In this document: piece by piece, positions 1-64,000 of the stretch
Numbering within the stretch: the first letter of the stretch is position 1
How the letters are laid out: the number at the start of each line of letters is the position of its first letter
From: Setoptus koraiensis
Taxonomy: Eukaryota > Animalia > Arthropoda
DNA: 64,000 nt
Assembly (NCBI GenBank): GCA_048013815.1
Contig: CM106586.1
Coordinates: 992,001-1,056,000, forward strand
Direction of reading: 5' to 3'
Notes under the pieces: generated by a model
What the model was told of the DNA's origin: nothing
The model's input: only the letters and a program-made list of their open reading frames with translations
The model's database searches: none
Made by a program: the position numbers and the translations under genes

Positions 1-296
1 CAGCAACTTGATGGTCGTTTGGCGACAATCGTCAATGGAGTTGTAGAGGCGAAAAATCTGGAAAAATTGGTGAACGTGAAAAATCAATCCGGCGACAGGC
101 GGTTCCGTTGAAGTGTTTGTGTACTTGCAAGTAAAAAATACAGTGATTGTGAACGAGTCAGGCGAAAGTCAATTCAATTTGTATCAATTGATTGTAAGTT
201 TGAGCAGATGACTATTAATTGATGCTCTCTTCCTGTCACAGATTCATTTGCACACTGGCGGGCTGCATTTAGTTGAGTGCGATACGCGATTATTAT

Positions 297-386
297 TTTA
301 ACAATAGCAACAATAACAGCAACGGCAGTAACAATAATAATAATAATGATAATAATAATAGTCACAGTAATGATAATGATAATGAT
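297..386. repeat. AAT/AAC-rich low-complexity tract
   Basis: Runs of ACAATA/ATAATA/ATGATA; these explain the spurious poly-Ile ORFs at 174-474. Confidence 0.85.
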
Positions 387-1654
387 TCGGTCATCATTCG
401 CCCATCAATCGTTTATCGCGATTGTCAATTCATCAATTGAACGCTCCAATAGAGAACTGTGCACTCGAGCATAATGCTCGGTCTGTGCGCTGCGCTGCAC
501 AGACCGGTAGGTGTTAGTCAGTTTGAGTGTGGCTGGCCGCTAAATTGATCCTATCGCCGAAGTATTGTATTGTATCGGTGTTATTATTAAAACTATTGTC
601 ACCATCGTGTGCCGATATATACCGCCCATTCGTATCATACGTATCGAATCGTATGGCACGTTGTGAGCCGGTGTGCAATAAAGGAACAATTGTAATCCGC
701 GATCACTGACAGGCAACTGTTGTTACGCTGCCCTCAGCGCCAATTGCAACCAGCGGCGACCGGGGCCAGTAGCGGCTGCCAGCGGCTACCGACAATGGCG
801 ATGACAGATCAATTTGACAGACTTTTGGTCGATTTATGTGTGTTAAATTGAAGATGAAATAATGTTGGCCGCTGTTGTTGAGAGCCAACAACAAAAACTA
901 TGTGCCGGTATTAGTTTAAATGCATTGGGGCGACTTTATAAGTTTGTAGCTTCACTCGTTCACCATTGAGTGCTTGCAATCAATTGAGTGCTGTTGACAT
1001 ACAAATGACTCTGCTGTTATATTAGAATATATTAGAATATATAGAATGATGATAAAAAAGAATTCATCTTTAACTCGAGTCTCGAGTGATTGTTCACTCG
1101 TGTTGTCAATGAGCCGGCCAAGATGCGACACAATCACTATTCAATGTCAACTTTATATTATATTGCACAGCGGACATTCGCATATCTAATGATGCTCTCG
1201 TTGTGGCGCTGCATGCTCAATTTGTGCGCCACCCTGCGTTATCCACTGATAAGGGGCTCCCATTGGAATATCGTCTGTGTTGATCAATGATCATTGATTG
1301 TTGCTCGCTCTGCGCAATTCACTTACTCCGGTGCCATGCTGGCCGTTAACTGTTGGCCAACTTGGTCGCGCCGCTTGTCAGTGTCAAGCGGCGCGACAAT
1401 TTGTATTTCTCACCTCATATTCTTTTTGTCGTCGTCGTCGTCGTCGTCGTCGTTTATACACGTTGTATACGTTGTATGGGTTGTATAGGTTGTATGTCCC
1501 TCTAGTGCAATGCTGCCCCTCTAATGATGAGAGAGCGAGCACGTGATCTCTCGCACAGCGACAACGGTGTCACTTTATCGCAAGTGAACGCTTTAAATTG
1601 GATCATTTGTCATGCAAATCACTCGCTCCGTTTCTTCCCCTCTCATTGCTCCCT

Positions 1655-1724
1655 ACTCCACACTCGATACTCCACACTCGATACCCCACACTCGATACCC
1701 CACACTCGATACCCCACACTCGAT
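1655..1724 (+). repeat. 14-bp minisatellite, 5 copies
   Basis: Unit AC(T/C)CCACACTCGAT repeated five times in tandem. Confidence 0.9.
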
Positions 1725-2955
1725 GCTTGTGAGTGCCCTGGGACTTGGCCCCAGTACCTGAGTGCCGGCGGACCAACGGGCAAGAGCGAGCGAAAATGGA
1801 ATAAAATTATCATTTTGTTTCAACCTATTCAACTTATTGACTTTTATTTATTCATAATAATGATAGCGCTGAGAGTGTCCATAATTGAGCGGCACAGTGT
1901 TGCAACAAAACAGCGCCTATATGCGCACTTTTAACAACACACTTGACGCTTATGGCGCCATCAAGTCTCTGCCCTCACAAATGGCACCGGGCACAGCACA
2001 TGGGCATAATCTGTGCCATTCTAAACTGGACATGGTCAACATTTATACATGAATACTTTGTCTGTGAATAGTCACAGGCAAAGTGTGTGCAATGCGTGAA
2101 TAGCAACCTATAAAGTGACTCTGTTGGGCCAGGCTAAATCTAATCTAATTTGACACACTTTACCCTGCACACACCGTCCGTACTTTGTGCATCTCGGTCT
2201 GTGTCCTGTGCACCTAAAAGACTGGCTAATTCTCTATAGCACTAACACACTTTGTGTGGGCACCATTTTGAATGGACACACTGATTTTGCAGATCAGTTA
2301 ACCGGAGAGTGTTTGCAAGAGAGAGAGAGAGGTTATAAATAAAGCACAAAACGCCACTACTGCGCATCTAGTCAGGCTGCAATTGAGCATGCGCGCGAGT
2401 GCAATATTTCGCTGTGCCAATGGTGACAGCGACACGATGCAAAATACAGTTGCACAGTATATTCAATTTTCGGTGTCTCAATTGTCAATTGATATACTAC
2501 AATTGACTACTTGACTATAATAATACTAGTATAATAATATTAGTTGTTGTGCTAAGTTTGCATTGTCGTTGCTTGTTTCAGCAATGGTTGCCATAGTTAC
2601 GCTTGCAACAAATCAGACAGCGACCGAGACGCAATAAATGGTTCATTTGTTGAATAGCGGCAGTAGTAGCAGTTATAGATGACGAGATTTGTCGCCTATT
2701 GGCCAAATGAGCAAGTTATAATCAGTTACAATCAGACAGAACACAGTGATTAGTTAACAGTTGGCCAATGAGGTAACAGCACATTTTGGCAGCACACAAA
2801 TTGATTAATTAATTGCACATTCGATCAACAATCAAACGCGACAAATATTCACAGATATTCACATAGATGCTGTTGTCATCTTGTCAACTGTACGAGTTCA
2901 TCCACCAGCAACAACCGAGACAACAACCGAGACAACAACCGAGACAACAACCGAG

Positions 2956-2997
<42 letters not shown>

Positions 2998-3000
<3 letters not shown>

Positions 3001-3595
3001 ATTGCACCAACAAACACAGAGATGGCGACAAGCGATCGATGCTCGTCGACGCCGTCGTCCAATGCAACCGCATCAACCGCAACATCGCCCGTGCCCACAT
3101 CATCATCGCCCCGATCACTGCCAACATTTGCATTGACGCCCACGCCCACGCACTCGCCATCGAGCGCATCATTAGGATCGCCCGTGATGGCGACACCAAC
3201 TCAAACATCATTAGTGGCAAGTGGACATCAGCAACAAATGGCCAGACAATTGCCGGACAACAACAACTCGACCGCAACAACACCAACCGGCGCACCCGCT
3301 CAACCATTAAGCGCGGCGTCGTCGCCAGCGGCAACATCATTAATTACGGGAGCGTCCATGGCAAATTCAAATAAACAACAACAGCACCACCACCAACAAC
3401 AACAACAACAACAGACACCTATGCCCGCAGCAAACAAGCAAACGAGCAATGCCGCCGCCACTGCGGTGGGATTACACAAGCTGGCCATATCGTTTGCCGG
3501 GCACAGTGCGGCAGCGGCCAACATAAGCCACTATTGGCAATCGATGGTGCACAATCAGGCCGCTTTGGGTGCCTGGCGAGAGCGCATAGCGGGCC
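2998..3595 (+). CDS. Nkx6: Nkx6 exon (N-terminal Thr/Ser/Gln-rich region and YW..WRER motif)
   Basis: ORF 2881-3627 frame; consensus donor GTGAGT at 3596, phase 1. Confidence 0.75.
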
Positions 3596-6500
3596 GTGAG
3601 TATCCCTTGACAAACTTCTCTAATTAACAATTATGATTGACATTCACAAATGAACAATCATGATTGATATTCATACATGAATGCTACAACAATAATGATA
3701 ATAATCAACAATTCTCTACAATCACCCCTGTCCTACCTATATGCCTATAATACTACCCGAATGTGACACAAAATACCCTGACGTGTGATTTTACAAAAAG
3801 TGAACGCAGTTGCTGCGGCCGCTGCCCACCATCACCAGCACCACCCGTCACATGCACACCCACATCACCCGCATCAACCGCATGCGCACCCGCATCCGCA
3901 CCCGCAATTGAGCCATCCGTCGGGTCAAGCCGGCGCGAACGGAGCCAACACAATCAATCTCCATGCCAATCATCATCATCATCACGTTAATAGTAATAAT
4001 AGTAATGGCAACAGTGGCACAAACAACAACCAAAACATTGGCAAGACAAGCAACAATATTAGTCAATCTATAAATGATTCAATGGGTCAGCATAATAACG
4101 GCGTCAACTCTAATAGTACTAATAGCAAAAATAAGAAGCACACCAGGCCCACCTTTTCCGGTCACCAGATCTACGTCCTAGAGAAGACATTTGAGCAGAC
4201 AAAATATTTGGCGGGCCCAGAGAGAGCCAAACTGGCCTACCATTTGGCCATGTCCGAGTCGCAAGTCAAGGTGAGTCGATCTCATGATGCATGCAACTGG
4301 CCGAATCAATCACATCGCTCAAATCAATCACATCGCTCAAATCAAGCAGCTCGAGCGGCCTACTGGCGAAACTGTAAACTAGTTGCGTTTTGTTTTTGGC
4401 TGGCAACTTTATTTTATTGATTAGCGTTATCTTGGTCGGGTGCTCGCCAGCGATATGAGTGATCGTCGTGATTGTCGACAGATAATGGCAGCGACACTCT
4501 CGAGAAACCGCTGCATTGTGCTGCGTGGCCTCTGTTTGCGGCCCATTTGTTTGCGCTGTCTCTATTTGCGCGAAAATAACTGGCAAATACGAGTTATACT
4601 TTGTGTCATTGGCAGACACAAACATGCGAGCTGACTGTTCTCAAAAGAATCATATCATCGTATCGTATCGATAAAAAGAATTGAGAGTGGAGAAAAGTCA
4701 AAAGGAACGACAAAGTCAACAGTTAGTTACTTTTGCATTTGCTGCTCGTGTTGAGCTGCTCAGTGCTTGTGCTGTTTGCTGGCCATTGCTGGCTGGGCAA
4801 ACAAACCAGGATAATAATAATACCGGTACTGACAGCAATTGTGTCTGGCACTCGTTGAAAACTGGCATTTCCAAACCAGACACACACACCAACGAACGTG
4901 ACAACGCTAAAAAGTGTTCACTGCTCTACATTTTATTATTATCACTATTATAGTGCTCGTTCTTCATCAAAGTAAACACAACACGCGAACGGCAAACAAA
5001 CTAACTGCTCTGGCCAACACCAAAATCAACCCCAAAACACGAGCTGTTTGTTGAGCGAGGCGCGCAAAATGGGGCCAAAAAGAAGCCAATGTTGTTTTTT
5101 TGTTTTTGAGAATATCCTATCTCAGGCCGCCATTGCTGCGAGCACGATCATCATGATCAATATTTAATATCATCGCCAACAGCAGTGGCTACTTGAAAGT
5201 GACTCCGGCAATCGATACTCGCTTGTTTGCGTTCACCATATACCAATGTACATACACAAAGATGGTTACAACTAACAATGGCCCGATTTAATGCCCAAAT
5301 ACCTATATTGAGCCAATTATCGGTGGCGTTGCGGGCCGGCTGTTCGCTATTTCGGTTCATTGCTGTTCTTGACAATGTCATCATCTTGAAAGCGACTTCT
5401 TCTTCCCTCACCGTGACACATTTATATCTTATTTGCAAGCGACGCTCACTGTCCGTTGTGTTGGTTATTTCTTTGGCGTGCCAGGCAACGGATATGTGAC
5501 TGTGAGGATATATGAGGATGTGGCACAAATTGCAATTGTCAGGTTATTGTCTAATGTGGCACAGATTTGTGTTGACCGTTGCCAAAAGGCACCAAAATGC
5601 CTGAAGAGTGAGCCAAGGTGAGGCCTCGCTGTAACCAGCTTGCGACAAGACGATTGTTGCGCAATTTATTTTATACCATGGGTTTTATTTTCTGCCAGAT
5701 AAAGTTGCCAACACCGCTCACCAGGCGTGGGCTTGTTGCCAGTGGTGGCTTGTTGAGCCAATTGATCAATTGATTGGTTGGCTTTTATGAGAGAGTATGC
5801 AAATTTGCCGTGAGCACTATTATTGTGGAGCGAGTGTAAATTGACACCGGATGGCAATAATAGTTGACTGCGGCCACGCTGAATAATGTGAATAATTGGT
5901 CATCGTCATTGATCAATGGCAATGTGCCAATTGATTGGCACACAATTGATTTAAGTAGCCTTTGCATTTACCTGGTTATGATAAATAAGTTGATGATTGG
6001 CAGGCCACCAAAGAAGCGACACAAACACAACGAAGCTTCTTTTCTCACCAACAACCACACAAGCCTCTGTTGTTGTTGTCGTTGTTGTTCTCGAGCTGCC
6101 AAACTCGATGTGTGTGTTCCCCCAGCGTGTTGTCCAGTGGCCAATTGGCCATTCGTCACATGCGGCCTTCTCCAATCATTGCAGTCCAATGTGTTTCTGA
6201 TCGGACAATCGGTACACCCGTCGGCGCTTGGTCGGCGGCCATCGGGCCACCGGGCCAATAGGCCACTGGGCCGTTAGGCCATTAGGCAGCCAATACAGCG
6301 ACATGTAAATATGCAAATTCTCAACAGTTCTCAATGGCTCTCAATAGTTGCCAATAGTTGCCGATGGCTCTCAACAGTGGGCCAGACCATTGAGACTTGT
6401 TGGCGCGAAATGATGTGACGATTCTCTAGGGCTGCCACGAGCTACCACGCACTGCCACGAATATCTCTCGCTCTCTATAGGTAGTCACGCTTTGTATGGC

Positions 6501-8105
6501 AATCGGTAATGCATTGTATTATTACAATACAATGAGCTGATGAGCGACACAAATCAACTGGCCGCTACCAGAAATCGCATACCATTGATTATAGTTCCAT
6601 TATAGTGGCCAATAAGCCAACATCATAATTATGCAAAGTTTGTCGCACTCACACTGTCACCAGCAGCAGCTATGATACAGTTGTGTTTGCGTTGTCGTTG
6701 CTGCTGAATTCACGTGCTGAGAATCCTTTGTTGTTGCCTCGTATGGTATATAATTCTCAATGTGATCAACGCGGACAATGCGCACAGTGGTTGTCGTGAG
6801 CTCGCCCCAATCAATTATCGCTAAATATTCATGGCCAAATTCACGAAGCTACACTGTATGATACAGTGTGATTCATTACTGTCATATTATATGACTCATA
6901 TATTTAAAAATCATGAATTTAAAAATTTCCGTCCACATTATTATGAATGGTTGAACCATTATGAAGCTTACAATCATGATATTCACGGCTGAATAATAGC
7001 ACTGCTACATTGGTGTCAACAGAGATAATTTGAATGAACATGTCATGTGGATGACAGCAATAATATTGTTGTGTATCTGCCATCAGTTCGCAAAACTGAA
7101 TTGTGAACCAGTGATGGCGAAATATTCACGATGACCAGAGAATTGCACGTCCGCTGTTCATTGGAATCATCATTATCCGTGCGTGTGTGTTTGCGATGGT
7201 ATTATCCCCAACTGAGCGAAACGTTTCAAAGTTGCAAACATTATTAGTTGACATAAGCCAACAATATGTTTAAGCCTATTAAGAGCTGTCCAGTGATGTA
7301 GTATTGCTGTTTGAATGAAATAACGGTAATGCTATTATTATTGGGCATTGTCAGCACCATTCAAGTAACCACCAACGACTAGAATAGCAATTATCTAAAC
7401 TTTACCCATTTATCTATAATATATATTATCCACACTCATATAAATATATGTCACAGGTCTGGTTTCAAAATAGACGAACCAAATGGCGAAAGAAAGCGGC
7501 CGCCGATCAGGCCACCAAAAAGCGCAACAACTTGTTAGGTAACCATGGTAACAGTGGCACCAATTCTGGCGCTGCTGGTTCCTCATCGTCATCCATGCTA
7601 GGTATGGCCGGCCACTCTACAACGGGCATAACAGGTACTATAACAAAGCTAGTGACTTGTATTGTTTGATTAATAGCAGCAAAAACATTACTGATGACTG
7701 ATAATGACAAACTGAGTTGGATATGCATTAATTAATAGCCTTCTCATTGAATATAAATTGATTGTTTGACTTAATTGTTTAGAATTGGACGATGACGCAA
7801 TGTCAAACTCAAACATGGACAGCGACATTGATCTTAGTGATGGCGATGACACAATGGACAACAATGAATCACAACAGCAGCAACAACAACAACAACAACA
7901 GCACACAACTAATTATAGCAATTTTTCATTGTATACACCACAATCACACAATTATCATCTAGCAAATCAATCAACTAACTTAAAGCGCCGTTTATCTAGG
8001 CCATCGCCAACAACAGCAACCACAACACAAGACAACGGCAATGCAGTTAGATCACAACAATCACATCAGCTTAATAAACAATTTAACAGTTTGTTGTTGT
8101 CGTCT

Positions 8106-8137
<32 letters not shown>

Positions 8138-9227
8138 GCAACAACAACAACAGCTCCCAATGCAAAGTGGCGTACATTTACAGCAACAGTTAAATAGCAA
8201 CAATTGCCGGATGTCTCCGTATGGCAACCAATTTGATAATGCAACAGCATCGACAACAGCGACAAGTCAACAACAACAGAACAGTAGACAACAGCATTTC
8301 AATAGTGATAATGATTGTACTAATAGCACTGTCTCACCAATGCTCACTGACCACACAACAAACATGATTGATCATGAGAACAATCACCATCAACAACAAC
8401 AACTGCAGCAACAACAACAACAACAACAATTGTTGACAAACGGAAATGACCAAGAAGGGTTGAGTATATGTACAGGTGGCGCTTCAGCAGCAATAACAAC
8501 AACAACAGCAGCAGCAGCAGCAAATGGTCGCAATGATAATAGTGGCCAAAGTCCACATAGACATCGGCAGCACTTGTTGCAACACGATCAACATTCGCCT
8601 AGCTCCTCATCAATTGCTTCATCTAGTACTCCTAACTCACAACAGGTGTCACCAGGATTGAATGCAACAACAACAACAGCAACAACAACACCAAACGGAA
8701 GTTTAAATGCTACTAATGGATCCAATCATCACTATGGCAACCATTCATCAAGTCATCATCATCATCATCTTGTTTCATCGTTACAACATCATTTGGCTGT
8801 TGCTAGCTCGGTGGGACAGGTGGCGCCCCCATTGCAAATGGCTGCTTTTGCAGCCCATCATCATCATCATCAGCAGCAAGCAGCGGGCGTCAATCATCAT
8901 CAGCATCCGTTAATTACGGCCGCCGCCGCTGCACATCATGTAGCGGCCATTCAAAGTTATCACCAGCATCACCATCATCAGACCAACACAAACCTCGTCC
9001 ACCCAAACTCCACTTCCGGTCAATTGATGGCCAGCTCAACAGTGGGCAGCTGTCAGCAACAACAACAGCAACATCAGCATCAACAGCAGCAGCAGTCACT
9101 ATTGGGGGGTCAATTAGATAACACACACAGTCAACAGTATCATCATCAGACTGCCGTCCCATCGTTGGTCAGTCACCATCATCAGCATCAATTGAGTCAG
9201 CGGCAATTTTTGGCCAATTTACAATAG
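2998..9227 (+). CDS. Nkx6: NK6-class homeobox transcription factor (Nkx6/HGTX); join(2998..3595,3810..4270,7457..7634,7783..9227), about 893 aa; true start uncertain
   Basis: Homeodomain [47 protein letters not shown]|[13 protein letters not shown] is split by a phase-0 GT-AG intron (4271-7456). An upstream YW...AWRERI motif matches NK6 proteins. All three introns have GT/AG ends with matching phases (1, 0, 1). First in-frame ATG is 2998, but the frame is open from 2809. Confidence 0.9.
3810..4270 (+). CDS. Nkx6: Nkx6 exon (His/Asn-rich linker and homeodomain residues 1-46)
   Basis: Acceptor CAG at 3807-3809 (alternative in-frame AAG at 3798-3800); donor GTGAGT at 4271. Confidence 0.9.
7457..7634 (+). 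CDS. Nkx6: Nkx6 exon (homeodomain helix 3, [13 protein letters not shown])
   Basis: Acceptor TCACAG ending at 7456; phase-1 donor at 7635, with in-phase alternatives at 7539 and 7602. Confidence 0.85.
7783..9227 (+). CDS. Nkx6: Nkx6 terminal exon (acidic patch then poly-Gln/His/Ala tail)
   Basis: Acceptor TTTAG ending at 7782, phase matches; 480-aa ORF with no stops; acidic [21 protein letters not shown] after the homeodomain. Confidence 0.75.
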
Positions 9228-9317
9228 AGGCAGCGTTAGTTGGGAGCAAACATTTTAAGATGATGTTTATTCACTATTCAATTAGCATTTTTTCATTTCA
9301 CTAACTAATACAATCTA

Positions 9318-9369
9318 AATCTAAATCTAAATTTAAATTTAAATTTAAATTTAAATTTAGATTCAGATT
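9318..9369. repeat. 52-bp AT-rich palindrome built on (AAATTT)5
   Basis: AATCTAAATCT-(AAATTT)5-AGATTCAGATT is self-complementary with one mismatch; lies 90 bp after the Nkx6 stop. Confidence 0.85.
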
Positions 9370-10539
9370 CAAATTTAAATTTAAATTTAAATTTCAATCA
9401 AAACAACAACAAAATTATGCAATCAAGTGCAATACACAACGTCAGCGGCAACATGACATCGTATATGATTATTATGTAATTATATAATCGCTATCTCGCT
9501 AGATAGACATACATTAATACACCTAATCAATTACTGCCCACTAGATACCAGGTTGTCATTATTATGCATTTTGCACATTCAATACAATGATGCCAATGGG
9601 CAGTGTCGCATAAAAACCAACTAACACACAAACAGTAAGGTTGTTACAGACACAAGTATCGTTACTAGCTCACCTGTGCGGTGATTGAAAATATTATTAG
9701 AGAACGGAAATGCACATGTATTATAGCAGATACAGATAATGGTATCATAGAGACGAGCACATAATATTAAAATATAATATAATATTGAAAAGTTATATTA
9801 ATTATAATAATAAAGTTCAGCGTACACACAAACAAGCAACAAACAGCTTTTTTCGTAACGTTTTCTTGGTAGAAATGAAAATGATTTCCCAAAGTCGTTA
9901 TGAATAAACGACGATAAATCGCAAGCGGATAAAAGAGATAGAGAGAGAGAGAGATCTGAGAGATGTGCCAAAGTGGAGGCCCGCAAACGACCAAAAGAAG
10001 CGCAAGTTATCTCGGCTGGGCTCTCACCTGAGTGGGTGAGGTATGTGCGACACCTTTTTGGGCACATTCCTCGTCGTCATCAATATAATATGATGTCCGA
10101 GTGACACTTTTTTCAAGTTGACACAAATCTCTCTTTTTGTGCGCATCGGCAGCGACTCATGAGAGCAAATAACTGGCAACTTGCAACCCATTTTATGCCA
10201 GACAATGCCGGCCCAGATAGATGTCACCCGATCGGCATTGGGATCTCGTGTCGTGTTCATGAGGTGATAATGAGATGCCTGGAATGATAGTTGAAATGAG
10301 CCGAGAAGAGCGCGACTCCTTTAGATCGGCATCGAGTTATTCAGGGTGCTGAATGCAAGGAATGTTCTCTCTAGGCGTAGGTATACAAGTGGTTAAAAGT
10401 TAAAAGTTGCTCTCCGTCTGTACTCTGTTCGGATTGGATCGGGTCGGATTTTGCAATAAATGCACTTCTATTATTCTTTTTCTCTTGTATGAAAATTCTT
10501 TTTGTCGCGTTCTTTTCTTTGCCTCTCTCCGTACACTTG

Positions 10540-10540
<1 letters not shown>

Positions 10541-10582
<42 letters not shown>
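10541..10582. repeat. (CT)n microsatellite; similar GA/CT tracts near 9935, 10705 and 11360 and a (CA)n tract near 16390-16425
   Basis: Direct dinucleotide runs. Confidence 0.95.
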
Positions 10583-10589
<7 letters not shown>

Positions 10590-11355
10590 TCGGCCGCCTA
10601 TGCGGGCCACAATGTATTCTTTGTTCAATTATTAGCGCGTGACAGTCACTGTGTATAATGTCGCGCCAACCAGTCTGCCAGAAACGCTTTTCTTATCTGT
10701 CGCTCTCTCTCTCTCTCCAATTGCTGGTCATTTGCATACGGTTGGCTGCGATTGTGCGCGCTGCCATTCTATGCCATCCTTTGCACATCGCCAGAGTCAA
10801 GTTGAGTTTAAATGATCGCAAAATAACAGTCACTTGTACACTTATGTTTGCACACCTTGCAACAACGACAACTATCACCGTTTATTTGCATACTTGATTT
10901 TGTGGCATTTTTGCTCTGTGTACAATTGACGCTCTCTATCAACTAATATAGCATTAATCTATTGTATTTCCTCGAAATTAATAGCATTAGTAACACTTGG
11001 TTAAATTTACCCGTTACCATTCATTCATCGTGCTCCTGTTTCGTTCGTTTTTTATGCCCTTTATTTATCATCTATTATCCGCCGTGCCTCGTCCGTCCAG
11101 TGCAACGAACGGTCAATTTGCAGTTGTCCACCGATAAATATCATCGTATCCTTTGGCCACTGGTCGGTCTGGCAATGGCCGATGGTGCCAATTACTCGCA
11201 TCGCTACTTGCGCTATCTCGATATGGTCGATTTGCTACCATTGAAACATCGTTCACTAACAATCCAATCGACAATGTCCCCGCCAGCAGGTAAATCGTGT
11301 GTGCGCTGACCACTGGTGGATCGGTAAACGCACGACTATCTTGATAATTTCAATC

Positions 11356-11391
<36 letters not shown>

Positions 11392-14300
11392 AATTCAATC
11401 TGAATATGAATCTGATCGTTACATTCTCTGGCGATCAATCATGGCATTCTTGTAATGTCCAAGCGAGTTTGTAGCCTCACTTGCAAACATTGGAAAGCGA
11501 CTAACTTTTGACTCGATCAAAAATTGTTCGAAAATACGACAATGACATAACGACCGAACGCATTCAACTATAATTGCGATGGTCACCTCTTGCAACTATT
11601 CATTGGTGAATATCAAAAATTAAAATTGCCTAATGCATGCTTGTAGGTGCCAATTCTACTAACGGAACTTAAACGAATCTGAAAGGCAAAATGATATAAT
11701 GATTGATGGTGCGTTGAATCAATTTAGTAGATACAAGTCACTGCATCATTATCTATCTACACTATCTATCTATCGGTAATCAAGTGTGCCAAAACATTTT
11801 ATGCCCACCAACAAATATTTGAAGGCTCGAAATTGGTGTGGTAAGTCAAAGTTGTTAAGGCCAACGACGAGATAATTCACCTTGGTCAAACTAGCGACTC
11901 CTAAAAACATACTCGTTAACATACGGGACAAATAATATAAATAAATTTGGTTCTAAGCAGGAAGCGGTGCCAAGAATAATTGACTGTGATCTAATATGGT
12001 GTCTAACTATGCTGGCATTGTCTGAAAAGAATTAAATTCCTCAATATGCGAGATGCAGAATTCATGCACAATTGCAACGGTAACGACCAAAACGATTCGA
12101 GAAAAACAATGACGCGATCGATCGCAAATATATATTTATGAAGCATAGGCAAAAATCGATAAAAGCACAATCTCAGAATTGTTAACTTGATTATTATGTA
12201 CGATAACTGCTGATGAATAGTTGCCGGAATTGGTATGTAGGTTCGAAGATAGATTGGCAAAAGAGTCGCAATTTGAATTGTGAGATGCTGCATGATTACA
12301 ATTCATTTAATTATAATTGATGATGCCAGTAATACCAACATAATGATCGTTACATATTGATAAGTTAATCGGAAATCGAAGAATAGTTGCTATTTGCTGG
12401 TTGTGTGAATGATCTTATCCACACAGTAAAGATTAAATATATTGTGCGATATCGGAACAGCATCATCGCGTTTTTCTGTCAGTCATGCAAACACAAATTG
12501 ATTCTTCGTTGTGCGACCAATCGACGCAACAATTTCAATTGTTATCCACGACGATTTTATCCTTTTTAGAAGGCATTATTTGCATTTGATGACGTAATAG
12601 AATAATAGAAACAAGAAGAGGATTAACTAAATTGTTTAGCCTTCTGTTGCTGCGATTTTTACTGCTGGTCTAATCTGTGTGAAAAAAAAGGATTGATCAT
12701 GATCATCATCGAGGGATAATCCTTGTATTGCTATGGAAATCGATTTGCTGCTACCATTCCAATGAATGAATTACATTAATAGTTAGTCTAGATTTCATTC
12801 AATAGTGACCCTTTGGTACAATATCGACAATTTGGAAACAATTTTATTGCTTGCTTTATTCGCATATCTATTTTAGCCACCTACAAACAGGGAGATAGAC
12901 GGATGGCTAAGTTGTTGCGAGACAGATTAACAGCACTTTAGGAAAGGAAGAGAACGCAGCAGCAAAAATAATGATCGCACAAGTCAAAACGATCAATAAA
13001 TCAATTCTCGTTTCAATCAATTTATCTCAGAATGGCAACATTAAATGATGAGGCAGCAATTCAATTAATCTCTATCACAGTTTGTTTGCCTTATGCGAGA
13101 GTGTGTGCTCGTGTGTTAAAATGTGTCTAAGATGGTGTAAATGAGCATCATCACCGACAACGAGTGAAGGAAAATAAACAAACAGGAAGTAATAAACATT
13201 TAGAGCTACCTGTTGATACTATTATGATATTATTAACATGTTGAAGGTAGTTTTAACTGTGAGAAGCAGTTATAGTAGTGGCAAGCAATAATAAAACTTG
13301 TGCTCATTATCTAGCAGTAACTGTGTTCAACGTTTTTACCGTCATCATTCATGGCAACTAGTCAAAGTTGTATGTTAAGGTAACAACAGTGACTAGTTAT
13401 TTGCTTGGTATGATAGTTTGGATGGAAATAATTTGTTATTCAATTTAATTCGGCCGACAACAAAGCAAGAGAGGCTACAAACAAACAATAATTATGTAAC
13501 TGTCTTGGCGTTTCAATTGTGACCACTAGAACCGTTTCAGTGTGTCTGCTGATTCAAATTATCTGTATACGATTGTAAATCATATGGTTATAATTAGAAA
13601 GATTTATGTGCCAACATAAAGCTTACATTTTCATGCAGATGCTACCCACACTGATGCATGCTGATAATGTCATTCTACGCACTTGTTACAAACAATTCAT
13701 TATTATTATCCACTACCAACAGGACGCGATAAAATGGTGCCATTCTCTCCATATGTTGGCCATCGCACATCAGCGAAATAAGTTTTTATTTTGGCCCCCA
13801 ATGAATCCATTTAAATCTTTGTTTGCTCGCATGTCACTAGTGTCCAGTTTGCTCTTTTTTGAAGGAGGCTACGAAGGTTGATGTTTATCTTGTATGAGGC
13901 TTTGCATCATTCGCTCGAACATTGTCAATTGGTATAATGATAGCGAAAAAATCTTATTGTTGCATTATTGTTTGTGAATTGATTGTGATTTAAAGGTCAG
14001 AGCGAGGCGACATCTATCGATGTTGCTGGTCACGTAACAAACATTTTATCTTGAACAGTTTGTCACCAATTGTTGCCACATTATTGCAACAAGCAATCAC
14101 CTCATTATTAATTTGTTGTTAGCTCGTTTGAAAACCTCCGAACCGAATCTATACGGCTGCTCATGTTTGTGTGCCATTTCTGTGTGCGACTGGGCAGTTT
14201 GAAACTCGCCCGTCTAACGTCATACGCCGATGGCAAGCAAAGATTGTCAATAGGCAGGCAATTCTAATGTATCTGTAATGTTACAACAACAATTTCGCAC

Positions 14301-14906
14301 AACTACCTGATGATACTTTTGAATTGAAGTTTCAATATTTATATTGCAATACAATACAAAAGTTTTTGTGCAATGATATGTAGAAAGTCTAGCAAGTAGT
14401 GAGTTGGCCATCTCAAATTTGGCCAACTGCTTCAGCTTCAACTGTGTAATGCTGACAGTAACACCGTTGAAAATGATCGCCTAATTCAGGCTGTTCTTCC
14501 GTCAGTATTTGTTCGCGATGACGGCATCAAGCACGATCACACGAAGCAAACACAAACTTGATACAATCGGCTAGAATTTCGATCGCAATGGCAGATGCAA
14601 GAAGAACAAACAAACAACTGATACGACTGGCGAGTCGACATACTTGCAGTTAGTTGGTTGTAGTTATACCTGACCAGCTGTTGTTATACTGTGCCACAGG
14701 TAATGTAACTCTTAGAGCAGAGTGGACGGCTAGGTAAAGAGAGAGATTGCATCGTGTCTAGGGGAAGCCAAGGGGCTTGCCAATTGGAAGAGTCGTGATA
14801 ACGGTATGAAAAACAATGATTCTCATCAATGTGCATTGGGCATGATAATATTCAAATGATACCTGTTGTTATTTATAACTTTCGCTCTCTTCATAATAAG
14901 CACACA

Positions 14907-14951
14907 TCGTTTCTTATGCAGATATCCCATGGATATCTGCATAAGAAACGA
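14907..14951. repeat. Perfect 21-bp inverted repeat with 3-nt loop
   Basis: TCGTTTCTTATGCAGATATCC-CAT-GGATATCTGCATAAGAAACGA. Confidence 0.95.
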
Positions 14952-16386
14952 ATTATCTGAGGAGAAGTAAAAATGCATTCGTTGAGCAGGTTGCTTTGGT
15001 TGTTCGTCCGTTCGGATGGACGGACGGATCGACGGATCGAATCAATGATCAGTTCAAGTTACACCCACCCACCCACACAAACAAACAAACTGAGAGCTCG
15101 GTTATGCGAATGATTGTTGGCAGTGGCCAGATAGCAGCGGCATATGCAAAAATGAGATGCTGTAGTGAGTGGAATAGAGACATATCCAGATATATATATA
15201 TATATAAAATATATATATTTGGAGCATTATAATTTATTCAATAATAATAATATGCAATAATCACAACAACAACAACAGCAACAACAAATAATAATAATAA
15301 TAATAACATGCTTAGGCAATCCAGTCTAGACAATCTAGGAGCGATGATAGTAATAATTGCAATAATCAGGCAAGAATCATTCAATTGGACATCGACAAGC
15401 AGCGCCACGATAGCCAGTCGAGCAGCTCCAGCCAGTCAGTCGGTTGGCCGGCCGAACTAATCAACTCAAGCAATAGAAAACTCGTTTCCGACAGCCAGCC
15501 TAGGACAGTGTCTCTATAGTGAGAGTGTTTCAAGGTGTTGCTTATCGCTAATAACTCTAATGACTCTTGCTTATTGGCCGACTTGGCTAGCTCGCTGATT
15601 CGTTTATTAGAAATAAAGTGAGCGAGAGAGACAGACGGACAGATAGACAGAGAGTTACCGTTAATCCGTGACCATCAATTCGGTCGTCATCATCATAGTA
15701 TAATTGACCATAAATATACACAAACATCGTGCTGATCGCTGAATATTGCGCTAGCTGCGTAAAAAGTATCGCCCAGTTAAGAAAGTAGTCAACTGCTCTA
15801 GTAAATTTGATCATCAGAACAGGATAGATTTATAATAATTAATTAGCTCATTGCTGCTAGTCAATTCGTCAAATGTAGTTGTGTGAATGAGAGAGTGGTT
15901 CATCATAACATTGATGTCAGATTGCTCACTGAGAGAATAAAATGAGACTGAGAGATGATAATAATCCAACGACGACAATAATCACATCTAAACACACAAC
16001 ACACAGTCTCAGAGAACATTCCAAGATCAAAACACACATAAAACCAGTAAACTAATTATAAAAAAAAAAACTGCGCACTACCAGTTATATAATGTCATAA
16101 AAATATGAACAATTATTATCATTATTATTTATGATTGTTGCTATCCTATTACATTGAGTTTGCACTAGTATTGTTACTTCAATCTAAACTTTATATGTTA
16201 ACAAGCTGTATGGAAGCAGTTGTCAATTAGAAAGAGTTCATTAGCCCGCCTTAACTCAACAACCAAACACTACTGATATTTAGTGACTAATAGAGAAACC
16301 ATGAACTTAAACTTCGACCAACTTATACGACCACTACAAAAACTAATTTGCAATCGGTCATCGTTGTCCAATCAACTATCTAGCTA

Positions 16387-16423
<37 letters not shown>

Positions 16424-16779
16424 ACATTCGTATTTGAGCACACTCATCGGGTAGCAATTCTAACTGATTATCGCTCGCAATTTTATCCGTCACAATCATC
16501 AGGACAGCATGAACAACAGAGTGAACAACATAACTTAATTCAGACTGAACAAGTCAACAAACGTTTCGAAGAAGTATTAACAAGTGAGGAGATCCGTCGA
16601 CACTCTTATCACCTGAGAGATCAGCAGTGAACATCAATTAATTAATAAATGATATCAACGACAGCAAGCATTCACATGTCCCTCTCATTGGGTATCATCT
16701 ATCATTTGCATTGTTATTATTTATATTAAAAAAAATAATCTATTAATATTACAATACTTTTATTATTGTTGATGGTATC

Positions 16780-19339
16780 ATGGCTTCAACACGTTTTAAA
16801 TTAAATCATGACACTGTGTTACTAGTTACAGTTGCATCGTTGTTTTTATTAGTATCAGGTAAGCATTGACCGCTCTAAATAAACAATAACCAAACAAACA
16901 ATTGTTTGCATGCCTCAACTAATATCAATGTGTAATAATGCTAAATATTGACCAATGTTGTTCGACATCTATTGCACTAGTTAACGCTTTGTTGCAATCA
17001 CCTCAGTTAGGTCGATCTCAAAATTCGGCATTATTATCAAACAATCAAAATGGCTTAACATCGCCATCATCAAACAATAATAATAATAATTTGCCTGGCA
17101 GCTTGTCAACGGCCACCGGCAGACCACAACCAGCGGCTGGTAGTTTAGTGGCTAGCATTAATTGTAACAAAATTAGAGGTCATGTAACATTAACACCAAA
17201 CACAAACGGACAAGGTACAACAGTGAGCACTCAAATAACTTCCGGTCCAATGGGAGAGGTCTATCTGTGGAGCATTCATCAGTTTCCGGTGAAACCAGGG
17301 GCAGCAATGTGCTCGTGTTCGCCACTTATTTTGGGTGAGTAACTCACTTTCACTTAATCAGCGGTAATAACTATCGGGCTAATTAACGGGCAAGTGAAGA
17401 AAAAAAAATGTCACATTGAACATCACTAAATAGCAAAAATATTGTTACTAACAACCATACTATTCACATCACTGATTAATTGGTTTGTTTGGTTGCCAGG
17501 CTCAAAATTGATCGATCTGAGCGAACTACACGGAAACTTGCCCTCAGATCAGGAGTTCAATGTGCAATCTTCGATTAGTTTATTTGGGCCTGAATCACCG
17601 GTGGGCCATTCGTTGATGTTGCGGGGCCTCAAAACGGGAATGACCGCTTGTGCCACCTTCCTACCAACCAGGTAACTAACAGCTACACAATTGACGACGA
17701 TAAACGTGCTAATCATCGTTTCGTACACGCGTAACAATAAGCTAATTTTGTTTGTTTTGTTTTCCCTGTTTGTAAAACAAAATTTGTATGTCTATTGAAA
17801 TTGATGCGTAGCCGCAAATCGACACACAGGGCCAAATTTCACAGTCCATTGAGTGGTTCAGTGACAATATTTCAGACCGCCTTTGGAACGTCGTTCACAT
17901 CACATTTGATGTATTCAAACGGAACTAGACGCCATTCGCTGCATCGTTTTGATTTGGTTAAAAGTGACGACGACATTGTGACTATGACCAATTTGGCCGG
18001 CACAACAACCGGACAACAACAAAACATGTTCGCTAACAACAACAACCAACAACAGGTGGAACAGAGTGAATTTGAGCACGAATTGACGCATTGTAAGAAA
18101 TTCTTCAACGGCGAACAATTACTAAAGAATATATCATTCAATTTAGCTGTTAGCACTGAAAATTTTGGTATGCGCGGCCGAACATCAATGGTGTTACCAA
18201 ACATACCATTTGAGACATTCTCAAGCGTGTTTGTTGTTATATATTCCGAATATGATCCTGATGAGCCAATAGCTTGTGCTCCATTGAAATTTGTAAAACC
18301 AAAAACGGCCGCAGCTAAATTCAATTCGGGTAGCGTCCAAGGGACAGTTGTATTCAGTCAAGAGTCTCCATATGACGTAACATTTGCTAGAGTTAATTTG
18401 GTGCTGCCAAATAGCGATGGACATAGTTATGGGATAGATGAATTGCCGATGATCATTAGAAGAAAATCGGATCAACGCGTTTGTCCAAATATCAGAGAGA
18501 TTATTTACAATCCGCATCATGTTGAGCCGAGCTCTGTGCCGCCAGAGGGCGAGGCAACAAGCGATCAATATGCCGTTGGTGATTTAAGTGGAAAATATGG
18601 AACATTAACGGGTAAATCGTCAGAAAAGATACAAGTGGCCGATTATAATTTGCCTCTATTTGGTCCTATCAGTATTATTGGGCGCGCCATGACTATTTAC
18701 TCGGCAGATGGTGTTGCGATTGCTTGCTCAAACGTTGAATTAACAAATCAAATGACTACGGCATTTGCAACATTTGATTTTGGTATTCAGGGACAATTTA
18801 TATTCAGGCAACCTGTTGGCGATTGTCACAGTGATACCTATGTCTATATAGAAGTGAGCAAACCAGATAATCATTTGCATCATGCATCATCCAATAATGC
18901 ACAACAAACAACAAACAGCAACAACAATTTAGAGCATCTGCATACTCGTACCATAGATCACAATTGGCATGTTCATGTTAATAGCGTTGATTCTGGTTTA
19001 GATCACCTCAGTACCAGCGAATGTTCACCGGCTGGTCAACATTATAATCCTTATAATACTAGCACAACAAGTATCTATAGTAGAGATTGCACACCATTCA
19101 ATGTGTTGAGATGCGAACTTGGTGATTTAAGTGGTAAAATGTTCACTATTGACATACCACCATATAGAGTTAAGACTGGCCAAGATCCGGATATTGGTAA
19201 ATTTTTTGGTACTGACATTGATTTGCCATTGTGCGGACCAACAAGCATTGTTAACAGATCAGTTGTGGTGCATGTTCAAGATTTTGGGTCACAAAGACTG
19301 GCTTGTTCAACAATAATTGAATTCAAGCCAAGAAATTGA
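16780..19339 (+). CDS. Secreted Cu/Zn-superoxide-dismutase repeat protein (Rsod/CSRP-like); join(16780..16858,16981..17334,17500..17671,17812..19339), 710 aa
   Basis: Four exons with phase-consistent GT-AG introns (phases 1, 1, 2) give 2133 nt. Signal-peptide-like N-terminus MASTRFKLNHDTVLLVTVASLFLLVSVNA. Repeated SOD-fold motifs: DLSELHG..SLFGPESPVGHSL..AC, VGDLSGKYG..LPLFGPISIIGR..IAC, WHVH..GQHYNP..LGDLSGK..SIVNRSVVVH..RLAC. Confidence 0.88.
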
Positions 19340-19794
19340 AAACAAATATGAAAACATTTGTTTGGCATAACTGTTTTCTTCTTTCTGTACACACACCCAA
19401 TAATAAACAATTCATTACATTACATTCCAATATTATTTTGTAATTATGTACAATAACACTGTGATAGTGATAGCATTCACTTCTCCGTAAGCATAATCAG
19501 TTGAGTTGTCGTAATATTTAATCATAGACTCCATAGGAGATTAATACTTAATTAATGGATGAAATCACTTAGACTGTTCATCCGAAAGGACTAATGGCTC
19601 AATCACTCAGTTTGATGATTCCTTTTATCCCAATGAAACTTGGAAAAAAAGGTAAGTTAAATTCAGACACTCAAGCTGAGTAGGTATTCCAGTTTTTTCA
19701 GTGAATAGCTCAACCGATGAAACAACACACATTAGAAACAATAGTGGAGATCATATAAAGCTTATCTGGGCGTGTGAATTGATTTATTTACATA

Positions 19795-21502
19795 CTACTT
19801 GCAGCGTACACTGTTGCAAACAAGTGGTGAATTCGACAATAAAGTATGGGCATCGTTCTCCAACATGCGATACTTCATCTCTAGACGTGCGTTGGAAAAT
19901 TTTTCGCTTTTCACTTGTGAACTGATGGATTTGCCCACCTTGTACACAGGCTCTTTGATTATAGCTTGCCTCACCTCACTTTTCAACTTATCAATTTCAT
20001 TTCTAATTTTATCGAATCTTGCATCAGTTGAATTTCTACTCTTAAATTTCGCATACTCTTCCCCGACATCTATGGACAATTTACGCTTTAAATCTATTTC
20101 TGCCAATCTCAATTCTAAATCATAATTCTTTCTATTGACTAGATCGAAGGCCCTCTTCAAGTCCCTGATTTTATGAACAAATATTGATTCATCTGCGGCT
20201 GAGATTTGTTGGCCCATTGTAATGCCAGTGCTTCGCCCTTCGTGGCCGGGCGATGTGAGTAATGAGCTCGTGCTAGATTGCATTGAACTTTCCATGGTAC
20301 GGGAGCTCTTGTTGAGTCGATCTCTCAAAATCTTCTTCTCGTTCGCCAAATCCTCAAGATCCTCTTCTTGACGACGAAATGCCGCTTCATACTCTACCTC
20401 TTTTCCACGCATTTTCTCTATCTGTCTAGTGAGACTTGACAGCTTCGATTCAGTTTCTGCTTGATGGGCTTGTAATTTCTTTTCGGCAATATCTTTCCGT
20501 ATTTCCATTTCGCTAGATTCCTCCAATTTTTTCTTGAGTAAACGCTTCAATTCAGCAATCTCGCTCTTCTTTGAGTCTAACTGGATTTTCAGCTCATCTA
20601 ACTGAGTGGACTGGACCTTAGTTAAAGTCGATAGACTATTCATTTGTTCTTCCATTGACACCAAGTTGCGCTTATGACGTACAAGATCTGCCTCTTTTTC
20701 TGCCATCTTAGATTCTGAGAAATTAAGCTTGTACGCTACATTCTCAATTTGGTGTTTTTGTTGCTCAATGGATCTAGACTCTTGACATTGAGATTTCAAT
20801 TGTTCATTCTGTTCCTGAAGTTGCCTAATACTTTCCTTGAACATTGATATAGTTCTCTCTTGATTTACCATATCGTCTTCCATGTCCTTTCTTTTGTTAT
20901 TGACATCAGTAAATTGTACTTTGAGTCTATCGATCTCTTGCATAAGTTCTAATTCATTTTCACGAGCACTCTCCAATAATTGTTCATTCAGATCTCTAAG
21001 CTTCTCCATACAGTCTAGATCGTCGCGTAATTCTTTGATTTTGTCTTCTAGGTCGGTTTTTTGTTGTGTCAACGTCTCTAACATTTCTTGGGCATTCTGA
21101 CTAACGTCTATTTGCTCTTCAAAAATCTTTATCTGTTCCAAATACTTAATTTCTTTCTCCTCAAGGCTTGTAACTTTTTCATGAAGAAGTCCGCACTCCT
21201 CGGTAAGATCTTGTATGTTCTTTTTGTCTTGAGCTGATAAATCACGCAATTTGAGTATACCTTGAGTTAATTTCCCATTTTGTTCTTCAAGTTTCTGCAA
21301 TTGCAATACTGTGACTGTTCCTCCGAGACCGACGGCTGACTTATTGGCAGCTTCATTACGTAGCATGTCAATTTGTAAGGTGGCTTCTTTAAGATTATCT
21401 TTGACTTCTTGGAGTTCTTTTTCACAACTATCCAGTTTCTCTTCGGCAATCTCTTTGTCGAGGGTGATCATCTCAGCTGTTTCTTTTAATTCCTCTAATT
21501 CT
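19795..21502 (-). CDS. DCTN1: Dynactin subunit 1 (p150Glued), 3' portion; 5' end lost in the gap
   Basis: ETAEMITLDKEIAEEK, QLQKLEEQNGKLTQGILKLRDL and AQEMLETLTQQKTDLEDKIKELR..SARENELEL follow the conserved CC1 of p150Glued. ELKRLLKKKLEESSEMEIR..EKKL follows CC2. The frame is open up to the gap and no intron is seen. Confidence 0.88.
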
Positions 21503-22002
21503 NNNNNNNNNNNNNNNNNNNNNNNNNNNNNNNNNNNNNNNNNNNNNNNNNNNNNNNNNNNNNNNNNNNNNNNNNNNNNNNNNNNNNNNNNNNNNNNNNN
21601 NNNNNNNNNNNNNNNNNNNNNNNNNNNNNNNNNNNNNNNNNNNNNNNNNNNNNNNNNNNNNNNNNNNNNNNNNNNNNNNNNNNNNNNNNNNNNNNNNNNN
21701 NNNNNNNNNNNNNNNNNNNNNNNNNNNNNNNNNNNNNNNNNNNNNNNNNNNNNNNNNNNNNNNNNNNNNNNNNNNNNNNNNNNNNNNNNNNNNNNNNNNN
21801 NNNNNNNNNNNNNNNNNNNNNNNNNNNNNNNNNNNNNNNNNNNNNNNNNNNNNNNNNNNNNNNNNNNNNNNNNNNNNNNNNNNNNNNNNNNNNNNNNNNN
21901 NNNNNNNNNNNNNNNNNNNNNNNNNNNNNNNNNNNNNNNNNNNNNNNNNNNNNNNNNNNNNNNNNNNNNNNNNNNNNNNNNNNNNNNNNNNNNNNNNNNN
22001 NN
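21503..22002. other. Assembly gap (500 N)
   Basis: Exactly 500 N, a fixed-size scaffolding spacer. Confidence 1.
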
Positions 22003-22217
22003 TTGGTTGTTGGTTGGTTTGTTGGTTGGTTGGTTGGTTTTTTTTTTTTTTGGCGTTCATTTATTCTTTCTATCATTTACATTTATATTTCACACATTGA
22101 TAAACAAGAATCCGGATTCTTTTTGAAGCGACTTAGCCGCTATAGAATCCGACGGGTATATTCAGTGACTGCCCGCCCGCACGGGTCAGTCACTTCTCTC
22201 ATGGTAGACTATATCAA

Positions 22218-22246
22218 TTTTTAGCGCTTAATTTTAATTAAGTAGC
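22218..22246 (+). mobile_element. HINE-like element 5' terminus only, truncated by MITE-A
   Basis: TTTTTAGCGCTTAATTTTAATTAAGTAGC, the same as other 5' ends. Confidence 0.8.
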
Positions 22247-23115
22247 GGTTGTTCTAGCGATTAGGTCCCCAACCGGATCTTGATGAAACTACCGGTATAG
22301 GTCTATTCTGACCTAACTAAGACGAAAAAAGTGGTCCGGAAGCCAGGAAACTTCCGGTTCCGGTTTTACATAAAGTTAAAGCTAGAGCTCTGAAATTCAC
22401 TACAGGGACGTTTCAAGCTACGCTGAACACGATGACATAATTTTCAGCTCTGTGCGACTTCCGGTTTTCGAGATATAGAGATATTACTGGGGCTAGAATA
22501 CCGGAAGTGACCAAATTATTGCTTCGCTGCGCTCAGGGATGCACATGCGGTGTGTCTGAGAACTCGGCCTGCGGCCTCGTATTCTGGAGGCCGTCACATC
22601 TCCGTCGTCGCTACCGCGACGACTGCGTGCGACGGGAACCCTTCGGGTAGGGTTGATGAGCGCTTCGGGTATCGGGCTGCGCCCTCTACCCTCCGCTCAC
22701 ATGACTGCAATCCAAACACAGCTGCAGGCGGGAAGAGTGAACGAACCAACTAATTCGTTGATATTCAGGGTTAAAATGACCGAAACAGACATGGATACAG
22801 GGTGTTGCGCGCACGAGGCACAGGATGGGTCCGCTCATCGCGACCGCACAGGGCCCGGCCACACCCTTTTTTGCGTTAAACAGCTATATCTAGGTAACCG
22901 GAGGTGGCAGAAGATTAATTTTGATCTCATCGTGCTCCGCTAGGCGTCATCTATCCGATTATGAATTTTCAAAGCTCTGTCTCAATCTTAAGGTAACTCC
23001 GGAACCGGAAGTTTCCTGGCTTCCGGTCTACTCATTCCATGATATGGGGCCCCTACGGGACCCATGTGTGAAGTTTCATCGAAATCTGAGTGGGGACCTA
23101 ATCGCAAGAACACCC
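22247..23115 (+). mobile_element. MITE-A copy 1 (869 bp, GG...CC termini)
   Basis: Imperfect TIRs GGTTGTTCTAGCGATTAGGTCCCC / GGGGACCTAATCGCAAGAACACCC; near-identical to 48296-49164 and 59920-60788; no TSD at this copy. Confidence 0.92.
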
Positions 23116-23867
23116 TAATTGTCAAGCAAAAGCAAGAAATTGAAGACAGCAAGAAAAAAATAGAAGCTCTAGAGCTTAATCTTATGACTTGCACCGAGAA
23201 ACTTGGCACCTATGAGCAGAAGATCAGCGTTCTACAAGAAGGCCAAGCTGTAGCTCAACAGCAGCTTGATAAGCAAGCCAATATCATGAATCGGCTCGAA
23301 GAATTAGAGAGGAAATTGGTTATAGCCACTATTAAAAAAGAGACACAACGACCTCAAGAGGTATCCCAATTGATTCACGTAAACCTAAAGAAGGTGAAGG
23401 TAGAAGTCAAAGAGGAGCCAACTAGTCCACCAAGAAGCGCACCAGAACCTCCAGAGGTGCCAGACGGACCAGCAGTAGCCGCATCATGCGAGCCAGTCGA
23501 ACGACCGATCAGAATGGATGGAATACTGACCAATGTCAACAACAGAGCCTTGGGGCCCGATCATCCTACAGGTACTGATCTCTTAGAGATACAAATTTCG
23601 AGCAAAGGAAGAGAGGACATCAAGATGTCAGTCCACAGGAATACCAAGACGTCAGCCATTGGCAAAATATTCAAGGAACGACTGAACATACCTGATTATA
23701 ACTTCGATGTCCTATATATGGAGTCTGTTTCTCTCCGCACCTGTGAAACCCTATGGGCAGCCGGTCTACGACGACGGCAAACCAACTACTTGGTAGTTGT
23801 ACCTCGTGAGGTCAAGCCTGGCGAAACAATTAAAGCCAACCTGTTAGGCAAGGGGCCTCAGCAGTGA
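23116..23867 (+). CDS. 5'-truncated accessory ORF of an LTR retrotransposon (coiled coil, Pro-rich linker, ubiquitin/SUMO-like domain)
   Basis: Open frame ends 36 bp before an LTR, with a purine tract between; the first residues of the listed ORF come from MITE-A. Confidence 0.6.
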
Positions 23868-23902
23868 TTTACTCGAGGCGAGTAAAATCTGGAAGGGACG
23901 AT

Positions 23903-24148
23903 TGTGACGGTCGAATCCGCCCTGTCAAACTAACCCGCTAGGGGTCGCCCTCACGAGGGCTATATAAACCGACTCAAGTCACTGAGTCGGTATTCACTCA
24001 TGAGTCGCGTTCGCTCAGTTCATTCGCTCAATACTCACTATAATCAAGTACTCACTCACTGTACAAATATATGTATAATAAAGAAGCCGTGGCCTATCAA
24101 AAAGTAAACGCCCCCAGAATAGCCTACCAGACCGATACGATCGTTACA
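23903..24148 (+). mobile_element. 3' LTR (246 bp)
   Basis: Starts TGTGACGGTCG and ends CGATCGTTACA (imperfect IR, TG...CA); preceded by purine tract GGAAGGGA; contains TATATAAA and AATAAA. Confidence 0.8.
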
Positions 24149-25812
24149 ATGCACAAACCAAAAAGTGGGTGTTCCCACTACCCAACCAAGAGGAGATAAT
24201 GGAGGCGGGTAGTGGGGCACAGTTCTTCACGACACTCGACCTCAACTCAGGTTACTGGCAGATGGAGCTTGAGGAAGGGTCGAGACAGTATACAGCCTTC
24301 CAGACATGGGATAACCAATACGAATTTTTGAGGTTACCCTTTGGCCTATCGAATGCGGCCGCGTCTTTCAGCAAGATGATGGCGGCTGTAATGGCAGGAC
24401 TGGTAGGGAACGTCGTCCACGTGTACCTGGACGATCTTATAATAATGTCTAAATCATGGGATCAACACATAAAGAGTTTGACACAGGTCTTAAGCAGAAT
24501 AGAAGACGCTAATCTTACAATCAAGATAACCAAATGCACCTTTGCCAAAGAAGAAGCAGAAATCCTGGGTCACCTCCTAAGCAAGGAGGGAATTAGACCC
24601 CAACCAAGTAAAATCGCAGCCATAGAAGGATTAAGGCCACCACAAAACCTGAAAGAATTAAGACAATTCTTAGGATTCACGGGCTATTATCGAAAGTTCG
24701 TGCCCGCGTTTGCAGCGATATCAGGACCGTTAGCGGACTTGACCAAGAAGACAGCTGCATTCCGGTGGGGAGAAGAAGAGAATAACAGTTTTAATCGGCT
24801 TAAAGAAGCGGTGCTGAAAAGCAAGGCGATTGCCTACTTCAGGCAATACGGAGACGTTCTACTGGAGACAGATGCATCGAGAAAGGGGTTCGCCGGCATA
24901 CTCATGCAGATGCAAGACGGCGAGTGGCGGATCGCAGCGACGACAAGCAGGCGTCTGTCTCAGGGCGAATCGAATTTCAGCGTTACAGAGCTAGAAGGTG
25001 GCGCATTAGTCTACGCTTTACAAAAGTTTAAACCCTTTGTTTATGGCAGGCAGGTAGAGATAATCGTAGACCATTGTGCGCTGTGTTCTTTGGCCAGAGA
25101 TAAGCCGCTTGGCGGCAGACTGGCCAGGTGGGCCATAGCGCTTTCAGAGTTCAACCTTAAAATAACGTACCGATCGGGGCAGCTACATACGGACGTAGAT
25201 TGCCTTTCGAGACAACCTGTCGCCGACAAGGATGATAACCTCGATGAAAAAAGGTTTATATTCGCCTTAATCCCTTTAGTAGACTTTAGAAGCGGTTATG
25301 AGGACGATCAAGAGTGCGGTGAAGCACTAGATAGCATAGAAGGGGGGTTAGGAGACTTTAAGATGACAAACGGTTTCATATACAAGGGGACAAAACTTTT
25401 GGTCCCAGCAGAGTTCCGCAGAGAGATAGTAGAAAATGCTCACGCACAAGGTCACCCGGGCGAGAAGTAGACAACAGCGATAATACAACAGAAATACTTC
25501 TGGAAGAACCTAACAACAGACGTGCAACAACAGGTGAAGCAGTGTCAGGTGTGCCAGTTACACAAGATCCCAAGGGAGAAGCCGTCGGGGCTCATGAATT
25601 CATTTACACCTCACAAGCCTTGGGAGATGATTTGTCTGGACCATCTTGGTCCTTTCGACGAAACGCAGCAAGGGAATCGACACGTGCTGGTAGCCGTGGA
25701 TGCCTTTTCAAAATTTGTTATCGCAGGACCAACGAATTCAACATCGGCCAACGAGATAGCAAATTTTCTGACCGACAGGATTATAGCGGTACATGGAGTA
25801 CCAGCCATGATA
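24149..25812 (+). pseudogene. Ty3/gypsy pol fragment (RT, RNase H, integrase N-half) with in-frame TAG at 25468
   Basis: FTTLDLNSGYWQ, LPFGL, VYLDD, ETDAS, TDHC-like VDHCAL, GHPG..YFW..C..CQ, LDHLGP; truncated by a HINE 5' end. Confidence 0.95.
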
Positions 25813-26520
25813 TTTTTAGCGCTTAATTTTAATTAAGTAGCTATTGATGTGGGTCGGATGGATACGTTTATTCACGTGGGTAGAACAATTCAGTGCTTTT
25901 TTCAACTAGGAAAGAATAGCACGGTGAAAGCTGTACTGTGAGAAATAAACTAGATAAATTTAGAACACTCAAAGCCTACAATGTTGATTAGTTGAATTTA
26001 GCACATAGAATGCTATGCGCGTTCACTTACTAGACGCGATAAGCACGCTGAAAGCTGAGATGCTAACTAGATGAAATTAGCACAGCAGAAGGCTAGCTGT
26101 ATACAATTCGGATTCAGTGCACTGGAAGCTAGAGGTGTTGGAACTAGGAGATTGTAGAACAGTAGATACTATTCAGAATAACTACTGCTTCTCAGCACTG
26201 TCAATGCTGATGTGGCTGAAACTAGACGAGTGTAGCACGCTCAATACTGAGATGTAAAATAGATGAATTCAGCACAGCAGAAGGCTAGCTGTCTATAATT
26301 CTGATTCAGTGCACAGAAAGCTCGATGCATTGTAGCTAAGAGATTACAGCACAGCAGAAACCACCATGAGTAATTTAGTTAGACACACCAATTAGTCAAT
26401 GGCGCACACTTTGTTATGGTGCATCAAATTCGAATTTCGAAGTTCGAAATGTGACCATCGAACATTGACCACCGAACACTGGCCACCGAACATCGAACGA
26501 GCAGATGGAACTGTCATCAT
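25813..26520 (+). mobile_element. HINE-like element, 5' portion
   Basis: 5' terminus followed by the family-1 internal sequence also seen at 49473 and 53338. Confidence 0.8.
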
Positions 26521-26557
26521 CTCGCATACACACATTTCAAGTTTATCTTACACTTTA

Positions 26558-28541
26558 ACAAGTAATACTGATCAAATCAGTATTTCGAGCGCTTAATTTT
26601 TCGTGTGGACAAGTATTGTTGAAGGATTCAAAGGAGTTTATCACGACCTGTTAACCACCGAACTTCAAAATGTGACCATCGAACATAGACCATCGAACAA
26701 TGACCACCGAACATCGAACGAGCAGATGGAACTGTCATCAGAAATTCGAAAGAAATTGCATCAATTTGAATTTCGAAGTTCGAAATGTGACCATCGAACT
26801 TCGAATTGTGACCATCGAACTCTGTACAAGCACCTGGAACTCGTATCGGAAATTCGAATTTTCAATTTCGAAGTTCGAAATGTGACCATCGAACATTGAC
26901 CGCCGAACACTGACCACCGAACATCGAACGAGCAGATGGAACTGTCATCATCTCGCATACACACATTTCAAGTTTATCTTACACTTTAACAAGTAATACT
27001 GATCAAATCAGTATTTCGAGCGCTTAATTTTTCGTGTGGACAAGTATTGTTGAAGGATTCAAAGGAGTTTATGACAGCCTGTTAACCACCGAACTTCAAA
27101 ATGTGACCATCGAACATTGACCATCGAACACTGACCACAGAACATCGAACGTACAGATGGAACTGTCATCAGAAATTCGAATTTTCAATTTTCAATTTTC
27201 GAATTTCGAAGATCGAAATGTGACCATCAAACTCTGAACACCGAATTCTGACCATTGAACTCTGTACAAGCACCTGAAATTGGTATTGGAAAATCGAATT
27301 TTTCAATTTCGAAGTTCGAAATGTGACCATCGAACTTCGAATTGTGACCATCGAACTCTGTACAAGCACCTGGAACTCGTATCGGAAATTCGAATTTTTC
27401 AATTTCGAAGTTCGAAATGTGACCATCGAACTTCGAATTGTCACCATCGAACTCTGAACAAGCACTTGGAACTCCAAATTTCTTTCGCAGCATGATTCAC
27501 ATGTTGATTGCATGCGTACGGATTTTGGTAAGATTCTAATGGTCAGTTTCGCCTCAATGAGTAATTTAGTTAGTCACACAAATTAGTCAATGGCGCACAC
27601 TTAGTTATTGTGCATCAATTTCGGATATCGAAGTTCGAATTGTGACCATCGAAATCTGTACGATCACCTGGAACTCGTACCGAAAATTCGAATTTTCAAT
27701 TTCGAATTTCGAAGTTCGAAATGTGACCATCGAACTTCGAATTGTCACCAGCGAACTTCGAATTACGACCATCGAACTCTGTCAAATTCCCATAGGGTTA
27801 ACATTGTTAACGTTTAGATACTTTAACACAAAGAACAAAAAAAAATTTGTCAAAAACGTCAAAGTCAAATTCCCATAGAGTTAACATTGTTAACGTTTAG
27901 ATACTTTAACACAGAGAAGAAAAAAATTTTTGTCAAAATCGTCAAAGTCAAATTCCCATAGGGTTAACATTGTTAACGTTTAGATACTTTAACACAGGGA
28001 AGAACTGTAATCTCTTAGCTACAAAGCATCTAGCTTCCAGTGTACTAAATCAGAATTGTAGACAGCTAGCCTTCTGCTGTGCTGAATTCATCTATTTTAC
28101 ATCTCAGTATTGAGCGTGCTACACTCGTCTAGTTTCAGCCACATCAGCATTGACAGTGCTGAGAAGCAGTAGTTATTCTGAATAGTATCTACTGTTCTAC
28201 AATCTCCTAGTTCCAACACCTCTAGCTTCCAGTGCACTAAATCCGAATTGTATACAGCTAGCCTTCTGCTGTGCTAAATTCATCTAGTTAGCATCTCAGC
28301 TTTGAGCGTGCTAATCGCGTCTAGTAAGTGAACGCGCATAGCATTCTATGTGCTAAATTTAACTAATCAACATTGTAAGCTTTGAGTGTTCTAAATTTAT
28401 CTAGTTTATTTCTCACAGTACAGCTTTCACCGTGCTATTTTTTCCTAGTTGAAAAAAGCACTGATTTGTTCTACCCACGTGAATAAACGTATCTGCCAGA
28501 ACCACCCCAATAGCTACTTAATTAAAATTAAGCGCTAAAAA
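26558..28541 (-). mobile_element. HINE-like element with both termini (26989-28541); its 3' end is duplicated in a 431-bp tandem unit
   Basis: 5' end at 28517-28541, 3' ends with stem-loop at 26989-27032 and 26558-26601; internal 83-bp repeats and TTCGAA/GACCATCGAAC arrays in the same order as 49473-51170. Confidence 0.8.
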
Positions 28542-28543
28542 GG

Positions 28544-29544
28544 GGGTATTCTATCTAATAGCGCCACACTCCGATTTTCATGAAACTTCACAGATGGAGC
28601 CCACAGGGCCCCCTGACAATACTTTGAGTGGTCCGGAAGTGCGGAAACTTCCGGTTCCGGTTTCACAGAAAATTCAAGATACAAGCTTGAAACTCGGTGT
28701 ACAGCTGTATATCGACGTGCAAAACACAATGCTGCCGATTCCAGATCAACACCACTTCTGGTTCTTTGGATATTCACCCAAAACCGTGATTTTGGGCATG
28801 TCCGCGCTGAAGCGGGGTATTCTATGGAATAGCGTCACGCTCCGAATTTGATGAAACTTCACACCTGAGGCCCGAAGGACCTCCTGAGAACACTTATGAT
28901 GGTCCTGACGTGCGGAAACTTCCGGTTCCGGTTTTACATAAACTTGCAGATACAGCTTAGAAACTTAACATAGAGCCTGATATGACTGTGATGACCAGGT
29001 TGAAGTTATTTTGATATCTGTTGGACTTCCGGTTTTTGAGATAATGAGCGATCGTAATAGAATTCGGCAGTAGACAGTCTGTTGCACAACCTACTTTCGT
29101 GTATGGATTGCAGTCACGTGAGCGGAGGGTAGAGGGCGCAGCCCGATACCCGAAGCGCTCATCAACCCTACCCGAAGGGTTCCCGTCGCACGGAGTCGTC
29201 GCGGGAGCGACGACGGAGATGTGACGGCCTCCAGATTACGAGGCCGCAGGCCGAGTTCTCAGACCCATCACAAGCTGAGCGAAGCTGAGACCTATTTCTG
29301 CCATTCCTTGCTGTAATGGATGCGACCTTGATGAGGTACCAAAAATTACCCCGAAAAAATACCCGCAAATCCCCAAGCGGCTGTCGGGTGCCGTGAAACG
29401 CCCGCTGAGCGGTACCTCGGTTATCTCGGGAACGAAGAATTTCCGCACTTCCGGAATACCCATTGCGGTATCAAAGTACTATACCCTGCCCAAAAATACC
29501 CAAAATAACCCGAAAAAAGTGTGGCGCTATTAGATAGAATAACC
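28544..29544 (+). mobile_element. MITE-B (about 1.0 kb) with an internal second left end near 28812
   Basis: TIRs GGGTATTCTATCTAATAGCGCCACAC / GTGTGGCGCTATTAGATAGAATAACC; flanks TAAAAAGG and GAAAAAGG (7/8 TSD match); carries the 160-bp core at 29104-29263. Confidence 0.8.
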
Positions 29545-29629
29545 GAAAAAGGAAATGGAGCCGTGGAAGAATATAGAAAGAAGAAGGCTGTGAAGAATCA
29601 GCAAAACTACATGAGACGCCTCAAAGGAT

Positions 29630-30434
29630 CGTGATATTTGAACATGTTCCCACCTATCCGTTTTGATGATACTCTGTGTGTGTGTTGTGCATGTTGCTCG
29701 CAACATTTTGTGCAAGTATGATCAGAAATCAATTGGTCGTTTTCGAGACAGAAAGAAATTTTGGATGACGGATGTCATGTGAATATCGTGATATTTGAAC
29801 ATGTTCCCACCTATCCGTTTTGATGATACTCTGTGTGTGTGTTGTGCATGTTGCTCGCAACATTTTGTGCAAGTATGATCAGGAATCAATTGGTCGTTTT
29901 CGAGACAGAAAGAAATTTCGGATGACGGATGTCATGTATAGTCATCGATTTCTGAACATGTTCCCACCTATCCGTTTTGATGATACTCTGTGTGTGCAAG
30001 TATTACATTATGTGCGATTTTTGAAACTGTTCTCACCAGGATAAATTCTTGAAACTTTCTAGAGACAGCGAGCACTGTGCCATACACGATCTGTGCAAGT
30101 TTTATCAATTTTCTGTATCTAGTATTGGCGCTATAGGCAATTCTGGATCATGTTAGCTCATTCAATACATGTGATTTCTGATCACATGTGCCCATACATC
30201 ATGTGCAATTTTCGAAACTGTTCTGTTTCTAGTATTGGCGCTATAGGCCATTTTGTGGCACATGTTCTTCCACAGTATGTGCAATTTTCGAAACTGTTCT
30301 CACCAGGATAAATTCTTGAAAAACTTTCTAGAGACAGCTAGCACTTATCACTTCTTAATAAACTGTCCAAACCTCTAAGATTGTTCACTGGAAAAATTAA
30401 GCGCTCTTGTACTGGTATAATCAGTATAACTTGT
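29630..30434 (+). mobile_element. HINE-like family-3 3' portion containing a 157-bp tandem repeat (about 2.3 copies)
   Basis: AACATG anchors at 29641, 29798 and 29955; variant 3' end AAAAATTAAGCGCTCTTGTACTGGTATAATCAGTATAACTTGT at 30392-30434. Confidence 0.7.
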
Positions 30435-31592
30435 GTTTTCGAAAATCAGCCATAGTTTCCAAGTTTGTCAAGATAAAATTGCAAATTTTCGCACACTAGA
30501 TAGGCATAGATAGACTGTCCGACAGTGCGAATTCGGTGGCTTTCGAATGAATTTTTCAATCTTTTTTTCTTGGAAACTTTAACACAGGAATTGAGAGACT
30601 CAAATCTCCATAGGGTTAACATGTGTAATGTTTAGATATTTTAACACGGGATTTGAAAAACTCAAATCTCCATAGACTTAGCATGAGTAATGTTTAGATA
30701 TTTTAACATGGTAATCGAGAGACTCAAATCTCCATAAGGTTAACATGTGTAATTTTTAGATACTTTAACATCAATCAACCATTGATCGAATCCGACTAAG
30801 GTGCTGCGAAATTCCCCATCATTGAATTAACCTTCTTCGTGCTTAACCAACAAATGATCTCTGGTCTCACTCGAACCACGAATGTAAACAAGCTACAGAG
30901 CCAACTATCTACACACGAGACTTGTAATTATCAATTTGTATACAAGTAAACGAGCCAGGTATCTACACACTAAATGTAGAAATTCATCAATAAGTGAACA
31001 GCCTGCAGAGCCAGCTATCTACACACGAGACTGTGAAGCAACAACATGTAAACAAATTTTGAACAGCTAGAATGTGATGATGAGGTGGCAGACTTAGATT
31101 AAGATCATGTCTGTAGCTCACTGTGTATTAGGGAGCGGAGCTACTTAAGTCTCAATCAAGCTGCAGCTTACTGTGTGCTGAGGAGGTGGAGCGACTTAAG
31201 TCTCAATCAAGCTGTAGCTTACTGTGTGCTAGAGAGCGTAGCGACTTAAATCTCGATCAAGCTGAAGCTTACTGTGTGCTGAGGAGGTGGAGCGACTTAA
31301 GTCTGGAAATAGTGTGTAGCTTACTGTGTGCTGGGGAGGTGGAGCGACTTAAGTCTCAATCAAGCTGTAGCTTACTGTGTGCTGAGGAGGTGGAGCGACT
31401 TAAGTCTCAATCAAGCTGAAGGTACTGTGTGCTGAGGAGGTGAAGCGACTTAGGTCTCAATCAAGCTGAAGCTTTCTGTGTGCTGAGGAGGGGGCATGAC
31501 TCAAAATTGTAGGCTTGTGTGTGGATTGCCCCCTCCATTTAGGATCCAACATCACTACATCATTAGCGCTTAATTGAAATTAAGCGCTAAAA
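30435..31592 (-). mobile_element. HINE-like family-2 5' portion with 51-bp (about 7 copies) and 62-bp tandem repeats
   Basis: Palindromic 5' end TTAGCGCTTAATTGAAATTAAGCGCTAAAA at 31563-31592; internal sequence matches 57965-59239 and the reverse complement of 45583-45870. Confidence 0.8.
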
Positions 31593-32148
31593 GGAATTTA
31601 TGTCGATAACTGGCTTGTTATACCCTCCCAAACCTGTTATTACCAGATGGGGAACTTGGTTGAGGACCGCGGACTATTATTGCTCAAATCTTTCCTCTGT
31701 TAAACAATATCTGGCCTCACGAAATTCAAAGGATCCAACTAACTGCTTGAAAGTGTGTATCTCGGCCATCGAAGATGGTGATTTGGAGACGGAACTATAT
31801 AGTATCTCAGACTATCTATTCATAGCTGATGTAATTGAGCGACTTGAAACTCAGAATTTGACAATGGATGAAGTATTAAAGATTGTCAAAGACACAAAAA
31901 ACAAGATTGACCAGCTTAAACTCAAAGAACCTAGCCTTAAACCGGAGAAAGCATTGGACAAGAATCCTGACTTTCGAAATTTATGCAACCTTAGTAGTTT
32001 AGAAGAGAAAATACAGTTCAAATTCGCACCTTTGACATCATGTGATGTAGAGCGATCCTTCTCTAAGACCAAATCAATTTTTTCTGCCAATCGAAGTAAT
32101 TTTACTACTGACAATTTAAATATTTTATTCAATTTTTTAATTAGGTAA
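31593..32148 (+). pseudogene. DDE transposase C-terminal fragment, hAT-like
   Basis: PPKPVITRWGTWLRTADYY and FAPLTSCDVERSFSKTKSIFSANRSNFTTDNL (hAT-type dimerisation region); begins exactly at a HINE terminus. Confidence 0.75.
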
Positions 32149-32149
32149 A

Positions 32150-32832
32150 TCATGTAAATATCGTGATATCTAAACATGTTCACACCTATCCGTTTTGATG
32201 ATACTCTGTTAGTGTGTTGTACATGTTACTCGCAACAATCTGTGCTAGTATGATCAGCCATCAATAGGCCGTCTTCGAAACAGAGAGAAATTTAGGATGA
32301 CGGATGTCATGTGAATATCGTGATTTCTGAACATGTTCCCACCTATCCGTTTTGATGATGCTGCGTGCATGTTGCTTGCAACATTCTGTCGTCTATCTTC
32401 GCCGCCTCTATTTCCGCCTTTTTCTGGTAGTTTTTTCAAAGTCATCATTTTTGGGCCGATATTTTGCTAGACTATATCCAACCTTAAGCCGCATACTGAT
32501 AAGATGATGAATAACCGCTGAAGATGTGCTAGAGATATAGCGTGAATTTAACCAGCCGATAGGTGTGATAGTGACCAAGTTGTTGATTAAGAGGTGTCGT
32601 GATGATGTTTTGTTGTTGACATGTGCCAAATTGTGATGATGTTTCAGTTGATTATATGTACCAGGTTGCCGATTGGTCATGAACCGTATGGAGTTTGGAA
32701 CTATGATTCCTGTGCTATAGTATCTAGACATTACACATGTTGGCTCTATGGAGATTTGGAATTTGATATCTGCCAATTATCAACTCACAAAACTGTGCGC
32801 TCTTGATACTGATAAGATCAGTATTACAAGTT
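32150..32832 (+). mobile_element. HINE-like family-3 3' portion (diverged)
   Basis: Two diverged copies of the 157-bp unit; variant 3' end AAAACTGTGCGCTCTTGATACTGATAAGATCAGTATTACAAGT at 32789-32832. Confidence 0.65.
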
Positions 32833-33016
32833 ATACATGTAATATTCAATTGAAAATTAGATATCATGTTCGAGTGTTTATACAAACTCAGGACACTCTT
32901 GAGCTGATGAGCCATTCTCTTGCCGAATTGTTATGTTTCTCAGAAAGCAACATACATGAGTCTCGTCACTTTCGAACGCCACGCAGGCACCCGCAGAACA
33001 TTGGCGCCACATTTAC

Positions 33017-33379
33017 TTACAGTATCAAGTTTGGGTAGCCTAAATCTTCTAGAAGCCACTCTAGGTTGTCCTCGTCCCAGACATTCGTCCGATTGCTCCC
33101 TGTGCCCAAGGTCGCTTTGTAAGTGATGGGTATGATGGGAGGCACGTTAAAACGTATTATTTTTTCTAAAATTTTAATGTAGGCCGCGGCCAACGCTAGC
33201 GTCTGATCTGGGGCGAGATTGGGTTCGAGCGGGTGCTCCGGCAACTGCGGCCGCAATCGAGTGTTGATGACTGGAGCCAATGTTCTGGCTGAGTCGCAGA
33301 TAGAGTCTACATCACACAGCCTATCGCGACCGAGCAAATCATTTAAATGAGGACAGATGCGTCCGTCCAACCAATTCAT
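33017..33379 (-). CDS. Small divergent helix-loop-helix protein (Fer/PTF1/HLH-13-like, basic region not recognisable), 120 aa
   Basis: LRPQLPEHPLEPNLAPDQTLALAAAYIKILEKII fits HLH helix-loop-helix spacing, followed by P..I..K..G..W...L.W..E.LG; acceptor CTGAC..CAG just before the ATG; GTAAGT overlaps the stop. Confidence 0.45.
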   Translation of the reverse strand: MNWLDGRICPHLNDLLGRDRLCDVDSICDSARTLAPVINTRLRPQLPEHPLEPNLAPDQTLALAAAYIKILEKIIRFNVPPIIPITYKATLGTGSNRTNVWDEDNLEWLLEDLGYPNLIL

Positions 33380-33739
33380 CTTTATATCTGCTAAAGTCAG
33401 AGAAAGGTCGTTCAAATATATCTTCATTTTGCTAATATAGAACAGTTTAGCTCCAACCAATTCAAAGGCGTGATCGTCAGTTCTTGCACCAAGCTTTAAG
33501 CGATGGGTAGGACACGGTAGTGGAAGATTGGCTACTATCCCTGTCTCTCATTTATATTCGCTGTTTGACGCACAGATTCATTTCTCACCTCTTCTACTCT
33601 ATGCAAAGGTCTACTTGGCTCCAACCAAAACAAATATTGAGGTTTGTTCCAATAAAACTCTCGCCTATCCATCAGACGTCTCTAAATTCATGTTGAGACT
33701 TGCGAGTGGAAGGAAAGTGAACGACCTTGATTTCTCCGA

Positions 33740-34205
33740 CAAATCCGCAGCTTCCAGATACATCTCTAAGGTGCGTGATTGTCTCACCCAGAGTTTTGTT
33801 CCGTCTCATCTCGGTTTCTGATCTCTCGACCGTGAGACGGCTGTCAGACGTTATATTAGACCTCTTGCTCGCAAGTTGTTCATTTTTGACAAGCCTAACA
33901 ACACCGTTCTGGTCATGGATGGCACTTATCTGTTTCTTCAGAAAAGTAACCATTTCGCTTGTAGAAGGGCAAATTATTGTACATACAAGAATAGACACCT
34001 CGTCAAACCATTCACTATTTGCACGAGTGATGGTTTTATTCTAGCAATGATGGGCCCCTACATGGCCAAGAATAATGACGGCTCTATTCTCATAGAGATC
34101 CTTGACAGTGGAAGCGATCTAAGGAATTGGATCCACGAGGATGATTACTTCGTACTGGATAGAGGTTTTAGGGATGCTCTATCGCTGCTTGAACATTTGA
34201 ATATC
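33740..34205 (+). pseudogene. PIF/Harbinger-ISL2EU-type DDE transposase fragment (DDE_Tnp_4-like) with in-frame TGA at 33819
   Basis: FVPSHLG, VMDGTYLFLQKS, LVKPF..DGFI..GPY..NND, FVLDRGFRD; ends exactly at a MITE terminus. Confidence 0.8.
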
Positions 34206-35181
34206 GGGTGTTGTAGCGATTAGTGCCCTAGTCTGATTTCTCTGAAACTTCACACACGGAGCCCGTAGGGTCCACAAATGATAAACTTGGTGGTCCGGAA
34301 GTGCGGAAACTTCCGGTTCCAGTTTTACATGAAAATTGAGATACGGACTTGAAACACTCTATACATCAAGATAAAAGCACGCAAAATACAAAACAACAAA
34401 TTTCATGTCTGAACAACTTCCGATTCACGAGATATTCGGTGGAAACCGCTGCAAGGGCGGTTGGGGACGGAATATCGACCAAACTCTCGAGAAATTCTTT
34501 GTTTTCTATATCTAGCACTTCCGGTCCGCAATTCAACGCGAATCAGGTAGTCTGTTTGGCATAATCGTTTGTTCAAGCTTGCTACTTGAAAGCGAGGTAG
34601 AATGAAACCCGGTGCGACCGCGAGCCCCGCCCACTCGACCCTCAGTCCTCGGGAAGAATCTTTTTTAGTTTGGTGGCCGTCAGTCGTCCCGCCGAAGGCC
34701 GTAGGCGTGGACGACTGGAGGCCAAACCCTTCCTCCAGCCCGGGCCCAGGCTGCATGGCAGACGGCAGACCAAAGGCCCCCCGCACATCGTGGCTTCTCC
34801 TGAGGGGCGCAGCTCCGAAGTGCGTGCTCAGAATCCCGTCGATGATCCAGCGGCCGCAGTTGCGCTCCTCGCCGCATCTATTGGTCACGCCCATTAAGTT
34901 AAACTACTTTTATTCTGCTCCTGGGGCTGTTAGGTAGAATCTAGCCTCGGTGATTGACCATCAGTACCACACCGGATGTGAATGCGGGAGGGTACGGCTG
35001 CCCGTACCCCAAATATGCCCACAAATACCCTGAAATATCCACAATGCGGTACTTCGGGTATCTCGGGAACGAAGAATTTCCGCACTTCCGGAATACCCTT
35101 TCCGGTCTCAGGGCATCATACCCTACCCATAAATACCCAAAATACCCAAGATGGGCGTGGTACGTGTTAGATAGAATAACC
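34206..35181 (+). mobile_element. Composite GG...CC MITE (about 976 bp), no TSD
   Basis: Left end GGGTGTTGTAGCGATTAGTGCCC, right end GTGTTAGATAGAATAACC; subterminal CCGGAAGT arrays; right arm resembles the reverse of the MITE-C left arm. Confidence 0.7.
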
Positions 35182-35475
35182 GATATTTTCTTTCAATTTT
35201 CCGTGTAGAAACGCCGTCTGCACGTCGAAATGTGATAGCTCCATGTCCTCTGAAGCTGCTATCGACAATATAATTCCGACGGACTCTAATCTAGCGACGG
35301 GCGAGAACGTTTCACTATAGTCGTAACCATATCTCTGCGAGTAACCGCAGGCTACAAGCCGTGCCTTATATTTGGACACGCTTCCGTCACTGTTGTGTTT
35401 GATTTTAAAAATCCACTTACAGTTGATGGCCTTTCTATCTGAGGGTAGCTCACATAACACCCAGGTTTCGTGTGC
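35182..35475 (-). pseudogene. Ty1/copia reverse transcriptase fragment
   Basis: TWVL..LP..RKAINCKWIFKIK..YKARLVACGYSQRYGYDYSETFSPV..FDVQTAFLHG. Confidence 0.95.
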
Positions 35476-35479
35476 TAGG

Positions 35480-36068
35480 GAGGCGGAGTGACTTAAGTTG
35501 TCACTCCACGCTATTTGAAATAGCTTAACCTATCTTGTTACAGCATCGATCCATCTCCTCACTATACATTAACCTCTGCATGAGCCCTAGACTTAAAATT
35601 CAATCCACCTCCCTAGTAAATGTGTGTTAGGGAGGTGACGAACTTTCGAGTCTTAAGCTTGAGTGTACCTCCCACATTTCAGCCTACACACTCACCAAGT
35701 ACTGATTATACTAGTGCTAATGTTTGCAAGCACACAGCGCGTGACTCTATAGATCGAAAACTGTGAATATCCACAAATAAATCGGTACGTGAATATTCAC
35801 TGGCATACAAAGTCGGAATGTTCACAAGCACACAGCGCGTGAATCACCATAGCACAATTGTTGGATATCCTGTGAAATGCACGAATTAAGTATCCACCAT
35901 CATACCGTGCGTAGATATTCATGCGTGATCTTCATGATCCCACAACACTACATCATAAGCCCTTAATTAAAATTAAGCGCTAAAAATAGCACTGATTTGT
36001 TCTGCCACGTGAATAAACCTAGTCATCATCACCACCCAAATAGCAACTTAATTAAAATTAAGCGCTAA
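35480..36068 (-). mobile_element. Nested HINE-like 5' portions (family-2 type inserted in the A-run of a family-1 tip)
   Basis: Two 5' termini at 35962-35986 and 36047-36068, separated by 60 bp of family-1 subterminal sequence. Confidence 0.75.
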
Positions 36069-38104
36069 GAAGAATAACTTGACGAAAACAATTATCGATC
36101 GGCTCATCAAGTCAATTGATCAGGCAGCAATATCAACAAGTTTGTGCTAAAATTTGCATTTGACACCTTGGCGCGCAGCCAAAATTAGTGTCAGACAGTG
36201 TTGAGACGACACGTTCTGCGCTCACTCGCTAGCTCAAGAGAAAAATCTCTGGAAGACGAAAATCTCTGCTAGACGAGAAATTAATGGCGTGCGAATTTGT
36301 TGGCTCGCTTGCCAGGCCATCCAACACACAGACATACAATACGCGGGCTGCATCGATGTGCCGCAACAAACAAGTTCTTCAACGAGATTGTCACCTATTC
36401 GAGAAAGAACCACCCAAGGCAACGAACGAGCGAAATCGACCGACTGACCCGAAGCCGATAAATGGCAGCAGCCAATGTGAGTAGACAAGCGGCTCGGTGG
36501 CGCATTAACCTTGATATTCTCCGTCGTGGTAGCTCACGTTGCCGCAAAGACTTCAAAGCACTCAAAAGAAACGTTCGCAGTTGCACGTTCAAATATCACG
36601 TGAATATCGTTCCGTTTTGATGATACTGCGTGTGTGTGCGCGACACATTGTCACATACTCGCATCAGTATTCCAACGATACTTATCTATTCCTCTCTGCC
36701 GCTGTAGACATACATAGAAATAGATCTAGATGGTTATCTCCGACATGTTTTCACACAATCGCTTCTTTATTCTAATCATACTTGAATTGTACGGTTCAAC
36801 AAGGCCATTGGACGACTGATGATAGGCAGGTGTAACGATGTGCTTCACGTCACACCCTCGCAACATGTTACGTAATCTCCAGCTAACAAAGCTGGGACCG
36901 GTATCAATGTAAAGTTCTAATGGTTAACCGTGTTCGGTGAAAGCTTTCGTAGACACTCTTATAATATCATCTGTTGTTGTCGTTGCTTGTAAATAAGCTT
37001 GACCGAAAGGTAAAAAGAGGATGTGTGGAAGTACAGATTGTGAGTCAGCGAGGCCCATTGAATGTGTAATTGATGAGAAGAAAGGAGAGGTAGTTTTCCA
37101 ATATGTCGCTCCTTCATACAACAGAAATATCCAGCTGGTGAGAGCTAATGCTATCGATACAATACATAAAATGAAGAATGGTCTGTTCTGTATGATAAAG
37201 TATATAGGAGTTAGAAGCATGTACTACAATCACATCTTGGGATGTGGACACCCTGCCAATTTGGATTCAAACAGAGACGTTTTTTTCGAAGAAAATGACT
37301 GTAATAGGGCTCTGGTCAATATGAAAGACAAATTTTTCGACATTTCAGGCTGAAAACGATCAAAAGAATCTGCGAAAATTTAACACGGTTTATAATTGAC
37401 CGAAAATCCGACTAAACGTTCGTTTATTGCTACTTCAATAATATAACGATAGATGGTCACGTATACGAGTGTCCGACCGAACCATTCGTTCTACCAAGAA
37501 CGGAGAAATTCGTTCTAGATGGCCAAGTTCGAGAAGACAAAATGTTTCCAGGCCCAGTACCAACTGACATGTTGAATATTTTTGAACTGCAATCCACTAC
37601 AACTCCCCCTTCTGTCAAGAGTCCACCCATAGTTTCATCCTGCTAACATGCACCTTAGAGACTCTGATCTTGCTCTTAGACTTGGTCCCTCAAACCTAGG
37701 CTCCAAATCGAGATTTTCGTCATACCACTTGGGATCTGCGACTGGATTTGCCTCGGCATCTGATGTGTTCGCGCCACCAACTTCCTCTGGAGGGAAGTCC
37801 ACCCAGTGTATTCCCATGGGTGGGACTCGGAACCTGCTCCTGCACAGGGGACAAGTTGGTAGGCGGAGGACCTTCCTTGTCTCTAGCTGATAGCCACTCG
37901 TGCCGTATGTAGGCAACTCTTCAGGGCCCTGCTCTGGCTATCTAAATTGGTTATTGACATATTTATCTAACTATCTCAGCATTTACACTCAATTAGCACT
38001 GTCAATGGCACTGGGGATTTAGTCATATTATGTGATAGCTGAGGAGCGGACAGATCTCTGCTCTCAGCTACCACACACACATCAATCCATTGATTGCGAA
38101 CGTT

Positions 38105-38480
38105 GGGTGTTGTAGCGAACTGGGCGTAGCTTAGTTCGCGACGAAACTCACGGTGTGAGTACCTTAGAGGGCCCTGATGAAGATTTGTCTAGACCAAAAG
38201 TGTAGAAACCACAGGTTCCGGTGTTAGCTTCATCTTCGAGCTACAGTTTTGAAAGTCAGTAGATGAATTCGACTACGATGATTCCGATGACATCAACTTC
38301 TGATTCTTTCAACTTCCGGTTCATGAGATATTCAGTGGAAACTGCTGCGAGGGCGGTGACGGGATGGAATATCGACCAAACATGTGCACTCAGAGGCCCG
38401 TACTGTTCAACACAAAATCCTGCGCCACTTTCAGTTATCGGGATCCTTAAAGTTAGATGTGTAGGTTCACGATGATCAGT
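38105..38480 (+). mobile_element. GG-MITE left arm (truncated)
   Basis: Starts GGGTGTTGTAGCGAA; resembles the left arms at 34206 and 43403. Confidence 0.6.
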
Positions 38481-38595
38481 CCGTTCTACCACTTACAGTC
38501 GTGTATGCAACAACTAATCATTCATCACCGGTACTAAATCGGAAGAGTGTGGCCTCTTCAAACTACACATTAAACCATGTGAACAAAAGGTAAGA

Positions 38596-39095
38596 NNNNN
38601 NNNNNNNNNNNNNNNNNNNNNNNNNNNNNNNNNNNNNNNNNNNNNNNNNNNNNNNNNNNNNNNNNNNNNNNNNNNNNNNNNNNNNNNNNNNNNNNNNNNN
38701 NNNNNNNNNNNNNNNNNNNNNNNNNNNNNNNNNNNNNNNNNNNNNNNNNNNNNNNNNNNNNNNNNNNNNNNNNNNNNNNNNNNNNNNNNNNNNNNNNNNN
38801 NNNNNNNNNNNNNNNNNNNNNNNNNNNNNNNNNNNNNNNNNNNNNNNNNNNNNNNNNNNNNNNNNNNNNNNNNNNNNNNNNNNNNNNNNNNNNNNNNNNN
38901 NNNNNNNNNNNNNNNNNNNNNNNNNNNNNNNNNNNNNNNNNNNNNNNNNNNNNNNNNNNNNNNNNNNNNNNNNNNNNNNNNNNNNNNNNNNNNNNNNNNN
39001 NNNNNNNNNNNNNNNNNNNNNNNNNNNNNNNNNNNNNNNNNNNNNNNNNNNNNNNNNNNNNNNNNNNNNNNNNNNNNNNNNNNNNNNNNNNNNNN
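38596..39095. other. Assembly gap (500 N)
   Basis: Exactly 500 N. Confidence 1.
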
Positions 39096-39404
39096 ACCTC
39101 CGAATTACTTAGCCGCAGGCCGGTTTTCAGACCTATCGCAGGTTCATCCCCGAGTGCAGCGAAGCTGAGATTCGTCAGCTTCCGGTCTTCCAAACCAATA
39201 AATATGCCGATATCTCGAGAACCGGAAGTCGCACCGAGCTGAAAATCATGCCATTGTATTCAGCGTCTTTCGGAACTCGAGGTAAAACCGGAACCGGAAG
39301 TTTCCGCACTCCCGGTCCACTTTTTCCGTTCTATTGAGTTAAAGATGAACCTTCACCGGAAGTTTCAACAGAATATGGGTGTGGCACTATTCGCTAGAAC
39401 GACT
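39096..39404 (+). mobile_element. GG-MITE right arm
   Basis: Ends GTGGCACTATTCGCTAGAACGACT (diverged TIR); CCGGAAGT motifs; part of it recurs at about 44110-44255. Confidence 0.65.
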
Positions 39405-39875
39405 ATATTTTCATTTGCAACTTTTGTCACCTAGTTTCACCTCTGCTGTGCTACTCGCGCCCAGTATAACTAAACGCATCACAAGTACTGGTAGGATTTA
39501 CTAGTTATTCTGAGTAGTTTCTGCTGTGCTGTAATCTTCTAGTTACAAGGCTTCCAGCTTCCCATGCACTAGATCCAAATTGTATACAGCTAGGCTCCTG
39601 CTGTGCTAAATGCATCTAGTGAGCATCTCAGCTTTGAGCGTGCTAATCGCGTCTAGTTAGTGTCTAGCGCGCATGGCATTCTATGTGTTTAATTTAACTA
39701 ATCAACATTGTAACTTTGGGTGTTCTAAATTTATCCAGTTTATTCCGCATGGTACAGCTTTTACCATGCTATTCTTCTCTAGCTAAAAACTGCACTGATT
39801 TGTTCTACTCACGTGAATAAACTTAGCACCCAGAACCATCCCAATAGCTACTTACTTAAAATTGAGCGCTAAAAA
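39405..39875 (-). mobile_element. HINE-like 5' portion (diverged)
   Basis: CTTACTTAAAATTGAGCGCTAAAAA terminus and family-1 internal sequence; an internal part recurs at 41330-41530. Confidence 0.75.
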
Positions 39876-40380
39876 CGTCGATAATTTGTTAGAAGAGGGT
39901 GTAATTGGACAGTTGCATTCTCCCTTTAACAATATCATTCTACTAGTTCGAAAGCGTGATGGCCCGATACGCTGCTGTATTGATTTTCGGGCCATAAACG
40001 AGAGAAGAAGAAAATGGGCATTCCCACCCCCGAGGCAAGAAGACGTCTGGGAGGTGCTAATAGGCTCAAAATTTATTACCACATTTGATTGCGACCAGGG
40101 GTATCATCAGATCGAGTTGGAAGAGTCGTCGAAGAAGCTAACTGCGTTCCCGACAATAGAAGATCATTTCGAGTACGTGGTAATGCCTTCTGGCCTCTGT
40201 TATGCGGCCCATACCTTCCCACGCATGACAAATACAGCCCTGAAGGCGGCCATTGGCACGATATGCTACGTGTATATGGACGATATAGTGGTATTCTCAA
40301 AAACATTTGAAAAACATATCAAGGACCTCAAAGAAGTGATTAATAACACATAGCGTGAAGCAATCAACTGCCCAAGGTCC
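39876..40380 (+). pseudogene. Ty3/gypsy RT fragment
   Basis: LVRKRDGPIRCCIDFRAIN, GYHQI, YVYMDDIVVFS; begins at a HINE terminus. Confidence 0.93.
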
Positions 40381-41525
40381 GAAAGCGTCTGTGCAGCGCA
40401 CAAGCATAGAGCACACACTGCGCGCAATGTGTGTGCGGTGCGTGTGCGGGGAGTGCGGGAGTGCGGTGTGCGGCGTGTGCCGGAAGCGCTCCAACTCGAC
40501 CCTTCCACGCTTCTAAATTAACACATTTATTAATTTATAAATTAATGAATTTTTTAAATAATAATTAAATAACAAAAGTAATAACAATAACAACAACAAC
40601 AACTACAGCAACAAATACAGCAACTGCACCAATACCAGCCACAACAGTAACTACAGCACCAAAAACAGCAACTGCACCGACACCAGCCATACCAATGGCA
40701 TCGGTAAGTTTTTTCTCGGTGTGCGTGTAGTGTTGGGGACTGCCGATGGTACATGCAATCGAAGTCAGATGCAGGACAGATTACACACGTCGCTCATGCA
40801 CTTGCTATCAGTCCAAGACACGATAAAGAAGCGACTTATCGGAATAGGAGATGCCATGGAAGTAGCCGAACAGGAAGCATCTTCTTCTACGACTCTCACG
40901 ATTTTGGTTATTCTAGTGAGTGTCATGATAGGTGCTACCATCCGCTATTCTAACATCCTTTACTCGTAATATTGTGATTTCAGAACATGTTCTGACCACT
41001 AAATTTTCGCGAAAATTCGCACAGATATCTGATAAAATGCTAGTGTTAATCTGTGCAAGTTTGATCAGAAGTTTATTCACCGTTGTTGCAGCATTGTAAA
41101 TATCCGGATGCCTCAGTCCATGTGAATATTGTGATTTCCGAACATGTTCTCACCATTACGATTCTGTTACAATTTACACAGATCACAAATATACCTCTTG
41201 TTAATTTCTTGTATTGGTATCAATTCTTCTGCTACGCTCAATTCATCTGGTGAACATCTCACCCTCAGATAGAATATTCATCTAATGATTAGATCGCACG
41301 CAACCTGCCTTGAGTGGTAATCGTTCATATTCATTTGCAACTTCTGTCACCTAGTTTAACCGCTACTGTGCTACTCACGCCCAGTATTACCAAGCGTATC
41401 ATGAATCCTGGAAGGAGTTACTAGTTAGATTGAGTAGGTTCTGCTGTGCTGTTACCTTCTAGTTACAACGCTTCTATCTTCCCGTGCGGCAGGTCCGAAT
41501 TGTGCACAGCTTGGCTTCCTCTGTG

Positions 41526-42045
41526 CTAAATTAATCTAAAAACTATCAGAAGTCTAGGGGCCGAACTACAACTCGCCACTCCTCCATGGTCTGCGATTGT
41601 CCAGCGGTTGGTCATTCTGATGCTTCTGGTATTCGGAATTGGAATTACGGCTGTAACGACCGTTTCGTTGGTGTTTATTACTGTGTGTGTTACTGTTGTT
41701 GCCATTTTTCTGGTCACCACCGCGGTAGTTGTTGCGTCGCTCGTTACCTCTAAATCCGCCTCTGCTCGGTGCTCTCCTTTTGCCACCATTAAATCTTTGT
41801 TGGTTGAAATTACGATTGTTGTGTGGTTTAACGTCAGCATTTTTCGGCGTGGGCGTTTTCGAGCTATGTGCCCTCTGCAGCCGCAGTTGAAACAGTTGTT
41901 CGAGCTAGCGCTTGAGTGCCCTGCTGTTGCAACTACGTTGACGTTTGTAGTAGCTTTCCCCTTTCTCCAGTTACCTTCTTCAATCATGGTGCATGTCTCT
42001 ACTAGTGCTTGAAATGTTTTGGGGTTGGCCTGCGTTAAGTTAGGC
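41526..42045 (-). pseudogene. Retrotransposon gag fragment with degenerate zinc knuckle
   Basis: ANPKTFQALVETCTMIEE then CFNCGCRGHIARKR (CX2CX4HX4C with last Cys lost). Confidence 0.65.
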
Positions 42046-42908
42046 TCGAATGCACTCAGAATTCAGCACGTATTGGTTGCCATCTACTCATTTACAAAAT
42101 TCGTTATGGCAGCACCGACAATATCTACATCTTCAGAGGAAGAGGTCAAGTTCATAATAAACAACACCATTGATCATTGATACAATCTCTTGCGTGATTC
42201 AAAGCAAAAACTTCGTTAGGGTTATCAGGAGAATAGTCTCGTACCCTAACAAGTGACTCTTATATCAATTCGACGGCTAGTCTTTTGTCTACACGCATAG
42301 TGTGAATTATTGAAGGATCAGGATGATATATCAAAATTACAGTATACGATGATTCAGCTGATTATAATTGAATGATTGGCATCTGCCTGGGCTCAGTATT
42401 GCAATCAAAGGTTGCAATGATATTTTGAAACTTGCGTGCAGTTACCCGGGTGCGCGTATCGCAGGTGGGTGTGTACGGGAGCGGGGCGCTAGGGCGCGAC
42501 GCGGTGGCGCTACCGAAGAGGTGGGCACGGATGCCTGTTGAGCCCGGTTATTTTGCCGGAAACCCGACTCGGGCGGACCCGGGTCGGGTTCGGGTCCAGA
42601 TTTGAGCGACGCCCACGGATTCGGGTCGGTCCAATCTCTGGTCGGACATTCCTGGGACCCCACAAAATGGGGCCGAAGTTTTATTTAAAATTTTTTTTTG
42701 ACTTTCATTCGAGTCTCGTGAAAAATTATACCTTTTGTAGATGCAACTTCAGAGATCTATCCAACGATATCTAGAACGTGTCTCTTTGACATCGGACTAA
42801 GGCCACAGAGGTCTCGAAAGTTAAAGACAACAACGCCGCAGAGCGGCTGAACGTCAAACTAAAGGGTGATGCAATTGAAACATGAGACCAGTTTGATTCT
42901 GGAGACCC

Positions 42909-43402
42909 TAAATGCAAGTGGTCCTTTGGTGGTTCCTTCATTAGCATTCGGAGGGAAGAACACCTTCACTATCTCGTTGACCGTATATTTTTGGTTTTAA
43001 GGGAGAATGTCGTAAATTGTCTTGAACGCTGCGTTTTGCTGGCGTTCTCATGGAGATTGGGTCGCACGGGATTCTTCCTTTGCGACCAAAGAAAATCTCA
43101 TATGGAGTATACCCTGTCGACGAATGTACAGTTGTGTTTATACTTAGCGTCACGCAAGGAAGACAGTCTTCACAGCTGTTTTGGTCCTTTCTGTCAATCA
43201 TAATAGCTAATTTGTCTTTCATAGTCTGTATTACCCTCTACGCCATCGGGTTGCCCTCATGATGGTACAGAGTAAAGTGGATCAAGGACGTTGTTAGAAG
43301 AGCACACAAGTCTTTTATCTTTTTCGAAATGAAGCAGCTACCATTATCTGATATGAACTTGTCCGGCGCTCCAAATGTGCCGATGGATACGATTCCATAA
43401 TC
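42909..43402 (-). pseudogene. Ty3/gypsy integrase core fragment with in-frame stop
   Basis: FGAPDKFISDNGSCF, YHHEGN, INTTVHSSTGYTPYEIFFGR; ends at a MITE terminus. Confidence 0.9.
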
Positions 43403-43915
43403 GGGTGTTGTAGCGAATAGTGTCACACTCAGATTTCCACCAAAGTTCACACATGGGGCCCTTAGGGCCCCTTAACAACAAATTCGCCAGTCCGAAAATG
43501 CGGAAACTTCCGGTTTCGGTTTTACACAAAATTCAAGCTAGAGCCATGAAACTTGATATGCAGCAGGATATAAACATTTTGAGTACAATGAAGTTCGTTT
43601 TCACGAGCGTGCGGCTTCCGGTTCCGGAGATATTCAGAAAAAACCGCGCGGGTATCCCGCTCGGGACGAAGCATCCGCGCGCACGAGTCAATACGTGCGC
43701 CTTGAATCATGTTCCGAGGCTTTCAATATTTATTCTTGTCTCCTACTCTCTTCTATGGTTTGCAGTCATGTGAGCGGAAGGCTGAGGGCGAAGCCCGAAA
43801 CCCGAAGCGCTCATCAACCCTACCCGAAGGGTTCCCGTCGCACGGAGTCGTCGCGGGAGCGACGACGGAGATGTGACGGCCTCCAAATTACGAGGCCGCA
43901 GGCCGAGTTCTCAGA
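43403..43915 (+). mobile_element. GG-MITE left arm including the 160-bp core (43756-43915, reverse)
   Basis: Starts GGGTGTTGTAGCGAATAGTGTCAC; similar to the reverse complement of 52918-53337. Confidence 0.75.
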
Positions 43916-44765
43916 TATAGACTCATTCATTTGAAATGAATCAGTCGCTATGTCCAGGCAAACACCCATAGATGCACGCGCCGCACTGACCGCGCTCCTC
44001 TAATGTTTGCCCTTAGTTCCAGGCGAAGACCTGGTCCAACCACCCGTTAACGCCCTCGCCACGGGCTATATGAAGTTCTTGGAGGGAGTAATTGAAGGCA
44101 GAATTAACCCATCGCAGGTTCATCGCCGAGTGCAGCGAAGCTGAAATTCGTCAACTTCCGGTCTTCCAAACCAATAAATATGCCGATATCTCGAGAACCA
44201 GAAGTGGCACCGAGCTGAAAATTATGCGATCATGTTTGGCGTCTTCTAGAACGCTAGTATGGCTGATTAGCAAAGCCCATGTACTGCTCATACGCGAACG
44301 AGACGTTGACGCTAGGTTTCGAAACCCACAAGATCGTCAGCAAGACTATCATTTTAAAAACGAACGCTTTCAAGCACCTTGTGGGAGGGAGCGGAAACAG
44401 GTGCCTCCGAGAGTGGCAGGGCCCTTCCTACGTGTTGTGCAACAGCACAGCGAAGTGCCATAAGACGTTAACATTGGACGACAATAAGCACCTCGTGCGA
44501 GACGGCGCAAGACCTGCCGGCTTAAGAGAAGCTATGGCGCACGACCTTCTGCACTAATTTTTCAGAGAATAAGCTACCATCACAGATGTGGGTCATAAAT
44601 ACCGAGGGATTCAACCACATTTACTGTCACACGCAGACAATATAGTTCTCAGGTAGAGGAATGTGCGCATGCCCGGACTTCGTGTTCAGGCTGCTCGACG
44701 ACGAACCGTTTCAAGTCGATGGTTATAGATACACGGTGGACAACATCCAAATAACCAACCTAGCT

Positions 44766-44809
44766 AAAAATTAAGCGCTCGAGATACTGATAGAATCAGT
44801 ATCTTTTGT
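44766..44809 (+). mobile_element. HINE-like 3' terminus
   Basis: AAAAATTAAGCGCTCGAGATACTGATAGAATCAGTATCTTTTGT. Confidence 0.85.
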
Positions 44810-45580
44810 CTCAACACTCTCCCTCGTATGTATGCTTTGTGATGTTGTAGGTAGGTCAATTTTTGATCGTCAGGTGTGTTCTCCTCCTAGTTTTGCATGA
44901 AGATCGAACTCTTTCTTACTATTCTTCCATCCAGAGTCAACTTTTGTTGTAATAGCACTCATCGACAATAAATTCTCAGCTTTTCCAGGGACGTAAAGTA
45001 CCTGTTCTAAACAAATATTGTAGGTGGTGCCAGCTGCTTGGCTTTTGAACTGTATCATGCCGTGTCCTACTGCATCAATACGATCGTTATTACCTACTAC
45101 TATGCGTCTTGGTTTGGTGAAGCTCTGGAAATTATCAAAGAGACCCCAAGAGCCGCACATGTGGCTCGAAGCTCCGGAGTCCGCATACCATCTATTCTTA
45201 TTGGTTTGGCCGACGGCGGCCATAAACGTGAAATTTTGTTCGTCGCGATGAGTTGACTCCTCGTTGTTCTGCATTCGGATTCGACATTCACGGGCCCAAT
45301 GGCCTTTCTTGCCGCAATGGTGACAGTTTGAGTTTGCCTTTATTTTTCGTAATTGTTCAGTCTCTGGCTTATCTTGTGATTTTGCACGATCATATGATCT
45401 CTGCTTATCAGAATGCTTGAACTTTTCATTATTTTTGTGCTCTGACTAATGGCATCGCTAGAGTTGACATCGTCCGAGCAAATGCCAGCAGCAAATCTAT
45501 TCACGATGCCGAGCATGACAATAAATCCTACAATATCAACGACATTGTGAAAGTCTACTTTCCACCCAAATCAATTAGGG
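44810..45580 (-). pseudogene. Ty1/copia gag-protease fragment
   Basis: CHHCGKKGHWAREC zinc knuckle, WYADSGASSHM protease motif, VLYVPG..NLLS. Confidence 0.92.
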
Positions 45581-45582
45581 TC

Positions 45583-46182
45583 TCTCAATTCCCGTGTTAA
45601 AGTATCTAAACATTTCACATGTAAACCCTATGGAGATTTGAGTCTCTCAATTTCTGTGTTAAAGTATCTAAACATTACACATGTTAACTCTATGAAGATT
45701 TGAGTCTCTCAAATCCTGTGTCAAAGTTTCCAAGAAAAAAGGATTGAAAAATTCATTCGAAAGCCACCAAATTCGCACTGTCGAACAGTCTATCTATGGC
45801 TATCTAGTGTGCGAAAATTGGCAATTTTATCTTGACAAACTTGGAAACTGTGGCTTATTTTCGAAAATAAAATAGTGCATGAAAATGCGGATGCATCATA
45901 GCGATTAAGTATCGTTCAAGTATGGATGCGAGTATGTGATAACATGTCGGAGTTGAACATCTATGCCTGTCGAATCAGAGTAGCCGAAAAGATGACATAA
46001 TAAATACAAGTTCTTCAAATTCCTATCACAACGTGATACACATGTTGACCGACTACTCTGATCTGACAGGCATAGATGTTCATCTCTGACATGGTGTCAC
46101 AAACTCGCATCCATATTCCAACGATACTCGTCTATCAAAAAAATTAAGCGCTCGAGATACTGACGGAATCAGTATTACTTGT
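45583..46182 (+). mobile_element. HINE-like family-2 3' portion (empty-site copy for the MITE-A insertion)
   Basis: 62-bp repeats, then 3' terminus at 46137-46182; single CACATGTT near 46039. Confidence 0.85.
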
Positions 46183-46213
46183 ATGTATCAGACCAGTTTG
46201 ATTCTGGAGACCC

Positions 46214-46601
46214 GACGTTGGCTAGTAGCTCACTAGCTTCGCTGTCTTCGCCGTATGCCTCTCTGTAATCTACTAGCGGTACCAACAGGAAACAAAACTT
46301 GTTATCGTCCAGACTGTCCTTGTAGCCGCTCTGTGGAAGCCGCGACAAGCAGTCTGCCTCGCAGTGCTGCTGTCTCGATTGGTATTTTATATTTAGCTTG
46401 TACTCCGAGAGCGCGATTGCCCATCTGGCGAGTTTGCCGCTTTGGGTGTTCTAAATTTATCCAGTTTATTTCGCATAGTATAGCTTTCACCGTGCTATTC
46501 TTTTCTAGTTGAAAACTGCACTGATTTGTTCTACTCACGTGAATAAACGTATCCATAATCACCACACGAATAGCAACTTAATTAAAATTAAGCGCTAAAA
46601 A
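46214..46601 (-). mobile_element. HINE-like 5' portion
   Basis: Terminus at 46577-46601; duplicated at 60964-61351. Confidence 0.8.
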
Positions 46602-48077
46602 CCTGATGGATCAATCCGATTTTGTATTGATTATAGACGACTTAACTCTGTAACAAAAAAATGGGCCTTTCCTCTACCCAATCAAGAGGACATACTCAGT
46701 TCCTGCGGAGGAGCACGTTACATAACGACATTAGACATGAACAGTGCGTTCTGGCAGATACCCATGGATGAGAAGAGCACAGAATTGACAGCGTTTTCAA
46801 CTACAGACGCCCAATGTGAATATTTGTACATGCCTTTCGGCCTGGGTATTTTGGGTATTTCTGGGTAGTATATTGTACCCTGATACCCGAACAAGTATTC
46901 CGGAAGTGCGGAAATTCTTCGTTACCGAGATACCCGAGGTACCGCATACTGGGTATTTTAAGATATAAGAGGGCATATTGAGGGTAAAGTCGGCCGTACC
47001 TATCCGCTCGGACATTCGGTCAGATGCTGAGGTCCTCGCACCGAAGGAAAATCATTCCTAGAAGCCACAGGAAGCGAATGAAAGCGGTCAAACTGAAGAG
47101 GCGTGGCCAATGCGCGCGGCGCGGAGTAAAACTGCCCGCAGTTAGTGAGACCACCGACCGAGTCCGAGCACTACTGAAGATGATGAAAGCTGAATGAAGG
47201 CTTAGCCCTGACTTTTTCGACGCTTTCGACCTCGCGGACCGCGCAGACTCGGAACTCCGCTCGTACTGACCCCTATTCCGATCTTTACCGACTCGGCCTT
47301 CGGCCTCGCAAGCTTGCCTCGCTTCGGGTTTAGGGCTCCGCCCTCAACCCTCGCTCGAACCGACAACCCCGGCCTTCGGCCGAGTAATTGTCACACACCC
47401 GAACACCAGAAACAATGCGAATGCGTGCCAGGCTGAGTGCGGCTCGTGAGACGTCAGATGTGACTCGAACTGCGTGACCGGAAGTTGGTCCAACAGTGAA
47501 TGGTGGATATCTCCTGAGTGGATGATTGTAAACGGTGGTATCTGGACCTATTCGAAAATACCTAAATTTCCAGTCTGAGGCACTCCTGGAAAATGCTTTT
47601 CCCCGTATCTCCGGAAGTAGATATTTCCGCACTTCCGGACCTTCAAAAACGTTCTTTTGGGCCGCTTCGCGGCCCTTGTGTGGAGTTTGAAGGAAATCGG
47701 GCTTGGTTGTTGTTCGCTACTACACCCCAATAAGCAAGTTAAGAGAACCGAAAAACGTTGACGAGATAAGAAAAGTTTTGGGCCTTATAGGCTATTATAG
47801 GAAGTTTATTCATCGGTTCGCCGAACTAGCGGCGCCACTAACCGATCTCACAAGAGATGGAGAGAGATTCACGTGGGAACAAACCCTTGAAAATAGCTTT
47901 ACCGCACTTAAAAAAGCTCTGCTAGAAAGTAGAGCAATCTCATTTTATATCAGGAACAAACCGTTGATGATCAAAACCGACGCGTCGCGATTGGGTGCGG
48001 CAGGCCTCTTAATGCAACTACAAGATGGTCAGTGGCGAATCATCAACGCCACTAGCCGACGATTATCTAGCTCCCCT
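46602..48077 (+). pseudogene. Ty3/gypsy RT/RNase H fragments (46602-46842 and 47728-48077) interrupted by MITE-C, with the YxDD region deleted
   Basis: IRFCIDYRRLN..WQIPM..MPFGL, then LGLIGYYRKFI..KTDAS; duplicated at 61352-62827. Confidence 0.92.
46843..47727 (+). mobile_element. MITE-C copy lacking about 30 bp of the left TIR
   Basis: Right TIR GGGCTTGGTTGTTGTTCGCTACTACACCC; body matches 51273-52206 and 61593-62477. Confidence 0.85.
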
Positions 48078-48295
48078 GGTTGTTCTGTAAGATTTTTTCT
48101 CTTAGCAACTGGACAGATTGAGCAAGCTTATTTTGCGTGATTTCTTGCTCGTCCGAGACGTTTTGTAATTGTAAGAGAGCGTTCGTGGCAACCTGCTTGT
48201 CAGTATGCTCCCCAAAGATATTACTGTACATCAGGTAGACAGTAGCTGGGAGGGTTATGAATCTAGGCTCAACGTGAGTTCGGGGGCAAAAATTG

Positions 48296-49164
48296 GGTTG
48301 TTCTAGCGATTAGGTCCCCAACCGGATCTTGATGAAACTTCCGGTATAGGTCTATTTTGACCTAACTAAGACGAAAAAAGTGGTCCGGAAGCCAGGAAAC
48401 TTCCGGTTCCGGTTTTACATAAAGTTAAAGCTAGAGCTCTGAAATTCACTACAGAGACGTTTCAAGCTACGCTGAACACGATGACATAATTTTCAGCTCT
48501 GTGCGACTTCCGGTTTTCGAGATATAGAGATATTACTGGGGTTAGAATACCGGAAGTGACCAAATTATTGCTTCGCTGCGCTCAGGGATGCACATGCGGT
48601 GTGTCTGAGAACTCGGCCTGCGGCCTCGTATTCTGGAGGCCGTCACATCTCCGTCGTCGCTCCCGCGACGACTGCGTGCGACGGGAACCCTTCGGGTAGG
48701 GTTGATGAGCGCTTCGGGTATCGGGCTGCGCCCTCTACCCTCCGCTCACATGACTGCAATCCAAACACAGCTGCAGGCGGGAAGAGTGAACGAACCAACT
48801 AATTCGTTGATATTCAGGGTTAAAATGACCGAAACAGACATGGATACAGGGTGTTGCGCGCACGAGGCACAGGATGGGTCCGCTCATCGCGACCGAACAG
48901 GGCCCGGCCACACCCTTTTTTGCGTTAAACAGCTATATCTAGGTAACCGGAAGTGGCAGAAGATTAATTTTGATTTCATCGTGCTCCGCTAGGCGTCATC
49001 TATCCGATTATGAATTTTCAAAGCTCTATCTCAATCTTCAGGTAACTCCGGAACCGGAAGTTTCCTGGCTTCCGGTCTACTCATTCCATGATATGGGGCC
49101 CCTACGGAACCCATGTGTGAAGTTTCATCGAAATCTGAGTGGGGACCTAATCGCAAGAACACCC
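48296..49164 (+). mobile_element. MITE-A copy 2 (869 bp), preceded by another GG-MITE left end at 48078
   Basis: Full TIRs; flanks do not form a TSD. Confidence 0.92.
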
Positions 49165-49472
49165 TTCCTTTGTCTCTATTTTTCTCCAGGTGCCATCATC
49201 TGATACGCCGATATCGTTTGATCTGCTGAGTTCAATTTTCTCTGTAGCTGCTTCTTTCATACAATGAGTTGCCACTCTTCCAACTGACTGCATGATTTGT
49301 TGATTGTAGCCGATGTATGTCTTACGAGTAACTGGTGGTGGTAATGACATGACTGAGCAGAATTTTGACCCATTCCTAGCATTCGCATACCTAGAGCGGC
49401 TCGGATATTAACATCTTTTGCTCTCGAATTCGCTGATCTCTCTGAAGCATCAATGATGTCTACAGTTCTACA
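49165..49472 (-). pseudogene. DDE transposase fragment of the PF20700 (Mutator-like) type, frameshifted
   Basis: KDVNIRAALGMRMLGMG, then MSLPPPV..Y..CMKEAA.E..IGVSDDGTW; bounded by a MITE-A end and a HINE end. Confidence 0.7.
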
Positions 49473-51170
49473 TTTTTAGCGCTTAATTTTAATTAAGTAG
49501 CTATTGGGATGGGTCTGGGTGCTACGTTTATTCACGTGGGTAGAACAAATCAGTGCTTTTTTCAACTAGGAAAAAATAGCACGGTGAAAGCTGTACTGTG
49601 AGAAATAAACTAGATAAATTTAGAACACTCAAAGCTTACAATGTTGATTAGTTGAATTTAGCACATAGAATGCTATGCGCGTTCACTTACTAGACGCGAT
49701 TAGCACGCTCAAAGCTGAGATGCTAACTAGATGAATTTAGCTCAGCAGAAGGCTAGCTTTATACAATTCGGATTTAGTGCACTGGAAGCTAGAGGTGTTG
49801 GAACTAGGAGATTGTAGAACAGTAGATACTATTCAGAATAACTACTGCTTCTCAGCACTGTCAATGCTGATGTGGCTGAAACTAGACGAGTGTAGCACGC
49901 TCAATACTGAGATGTAAAATAGATGAACTCAGCACAGCAGGAGGCTAGCTGTGTACAATTCTGATTTAGTGCACGGGAAGCTAGATGCGTTGTAGCTAGA
50001 AGATAACAGCCATTCAAGGTATCTGAACGCTAACAATGTTATCTCTATGGAAATTTGACTTTGACGATTTTGACAAATTTTTTTTTGTTCCCTGTGTTAA
50101 AGTATCTAAACGTTAACAATGTTAACTCTATGGGAATTTGACTTTGACGATTTTGACAAAATTTTTTCTGTTCTCTGTGTTAAAGTATCTAAACGTTAAC
50201 AATGTTAACTCTATGGAGATTTGACAGAGTTCGATGGTCATATTTCGAACTTCGAACTTCGAACTTCGAAATTCGAGATTCGAAATTGAAAATTCGAATT
50301 TCCGATACTAGTTCCAGGTGCTTGTACAGAGTTTGATGGTTACAATTCGGAGTTCGGTGGTGACAATTCGGAGTTCTATGGTCAATGTTCGATGGTCACA
50401 TTTCGATCTTCAAAATTGAAAATTCGAATCTCCGATACTAGTTCCAGGTGCTCGTTCAGAGTTCGATGGTCACAATTCGAAGTTCGCTGGTGACAATTCG
50501 GAGTTCGATGGTCAATGTTCCATAGTCACATTTCGAACTTCGAAATTGAAAATTGAAAATTCGAATTTCCGATGACAGTTCCATCTGCTCGCTCGATGTT
50601 CGGTGGTCAGTGTTCGATGGCCAATGTTCGATGGTCACATTTCGAACTTCGAAATTGAAAATTCGAATTTCCGATACTAGTTCCAGGTGCTCGTTCAGAG
50701 TTCGGTGGTGACAATTCGAAGTTCGATGGTCACATTTCGAACTTCGAAATTCGAAATTAAAAATTCGAATTTCCGATGACAGTTCCATCTGCTCGCTCGA
50801 CGTTTGGTGGTCAGTGTTCGATGGTCAATGTTCGATGGTCATATTTCGAACTTCGAAATTCAAGATTGATGCACTATAACAAAGTCTGCGCCATTGACTA
50901 ATTGGTGTGTCTAACTTAATTACTCATTGCGGCGAAACTGACTATTAGAATCTTACTAAATTCCATACGCAAGCAATCGACATGTGTATCATGCTGCGAT
51001 AGAAATTTGGAGAACTTGTATTTATTCTGTCATCTTTTCGGCTACTCTGATCGACAGGCATAGATGTTTATCTCCGACATGTTGTCACATACTCGCATCT
51101 ATATTCCAACGATACTCGTCTATCCAAAAAATTAAGCGCTCGAGATACTGATAGAATCAGTATCACTTGT
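49473..51170 (+). mobile_element. Complete HINE-like (Helentron/DINE-1-type non-autonomous) element, about 1.7 kb
   Basis: 5' T-run, sub[16 protein letters not shown] and overlapping palindrome CTTAATT-TT-AATTAAG; internal 83-bp repeats and TTCGAA arrays; 3' AAAATTAAGCGCT, stem-loop GATACTGAT-AGA-ATCAGTATC, ACTTGT; no ORF and no TSD. Confidence 0.85.
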
Positions 51171-51272
51171 CGACAAGTCAATTTGATTTGAGATTTGAGC
51201 CCTACATGAGTTAGAGTAGATACATTTTTCACAAAATTACAATCTTCACAAACCGCTTGTGCAACAATATTC

Positions 51273-52206
51273 GGTTATAGTAGCGAACAGCGACCACGCC
51301 CAATTTGGGTATTTTGGGTATTTCTGGGTAGGATATTGTACCCTGATACCCGAACAGGTATTCCGGAAGTGCGGAAATTCTTCGTTACCGAGATACCCGA
51401 GGTACCGCATACTGGGTATTTTAGGGTATAAGAGGGCATGTTGAGGGTAAAGTCGGCCGTACCTATCCGCTTGGACATCCGGTCAGATGCTGAGGTCCTC
51501 GCACCGGAGGAAAATCATTCCTAGAAGCCACAGGAAGCGAATGAAAGCGGTCAAACTGAAGAGGCGTGGCCGATGCGCGCGGCGCGGAGTAAAACTGCCC
51601 GCAGTTAGTGAGACCACCCACCGAGTCCTAGCACTACTGAGGATGATGAAAGTTGAATAAAGGCTTAGCCCTGACTTTTTCGACGCTTTCGACCTCGCGG
51701 TCCGCGCAGACTCGGAACTCAGCTCGTACTGACCCCTATTCCGATCTTCACCGACTCGGCCTTCGGCCTCGCGAGCTTGCCTCGCTTCGGGTTGAGGGCT
51801 TCGCCCTCAACCCTCGCTCGTACCGACAACCCCGGCCTTCGGCCGAGTAATTGTCACACACCCGAACACCAGAAACAATGCGAATGCGTGCCAGGCTGAG
51901 TGCGGCTCGTGAGACGTCAGATGTGACTCGAATTGCGTGACCGGAAGTTGGTCCAACAGTGAATGGTGGACATCTCCTGAGTGGATGATTGTAAGGGTGA
52001 GATTCTAACTGCATGTTAACGGTGGTATCTGGACCTAACCGAAAATACCTAAATTCTAGTCTGAGGCACTCCTGAGGCCCGGAAAATGCTTTTCCCCGTA
52101 TCTCCGGAAGTAGAAATTTCCGCACTTCCGGACCTTCAAAAACGTTCTTTGGGGCCGCTTCGCGGCCCTTGTGTGGAGTGTGAAGGAAATCGGGCTTGGT
52201 CGTTGT
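51273..52206 (+). mobile_element. MITE-C copy with intact left TIR and truncated right TIR
   Basis: GGTTATAGTAGCGAACAGCGACCACGCCC matches the reverse complement of the right end at 47699-47727. Confidence 0.85.
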
Positions 52207-52209
52207 GTA

Positions 52210-52485
52210 GATTTTAAGCATTCTCACCATTTTACCAGACCACATAATCGCATAGCCAGAGTAGCTCTCAGGTTGACATCTTTTACTCTATTCTTTGAAG
52301 TGCTTCCACAGCTGTCGATTGTTGTTTCTCCATTACAAGTTCCACAGACCAAATGTACTTGGGATTCTAGGCCAACATGGGATACCTCAGACATCTCTTT
52401 CTTTCTGTTACATGTTTTACAAGTGGCCTCGTCAATTATCTCCTGTATTGCACTCTCTGTTATTAGTAGAAAATTGGGTTATACT
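52210..52485 (-). pseudogene. PF20700-type transposase N-terminal fragment (not in the ORF track because it has no start codon)
   Basis: Manual translation: ATCKTCN..GLESQVHLVCGTCN..KDVNLRATLAMRLCGL; paralogous to 49165-49472. Confidence 0.65.
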
Positions 52486-52489
52486 TGCG

Positions 52490-53337
52490 AAGTGGGCACC
52501 CACCAGATTAGGGTATTTTGGGTATTTTTGGGTAGCGTATAGTACCCTGATACCCGAATAGGTATTTATAATATGTAGAAATGTCAGGTTTCTGAGATAA
52601 CCGAGGTACCGCACAGTGGGCGTTTTGAGATACCCGATGACCGCTAGCGGTCTCAGCGGCGTACCCGAAGAAATTTCGGGTATCATTAAGGTACACCCGG
52701 GTACACTTGTTTTTCTGGAGGTATTCCGGAAGTGAAGAAGTGACCTTAAATTGAGATAACTGGGGTCGGGTATCACGTGTTTTCCGGCATGACTTGTAAT
52801 CATGTCCGCACGTGTGCGGCTCACTCGTCGCGGGTAGCTTGAGGTACCCCGAGTCACCCACCGACACCCCGCGCGCGCGAAAATCATTATTCCACTCGGG
52901 AGCGTACCTGTGATGAGTCTAAGAACTCGGCCTGCGGCCTCGTATTTTGGAGGCCGTCACATCTCCGTCGTCGCTACCGCGACGACTGCGTGCGACAGGA
53001 ACCATTCGGGTAGGGTTGATGAGCGCTTCGGGTTTCGGGCTTCGCCCTCAGCCCTCCGCTCACATGACTGCAAACCATAGACGAGAGTAAGAGACAAGAA
53101 GAAAAGTTGAAAGCCTCGGAACATGATTCAAGCACAGAACTAGCGCTGTGCCTTCTTGTGTGGTGAAATATCTGAGCCTCTAGGGCTCACGTGTTTCCTC
53201 GTGCGCACGAACATTCCGTCCCGGGCGGAATACCTGGGTGGTTTTTCCTAAATATCTCTGGAACCAGAGGTCGCACAGACATTAGATGAACCACATTGTA
53301 CTGAAAATGACTGTTGCCTGCTGCATATCAAGTTTTA
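52490..53337 (+). mobile_element. GG-MITE internal fragment with the 160-bp core (52918-53077)
   Basis: GGGTATTTTGGGTATTT arm and core; truncated by a HINE 5' end. Confidence 0.7.
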
Positions 53338-54000
53338 TTAGCGCTTAATTTTAATTAAGTAGCTATTGGTGTGGTTCGGATGGATACGTTTATTCACGTG
53401 GGTAGAACAAATCAGTGCTTTTTTCAACTAGGAAAAAATAGCACGGTGAAAGCTGTACTATGAGAAATAAACTAGATAAATTTAGAACACTCAAAGCTTA
53501 CAATGTTGATTAGTTAAATTTAGCACACAGAATGCTATGCGCGCGAAACACTAACAAGACGCGATTAGCACGCTCAATACCGAGATGCTATCTAGATGAA
53601 TCTAGCACAGCATAAGGCTAGCTGTATACAATTCGGGTTTAGTGCACTGGAAGCTAGAGGGGTTGGAACTAGGAGATTGTAGAACAGTAGATACTATTCA
53701 GAATAACTACTGCTTCTCAGCACTGTCAATGCTGATGTGGCTGAAACTAGACGAGTGTAGCACGCTCAATGCTGAGATGCTAACTAGATGAATCTAGCAC
53801 AGCATAAGGCTAGCTGTATACAATTCGGATTTAGTGCACTGGAAGCTAGAGGTGTTGGAACTAGGAGATTGTAGTACAGTAGAGGCTACTCAGAATAGCT
53901 TTTGCTTCTTAGCACTGTCAATGCTGATGTGGCTGAAACTAGACGAGAGTAACACGTTCAATACAGTGATGCTAACTAGATGAATTTAGCACAAGCATAA
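53338..54000 (+). mobile_element. HINE-like 5' portion with an internal duplication
   Basis: 5' terminus at 53338-53359; family-1 sequence with a repeated block at about 53580-53960. Confidence 0.8.
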
Positions 54001-54199
54001 TAAAGCAAGTAATACGCAGCACAATCACACATTGAAATAGCACACAACACACGTTGTGCGCCATTGCTTCTAGGTGTATGTATTGAAATCATTAATTGTG
54101 GCAAAACTAACCGATAGAAGTGCACCAATTTTCGCATGCAGGCAGCAGACATGTACATCTAACTATGGTGAAAATTTGAGAAACCTGGATCTAGTTTGT

Positions 54200-54825
54200 G
54201 ATACTCTTTAGATGGTATGAAACGACCAAACGATCAATTTGGATAGCATAGCGCACACGATTTTTTTGCCACTTCGGCCCTCTGAACAACATCGAATCAG
54301 TATTAAATAAAATTAGACGGAATTCTGCCTTATCCTCTCAATCGAAGCCACATATTCAGTTTATACTCACCATATATTGTACAACTTTTGAAAAAAGCTC
54401 CAAACTTCTGATGGAGATCATCAATATCGTCAAGCTCTTCCGTTGCCTTCCAGAGGGCTCTTATCAAAATCTTCTCGACTTCAGCCTGGTTTTCATGGTA
54501 TTGATCGAATAACGTGGTTCCGTCCCATCTGTTCATTCCTCCCTTGTAGCGCCCGCAAGATTACTATGTTCGAGCAGAAAAAAGAAATCTATTTGTTAGA
54601 TGCATGATCAGTCAACGAGTTGCGATGATAATCTTATAAATTAGGCCTTCTTACCTCACAAAAGTCCGTGCAAGGGTCAATTTCTTGGTTCATATTTTGT
54701 TTTATCCTTTCAGCCGCTTGAGTGCAGGCCTCGGTATTGCAAATTGAAGTCGTACATTGTACGACACTTAAAGAGTGTGCAACAAAGAATGCTGCTACGA
54801 TGATGTTCGAAGATCGGGGCCTCAT
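54200..54825 (-). pseudogene. Neprilysin (M13 peptidase)-like gene, 5' exons, pseudogenised
   Basis: Signal-like N-terminus then CNTEACTQAAERIKQNMNQEIDPCTDFCE; 91-bp GT-AG intron (54654-54564); exon 2 begins with TAA where Tyr is expected, then SCG...KFGAFFKSC; donor GTGAGT at 54370. Confidence 0.75.
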
Positions 54826-55134
54826 TTTAGCCCAACCAATTAATATTTCTGCTTAGTTAAACTCTATCAAGTTCTTATTGATGAATTCTGATCAATGAAT
54901 AATCGAATCCATTAATTTATAGTTCACTCACGCAAGACGAGGCTGGATTCAGAAGCTCTGCGAAATCCACTCATGAGTTGTTACTATGTTATTAGTTGAG
55001 CAACAATGTTATTATTCAGCACCCTCCACCTCATCCTGAAACTTACGAGTTTTTTTCCCCTCAAGAGACATTGCGAAAACTGAGAAAAAAATATCACGAG
55101 TCAGCACAATTATGATTGTTATTAATATGTAAGA

Positions 55135-56246
55135 CTAGGATAGATTCCTCAGCTCCGCAAGAGACTCGTATCTTGCAGAGCATGTGATTATTAACTCATC
55201 ATCGATGTAGGGATATCCAGTGAGGTTGGTGAACAGATAGGGGCACGGATCGATAAAAATAAACTTGACGGTCATATCTTGATGTCCTTCTATACGAACC
55301 ACATTGGTTGTTCTCCATATTATCGAATCTTCGTGTTGAAATTGACCGCAAGTGCAGATGATGAAACTAACAAATGTGAATACGGCCACAATTTTGGCTG
55401 GTGCAAGACCAATTAGGCGAATCATGTTGTGATGTTTATTCGGAGGCAAGGATTTTGTAAGTACGTCCTCCATCTGTAGATTGGTTTCTGTGTATTTTAT
55501 CGAGAATTTGCCTTGTTTGTATTGTTCTTGGATTGTCTTTAACTCGATGTCAAGGTGCTTTGTTCTCTGGTTGTATTCACTGCTTTCTATTAATCTTAGG
55601 GCTGCTTGATTGTCGAGACAGAGAGTACTAGATGTGGATATGTCGAGTTCGGTTAGAAGACTGTTTAACCATTTCAATTCCTTTATTGCTAGGTTGGCTG
55701 CAATGAATTCTGATTCAGTCGTGGAGGATGCTATCAGAGATTGTTGTTTACATCGATATATGATAGGTCCACCACACATATCCAATAATATACCACTCAT
55801 AGAGCGTCTAGTGACAGGGTCGCCCCCCCAATCACTATCGCTGTAGCAAGATATCGTCAAATCATCATCATTTCTTCTAAACATAATGCCATGTGAGCTA
55901 GTCCCTTTTAGATATCTGAGAATCATTTTTGCCGAGGTCCAATGTTTCTCTGCGGGAGATGTGTTGAACCTCGCTAGAGTATTAACCACGAAACTGATAT
56001 CTGGCCTTGTAAGACATGAGATGTAATTTAGTGCGCCGATTAATTGTCGATACGGTGCATTAACTCTCTGATCAGTCGATAATACTGTTGAGAGATGGTT
56101 ACTGTCTATCAGTAGAGTATGGTATGCTTTGCACTCGCCCATCTGATACTTTGATATTGTTTGTTTAATGTAATTTTCTTGATGTAGTAAAATGCCGTCT
56201 GATTCATGCTTGATCTCAAAGCCAACAAAGTAATTACTATCTACCA
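55135..56246 (-). pseudogene. Ty1/copia RT C-terminus and RNase H with in-frame env-like extension
   Basis: YRQLIGALNY..TRPDI, YSDSDWGGD, SSTTESEF, DNQAA, RTKHLDI, DVLTK; reading continues 89 aa beyond the usual end of pol. Confidence 0.9.
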
Positions 56247-57715
56247 TTTTAGCGCTTAATTTTAATTAAGCTGCTATTGGGATGGGTCTGGGTGCTACGT
56301 TCATTCACGTGACTATGTAATCCTATGGAGGGTGGACTTAGTCAAATTTGTGAGAATCCTGCTAGACATTACACATGTATTCCTATGCAGATTCGACTTG
56401 GATTATTATCGCTTCACTCGAAAATATTTCGTATGCGATCTTATGTAGATTTGGCTAGGTCGAATTTGTGAGGAGTTCGGTGGTGACAAATCGAACTTGA
56501 AAATTGAAAATTGGAATTTCTAATGGGAGTTTCAGCTGCTAGTTCGAAGTTAGTGGTTCAGTGTTCTTAGTTTCATGGTCAGAGTTCGGTGGTCACGTTC
56601 CGAACTTCGAAATTCGAAATTGAAAATTCGATTTTCTGATGATAGTTTCAGCTGCTTCGTCGAAGTTCGATGGTCAGAGTTCCGTGGTCAGAGTTCGATG
56701 GTCGCAATTCGAACTTTAAAATTCGAATTTCGAAATTGAAAATTCGGATTCCTAATGATAGTTTCATCTGTTCGTTCGATGTTCGATGGTCAAAGTTCGA
56801 TGGTCGCAGTTCGAACTCCGAACATGGAAATTCGAAATTGAAAATTCGGATTTCTGATGATAGTTTCAGCTGCTTCGTCGAAGTTCGATGGTTAGTGTTC
56901 GATGGTCGGAGTTCGATGGTCACATTTCGAAGTTCGGTGGTAACAATTCGAAATTGAAAATTCGATTTTCTGAAATGAGTTTCAGCTGCTCCGTCAATGT
57001 TCGTGGTTCAGTGTCCGAATTTCGATGGTTACAATTCGAAGTTCGGTGGTCACATTTCGAACTTCGAAATTTCGAAATTGAAATTTCGTATTTCTGTTGA
57101 CAGTTTCATCTGCTCGTTCGATGTTCGACGGTCAGTGTTCGATGGTCAATGTTGAATGGTCACAATTCGAACTTCGAAATTCGAAATCGATGCACTATAA
57201 CCAAGTGTGCGCCGTTGACTAATTGGTGTGTCTAACTAAATTACTCATTGCGGCGAAACTGACTAGTAGAATCTTATTAAATTTCGTACGCAAGCAATTC
57301 GAAGTTAAATGGTCAGAGTTCGATGGTCACATTTCGAAGTTCGGTGGTAACAATTCGAAATTCGAAATTGAAAATTCGATTTTCTGAAATGAGTTTCAGC
57401 TGCTCCGTCAATGTTCGTGGTTCAGTGTCCGAATTTCGATGGTTACAATTCGAAGTTCGGTGGTCACATTTCGAACTTCGAAATTTCGAAATTGAAATTT
57501 CGTATTTCTGTTGACAGTTTCATCTGCTCGTTCGATGTTCGACGGTCAGTGTTCGATGGTCAATGTTGAATGGTCACATTTCGAACTTCGAAATTCGAAA
57601 TCGATGCACTATAACCAAGTGTGCGCCGTTGACTAATTGGTGTGTCTAACTAAATTACTCATTGCGGCGAAACTGACTAGTAGAATCTTATTAAATTTCG
57701 TACGCAAGCAATCGA
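56247..57715 (+). mobile_element. HINE-like element with TTCGAA arrays and a tandem duplication of about 410 bp (56909-57715)
   Basis: 5' terminus at 56247-56270; its likely 3' tip is at 59235-59278, beyond a nested family-2 element. Confidence 0.7.
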
Positions 57716-57719
57716 CATC

Positions 57720-59239
57720 GAGATTTGAGTTTCTCTAATCCCGTGTTAAAGTATCTAAACATTACACATGTTAATCTTATGGAGATTTGAGTCTCTCGAT
57801 TACCATGTTAAAGTATCTAAACATTACACATGTTAACTCTATGGAGATTTGAGTCTCTCGATTCCCGTGTTAAAGTATCTAAACATTACACATGTTAACC
57901 CTATGGAGATTTGAGTCTCTCAATTCCTGTGTTAAAGTATCATGGTGTCACATACTCGCATCGTGTCAAATCTCCATAGACTTAGCATGTGTAATGTTTA
58001 GATACTTTAACATGGTAATCGAAAGACTCAAATCCCTATAGAGTTAACATGTGTAATGTTTAGATACTTTAACACGGTAGTCGAGAGACTAAAATCTCCA
58101 TAAGGTTAGTATGTGTAATGTTTAGATAGTTTAACATCAATCAACCATCGATCAAATTGGACTTAGGTGCTGCGAAATTCCTCACCATTGAAACAACCTT
58201 CTTCGTGCTCAACGAACAAATGATCTCTAGTCTCATTGTAGAACTCGAACCACGAATGTAAACAAGCTACAGAGCCAGCTATCTACATACGAAACTGAGA
58301 AGCAACAACACGTAAACAAATTTTGAAGAGCTAGAATGTGATGATGAGGTGGCAGACGTAGATTTCGATCATATCTGTAGCTAACTATGTATTAGAGGGC
58401 GGAGCGACTTAAGTCTCAATCAATCTGTAGCTCAGTGTGTGCTAGGAAAAGGAAAGACTTAAGTCTCAAATTAGTGTGTAGCTTACTGTGTGCTGAGGAG
58501 GTGGAGCGACTTAAGTCTTAATCAAGCTGTAGCTTACTGTGTGCTGAGGAGGTGGAGCGACTTAAGTCTCAAACTAGTGTGTAGCCTACTGTGTGCTGAG
58601 GAGGTGGAGCGACTTAAGTCTCAATCAAGCTGTAGCTTACTGTGTGCTGAGGAGGTGGAGCGACTCAATCAAGCTGTAGCCTACTGTGTGCTGAGGAAGT
58701 GGAGCGACTCAATCAAGCTGTAGCCTACTGTGTGCTGAGGAGTTGGAGCGACTCAATCAAGCTGTAGCTTACTGTGTGCTGGGGAGGTGGAGCGACTTAA
58801 GTCTCGATCAAGCTGTAGCTTACTGTGTGCTGAGGAGGTGGAGCGACTTAAGTCTAAATCAAGCTGTAGCTTACTGTGTGCTGAAGAAGCAGAGAGACTC
58901 AATCAAGCTGCAGCTTACTGTGTGCTGAGGAGGTGGAGCGACTTAAGTCTCTATCGAGCTGTAGCTTACTGTGTGCTGAGGAGGTGGAGCGACTTAAGTC
59001 TCGATCAAGCTGTAGCTTACTGTGTTCTGAGGAGGTGGAGCGACTTAAGTCTCAATCAAGCTGTAGCTTACTGTGTGCTGAGGAGGTGGAGCGACTTAAG
59101 TCTCATTCAGGCTGTAGCTTTCTGTGTGCTAATGAGGGGGCGTGACTCAAAATTGTAGGCTTGTGTGTGGATTGCCACCTCCATTTAGGATCCAACATCA
59201 CTACATCATTAGCGCTTAATTAAAATTAAGCGCTAAAAA
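57720..59239 (-). mobile_element. HINE-like family-2 element with about 15 copies of a 51/44-bp repeat and inverted 62-bp arrays
   Basis: Palindromic 5' end at 59209-59239, fused to a 3' terminus at 59235-59278. Confidence 0.8.
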
Positions 59240-59278
59240 TTAAGCGCTCGAGATACTGATCGAATCAGTATCACTTGT

Positions 59279-62200
59279 TTTTCGTAATTGTTGAGTCTCT
59301 GGCTTATCTTGTGATTTTGCACGATCATATGATCTCTGCTTATCAGAATGCTTGAACTTTTCATTATTTTTGTGCTCTGACTAATGGCATCGCTAGAGAT
59401 AACATCGTCCGAGCAAATGCCAGCAGCAAATCTATTCACGATGCCGAGCATGACAATAAATCCTACAATATCAACGACATTGTGAAAGTCTACTTTCCAC
59501 CCAAATCAATTAGGGTCTCTCAATTCCTGTGTTAAAGGATCTAAACATTACACATGTTAACCTTATGGAGATTTGAGTTTCTCAATTCCCGTGTTAAAGT
59601 ATCCAAGAAAAAAAGATTGAAAAATTCATTCGAAAGCCACCAAATTCGCACTGTCGAACATTCTATCTATGGCTATCTAGTGTGCGGAAATTGGCAATTT
59701 TATCTCGACAAAATTGGAAACTATGGCTGATTTTCGAAAATAAAATAGTGCATGAAAATGCGGATGCATCATAGCGATCAAGTATCGTTCAAATATAGAT
59801 GCGAGTATGTGATAACATGTCGGAGTTGAACATCTATGCCTGTCGAATCAGAGTAGCCGAAAAGATGACATAATAAATACAAGTTCTTCAAATTCCTATC
59901 ACAACGTGATACACATGTTGGTTGTTCTAGCGATTAGGTCCCCAACCGGATCTTGATAAAACTTCCGGTATAGGTCTATTCTGACCTAACTAAGACGAAA
60001 AAAGTGAACCGGAAGCCAGGAAACTTCCGGTTCCGGTTTTACATAAAGTTAAAGCTATAGCTCTGAAATTCACTACAGAGACGTTTCAAGCTACGCTGAA
60101 CACGATGACATAATTTTCAGCTCTGTGCGACTTCCGGTTTTCGAGATATAGAGATATTACTGGGGTTAGAATACCGGAAGTGACCAAATTATTGCTTCGC
60201 TGCGCTCAGGGATGCACATGCGGTGTGTCTGAGAACTCGGCCTGCGGCCTCGTATTCTGGAGGCCGTCACATCTCCGTCGTCGCGGGAGCGACGACTGCG
60301 TGCGACGGGAACCCTTCGGGTAGGGTTGATGAGCGCTTCGGGTATCGGGCTGCGCCCTCTACCCTCCGCTCACATGACTGCAATCCAAACACAGCTGCAG
60401 GCGGGAAGAGTGAACGAACCAACTAATTCGTTGATATTCAGGGTTAAAATGACCGAAACAGACATGGATACAGGGTGTTGCGCGCACGAGGCACAGGATG
60501 GGTCCGCTCATCGCGACCGCACAGGGCCCGGCCACACCCTTTTTCGCGTTAAACAGCTATATCTAGGTAACCGGAAGTGGCAGAAGATTAATTTTGATTT
60601 CATCGTGCTCCGGTAGGCGTCATCTATCCGATTATGAATTTTCAAAGCTCTATCTCAATCTTTTGGTAACTCCGGAACCGGAAGTTTCCTGGCTTCCGGT
60701 CTACTCATTCCATGATATGGGGCCCCTACGGGACCCATGTGTGAAGTTTCATCGAAATCTGAGTGGGGACCTAATCGCAAGAACACCCCACATGTTGACC
60801 GACTACTCTGATCTGACAGGCATAGATGTTCATCTCTGACATGGTGTCACAAACTCGCATCCATATTCCAACGATACTCGTCTATCAAAAAAATTAAGCG
60901 CTCGAGATACTGACGGAATCAGTATTACTTGTATGTATCAGACCAGTTTGATTCTGGAGACCCGACGTTGGCTAGTAGTTCGCTTGCTTCGCTGTCTCCA
61001 CCGTATGCCTCTCTGTAATCTGCTAGCGGCACCAGCATGAAACAAAACTTGTTATCGTCCAGACTGTCCTTGTAGCCGCTCTGTGGAAGGCGCGACAGGC
61101 AGTCTGCCTCGCAGTGCTGCTGTCCTGATTGGTATTTTATATTAAGCTTGTACTCCGAGAGTGCGATTGCCCATCTGGCGAGTTTGCCGCTTTGGGTGTT
61201 CTAAATTTATCCAATTTATTTCGCATAGTATAGCTTTCACCGTGCTATTCTTTTCTAGTTGAAAACTGCACTGATTTGTTCTACTCACGTGAATAAACGT
61301 ATCCATCATCACCACACGAATAGCAACTTAATTAAAATTAAGCGCTAAAAATCTGATGGATCAATCCGATTTTGTATTGATTATAGACGACTTAACTCTG
61401 TAACAAAAAAATGGGCCTTTCCTCTACCCAATCAAGAGGACATACTCAGTTCCTGCGGAGGAGCACGTTACATAACGACATTAGACATGAACAGTGGGTT
61501 CTGGCAGATACCCATGGATGAGAAGAGCACAGAATTGACAGCGTTTTCAACTACAGACGCCCAATGTGAATATTTGTACATGCCTTTCGGCCTGGGTATT
61601 TTGGGTATTTCTGGGTAGTATATTGTACCCTGATACCCGAACAGGTATTCCGGAAGTGCGGAAATGCTTCGTTACCGAGATACCCGAGGTACCGCATACT
61701 GGGTATTTTAAGATATAAGAGGGCATATTGAGGGTAAAGTCGGCCGTACCTATCCGCTCGGACATCCGGTCAGATGCTGAGGTCCTCGCACCGAAGGAAA
61801 ATCATTCCTAGAAGCCACAGGAAGCGAATGAAAGCGGTCAAACTGAAGAGGCGTGGCCAATGCGCGCGGCGCGGAGTAAAACTGCCCGCAGTTAGTGAGA
61901 CCACCCACCGAGTCCGAGCACTACTGAAGATGATGAAAGTTGAATGAAGGCTTAGCCCTGACTTTTTCGACGCTTTCGACCTCGCGGACCGCGCAGACTC
62001 GGAACTCCGCTCGTACTGACCCCTATTTCGATCTTTACCGACTCGGCCATCGGCCTCGCAAGCTTGCCTCGCTTCGGGTTCAGGGCTCCGCCCTCAACCC
62101 TCGCTCGAACCGACAACCCTGGCCTTCGGCCGAGTAATTGTCACGCACCCGAACACCAGAAACAATGCGAATGCGTGCCAGGCTGAGTGCGGCTCGTGAG

Positions 62201-62850
62201 ACGTCAGATGTGACTCGAACTGCGTGACCGGAAGTTGGTCCAACAGTGAATGGTGGATATCTCCTGAGTGGATGATTGTAAACGGTGGTATCTGGACCTA
62301 TTCGAAAATACCTAAATTTCCAGTCTGAGGCACTCCTGGAAAATGCTTTTCCCCGTATCTCCGGAAGTAGATATTTCCGCACTTCCGGACCTTCAAAAAC
62401 GTTCTTTTGGGCCGCTTCGCGGCCCTTGTGTGGAGTTTGAAGGAAATCGGGCTTGGTTGTTGTTCGCTACTACACCCCAATAAGCAAGTTAAGAGAACCG
62501 AAAAACGTTGACGAGATAAGAAAAGTTTTGGGCCTTATAGGCTATTATAGGAAGTTTATTCATCGGTTCGCCGAACTAGCGGCGCCACTAACCGATCTCA
62601 CAAGAGATGGAGAGAGATTCACGTGGGAACAAACCCTTGAAAATAGCTTTACCGCACTTAAAAAAGCTCTGCTAGAAAGTAGAGCAATCTCATTTTATAT
62701 CAGGAACAAACCGTTGATGATCAAAACCGACGCGTCGCGATTGGGTGCGGCAGGCCTCTTAATGCAACTACAAGATGGTCAGTGGCGAATCATCAACGCC
62801 ACTAGCCGACGATTATCTAGCTCCCCTGGTTGTTCTGTAAGATTTTTCTC
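59279..62850 (+). repeat. Segmental duplication of 45343-48101 with an added MITE-A insertion
   Basis: Same ordered mosaic (copia gag, HINE 3' part, HINE 5' part, gypsy RT, MITE-C, RNase H, MITE tip) with scattered substitutions. Confidence 0.95.
59920..60788 (+). mobile_element. MITE-A copy 3 (869 bp) with 8-bp TSD CACATGTT
   Basis: TSD at 59912-59919 and 60789-60796; the empty site is present in the paralogous copy near 46039. Confidence 0.97.
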
Positions 62851-63059
62851 CCATGGATGGAACACCCAAGAACTACACTAATTCACTTCTATGTTTCCCT
62901 TTTTTGGTCTAAATTATATAAATTCTTTTATTTTTGATTTCATTGTTGAATAAAATATCGATTTTATTCATTGTCTTTTCTTTTGCTAAGGCTAAACGTT
63001 CTGGCTGTTAACCTCTTGGAATTTATATATCAACTATATTTATTTCATACATTGCTTAC

Positions 63060-64000
63060 ATATATATATATAACTACAGTATGTGTGTATACAACACTGC
63101 GCGTGACAAGTGAGTGCTTTTGTATATTCCAATACACACCAATTAGTCAATGGCGCACACTTTATTGTAGTGCATAGATTTCGAATTCCGAAGATCGAGC
63201 TATGACTATCGAACTTCTACCATCGGACCCAAGAACACTGTTCAACCAACTTTGAGCGAGCAGCTGGAACTCTTATCAGGAATTCGAATTTTCAATTTAC
63301 GAAGTTCGGATTGTTACCTTCGAACTCCGAACATCGAACTCTGACCATCGAACATCGAACGAGCATTTCCACCAATGGACATTATGTGCTCCTGGCAGTT
63401 AATTCGTAATTTACCACCATCAAAGCGAAATTGTACCTTGGGTCGAGCGAAATTCGATCTGGACCACTTCTGACAATCAAATGGTCGATACAATTTTGAC
63501 CCGTCAAGCGTTTCTCTGGTTAAGCATCCTCTACCAATAACTATGTTGTTGATAATTTCGTCTCCGGCGACAGGTCTTACGCATTTAGAGGATGAGTTAT
63601 AGAGAGTTCGAATTTTCAATTTCGAAGTTCGAATTGTGACCATCGAACTCTGACCATCGAACACTGACCATCGAACGTCGAACGAGCTGCCGTAACTCTT
63701 ATCAGAAACTCGAATTTTCAATTTCGAAGTTCGAATTGTGACCATCGAACTCTGACCATCGAACTCTGACCATCGAACACTGACCATCGAACGTCGAACG
63801 AGCTGCCGTAACTCTTATCAGCAATTCGAATTTTCAATCTTGAAGTTCGATTTGTCACCACCGAACTCCGTACAAATGTGACCTAGTCAAATCTCCATAG
63901 AATTGCATACGAAATATTTTCGAGTGAATAGACCAAGTCGAATCTAGATAGGAATACATGTGTAATGTCTAGCAGGATTCTCACAAATTTGACTAAGTCA
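63060..64000 (-). mobile_element. HINE-like internal modules with an unrelated insert at about 63361-63600
   Basis: GACCATCGAAC arrays; 63860-64000 is the reverse complement of about 56330-56480. Confidence 0.7.

Follow-up and report, generated by a model that had tools for sequence, protein, structure and literature searches.

HINEs, Helentron-type elements first defined in the mite Metaseiulus occidentalis, are recognised by subterminal inverted repeats (subTIRs) 2–4 nt from the 5′ tip and ~38–60 nt from the 3′ tip, by a short 3′ palindrome, by a centre of tandem repeats or a microsatellite, and by insertion, confirmed through empty sites, into T-rich targets without a target-site duplication (TSD) (Thomas et al. 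2014, PMC4067079). In Drosophila, exchanged TSDs reveal rearrangements that arose by ectopic recombination between copies of the element Galileo (PMC2775673), and in maize, alternative transposition of Ac/Ds (of the reversed-ends or sister-chromatid type) places breakpoints exactly at element tips (PMC3744419, PMC8225341). Transposon nests or graveyards, such as heterochromatin and piRNA-cluster-like regions, contain old relics that younger elements have interrupted; strands are mixed, and small deletions and local duplications occur.

The window analysed here is a 64,000-nucleotide stretch of the genome of Setoptus koraiensis, which has two chromosomes and is, at ~48 Mb, very small. Genomic coordinates refer to chromosome C2 (24,533,333 bp); all others are positions in the window. 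In a 40-kb part of it, old and broken jumping genes have piled up in an ordinary manner and been cut by younger ones. This part shares all the features of transposon nests listed above, but unlike them it forms an island between ordinary genes. Relics of gypsy, copia, Harbinger-like and Mutator-like elements stop exactly at the ends of HINEs or of MITEs with 8-bp TSDs. The first-pass annotation took them for pieces cut at the termini of two non-autonomous families, never resumed, and collected by these families. We consider it probable that the region is a transposon nest of a familiar type, with rearrangements mediated by transposons, and has no special fragment-collecting device.

Relics and the HINEs that bound them

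Most junction coordinates first proposed were correct to within a few bases. The element ends are sharp, as many independent genomic copies begin or end at the same base (22247/23115, 25813, 28541, 34206, 39875, 43403, 46601, 48296/49164, 49473 and 56247), and at least six families are involved instead of two. The old relics have no second DNA copy in the genome, and genome-unique relics also flank two apparently complete HINEs (49473–51170 and 56247–59278) and an element called E, a point against the explanation that we prefer.

The first gypsy relic, of pol (gypsy-1, 24151–25812, + strand) carries the Pfam domains of reverse transcriptase (RT), RNase H and integrase, the last reaching rve position 68 of 102. 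The relic lies between an LTR end to its left and a HINE 5′ end to its right, and is indeed cut within the integrase core, at 25812. The second (gypsy-2, 39876–42171, +), which has small repeats inside, holds an RT domain (39997–40404) and the first half of an integrase, to 42171. The second half, from 43384 to 43067, lies in an inverted 1.2-kb block (42172–43402, −) and picks up at the same residue where the forward half stops, with no residue lost. The sequence said never to resume at 43402 is therefore an integrase merely split by a local inversion. The third relic (gypsy-3, residues on the gypsy-1 scale) consists of an RVT_1 segment beginning exactly at an element end (46602–46842, +, residues 19–89), an RT/RNase H segment in the same strand and frame (47728–48077, +, residues 181–293), and a pol piece in inverted orientation (46184–46438, −, residues 343–427). 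RNase H is interrupted near 48077, as had been described. The first two segments are not distinct fragments, since both come from one gypsy copy, whose pol continues in frame past a MITE-D copy, minus a single ~300-bp deletion. The inverted piece, and with it a head-to-head HINE pair, is explained by no single simple event, which counts against the explanation that we prefer.

Among the other relics, a Harbinger-like transposase fragment, unique in the genome (33822–34205, +), matches DDE_Tnp_4 positions 1–85 of 158 and terminates, as first seen, at an element end. Copia is represented by a 288-bp RT relic (35182–35469, −, RVT_2 positions 2–96, in agreement with the first reading) with element E to its left and, to its right, a short HINE-like element (35470–36074); by a gag relic with a zinc knuckle and Pol_BBD (44810–45573, −), preceded by a 44-bp HINE 3′ tip (44766–44809); and by a genome-unique C-terminal part of RT with RNase H (55138–56246, −), which ends at a HINE 5′ end, again as proposed. 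A 308-bp relic unique in the genome (49165–49472, −) has exactly the bounds first given, but its Mutator-like hit is weak (E 6e-5, below the Pfam cut-off). The site 31593, previously called hAT-like, marks where a 532-bp repeat (31589–32120, +; 97% copy at C2:12089902–12090433) naturally begins; no hAT domain was found in it, and the HINE to its left ends 40 bp before its true 3′ end. Finally, 59279–62850 (+) is a 98.5% local duplicate of 45344–48101, so that the copia gag at 59279, counted as a fragment of its own, duplicates the one at 45344.

The HINEs resemble the published ones in structure. The palindromic subTIR AGCGCTTAATT... occurs twice, within a few bases of the 5′ tip and once more ~40 bp before the 3′ tip (5′ TTTTTAGCGCTTAATT..., 3′ ...AAAATTAAGCGCT ~40 nt from the tip; more than ten 5′ ends and eight 3′ ends were checked), a hairpin with a 9-bp stem (GATACTGAT-AGA-ATCAGTATC) is found 6 nt short of the 3′ tip, and the centres contain tandem repeats (units of 14/102/116, 62 and 51 bp). 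All 5′ junctions are within T-runs and no target duplication was seen; a single paralogous empty site, which covers the 5′ end only, agrees with the junction at 22218. The sequence family, in contrast, differs from those described. One copy of 1698 bp is complete (49473–51170, +), with both subTIRs, central repeats and hairpin, and a 3-kb variant (56247–59278, +) appears so, with its 5′ end, repeat arrays (14/116-bp, 62-bp, 51-bp) and canonical 3′ end. HINE-b (26366–28541, −, 5′ end at 28541) consists of a complete copy (26989–28541) and, after it, a tandem repeat (431 bp) of the 3′ part of that copy.

The others are partial. Against the 1698-bp reference copy, HINE-a (25813–26350, +) retains positions 1–538, the copy at 39502–39875 (−, 5′ end at 39875) positions 1–372, that at 46439–46601 (−) positions 1–163, and that at 22218–22246 (+) the first 29 bp. 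The copy at 53334–53993 (+) is a 5′ part with an internal duplication, and a 3′ part from a ~610-bp family (45574–46182, +) ends in the canonical 3′ hairpin. Because the truncated copies break within the HINE body (at positions 29, 163, 372 and 538), ordinary deletion accounts for the missing half at these places.

These data bear on the idea that HINEs and MITEs pick up and move pieces of 0.2–1.7 kb, by rolling-circle read-through or one-ended transposition, and so build a cassette library. Many relics are flanked by element ends on both sides, for example the 288-bp copia and 308-bp Mutator-like ones, and rolling-circle elements can repeat their own 3′ end in tandem, as HINE-b does. Most relics, however, lie upstream of HINE 5′ ends, out of reach for read-through capture, and several fragments continue or have their other half elsewhere. 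Gene capture predicts the same junction at several loci; when the relic-to-element junctions were searched genome-wide, none recurred outside the single local 3-kb duplication. With at least six families involved as well, we regard transduction into a fragment library as highly improbable.

MITEs, split duplications and a divided LTR element

The MITE TIRs begin GG(G/T)TGTTCT / GGGTATTCT, and clean insertions are flanked by 8-bp TSDs (CACATGTT, GATGCGGC, TCTTATTA, AGAGTCGG, GCGCTCAC and TAAAAAGG/GAAAAAGG). This length agrees with the 8–9 bp of Merlin-type MITEs and would fit hAT equally well. MITE-C (~1 kb, 28544–29544, +) is a simple insertion at the tip of HINE-b, with the TSD TAAAAAGG / GAAAAAGG. 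At 34206–35181 (+), two elements abut: a 278-bp MITE piece (34206–34483) and the 697-bp element E (34485–35181), whose right end is a MITE-type TIR. One MITE copy (38177–39403, −) holds an assembly gap (38596–39095), the flanks of which match successive parts of the family; no reading frames cross this gap. MITE-F (866 bp, 43403–44268, +) has a sharp left end and a right end without TIR. MITE-D copy 1 (46843–47727, +) lacks its first 35 bp and keeps its right end intact, and copy 2 (51273–52206, +) has an intact left TIR and lacks its last 14 bp.

MITE-A is present in three copies, the third within the local duplicate. As first reported, copies 1 and 2 have no TSD, whereas copy 3 (59920–60788) is a clean insertion with CACATGTT. 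Copy 1 (869 bp, TIRs of ~230 bp, 22247–23115, +, ends defined from many copies) interrupts the 29-bp HINE 5′ end. Ahead of this lies an orphan 215-bp low-copy repeat (22003–22217), at the contig start directly after a gap (21503–22002) and 99% identical to C2:383257–383474 (−), the empty site for the HINE at 22218. The flanks of copy 1 are TAAGTAGC and TAATTGTC. To its right, what was annotated as a gypsy ORF at 23116 is the tail of an LTR retroelement, without any Pfam domain: 787 bp of internal sequence and a 248-bp 3′ LTR (23116–24150, +; LTR TGT..ACA, 23903–24150), an intact 7.1-kb relative being found at C2:22470057–22477201. Its missing 5′ 6 kb are at C2:403320–409401, 605 kb upstream. 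They end in ...TAATTGTC, the 8 bp with which 23116 begins, beside a MITE-A (C2:409402–410270) 100% identical to copy 1. A partner for the left flank of copy 1 was sought and not found, apart from a similar insertion of another subfamily.

Copy 2 (48296–49164, +) is flanked by AAAAATTG and TTCCTTTG. Its right flank has an exact 27-nt partner, inverted and 17 kb downstream (C2:1058004–1058030, −), the reversed control pattern giving no match; copy 2 thus has TTCCTTTG in common with a copy in inverted orientation. A search allowing up to 2 mismatches did not find the other predicted pair; the second copy lies beyond the sequence read. This, like the absent left-flank partner of copy 1, counts against the explanation that we prefer. 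The claim that interrupted sequences never resume fails for at least four cases (23116, 49165, 47728 and 43402), although the exact stops at element ends stand.

Both MITE-A cases recall Galileo: copy 2 shares its 8-bp duplication with an inverted copy, and copy 1 shares one with a distant copy, the flanks being halves of one LTR element. They depart from the Galileo expectation (PMC2775673) in that one of the two predicted pairs was found per case, and the direct orientation in the case of copy 1 means that more than one event is needed. The breakpoints exactly at element tips recall alternative transposition of Ac/Ds. So does a pair of different copies within the neighbouring 200 kb, ~80% alike, whose inner ends have the 8-bp duplication AAACAATG in common, although such pairings could be due to chance or assembly. 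Unlike Ac/Ds, the mite locus has no sign of an active transposase.

Flank exchange or assembly mosaic

The swapped flanks between identical copies are either a real exchange or assembly errors or haplotype chimeras. In the latter case chimeric joins, made through near-identical 0.9-kb repeats in a pooled, polymorphic population, would account for the MITE copies without TSD and the divided LTR element, and perhaps for the 98.5% duplicate. The published S. koraiensis assembly is based on a pool of over 100,000 wild mites and was built with PacBio CLR reads, Flye 2.6, purge_dups and 3D-DNA, at 1.13% heterozygosity. As the window probably comes from such pooled mites and noisy long reads, mis-assembly, a caveat already raised in the first-pass annotation, is still a live rival, and several observations favour it: gaps of 500 N interrupt the transposon-rich DNA about once per 30 kb, copy 1 is just 245 bp from a gap, behind the orphan repeat, the two MITE-A copies with the split duplication are 100% identical when other copies differ by 1–2%, and the local duplicates diverge about as much as the heterozygosity level. 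Matching duplications were absent in 6 of the 12 MITE-A-like copies examined, a proportion high for real biology, which could reflect assembly error. On the other hand, CLR reads normally span 0.9-kb repeats, both supposedly chimeric contigs extend kilobases past the MITE, and similar flank pairings occur among copies merely ~80% alike. Nor can the small deletion, the inversion in unique gypsy sequence or the clean insertions be repeat-induced joins. Overall we hold a mosaic origin to be rather unlikely, and infer that the flank exchanges are true recombination or aberrant transposition.

Origin and significance of the patchwork

We favour the view that the region is a transposon graveyard with later ordinary rearrangements. 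Old autonomous elements (three gypsy, copia, Harbinger-like and Mutator-like) would survive as short genome-unique relics, next to one younger LTR element, and younger non-autonomous elements would have inserted into them repeatedly: HINEs, which leave no target duplication, at T-runs, and GG-ended MITEs of at least five families, which make 8-bp duplications. Any insertion of this kind leaves a junction exactly at an element end. That far halves are missing or displaced would be due to secondary events of an ordinary sort, each seen here at least once, namely small deletions spanning a junction or within a HINE body, the 1.2-kb inversion, the 3-kb local duplication, and probably flank exchange between near-identical MITE-A copies, visible as split target duplications. 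Two mechanisms first suggested fit these data: ectopic recombination, as the missing partner flanks of the two MITE-A copies without TSD lie next to another MITE-A copy, and adjacent deletion, as ~300 bp were lost at one junction. A dedicated mechanism that samples or carries fragments is unnecessary.

Whatever its origin, the locus might be a working source of small RNAs of the piRNA/siRNA type, kept for its fragments on both strands. Fragments of at least 10 families do lie on both strands within 40 kb, between ordinary genes; yet the same families are dense across the entire first megabase of the chromosome, meaning that the island is not singular, and no known RNA family or tRNA is present in it. 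We find this role improbable. It is likewise improbable that the locus is a genuine hotspot, where aberrant transposition, as opposed to plain recombination, lets 8-bp-TSD MITEs and HINEs repeatedly rearrange the DNA next to their tips and the two-strand patchwork serves as a small-RNA source policing transposons in one of the smallest arthropod genomes.

This analysis is of use mainly as a resource and as a warning: cuts lying exactly at element ends are what insertion normally leaves behind, and "missing halves" can be traced, by way of target-site duplications, to further copies of the element in question. Flank exchanges that are not true would mark mis-joins in a published chromosome-level assembly; true ones would be a record of inversions and translocations mediated by MITEs in an eriophyoid mite whose genome is tiny.

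Elements and relics

Two kinds of young element, MITEs and HINEs (non-autonomous Helentron-type elements), supply the sharp ends found in the region; bare coordinates are window positions, and those prefixed C1: or C2: are chromosome positions. MITE-A measures 869 bp and has ∼230-bp TIRs, and at least 11 full copies with sharp ends and 98% identity are present in the genome. Clean insertions of MITE-A and related families are flanked by 8-bp duplications, and their TIRs start with GG. The other sharp-ended families are MITE-C (28544-29544), MITE-D (46843-47727 and 51273-52206), MITE-F (43403-44268), element E (34485-35181) and a 278-bp piece starting at 34206. The HINEs begin with TTTTTAGCGCTTAATTTTAATTAAG and finish with AAAATTAAGCGCTCGAGATACTGATAGAATCAGTATCACTTGT, the 3′ end containing a subterminal inverted repeat and a hairpin, while their centres are occupied by tandem repeats. 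Thomas et al. described the same anatomy in mite HINEs. The HINE 5′ junction at 22218 is backed by a paralogous empty site. One HINE, at 26366-28541 on the minus strand, has its own 3′ part repeated in tandem (431 bp; 26429-27335), its 3′ end being present twice (26558 and 26989). tRNA and Rfam scans gave no matches. A 157-bp satellite forms short arrays at 29628-29997 and 32150-32367, and a ∼4-kb array at C2:391676-395859 that adjoins a gap at C2:391 kb. At the start of the contig, a (GGTT)n-like tract (22003-22042) matches a ∼14-kb satellite-like array at C2:415000-429000.

Embedded among these elements are coding relics recognised by Pfam: gypsy reverse transcriptase (RT), RNase H and integrase (24082-25833), DDE_Tnp_4 (33822-34220), RVT_2 (35170-35529, minus strand), RVT_1 (39817-40350 and 46599-46865), RNase H (47691-48137), a copia gag zinc knuckle with Pol_BBD (44873-45445, minus strand), a weak Mutator match (49150-49407, minus strand) and a copia C-terminal part (55138-56265, minus strand). 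The three copia relics do not overlap each other on a reference copia, yet their arrangement is not collinear with that of a single element. Apart from one LTR element, the relics have no second DNA copy genome-wide, and are therefore old. A further relic-to-MITE junction was seen outside the window, at C1:21538622-21542589, where a gypsy pol starts exactly at a MITE end and is still open (846 codons).

Junctions between relics and elements

The first-pass annotation had described at least 12 coding fragments, between 22218 and 62850, as ending at HINE or MITE termini and never resuming beyond them. The termini were borne out in part: at 34205, 35182 and 56246 unique relics are cut exactly at an element end, and 25812, 39876 and 46602 are genuine junctions made by HINE 5′ insertion. 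The hAT-like fragment proposed at 31593 was not recovered, as no hAT domain was found there by Pfam. On the left of this junction a HINE halts at its palindromic subterminal repeat, 40 bp before the real 3′ end; on the right lies a 532-bp repeat, the other copy of which begins at the same base, so that the junction is the natural start of this repeat. Finally, 59279 is the left edge of a local duplicate 98.5% identical to 45344-48101. A third MITE-A copy (59920-60788) is a clean later insertion in this duplicate, with the duplication CACATGTT.

The HINEs themselves are broken within their bodies, at position 538 (the one at 25812), 372 (39876), 163 (46602) and 29 (22218), so removal of the other half did not happen at an element tip. 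For gypsy-1, the pol relic at 24151-25812, a tblastn search with a related intact pol did not find the remainder of the integrase in the window, and it was also absent from the flank past the HINE pair and MITE-C.

Two other gypsy relics do resume. On the gypsy-1 pol scale, 46632-46844 of gypsy-3 (46184-48077) corresponds to residues 19-89 and 47730-48068 to residues 181-293, both in the same strand and frame. The MITE-D copy lying between them has kept its right TIR and lost its first 35 bp; a single ∼300-bp deletion across the left MITE-D junction accounts for this. The arrangement is plain nesting, with gypsy-3 resuming beyond MITE-D. A third piece (residues 343-427) is inverted, at 46184-46438, and the whole arrangement recurs in the local duplicate. 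The integrase of gypsy-2 (39876-43402), compared with the intact pol on C1, extends on the plus strand as far as residue 516, at 42171, and restarts at residue 516 on the minus strand, from 43384 down to 43067, with Pfam support. The break at 43402 is a clean 1.2-kb inversion, with 18 bp between its right end and the left tip of MITE-F.

Between these relics, the gap at 38596-39095 is flanked on the left by MITE positions 637 to 303 in minus orientation (38177-38507), and on the right by the remaining end of the same kind of MITE (39097-39403). The two flanks do not overlap each other, and other genomic copies carry both parts contiguously, meaning that this is an assembly gap inside one MITE copy. 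A circularly permuted MITE-F around gypsy-2 was considered and rejected, since 39097-39403 is the end of a copy running into the gap. No reading frame crosses the gap, and none of the 12 claimed junctions depends on it.

A split LTR element and probable flank exchanges

The fragment starting at 23116, next to MITE-A copy 1 (22247-23115), consists of the final 787 bp and the 248-bp 3′ LTR (TGT...ACA) of an LTR element (23116-24150). An intact relative of 7.1 kb lies at C2:22470057-22477201. It runs on upstream of the breakpoint, through CTCAACGATT and then TAATTGTC, so the reading of 23116 as the place where the element naturally ends was rejected. The same upstream stretch, with TAATTGTC at its end, was found at C2:409394-409401, immediately before a MITE-A identical to copy 1 (869/869), and C2:403320-405068 and C2:407925-409401 match the 5′ LTR and internal region of the relative at 97.5-99.6%. 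One LTR element with a single MITE-A insertion, bearing the 8-bp duplication TAATTGTC, is therefore divided between two sites that lie 605 kb from each other and have the same orientation. In the 3′ internal part of the LTR element, an open frame of 274 codons (23043-23864) is without Pfam match; its conservation is 98% in the intact relative and 50% in a second element.

On its left, copy 1 has only 245 bp of orphan repeat and 29 bp of HINE, adjoining a gap. As continuation of this HINE past copy 1, the sole candidate was a two-mismatch match at C2:964141(-), which has the appearance of a MITE from another subfamily that inserted independently at this HINE site. That MITE (C2:964141-964168(-), 28 kb before the window) sits at TAAGT[A/T]GC, HINE bases 22-29, the same position as copy 1; these bases may be a preferred MITE target site.

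MITE-A copy 2 (48296-49164) is flanked by AAAAATTG and TTCCTTTG. The combination of TTCCTTTG with the MITE-A left end has a single exact match in the genome, C2:1058004-1058030(-), 17 kb downstream of copy 2 and 2 kb past the window end; the reversed control pattern had no match in the genome. This pairing shows exchanged duplications, the signature by which inversions are attributed to ectopic recombination among transposon copies (PMC2775673). The second duplication pair expected for copy 2 was searched and not found, and no recombinant pattern was visible within the four MITE-A copies compared. With this partner, the upstream LTR half and the two resuming gypsy relics, the claim that fragments never resume falls.

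As a baseline, 6 of 12 MITE-A-like copies in the window and 200 kb of neighbouring sequence had matching duplications, the other 6 having none. The local comparison covered C2:280001-480000 and six small loci. Within C2:309335-343023, 8-bp pairings also occur between different copies: AAACAATG is both the right flank at 312099 and the left flank at 340823, and the left flank at 309335 is the reverse complement of that at 311229 (AAATTTTG). These copies share only ∼80% identity. If real, these pairings would favour aberrant transposition as in Ac/Ds (PMC3744419, PMC8225341); they could also be chance or assembly effects. In the same neighbourhood, C2:367772-372139 and C2:396780-401418 form a segmental duplication, ∼29 kb apart with a gap between, both copies sharing two MITE insertions and their duplications, AGAGTCGG and GCGCTCAC.

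Assembly and probable origin of the region

For the flank exchanges, the main rival explanation is that a pooled population was assembled chimerically. In the published assembly of Setoptus koraiensis (two chromosomes, N50 of 24.53 Mb), more than 100,000 wild mites were pooled, and PacBio CLR reads, Flye 2.6, purge_dups and 3D-DNA were used. The genome used here is in two pieces (48.76 Mb), C2 being 24,533,333 bp long and the window C2:992001-1056000. Gaps of 500 N, two in the window and seven in the neighbouring 200 kb, fit that pipeline.

The proposal that the young elements transduce cassettes of foreign sequence found no backing: with queries covering the region, no match spans any relic-to-element junction outside the local duplicate. 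Rolling-circle read-through, moreover, cannot capture most of the relics, because they lie upstream of HINE 5′ ends. The initial observation was partly right, and its best reading is an ordinary transposon nest, reworked secondarily through deletions, one inversion, one duplication and the exchange of flanks among copies of MITEs.
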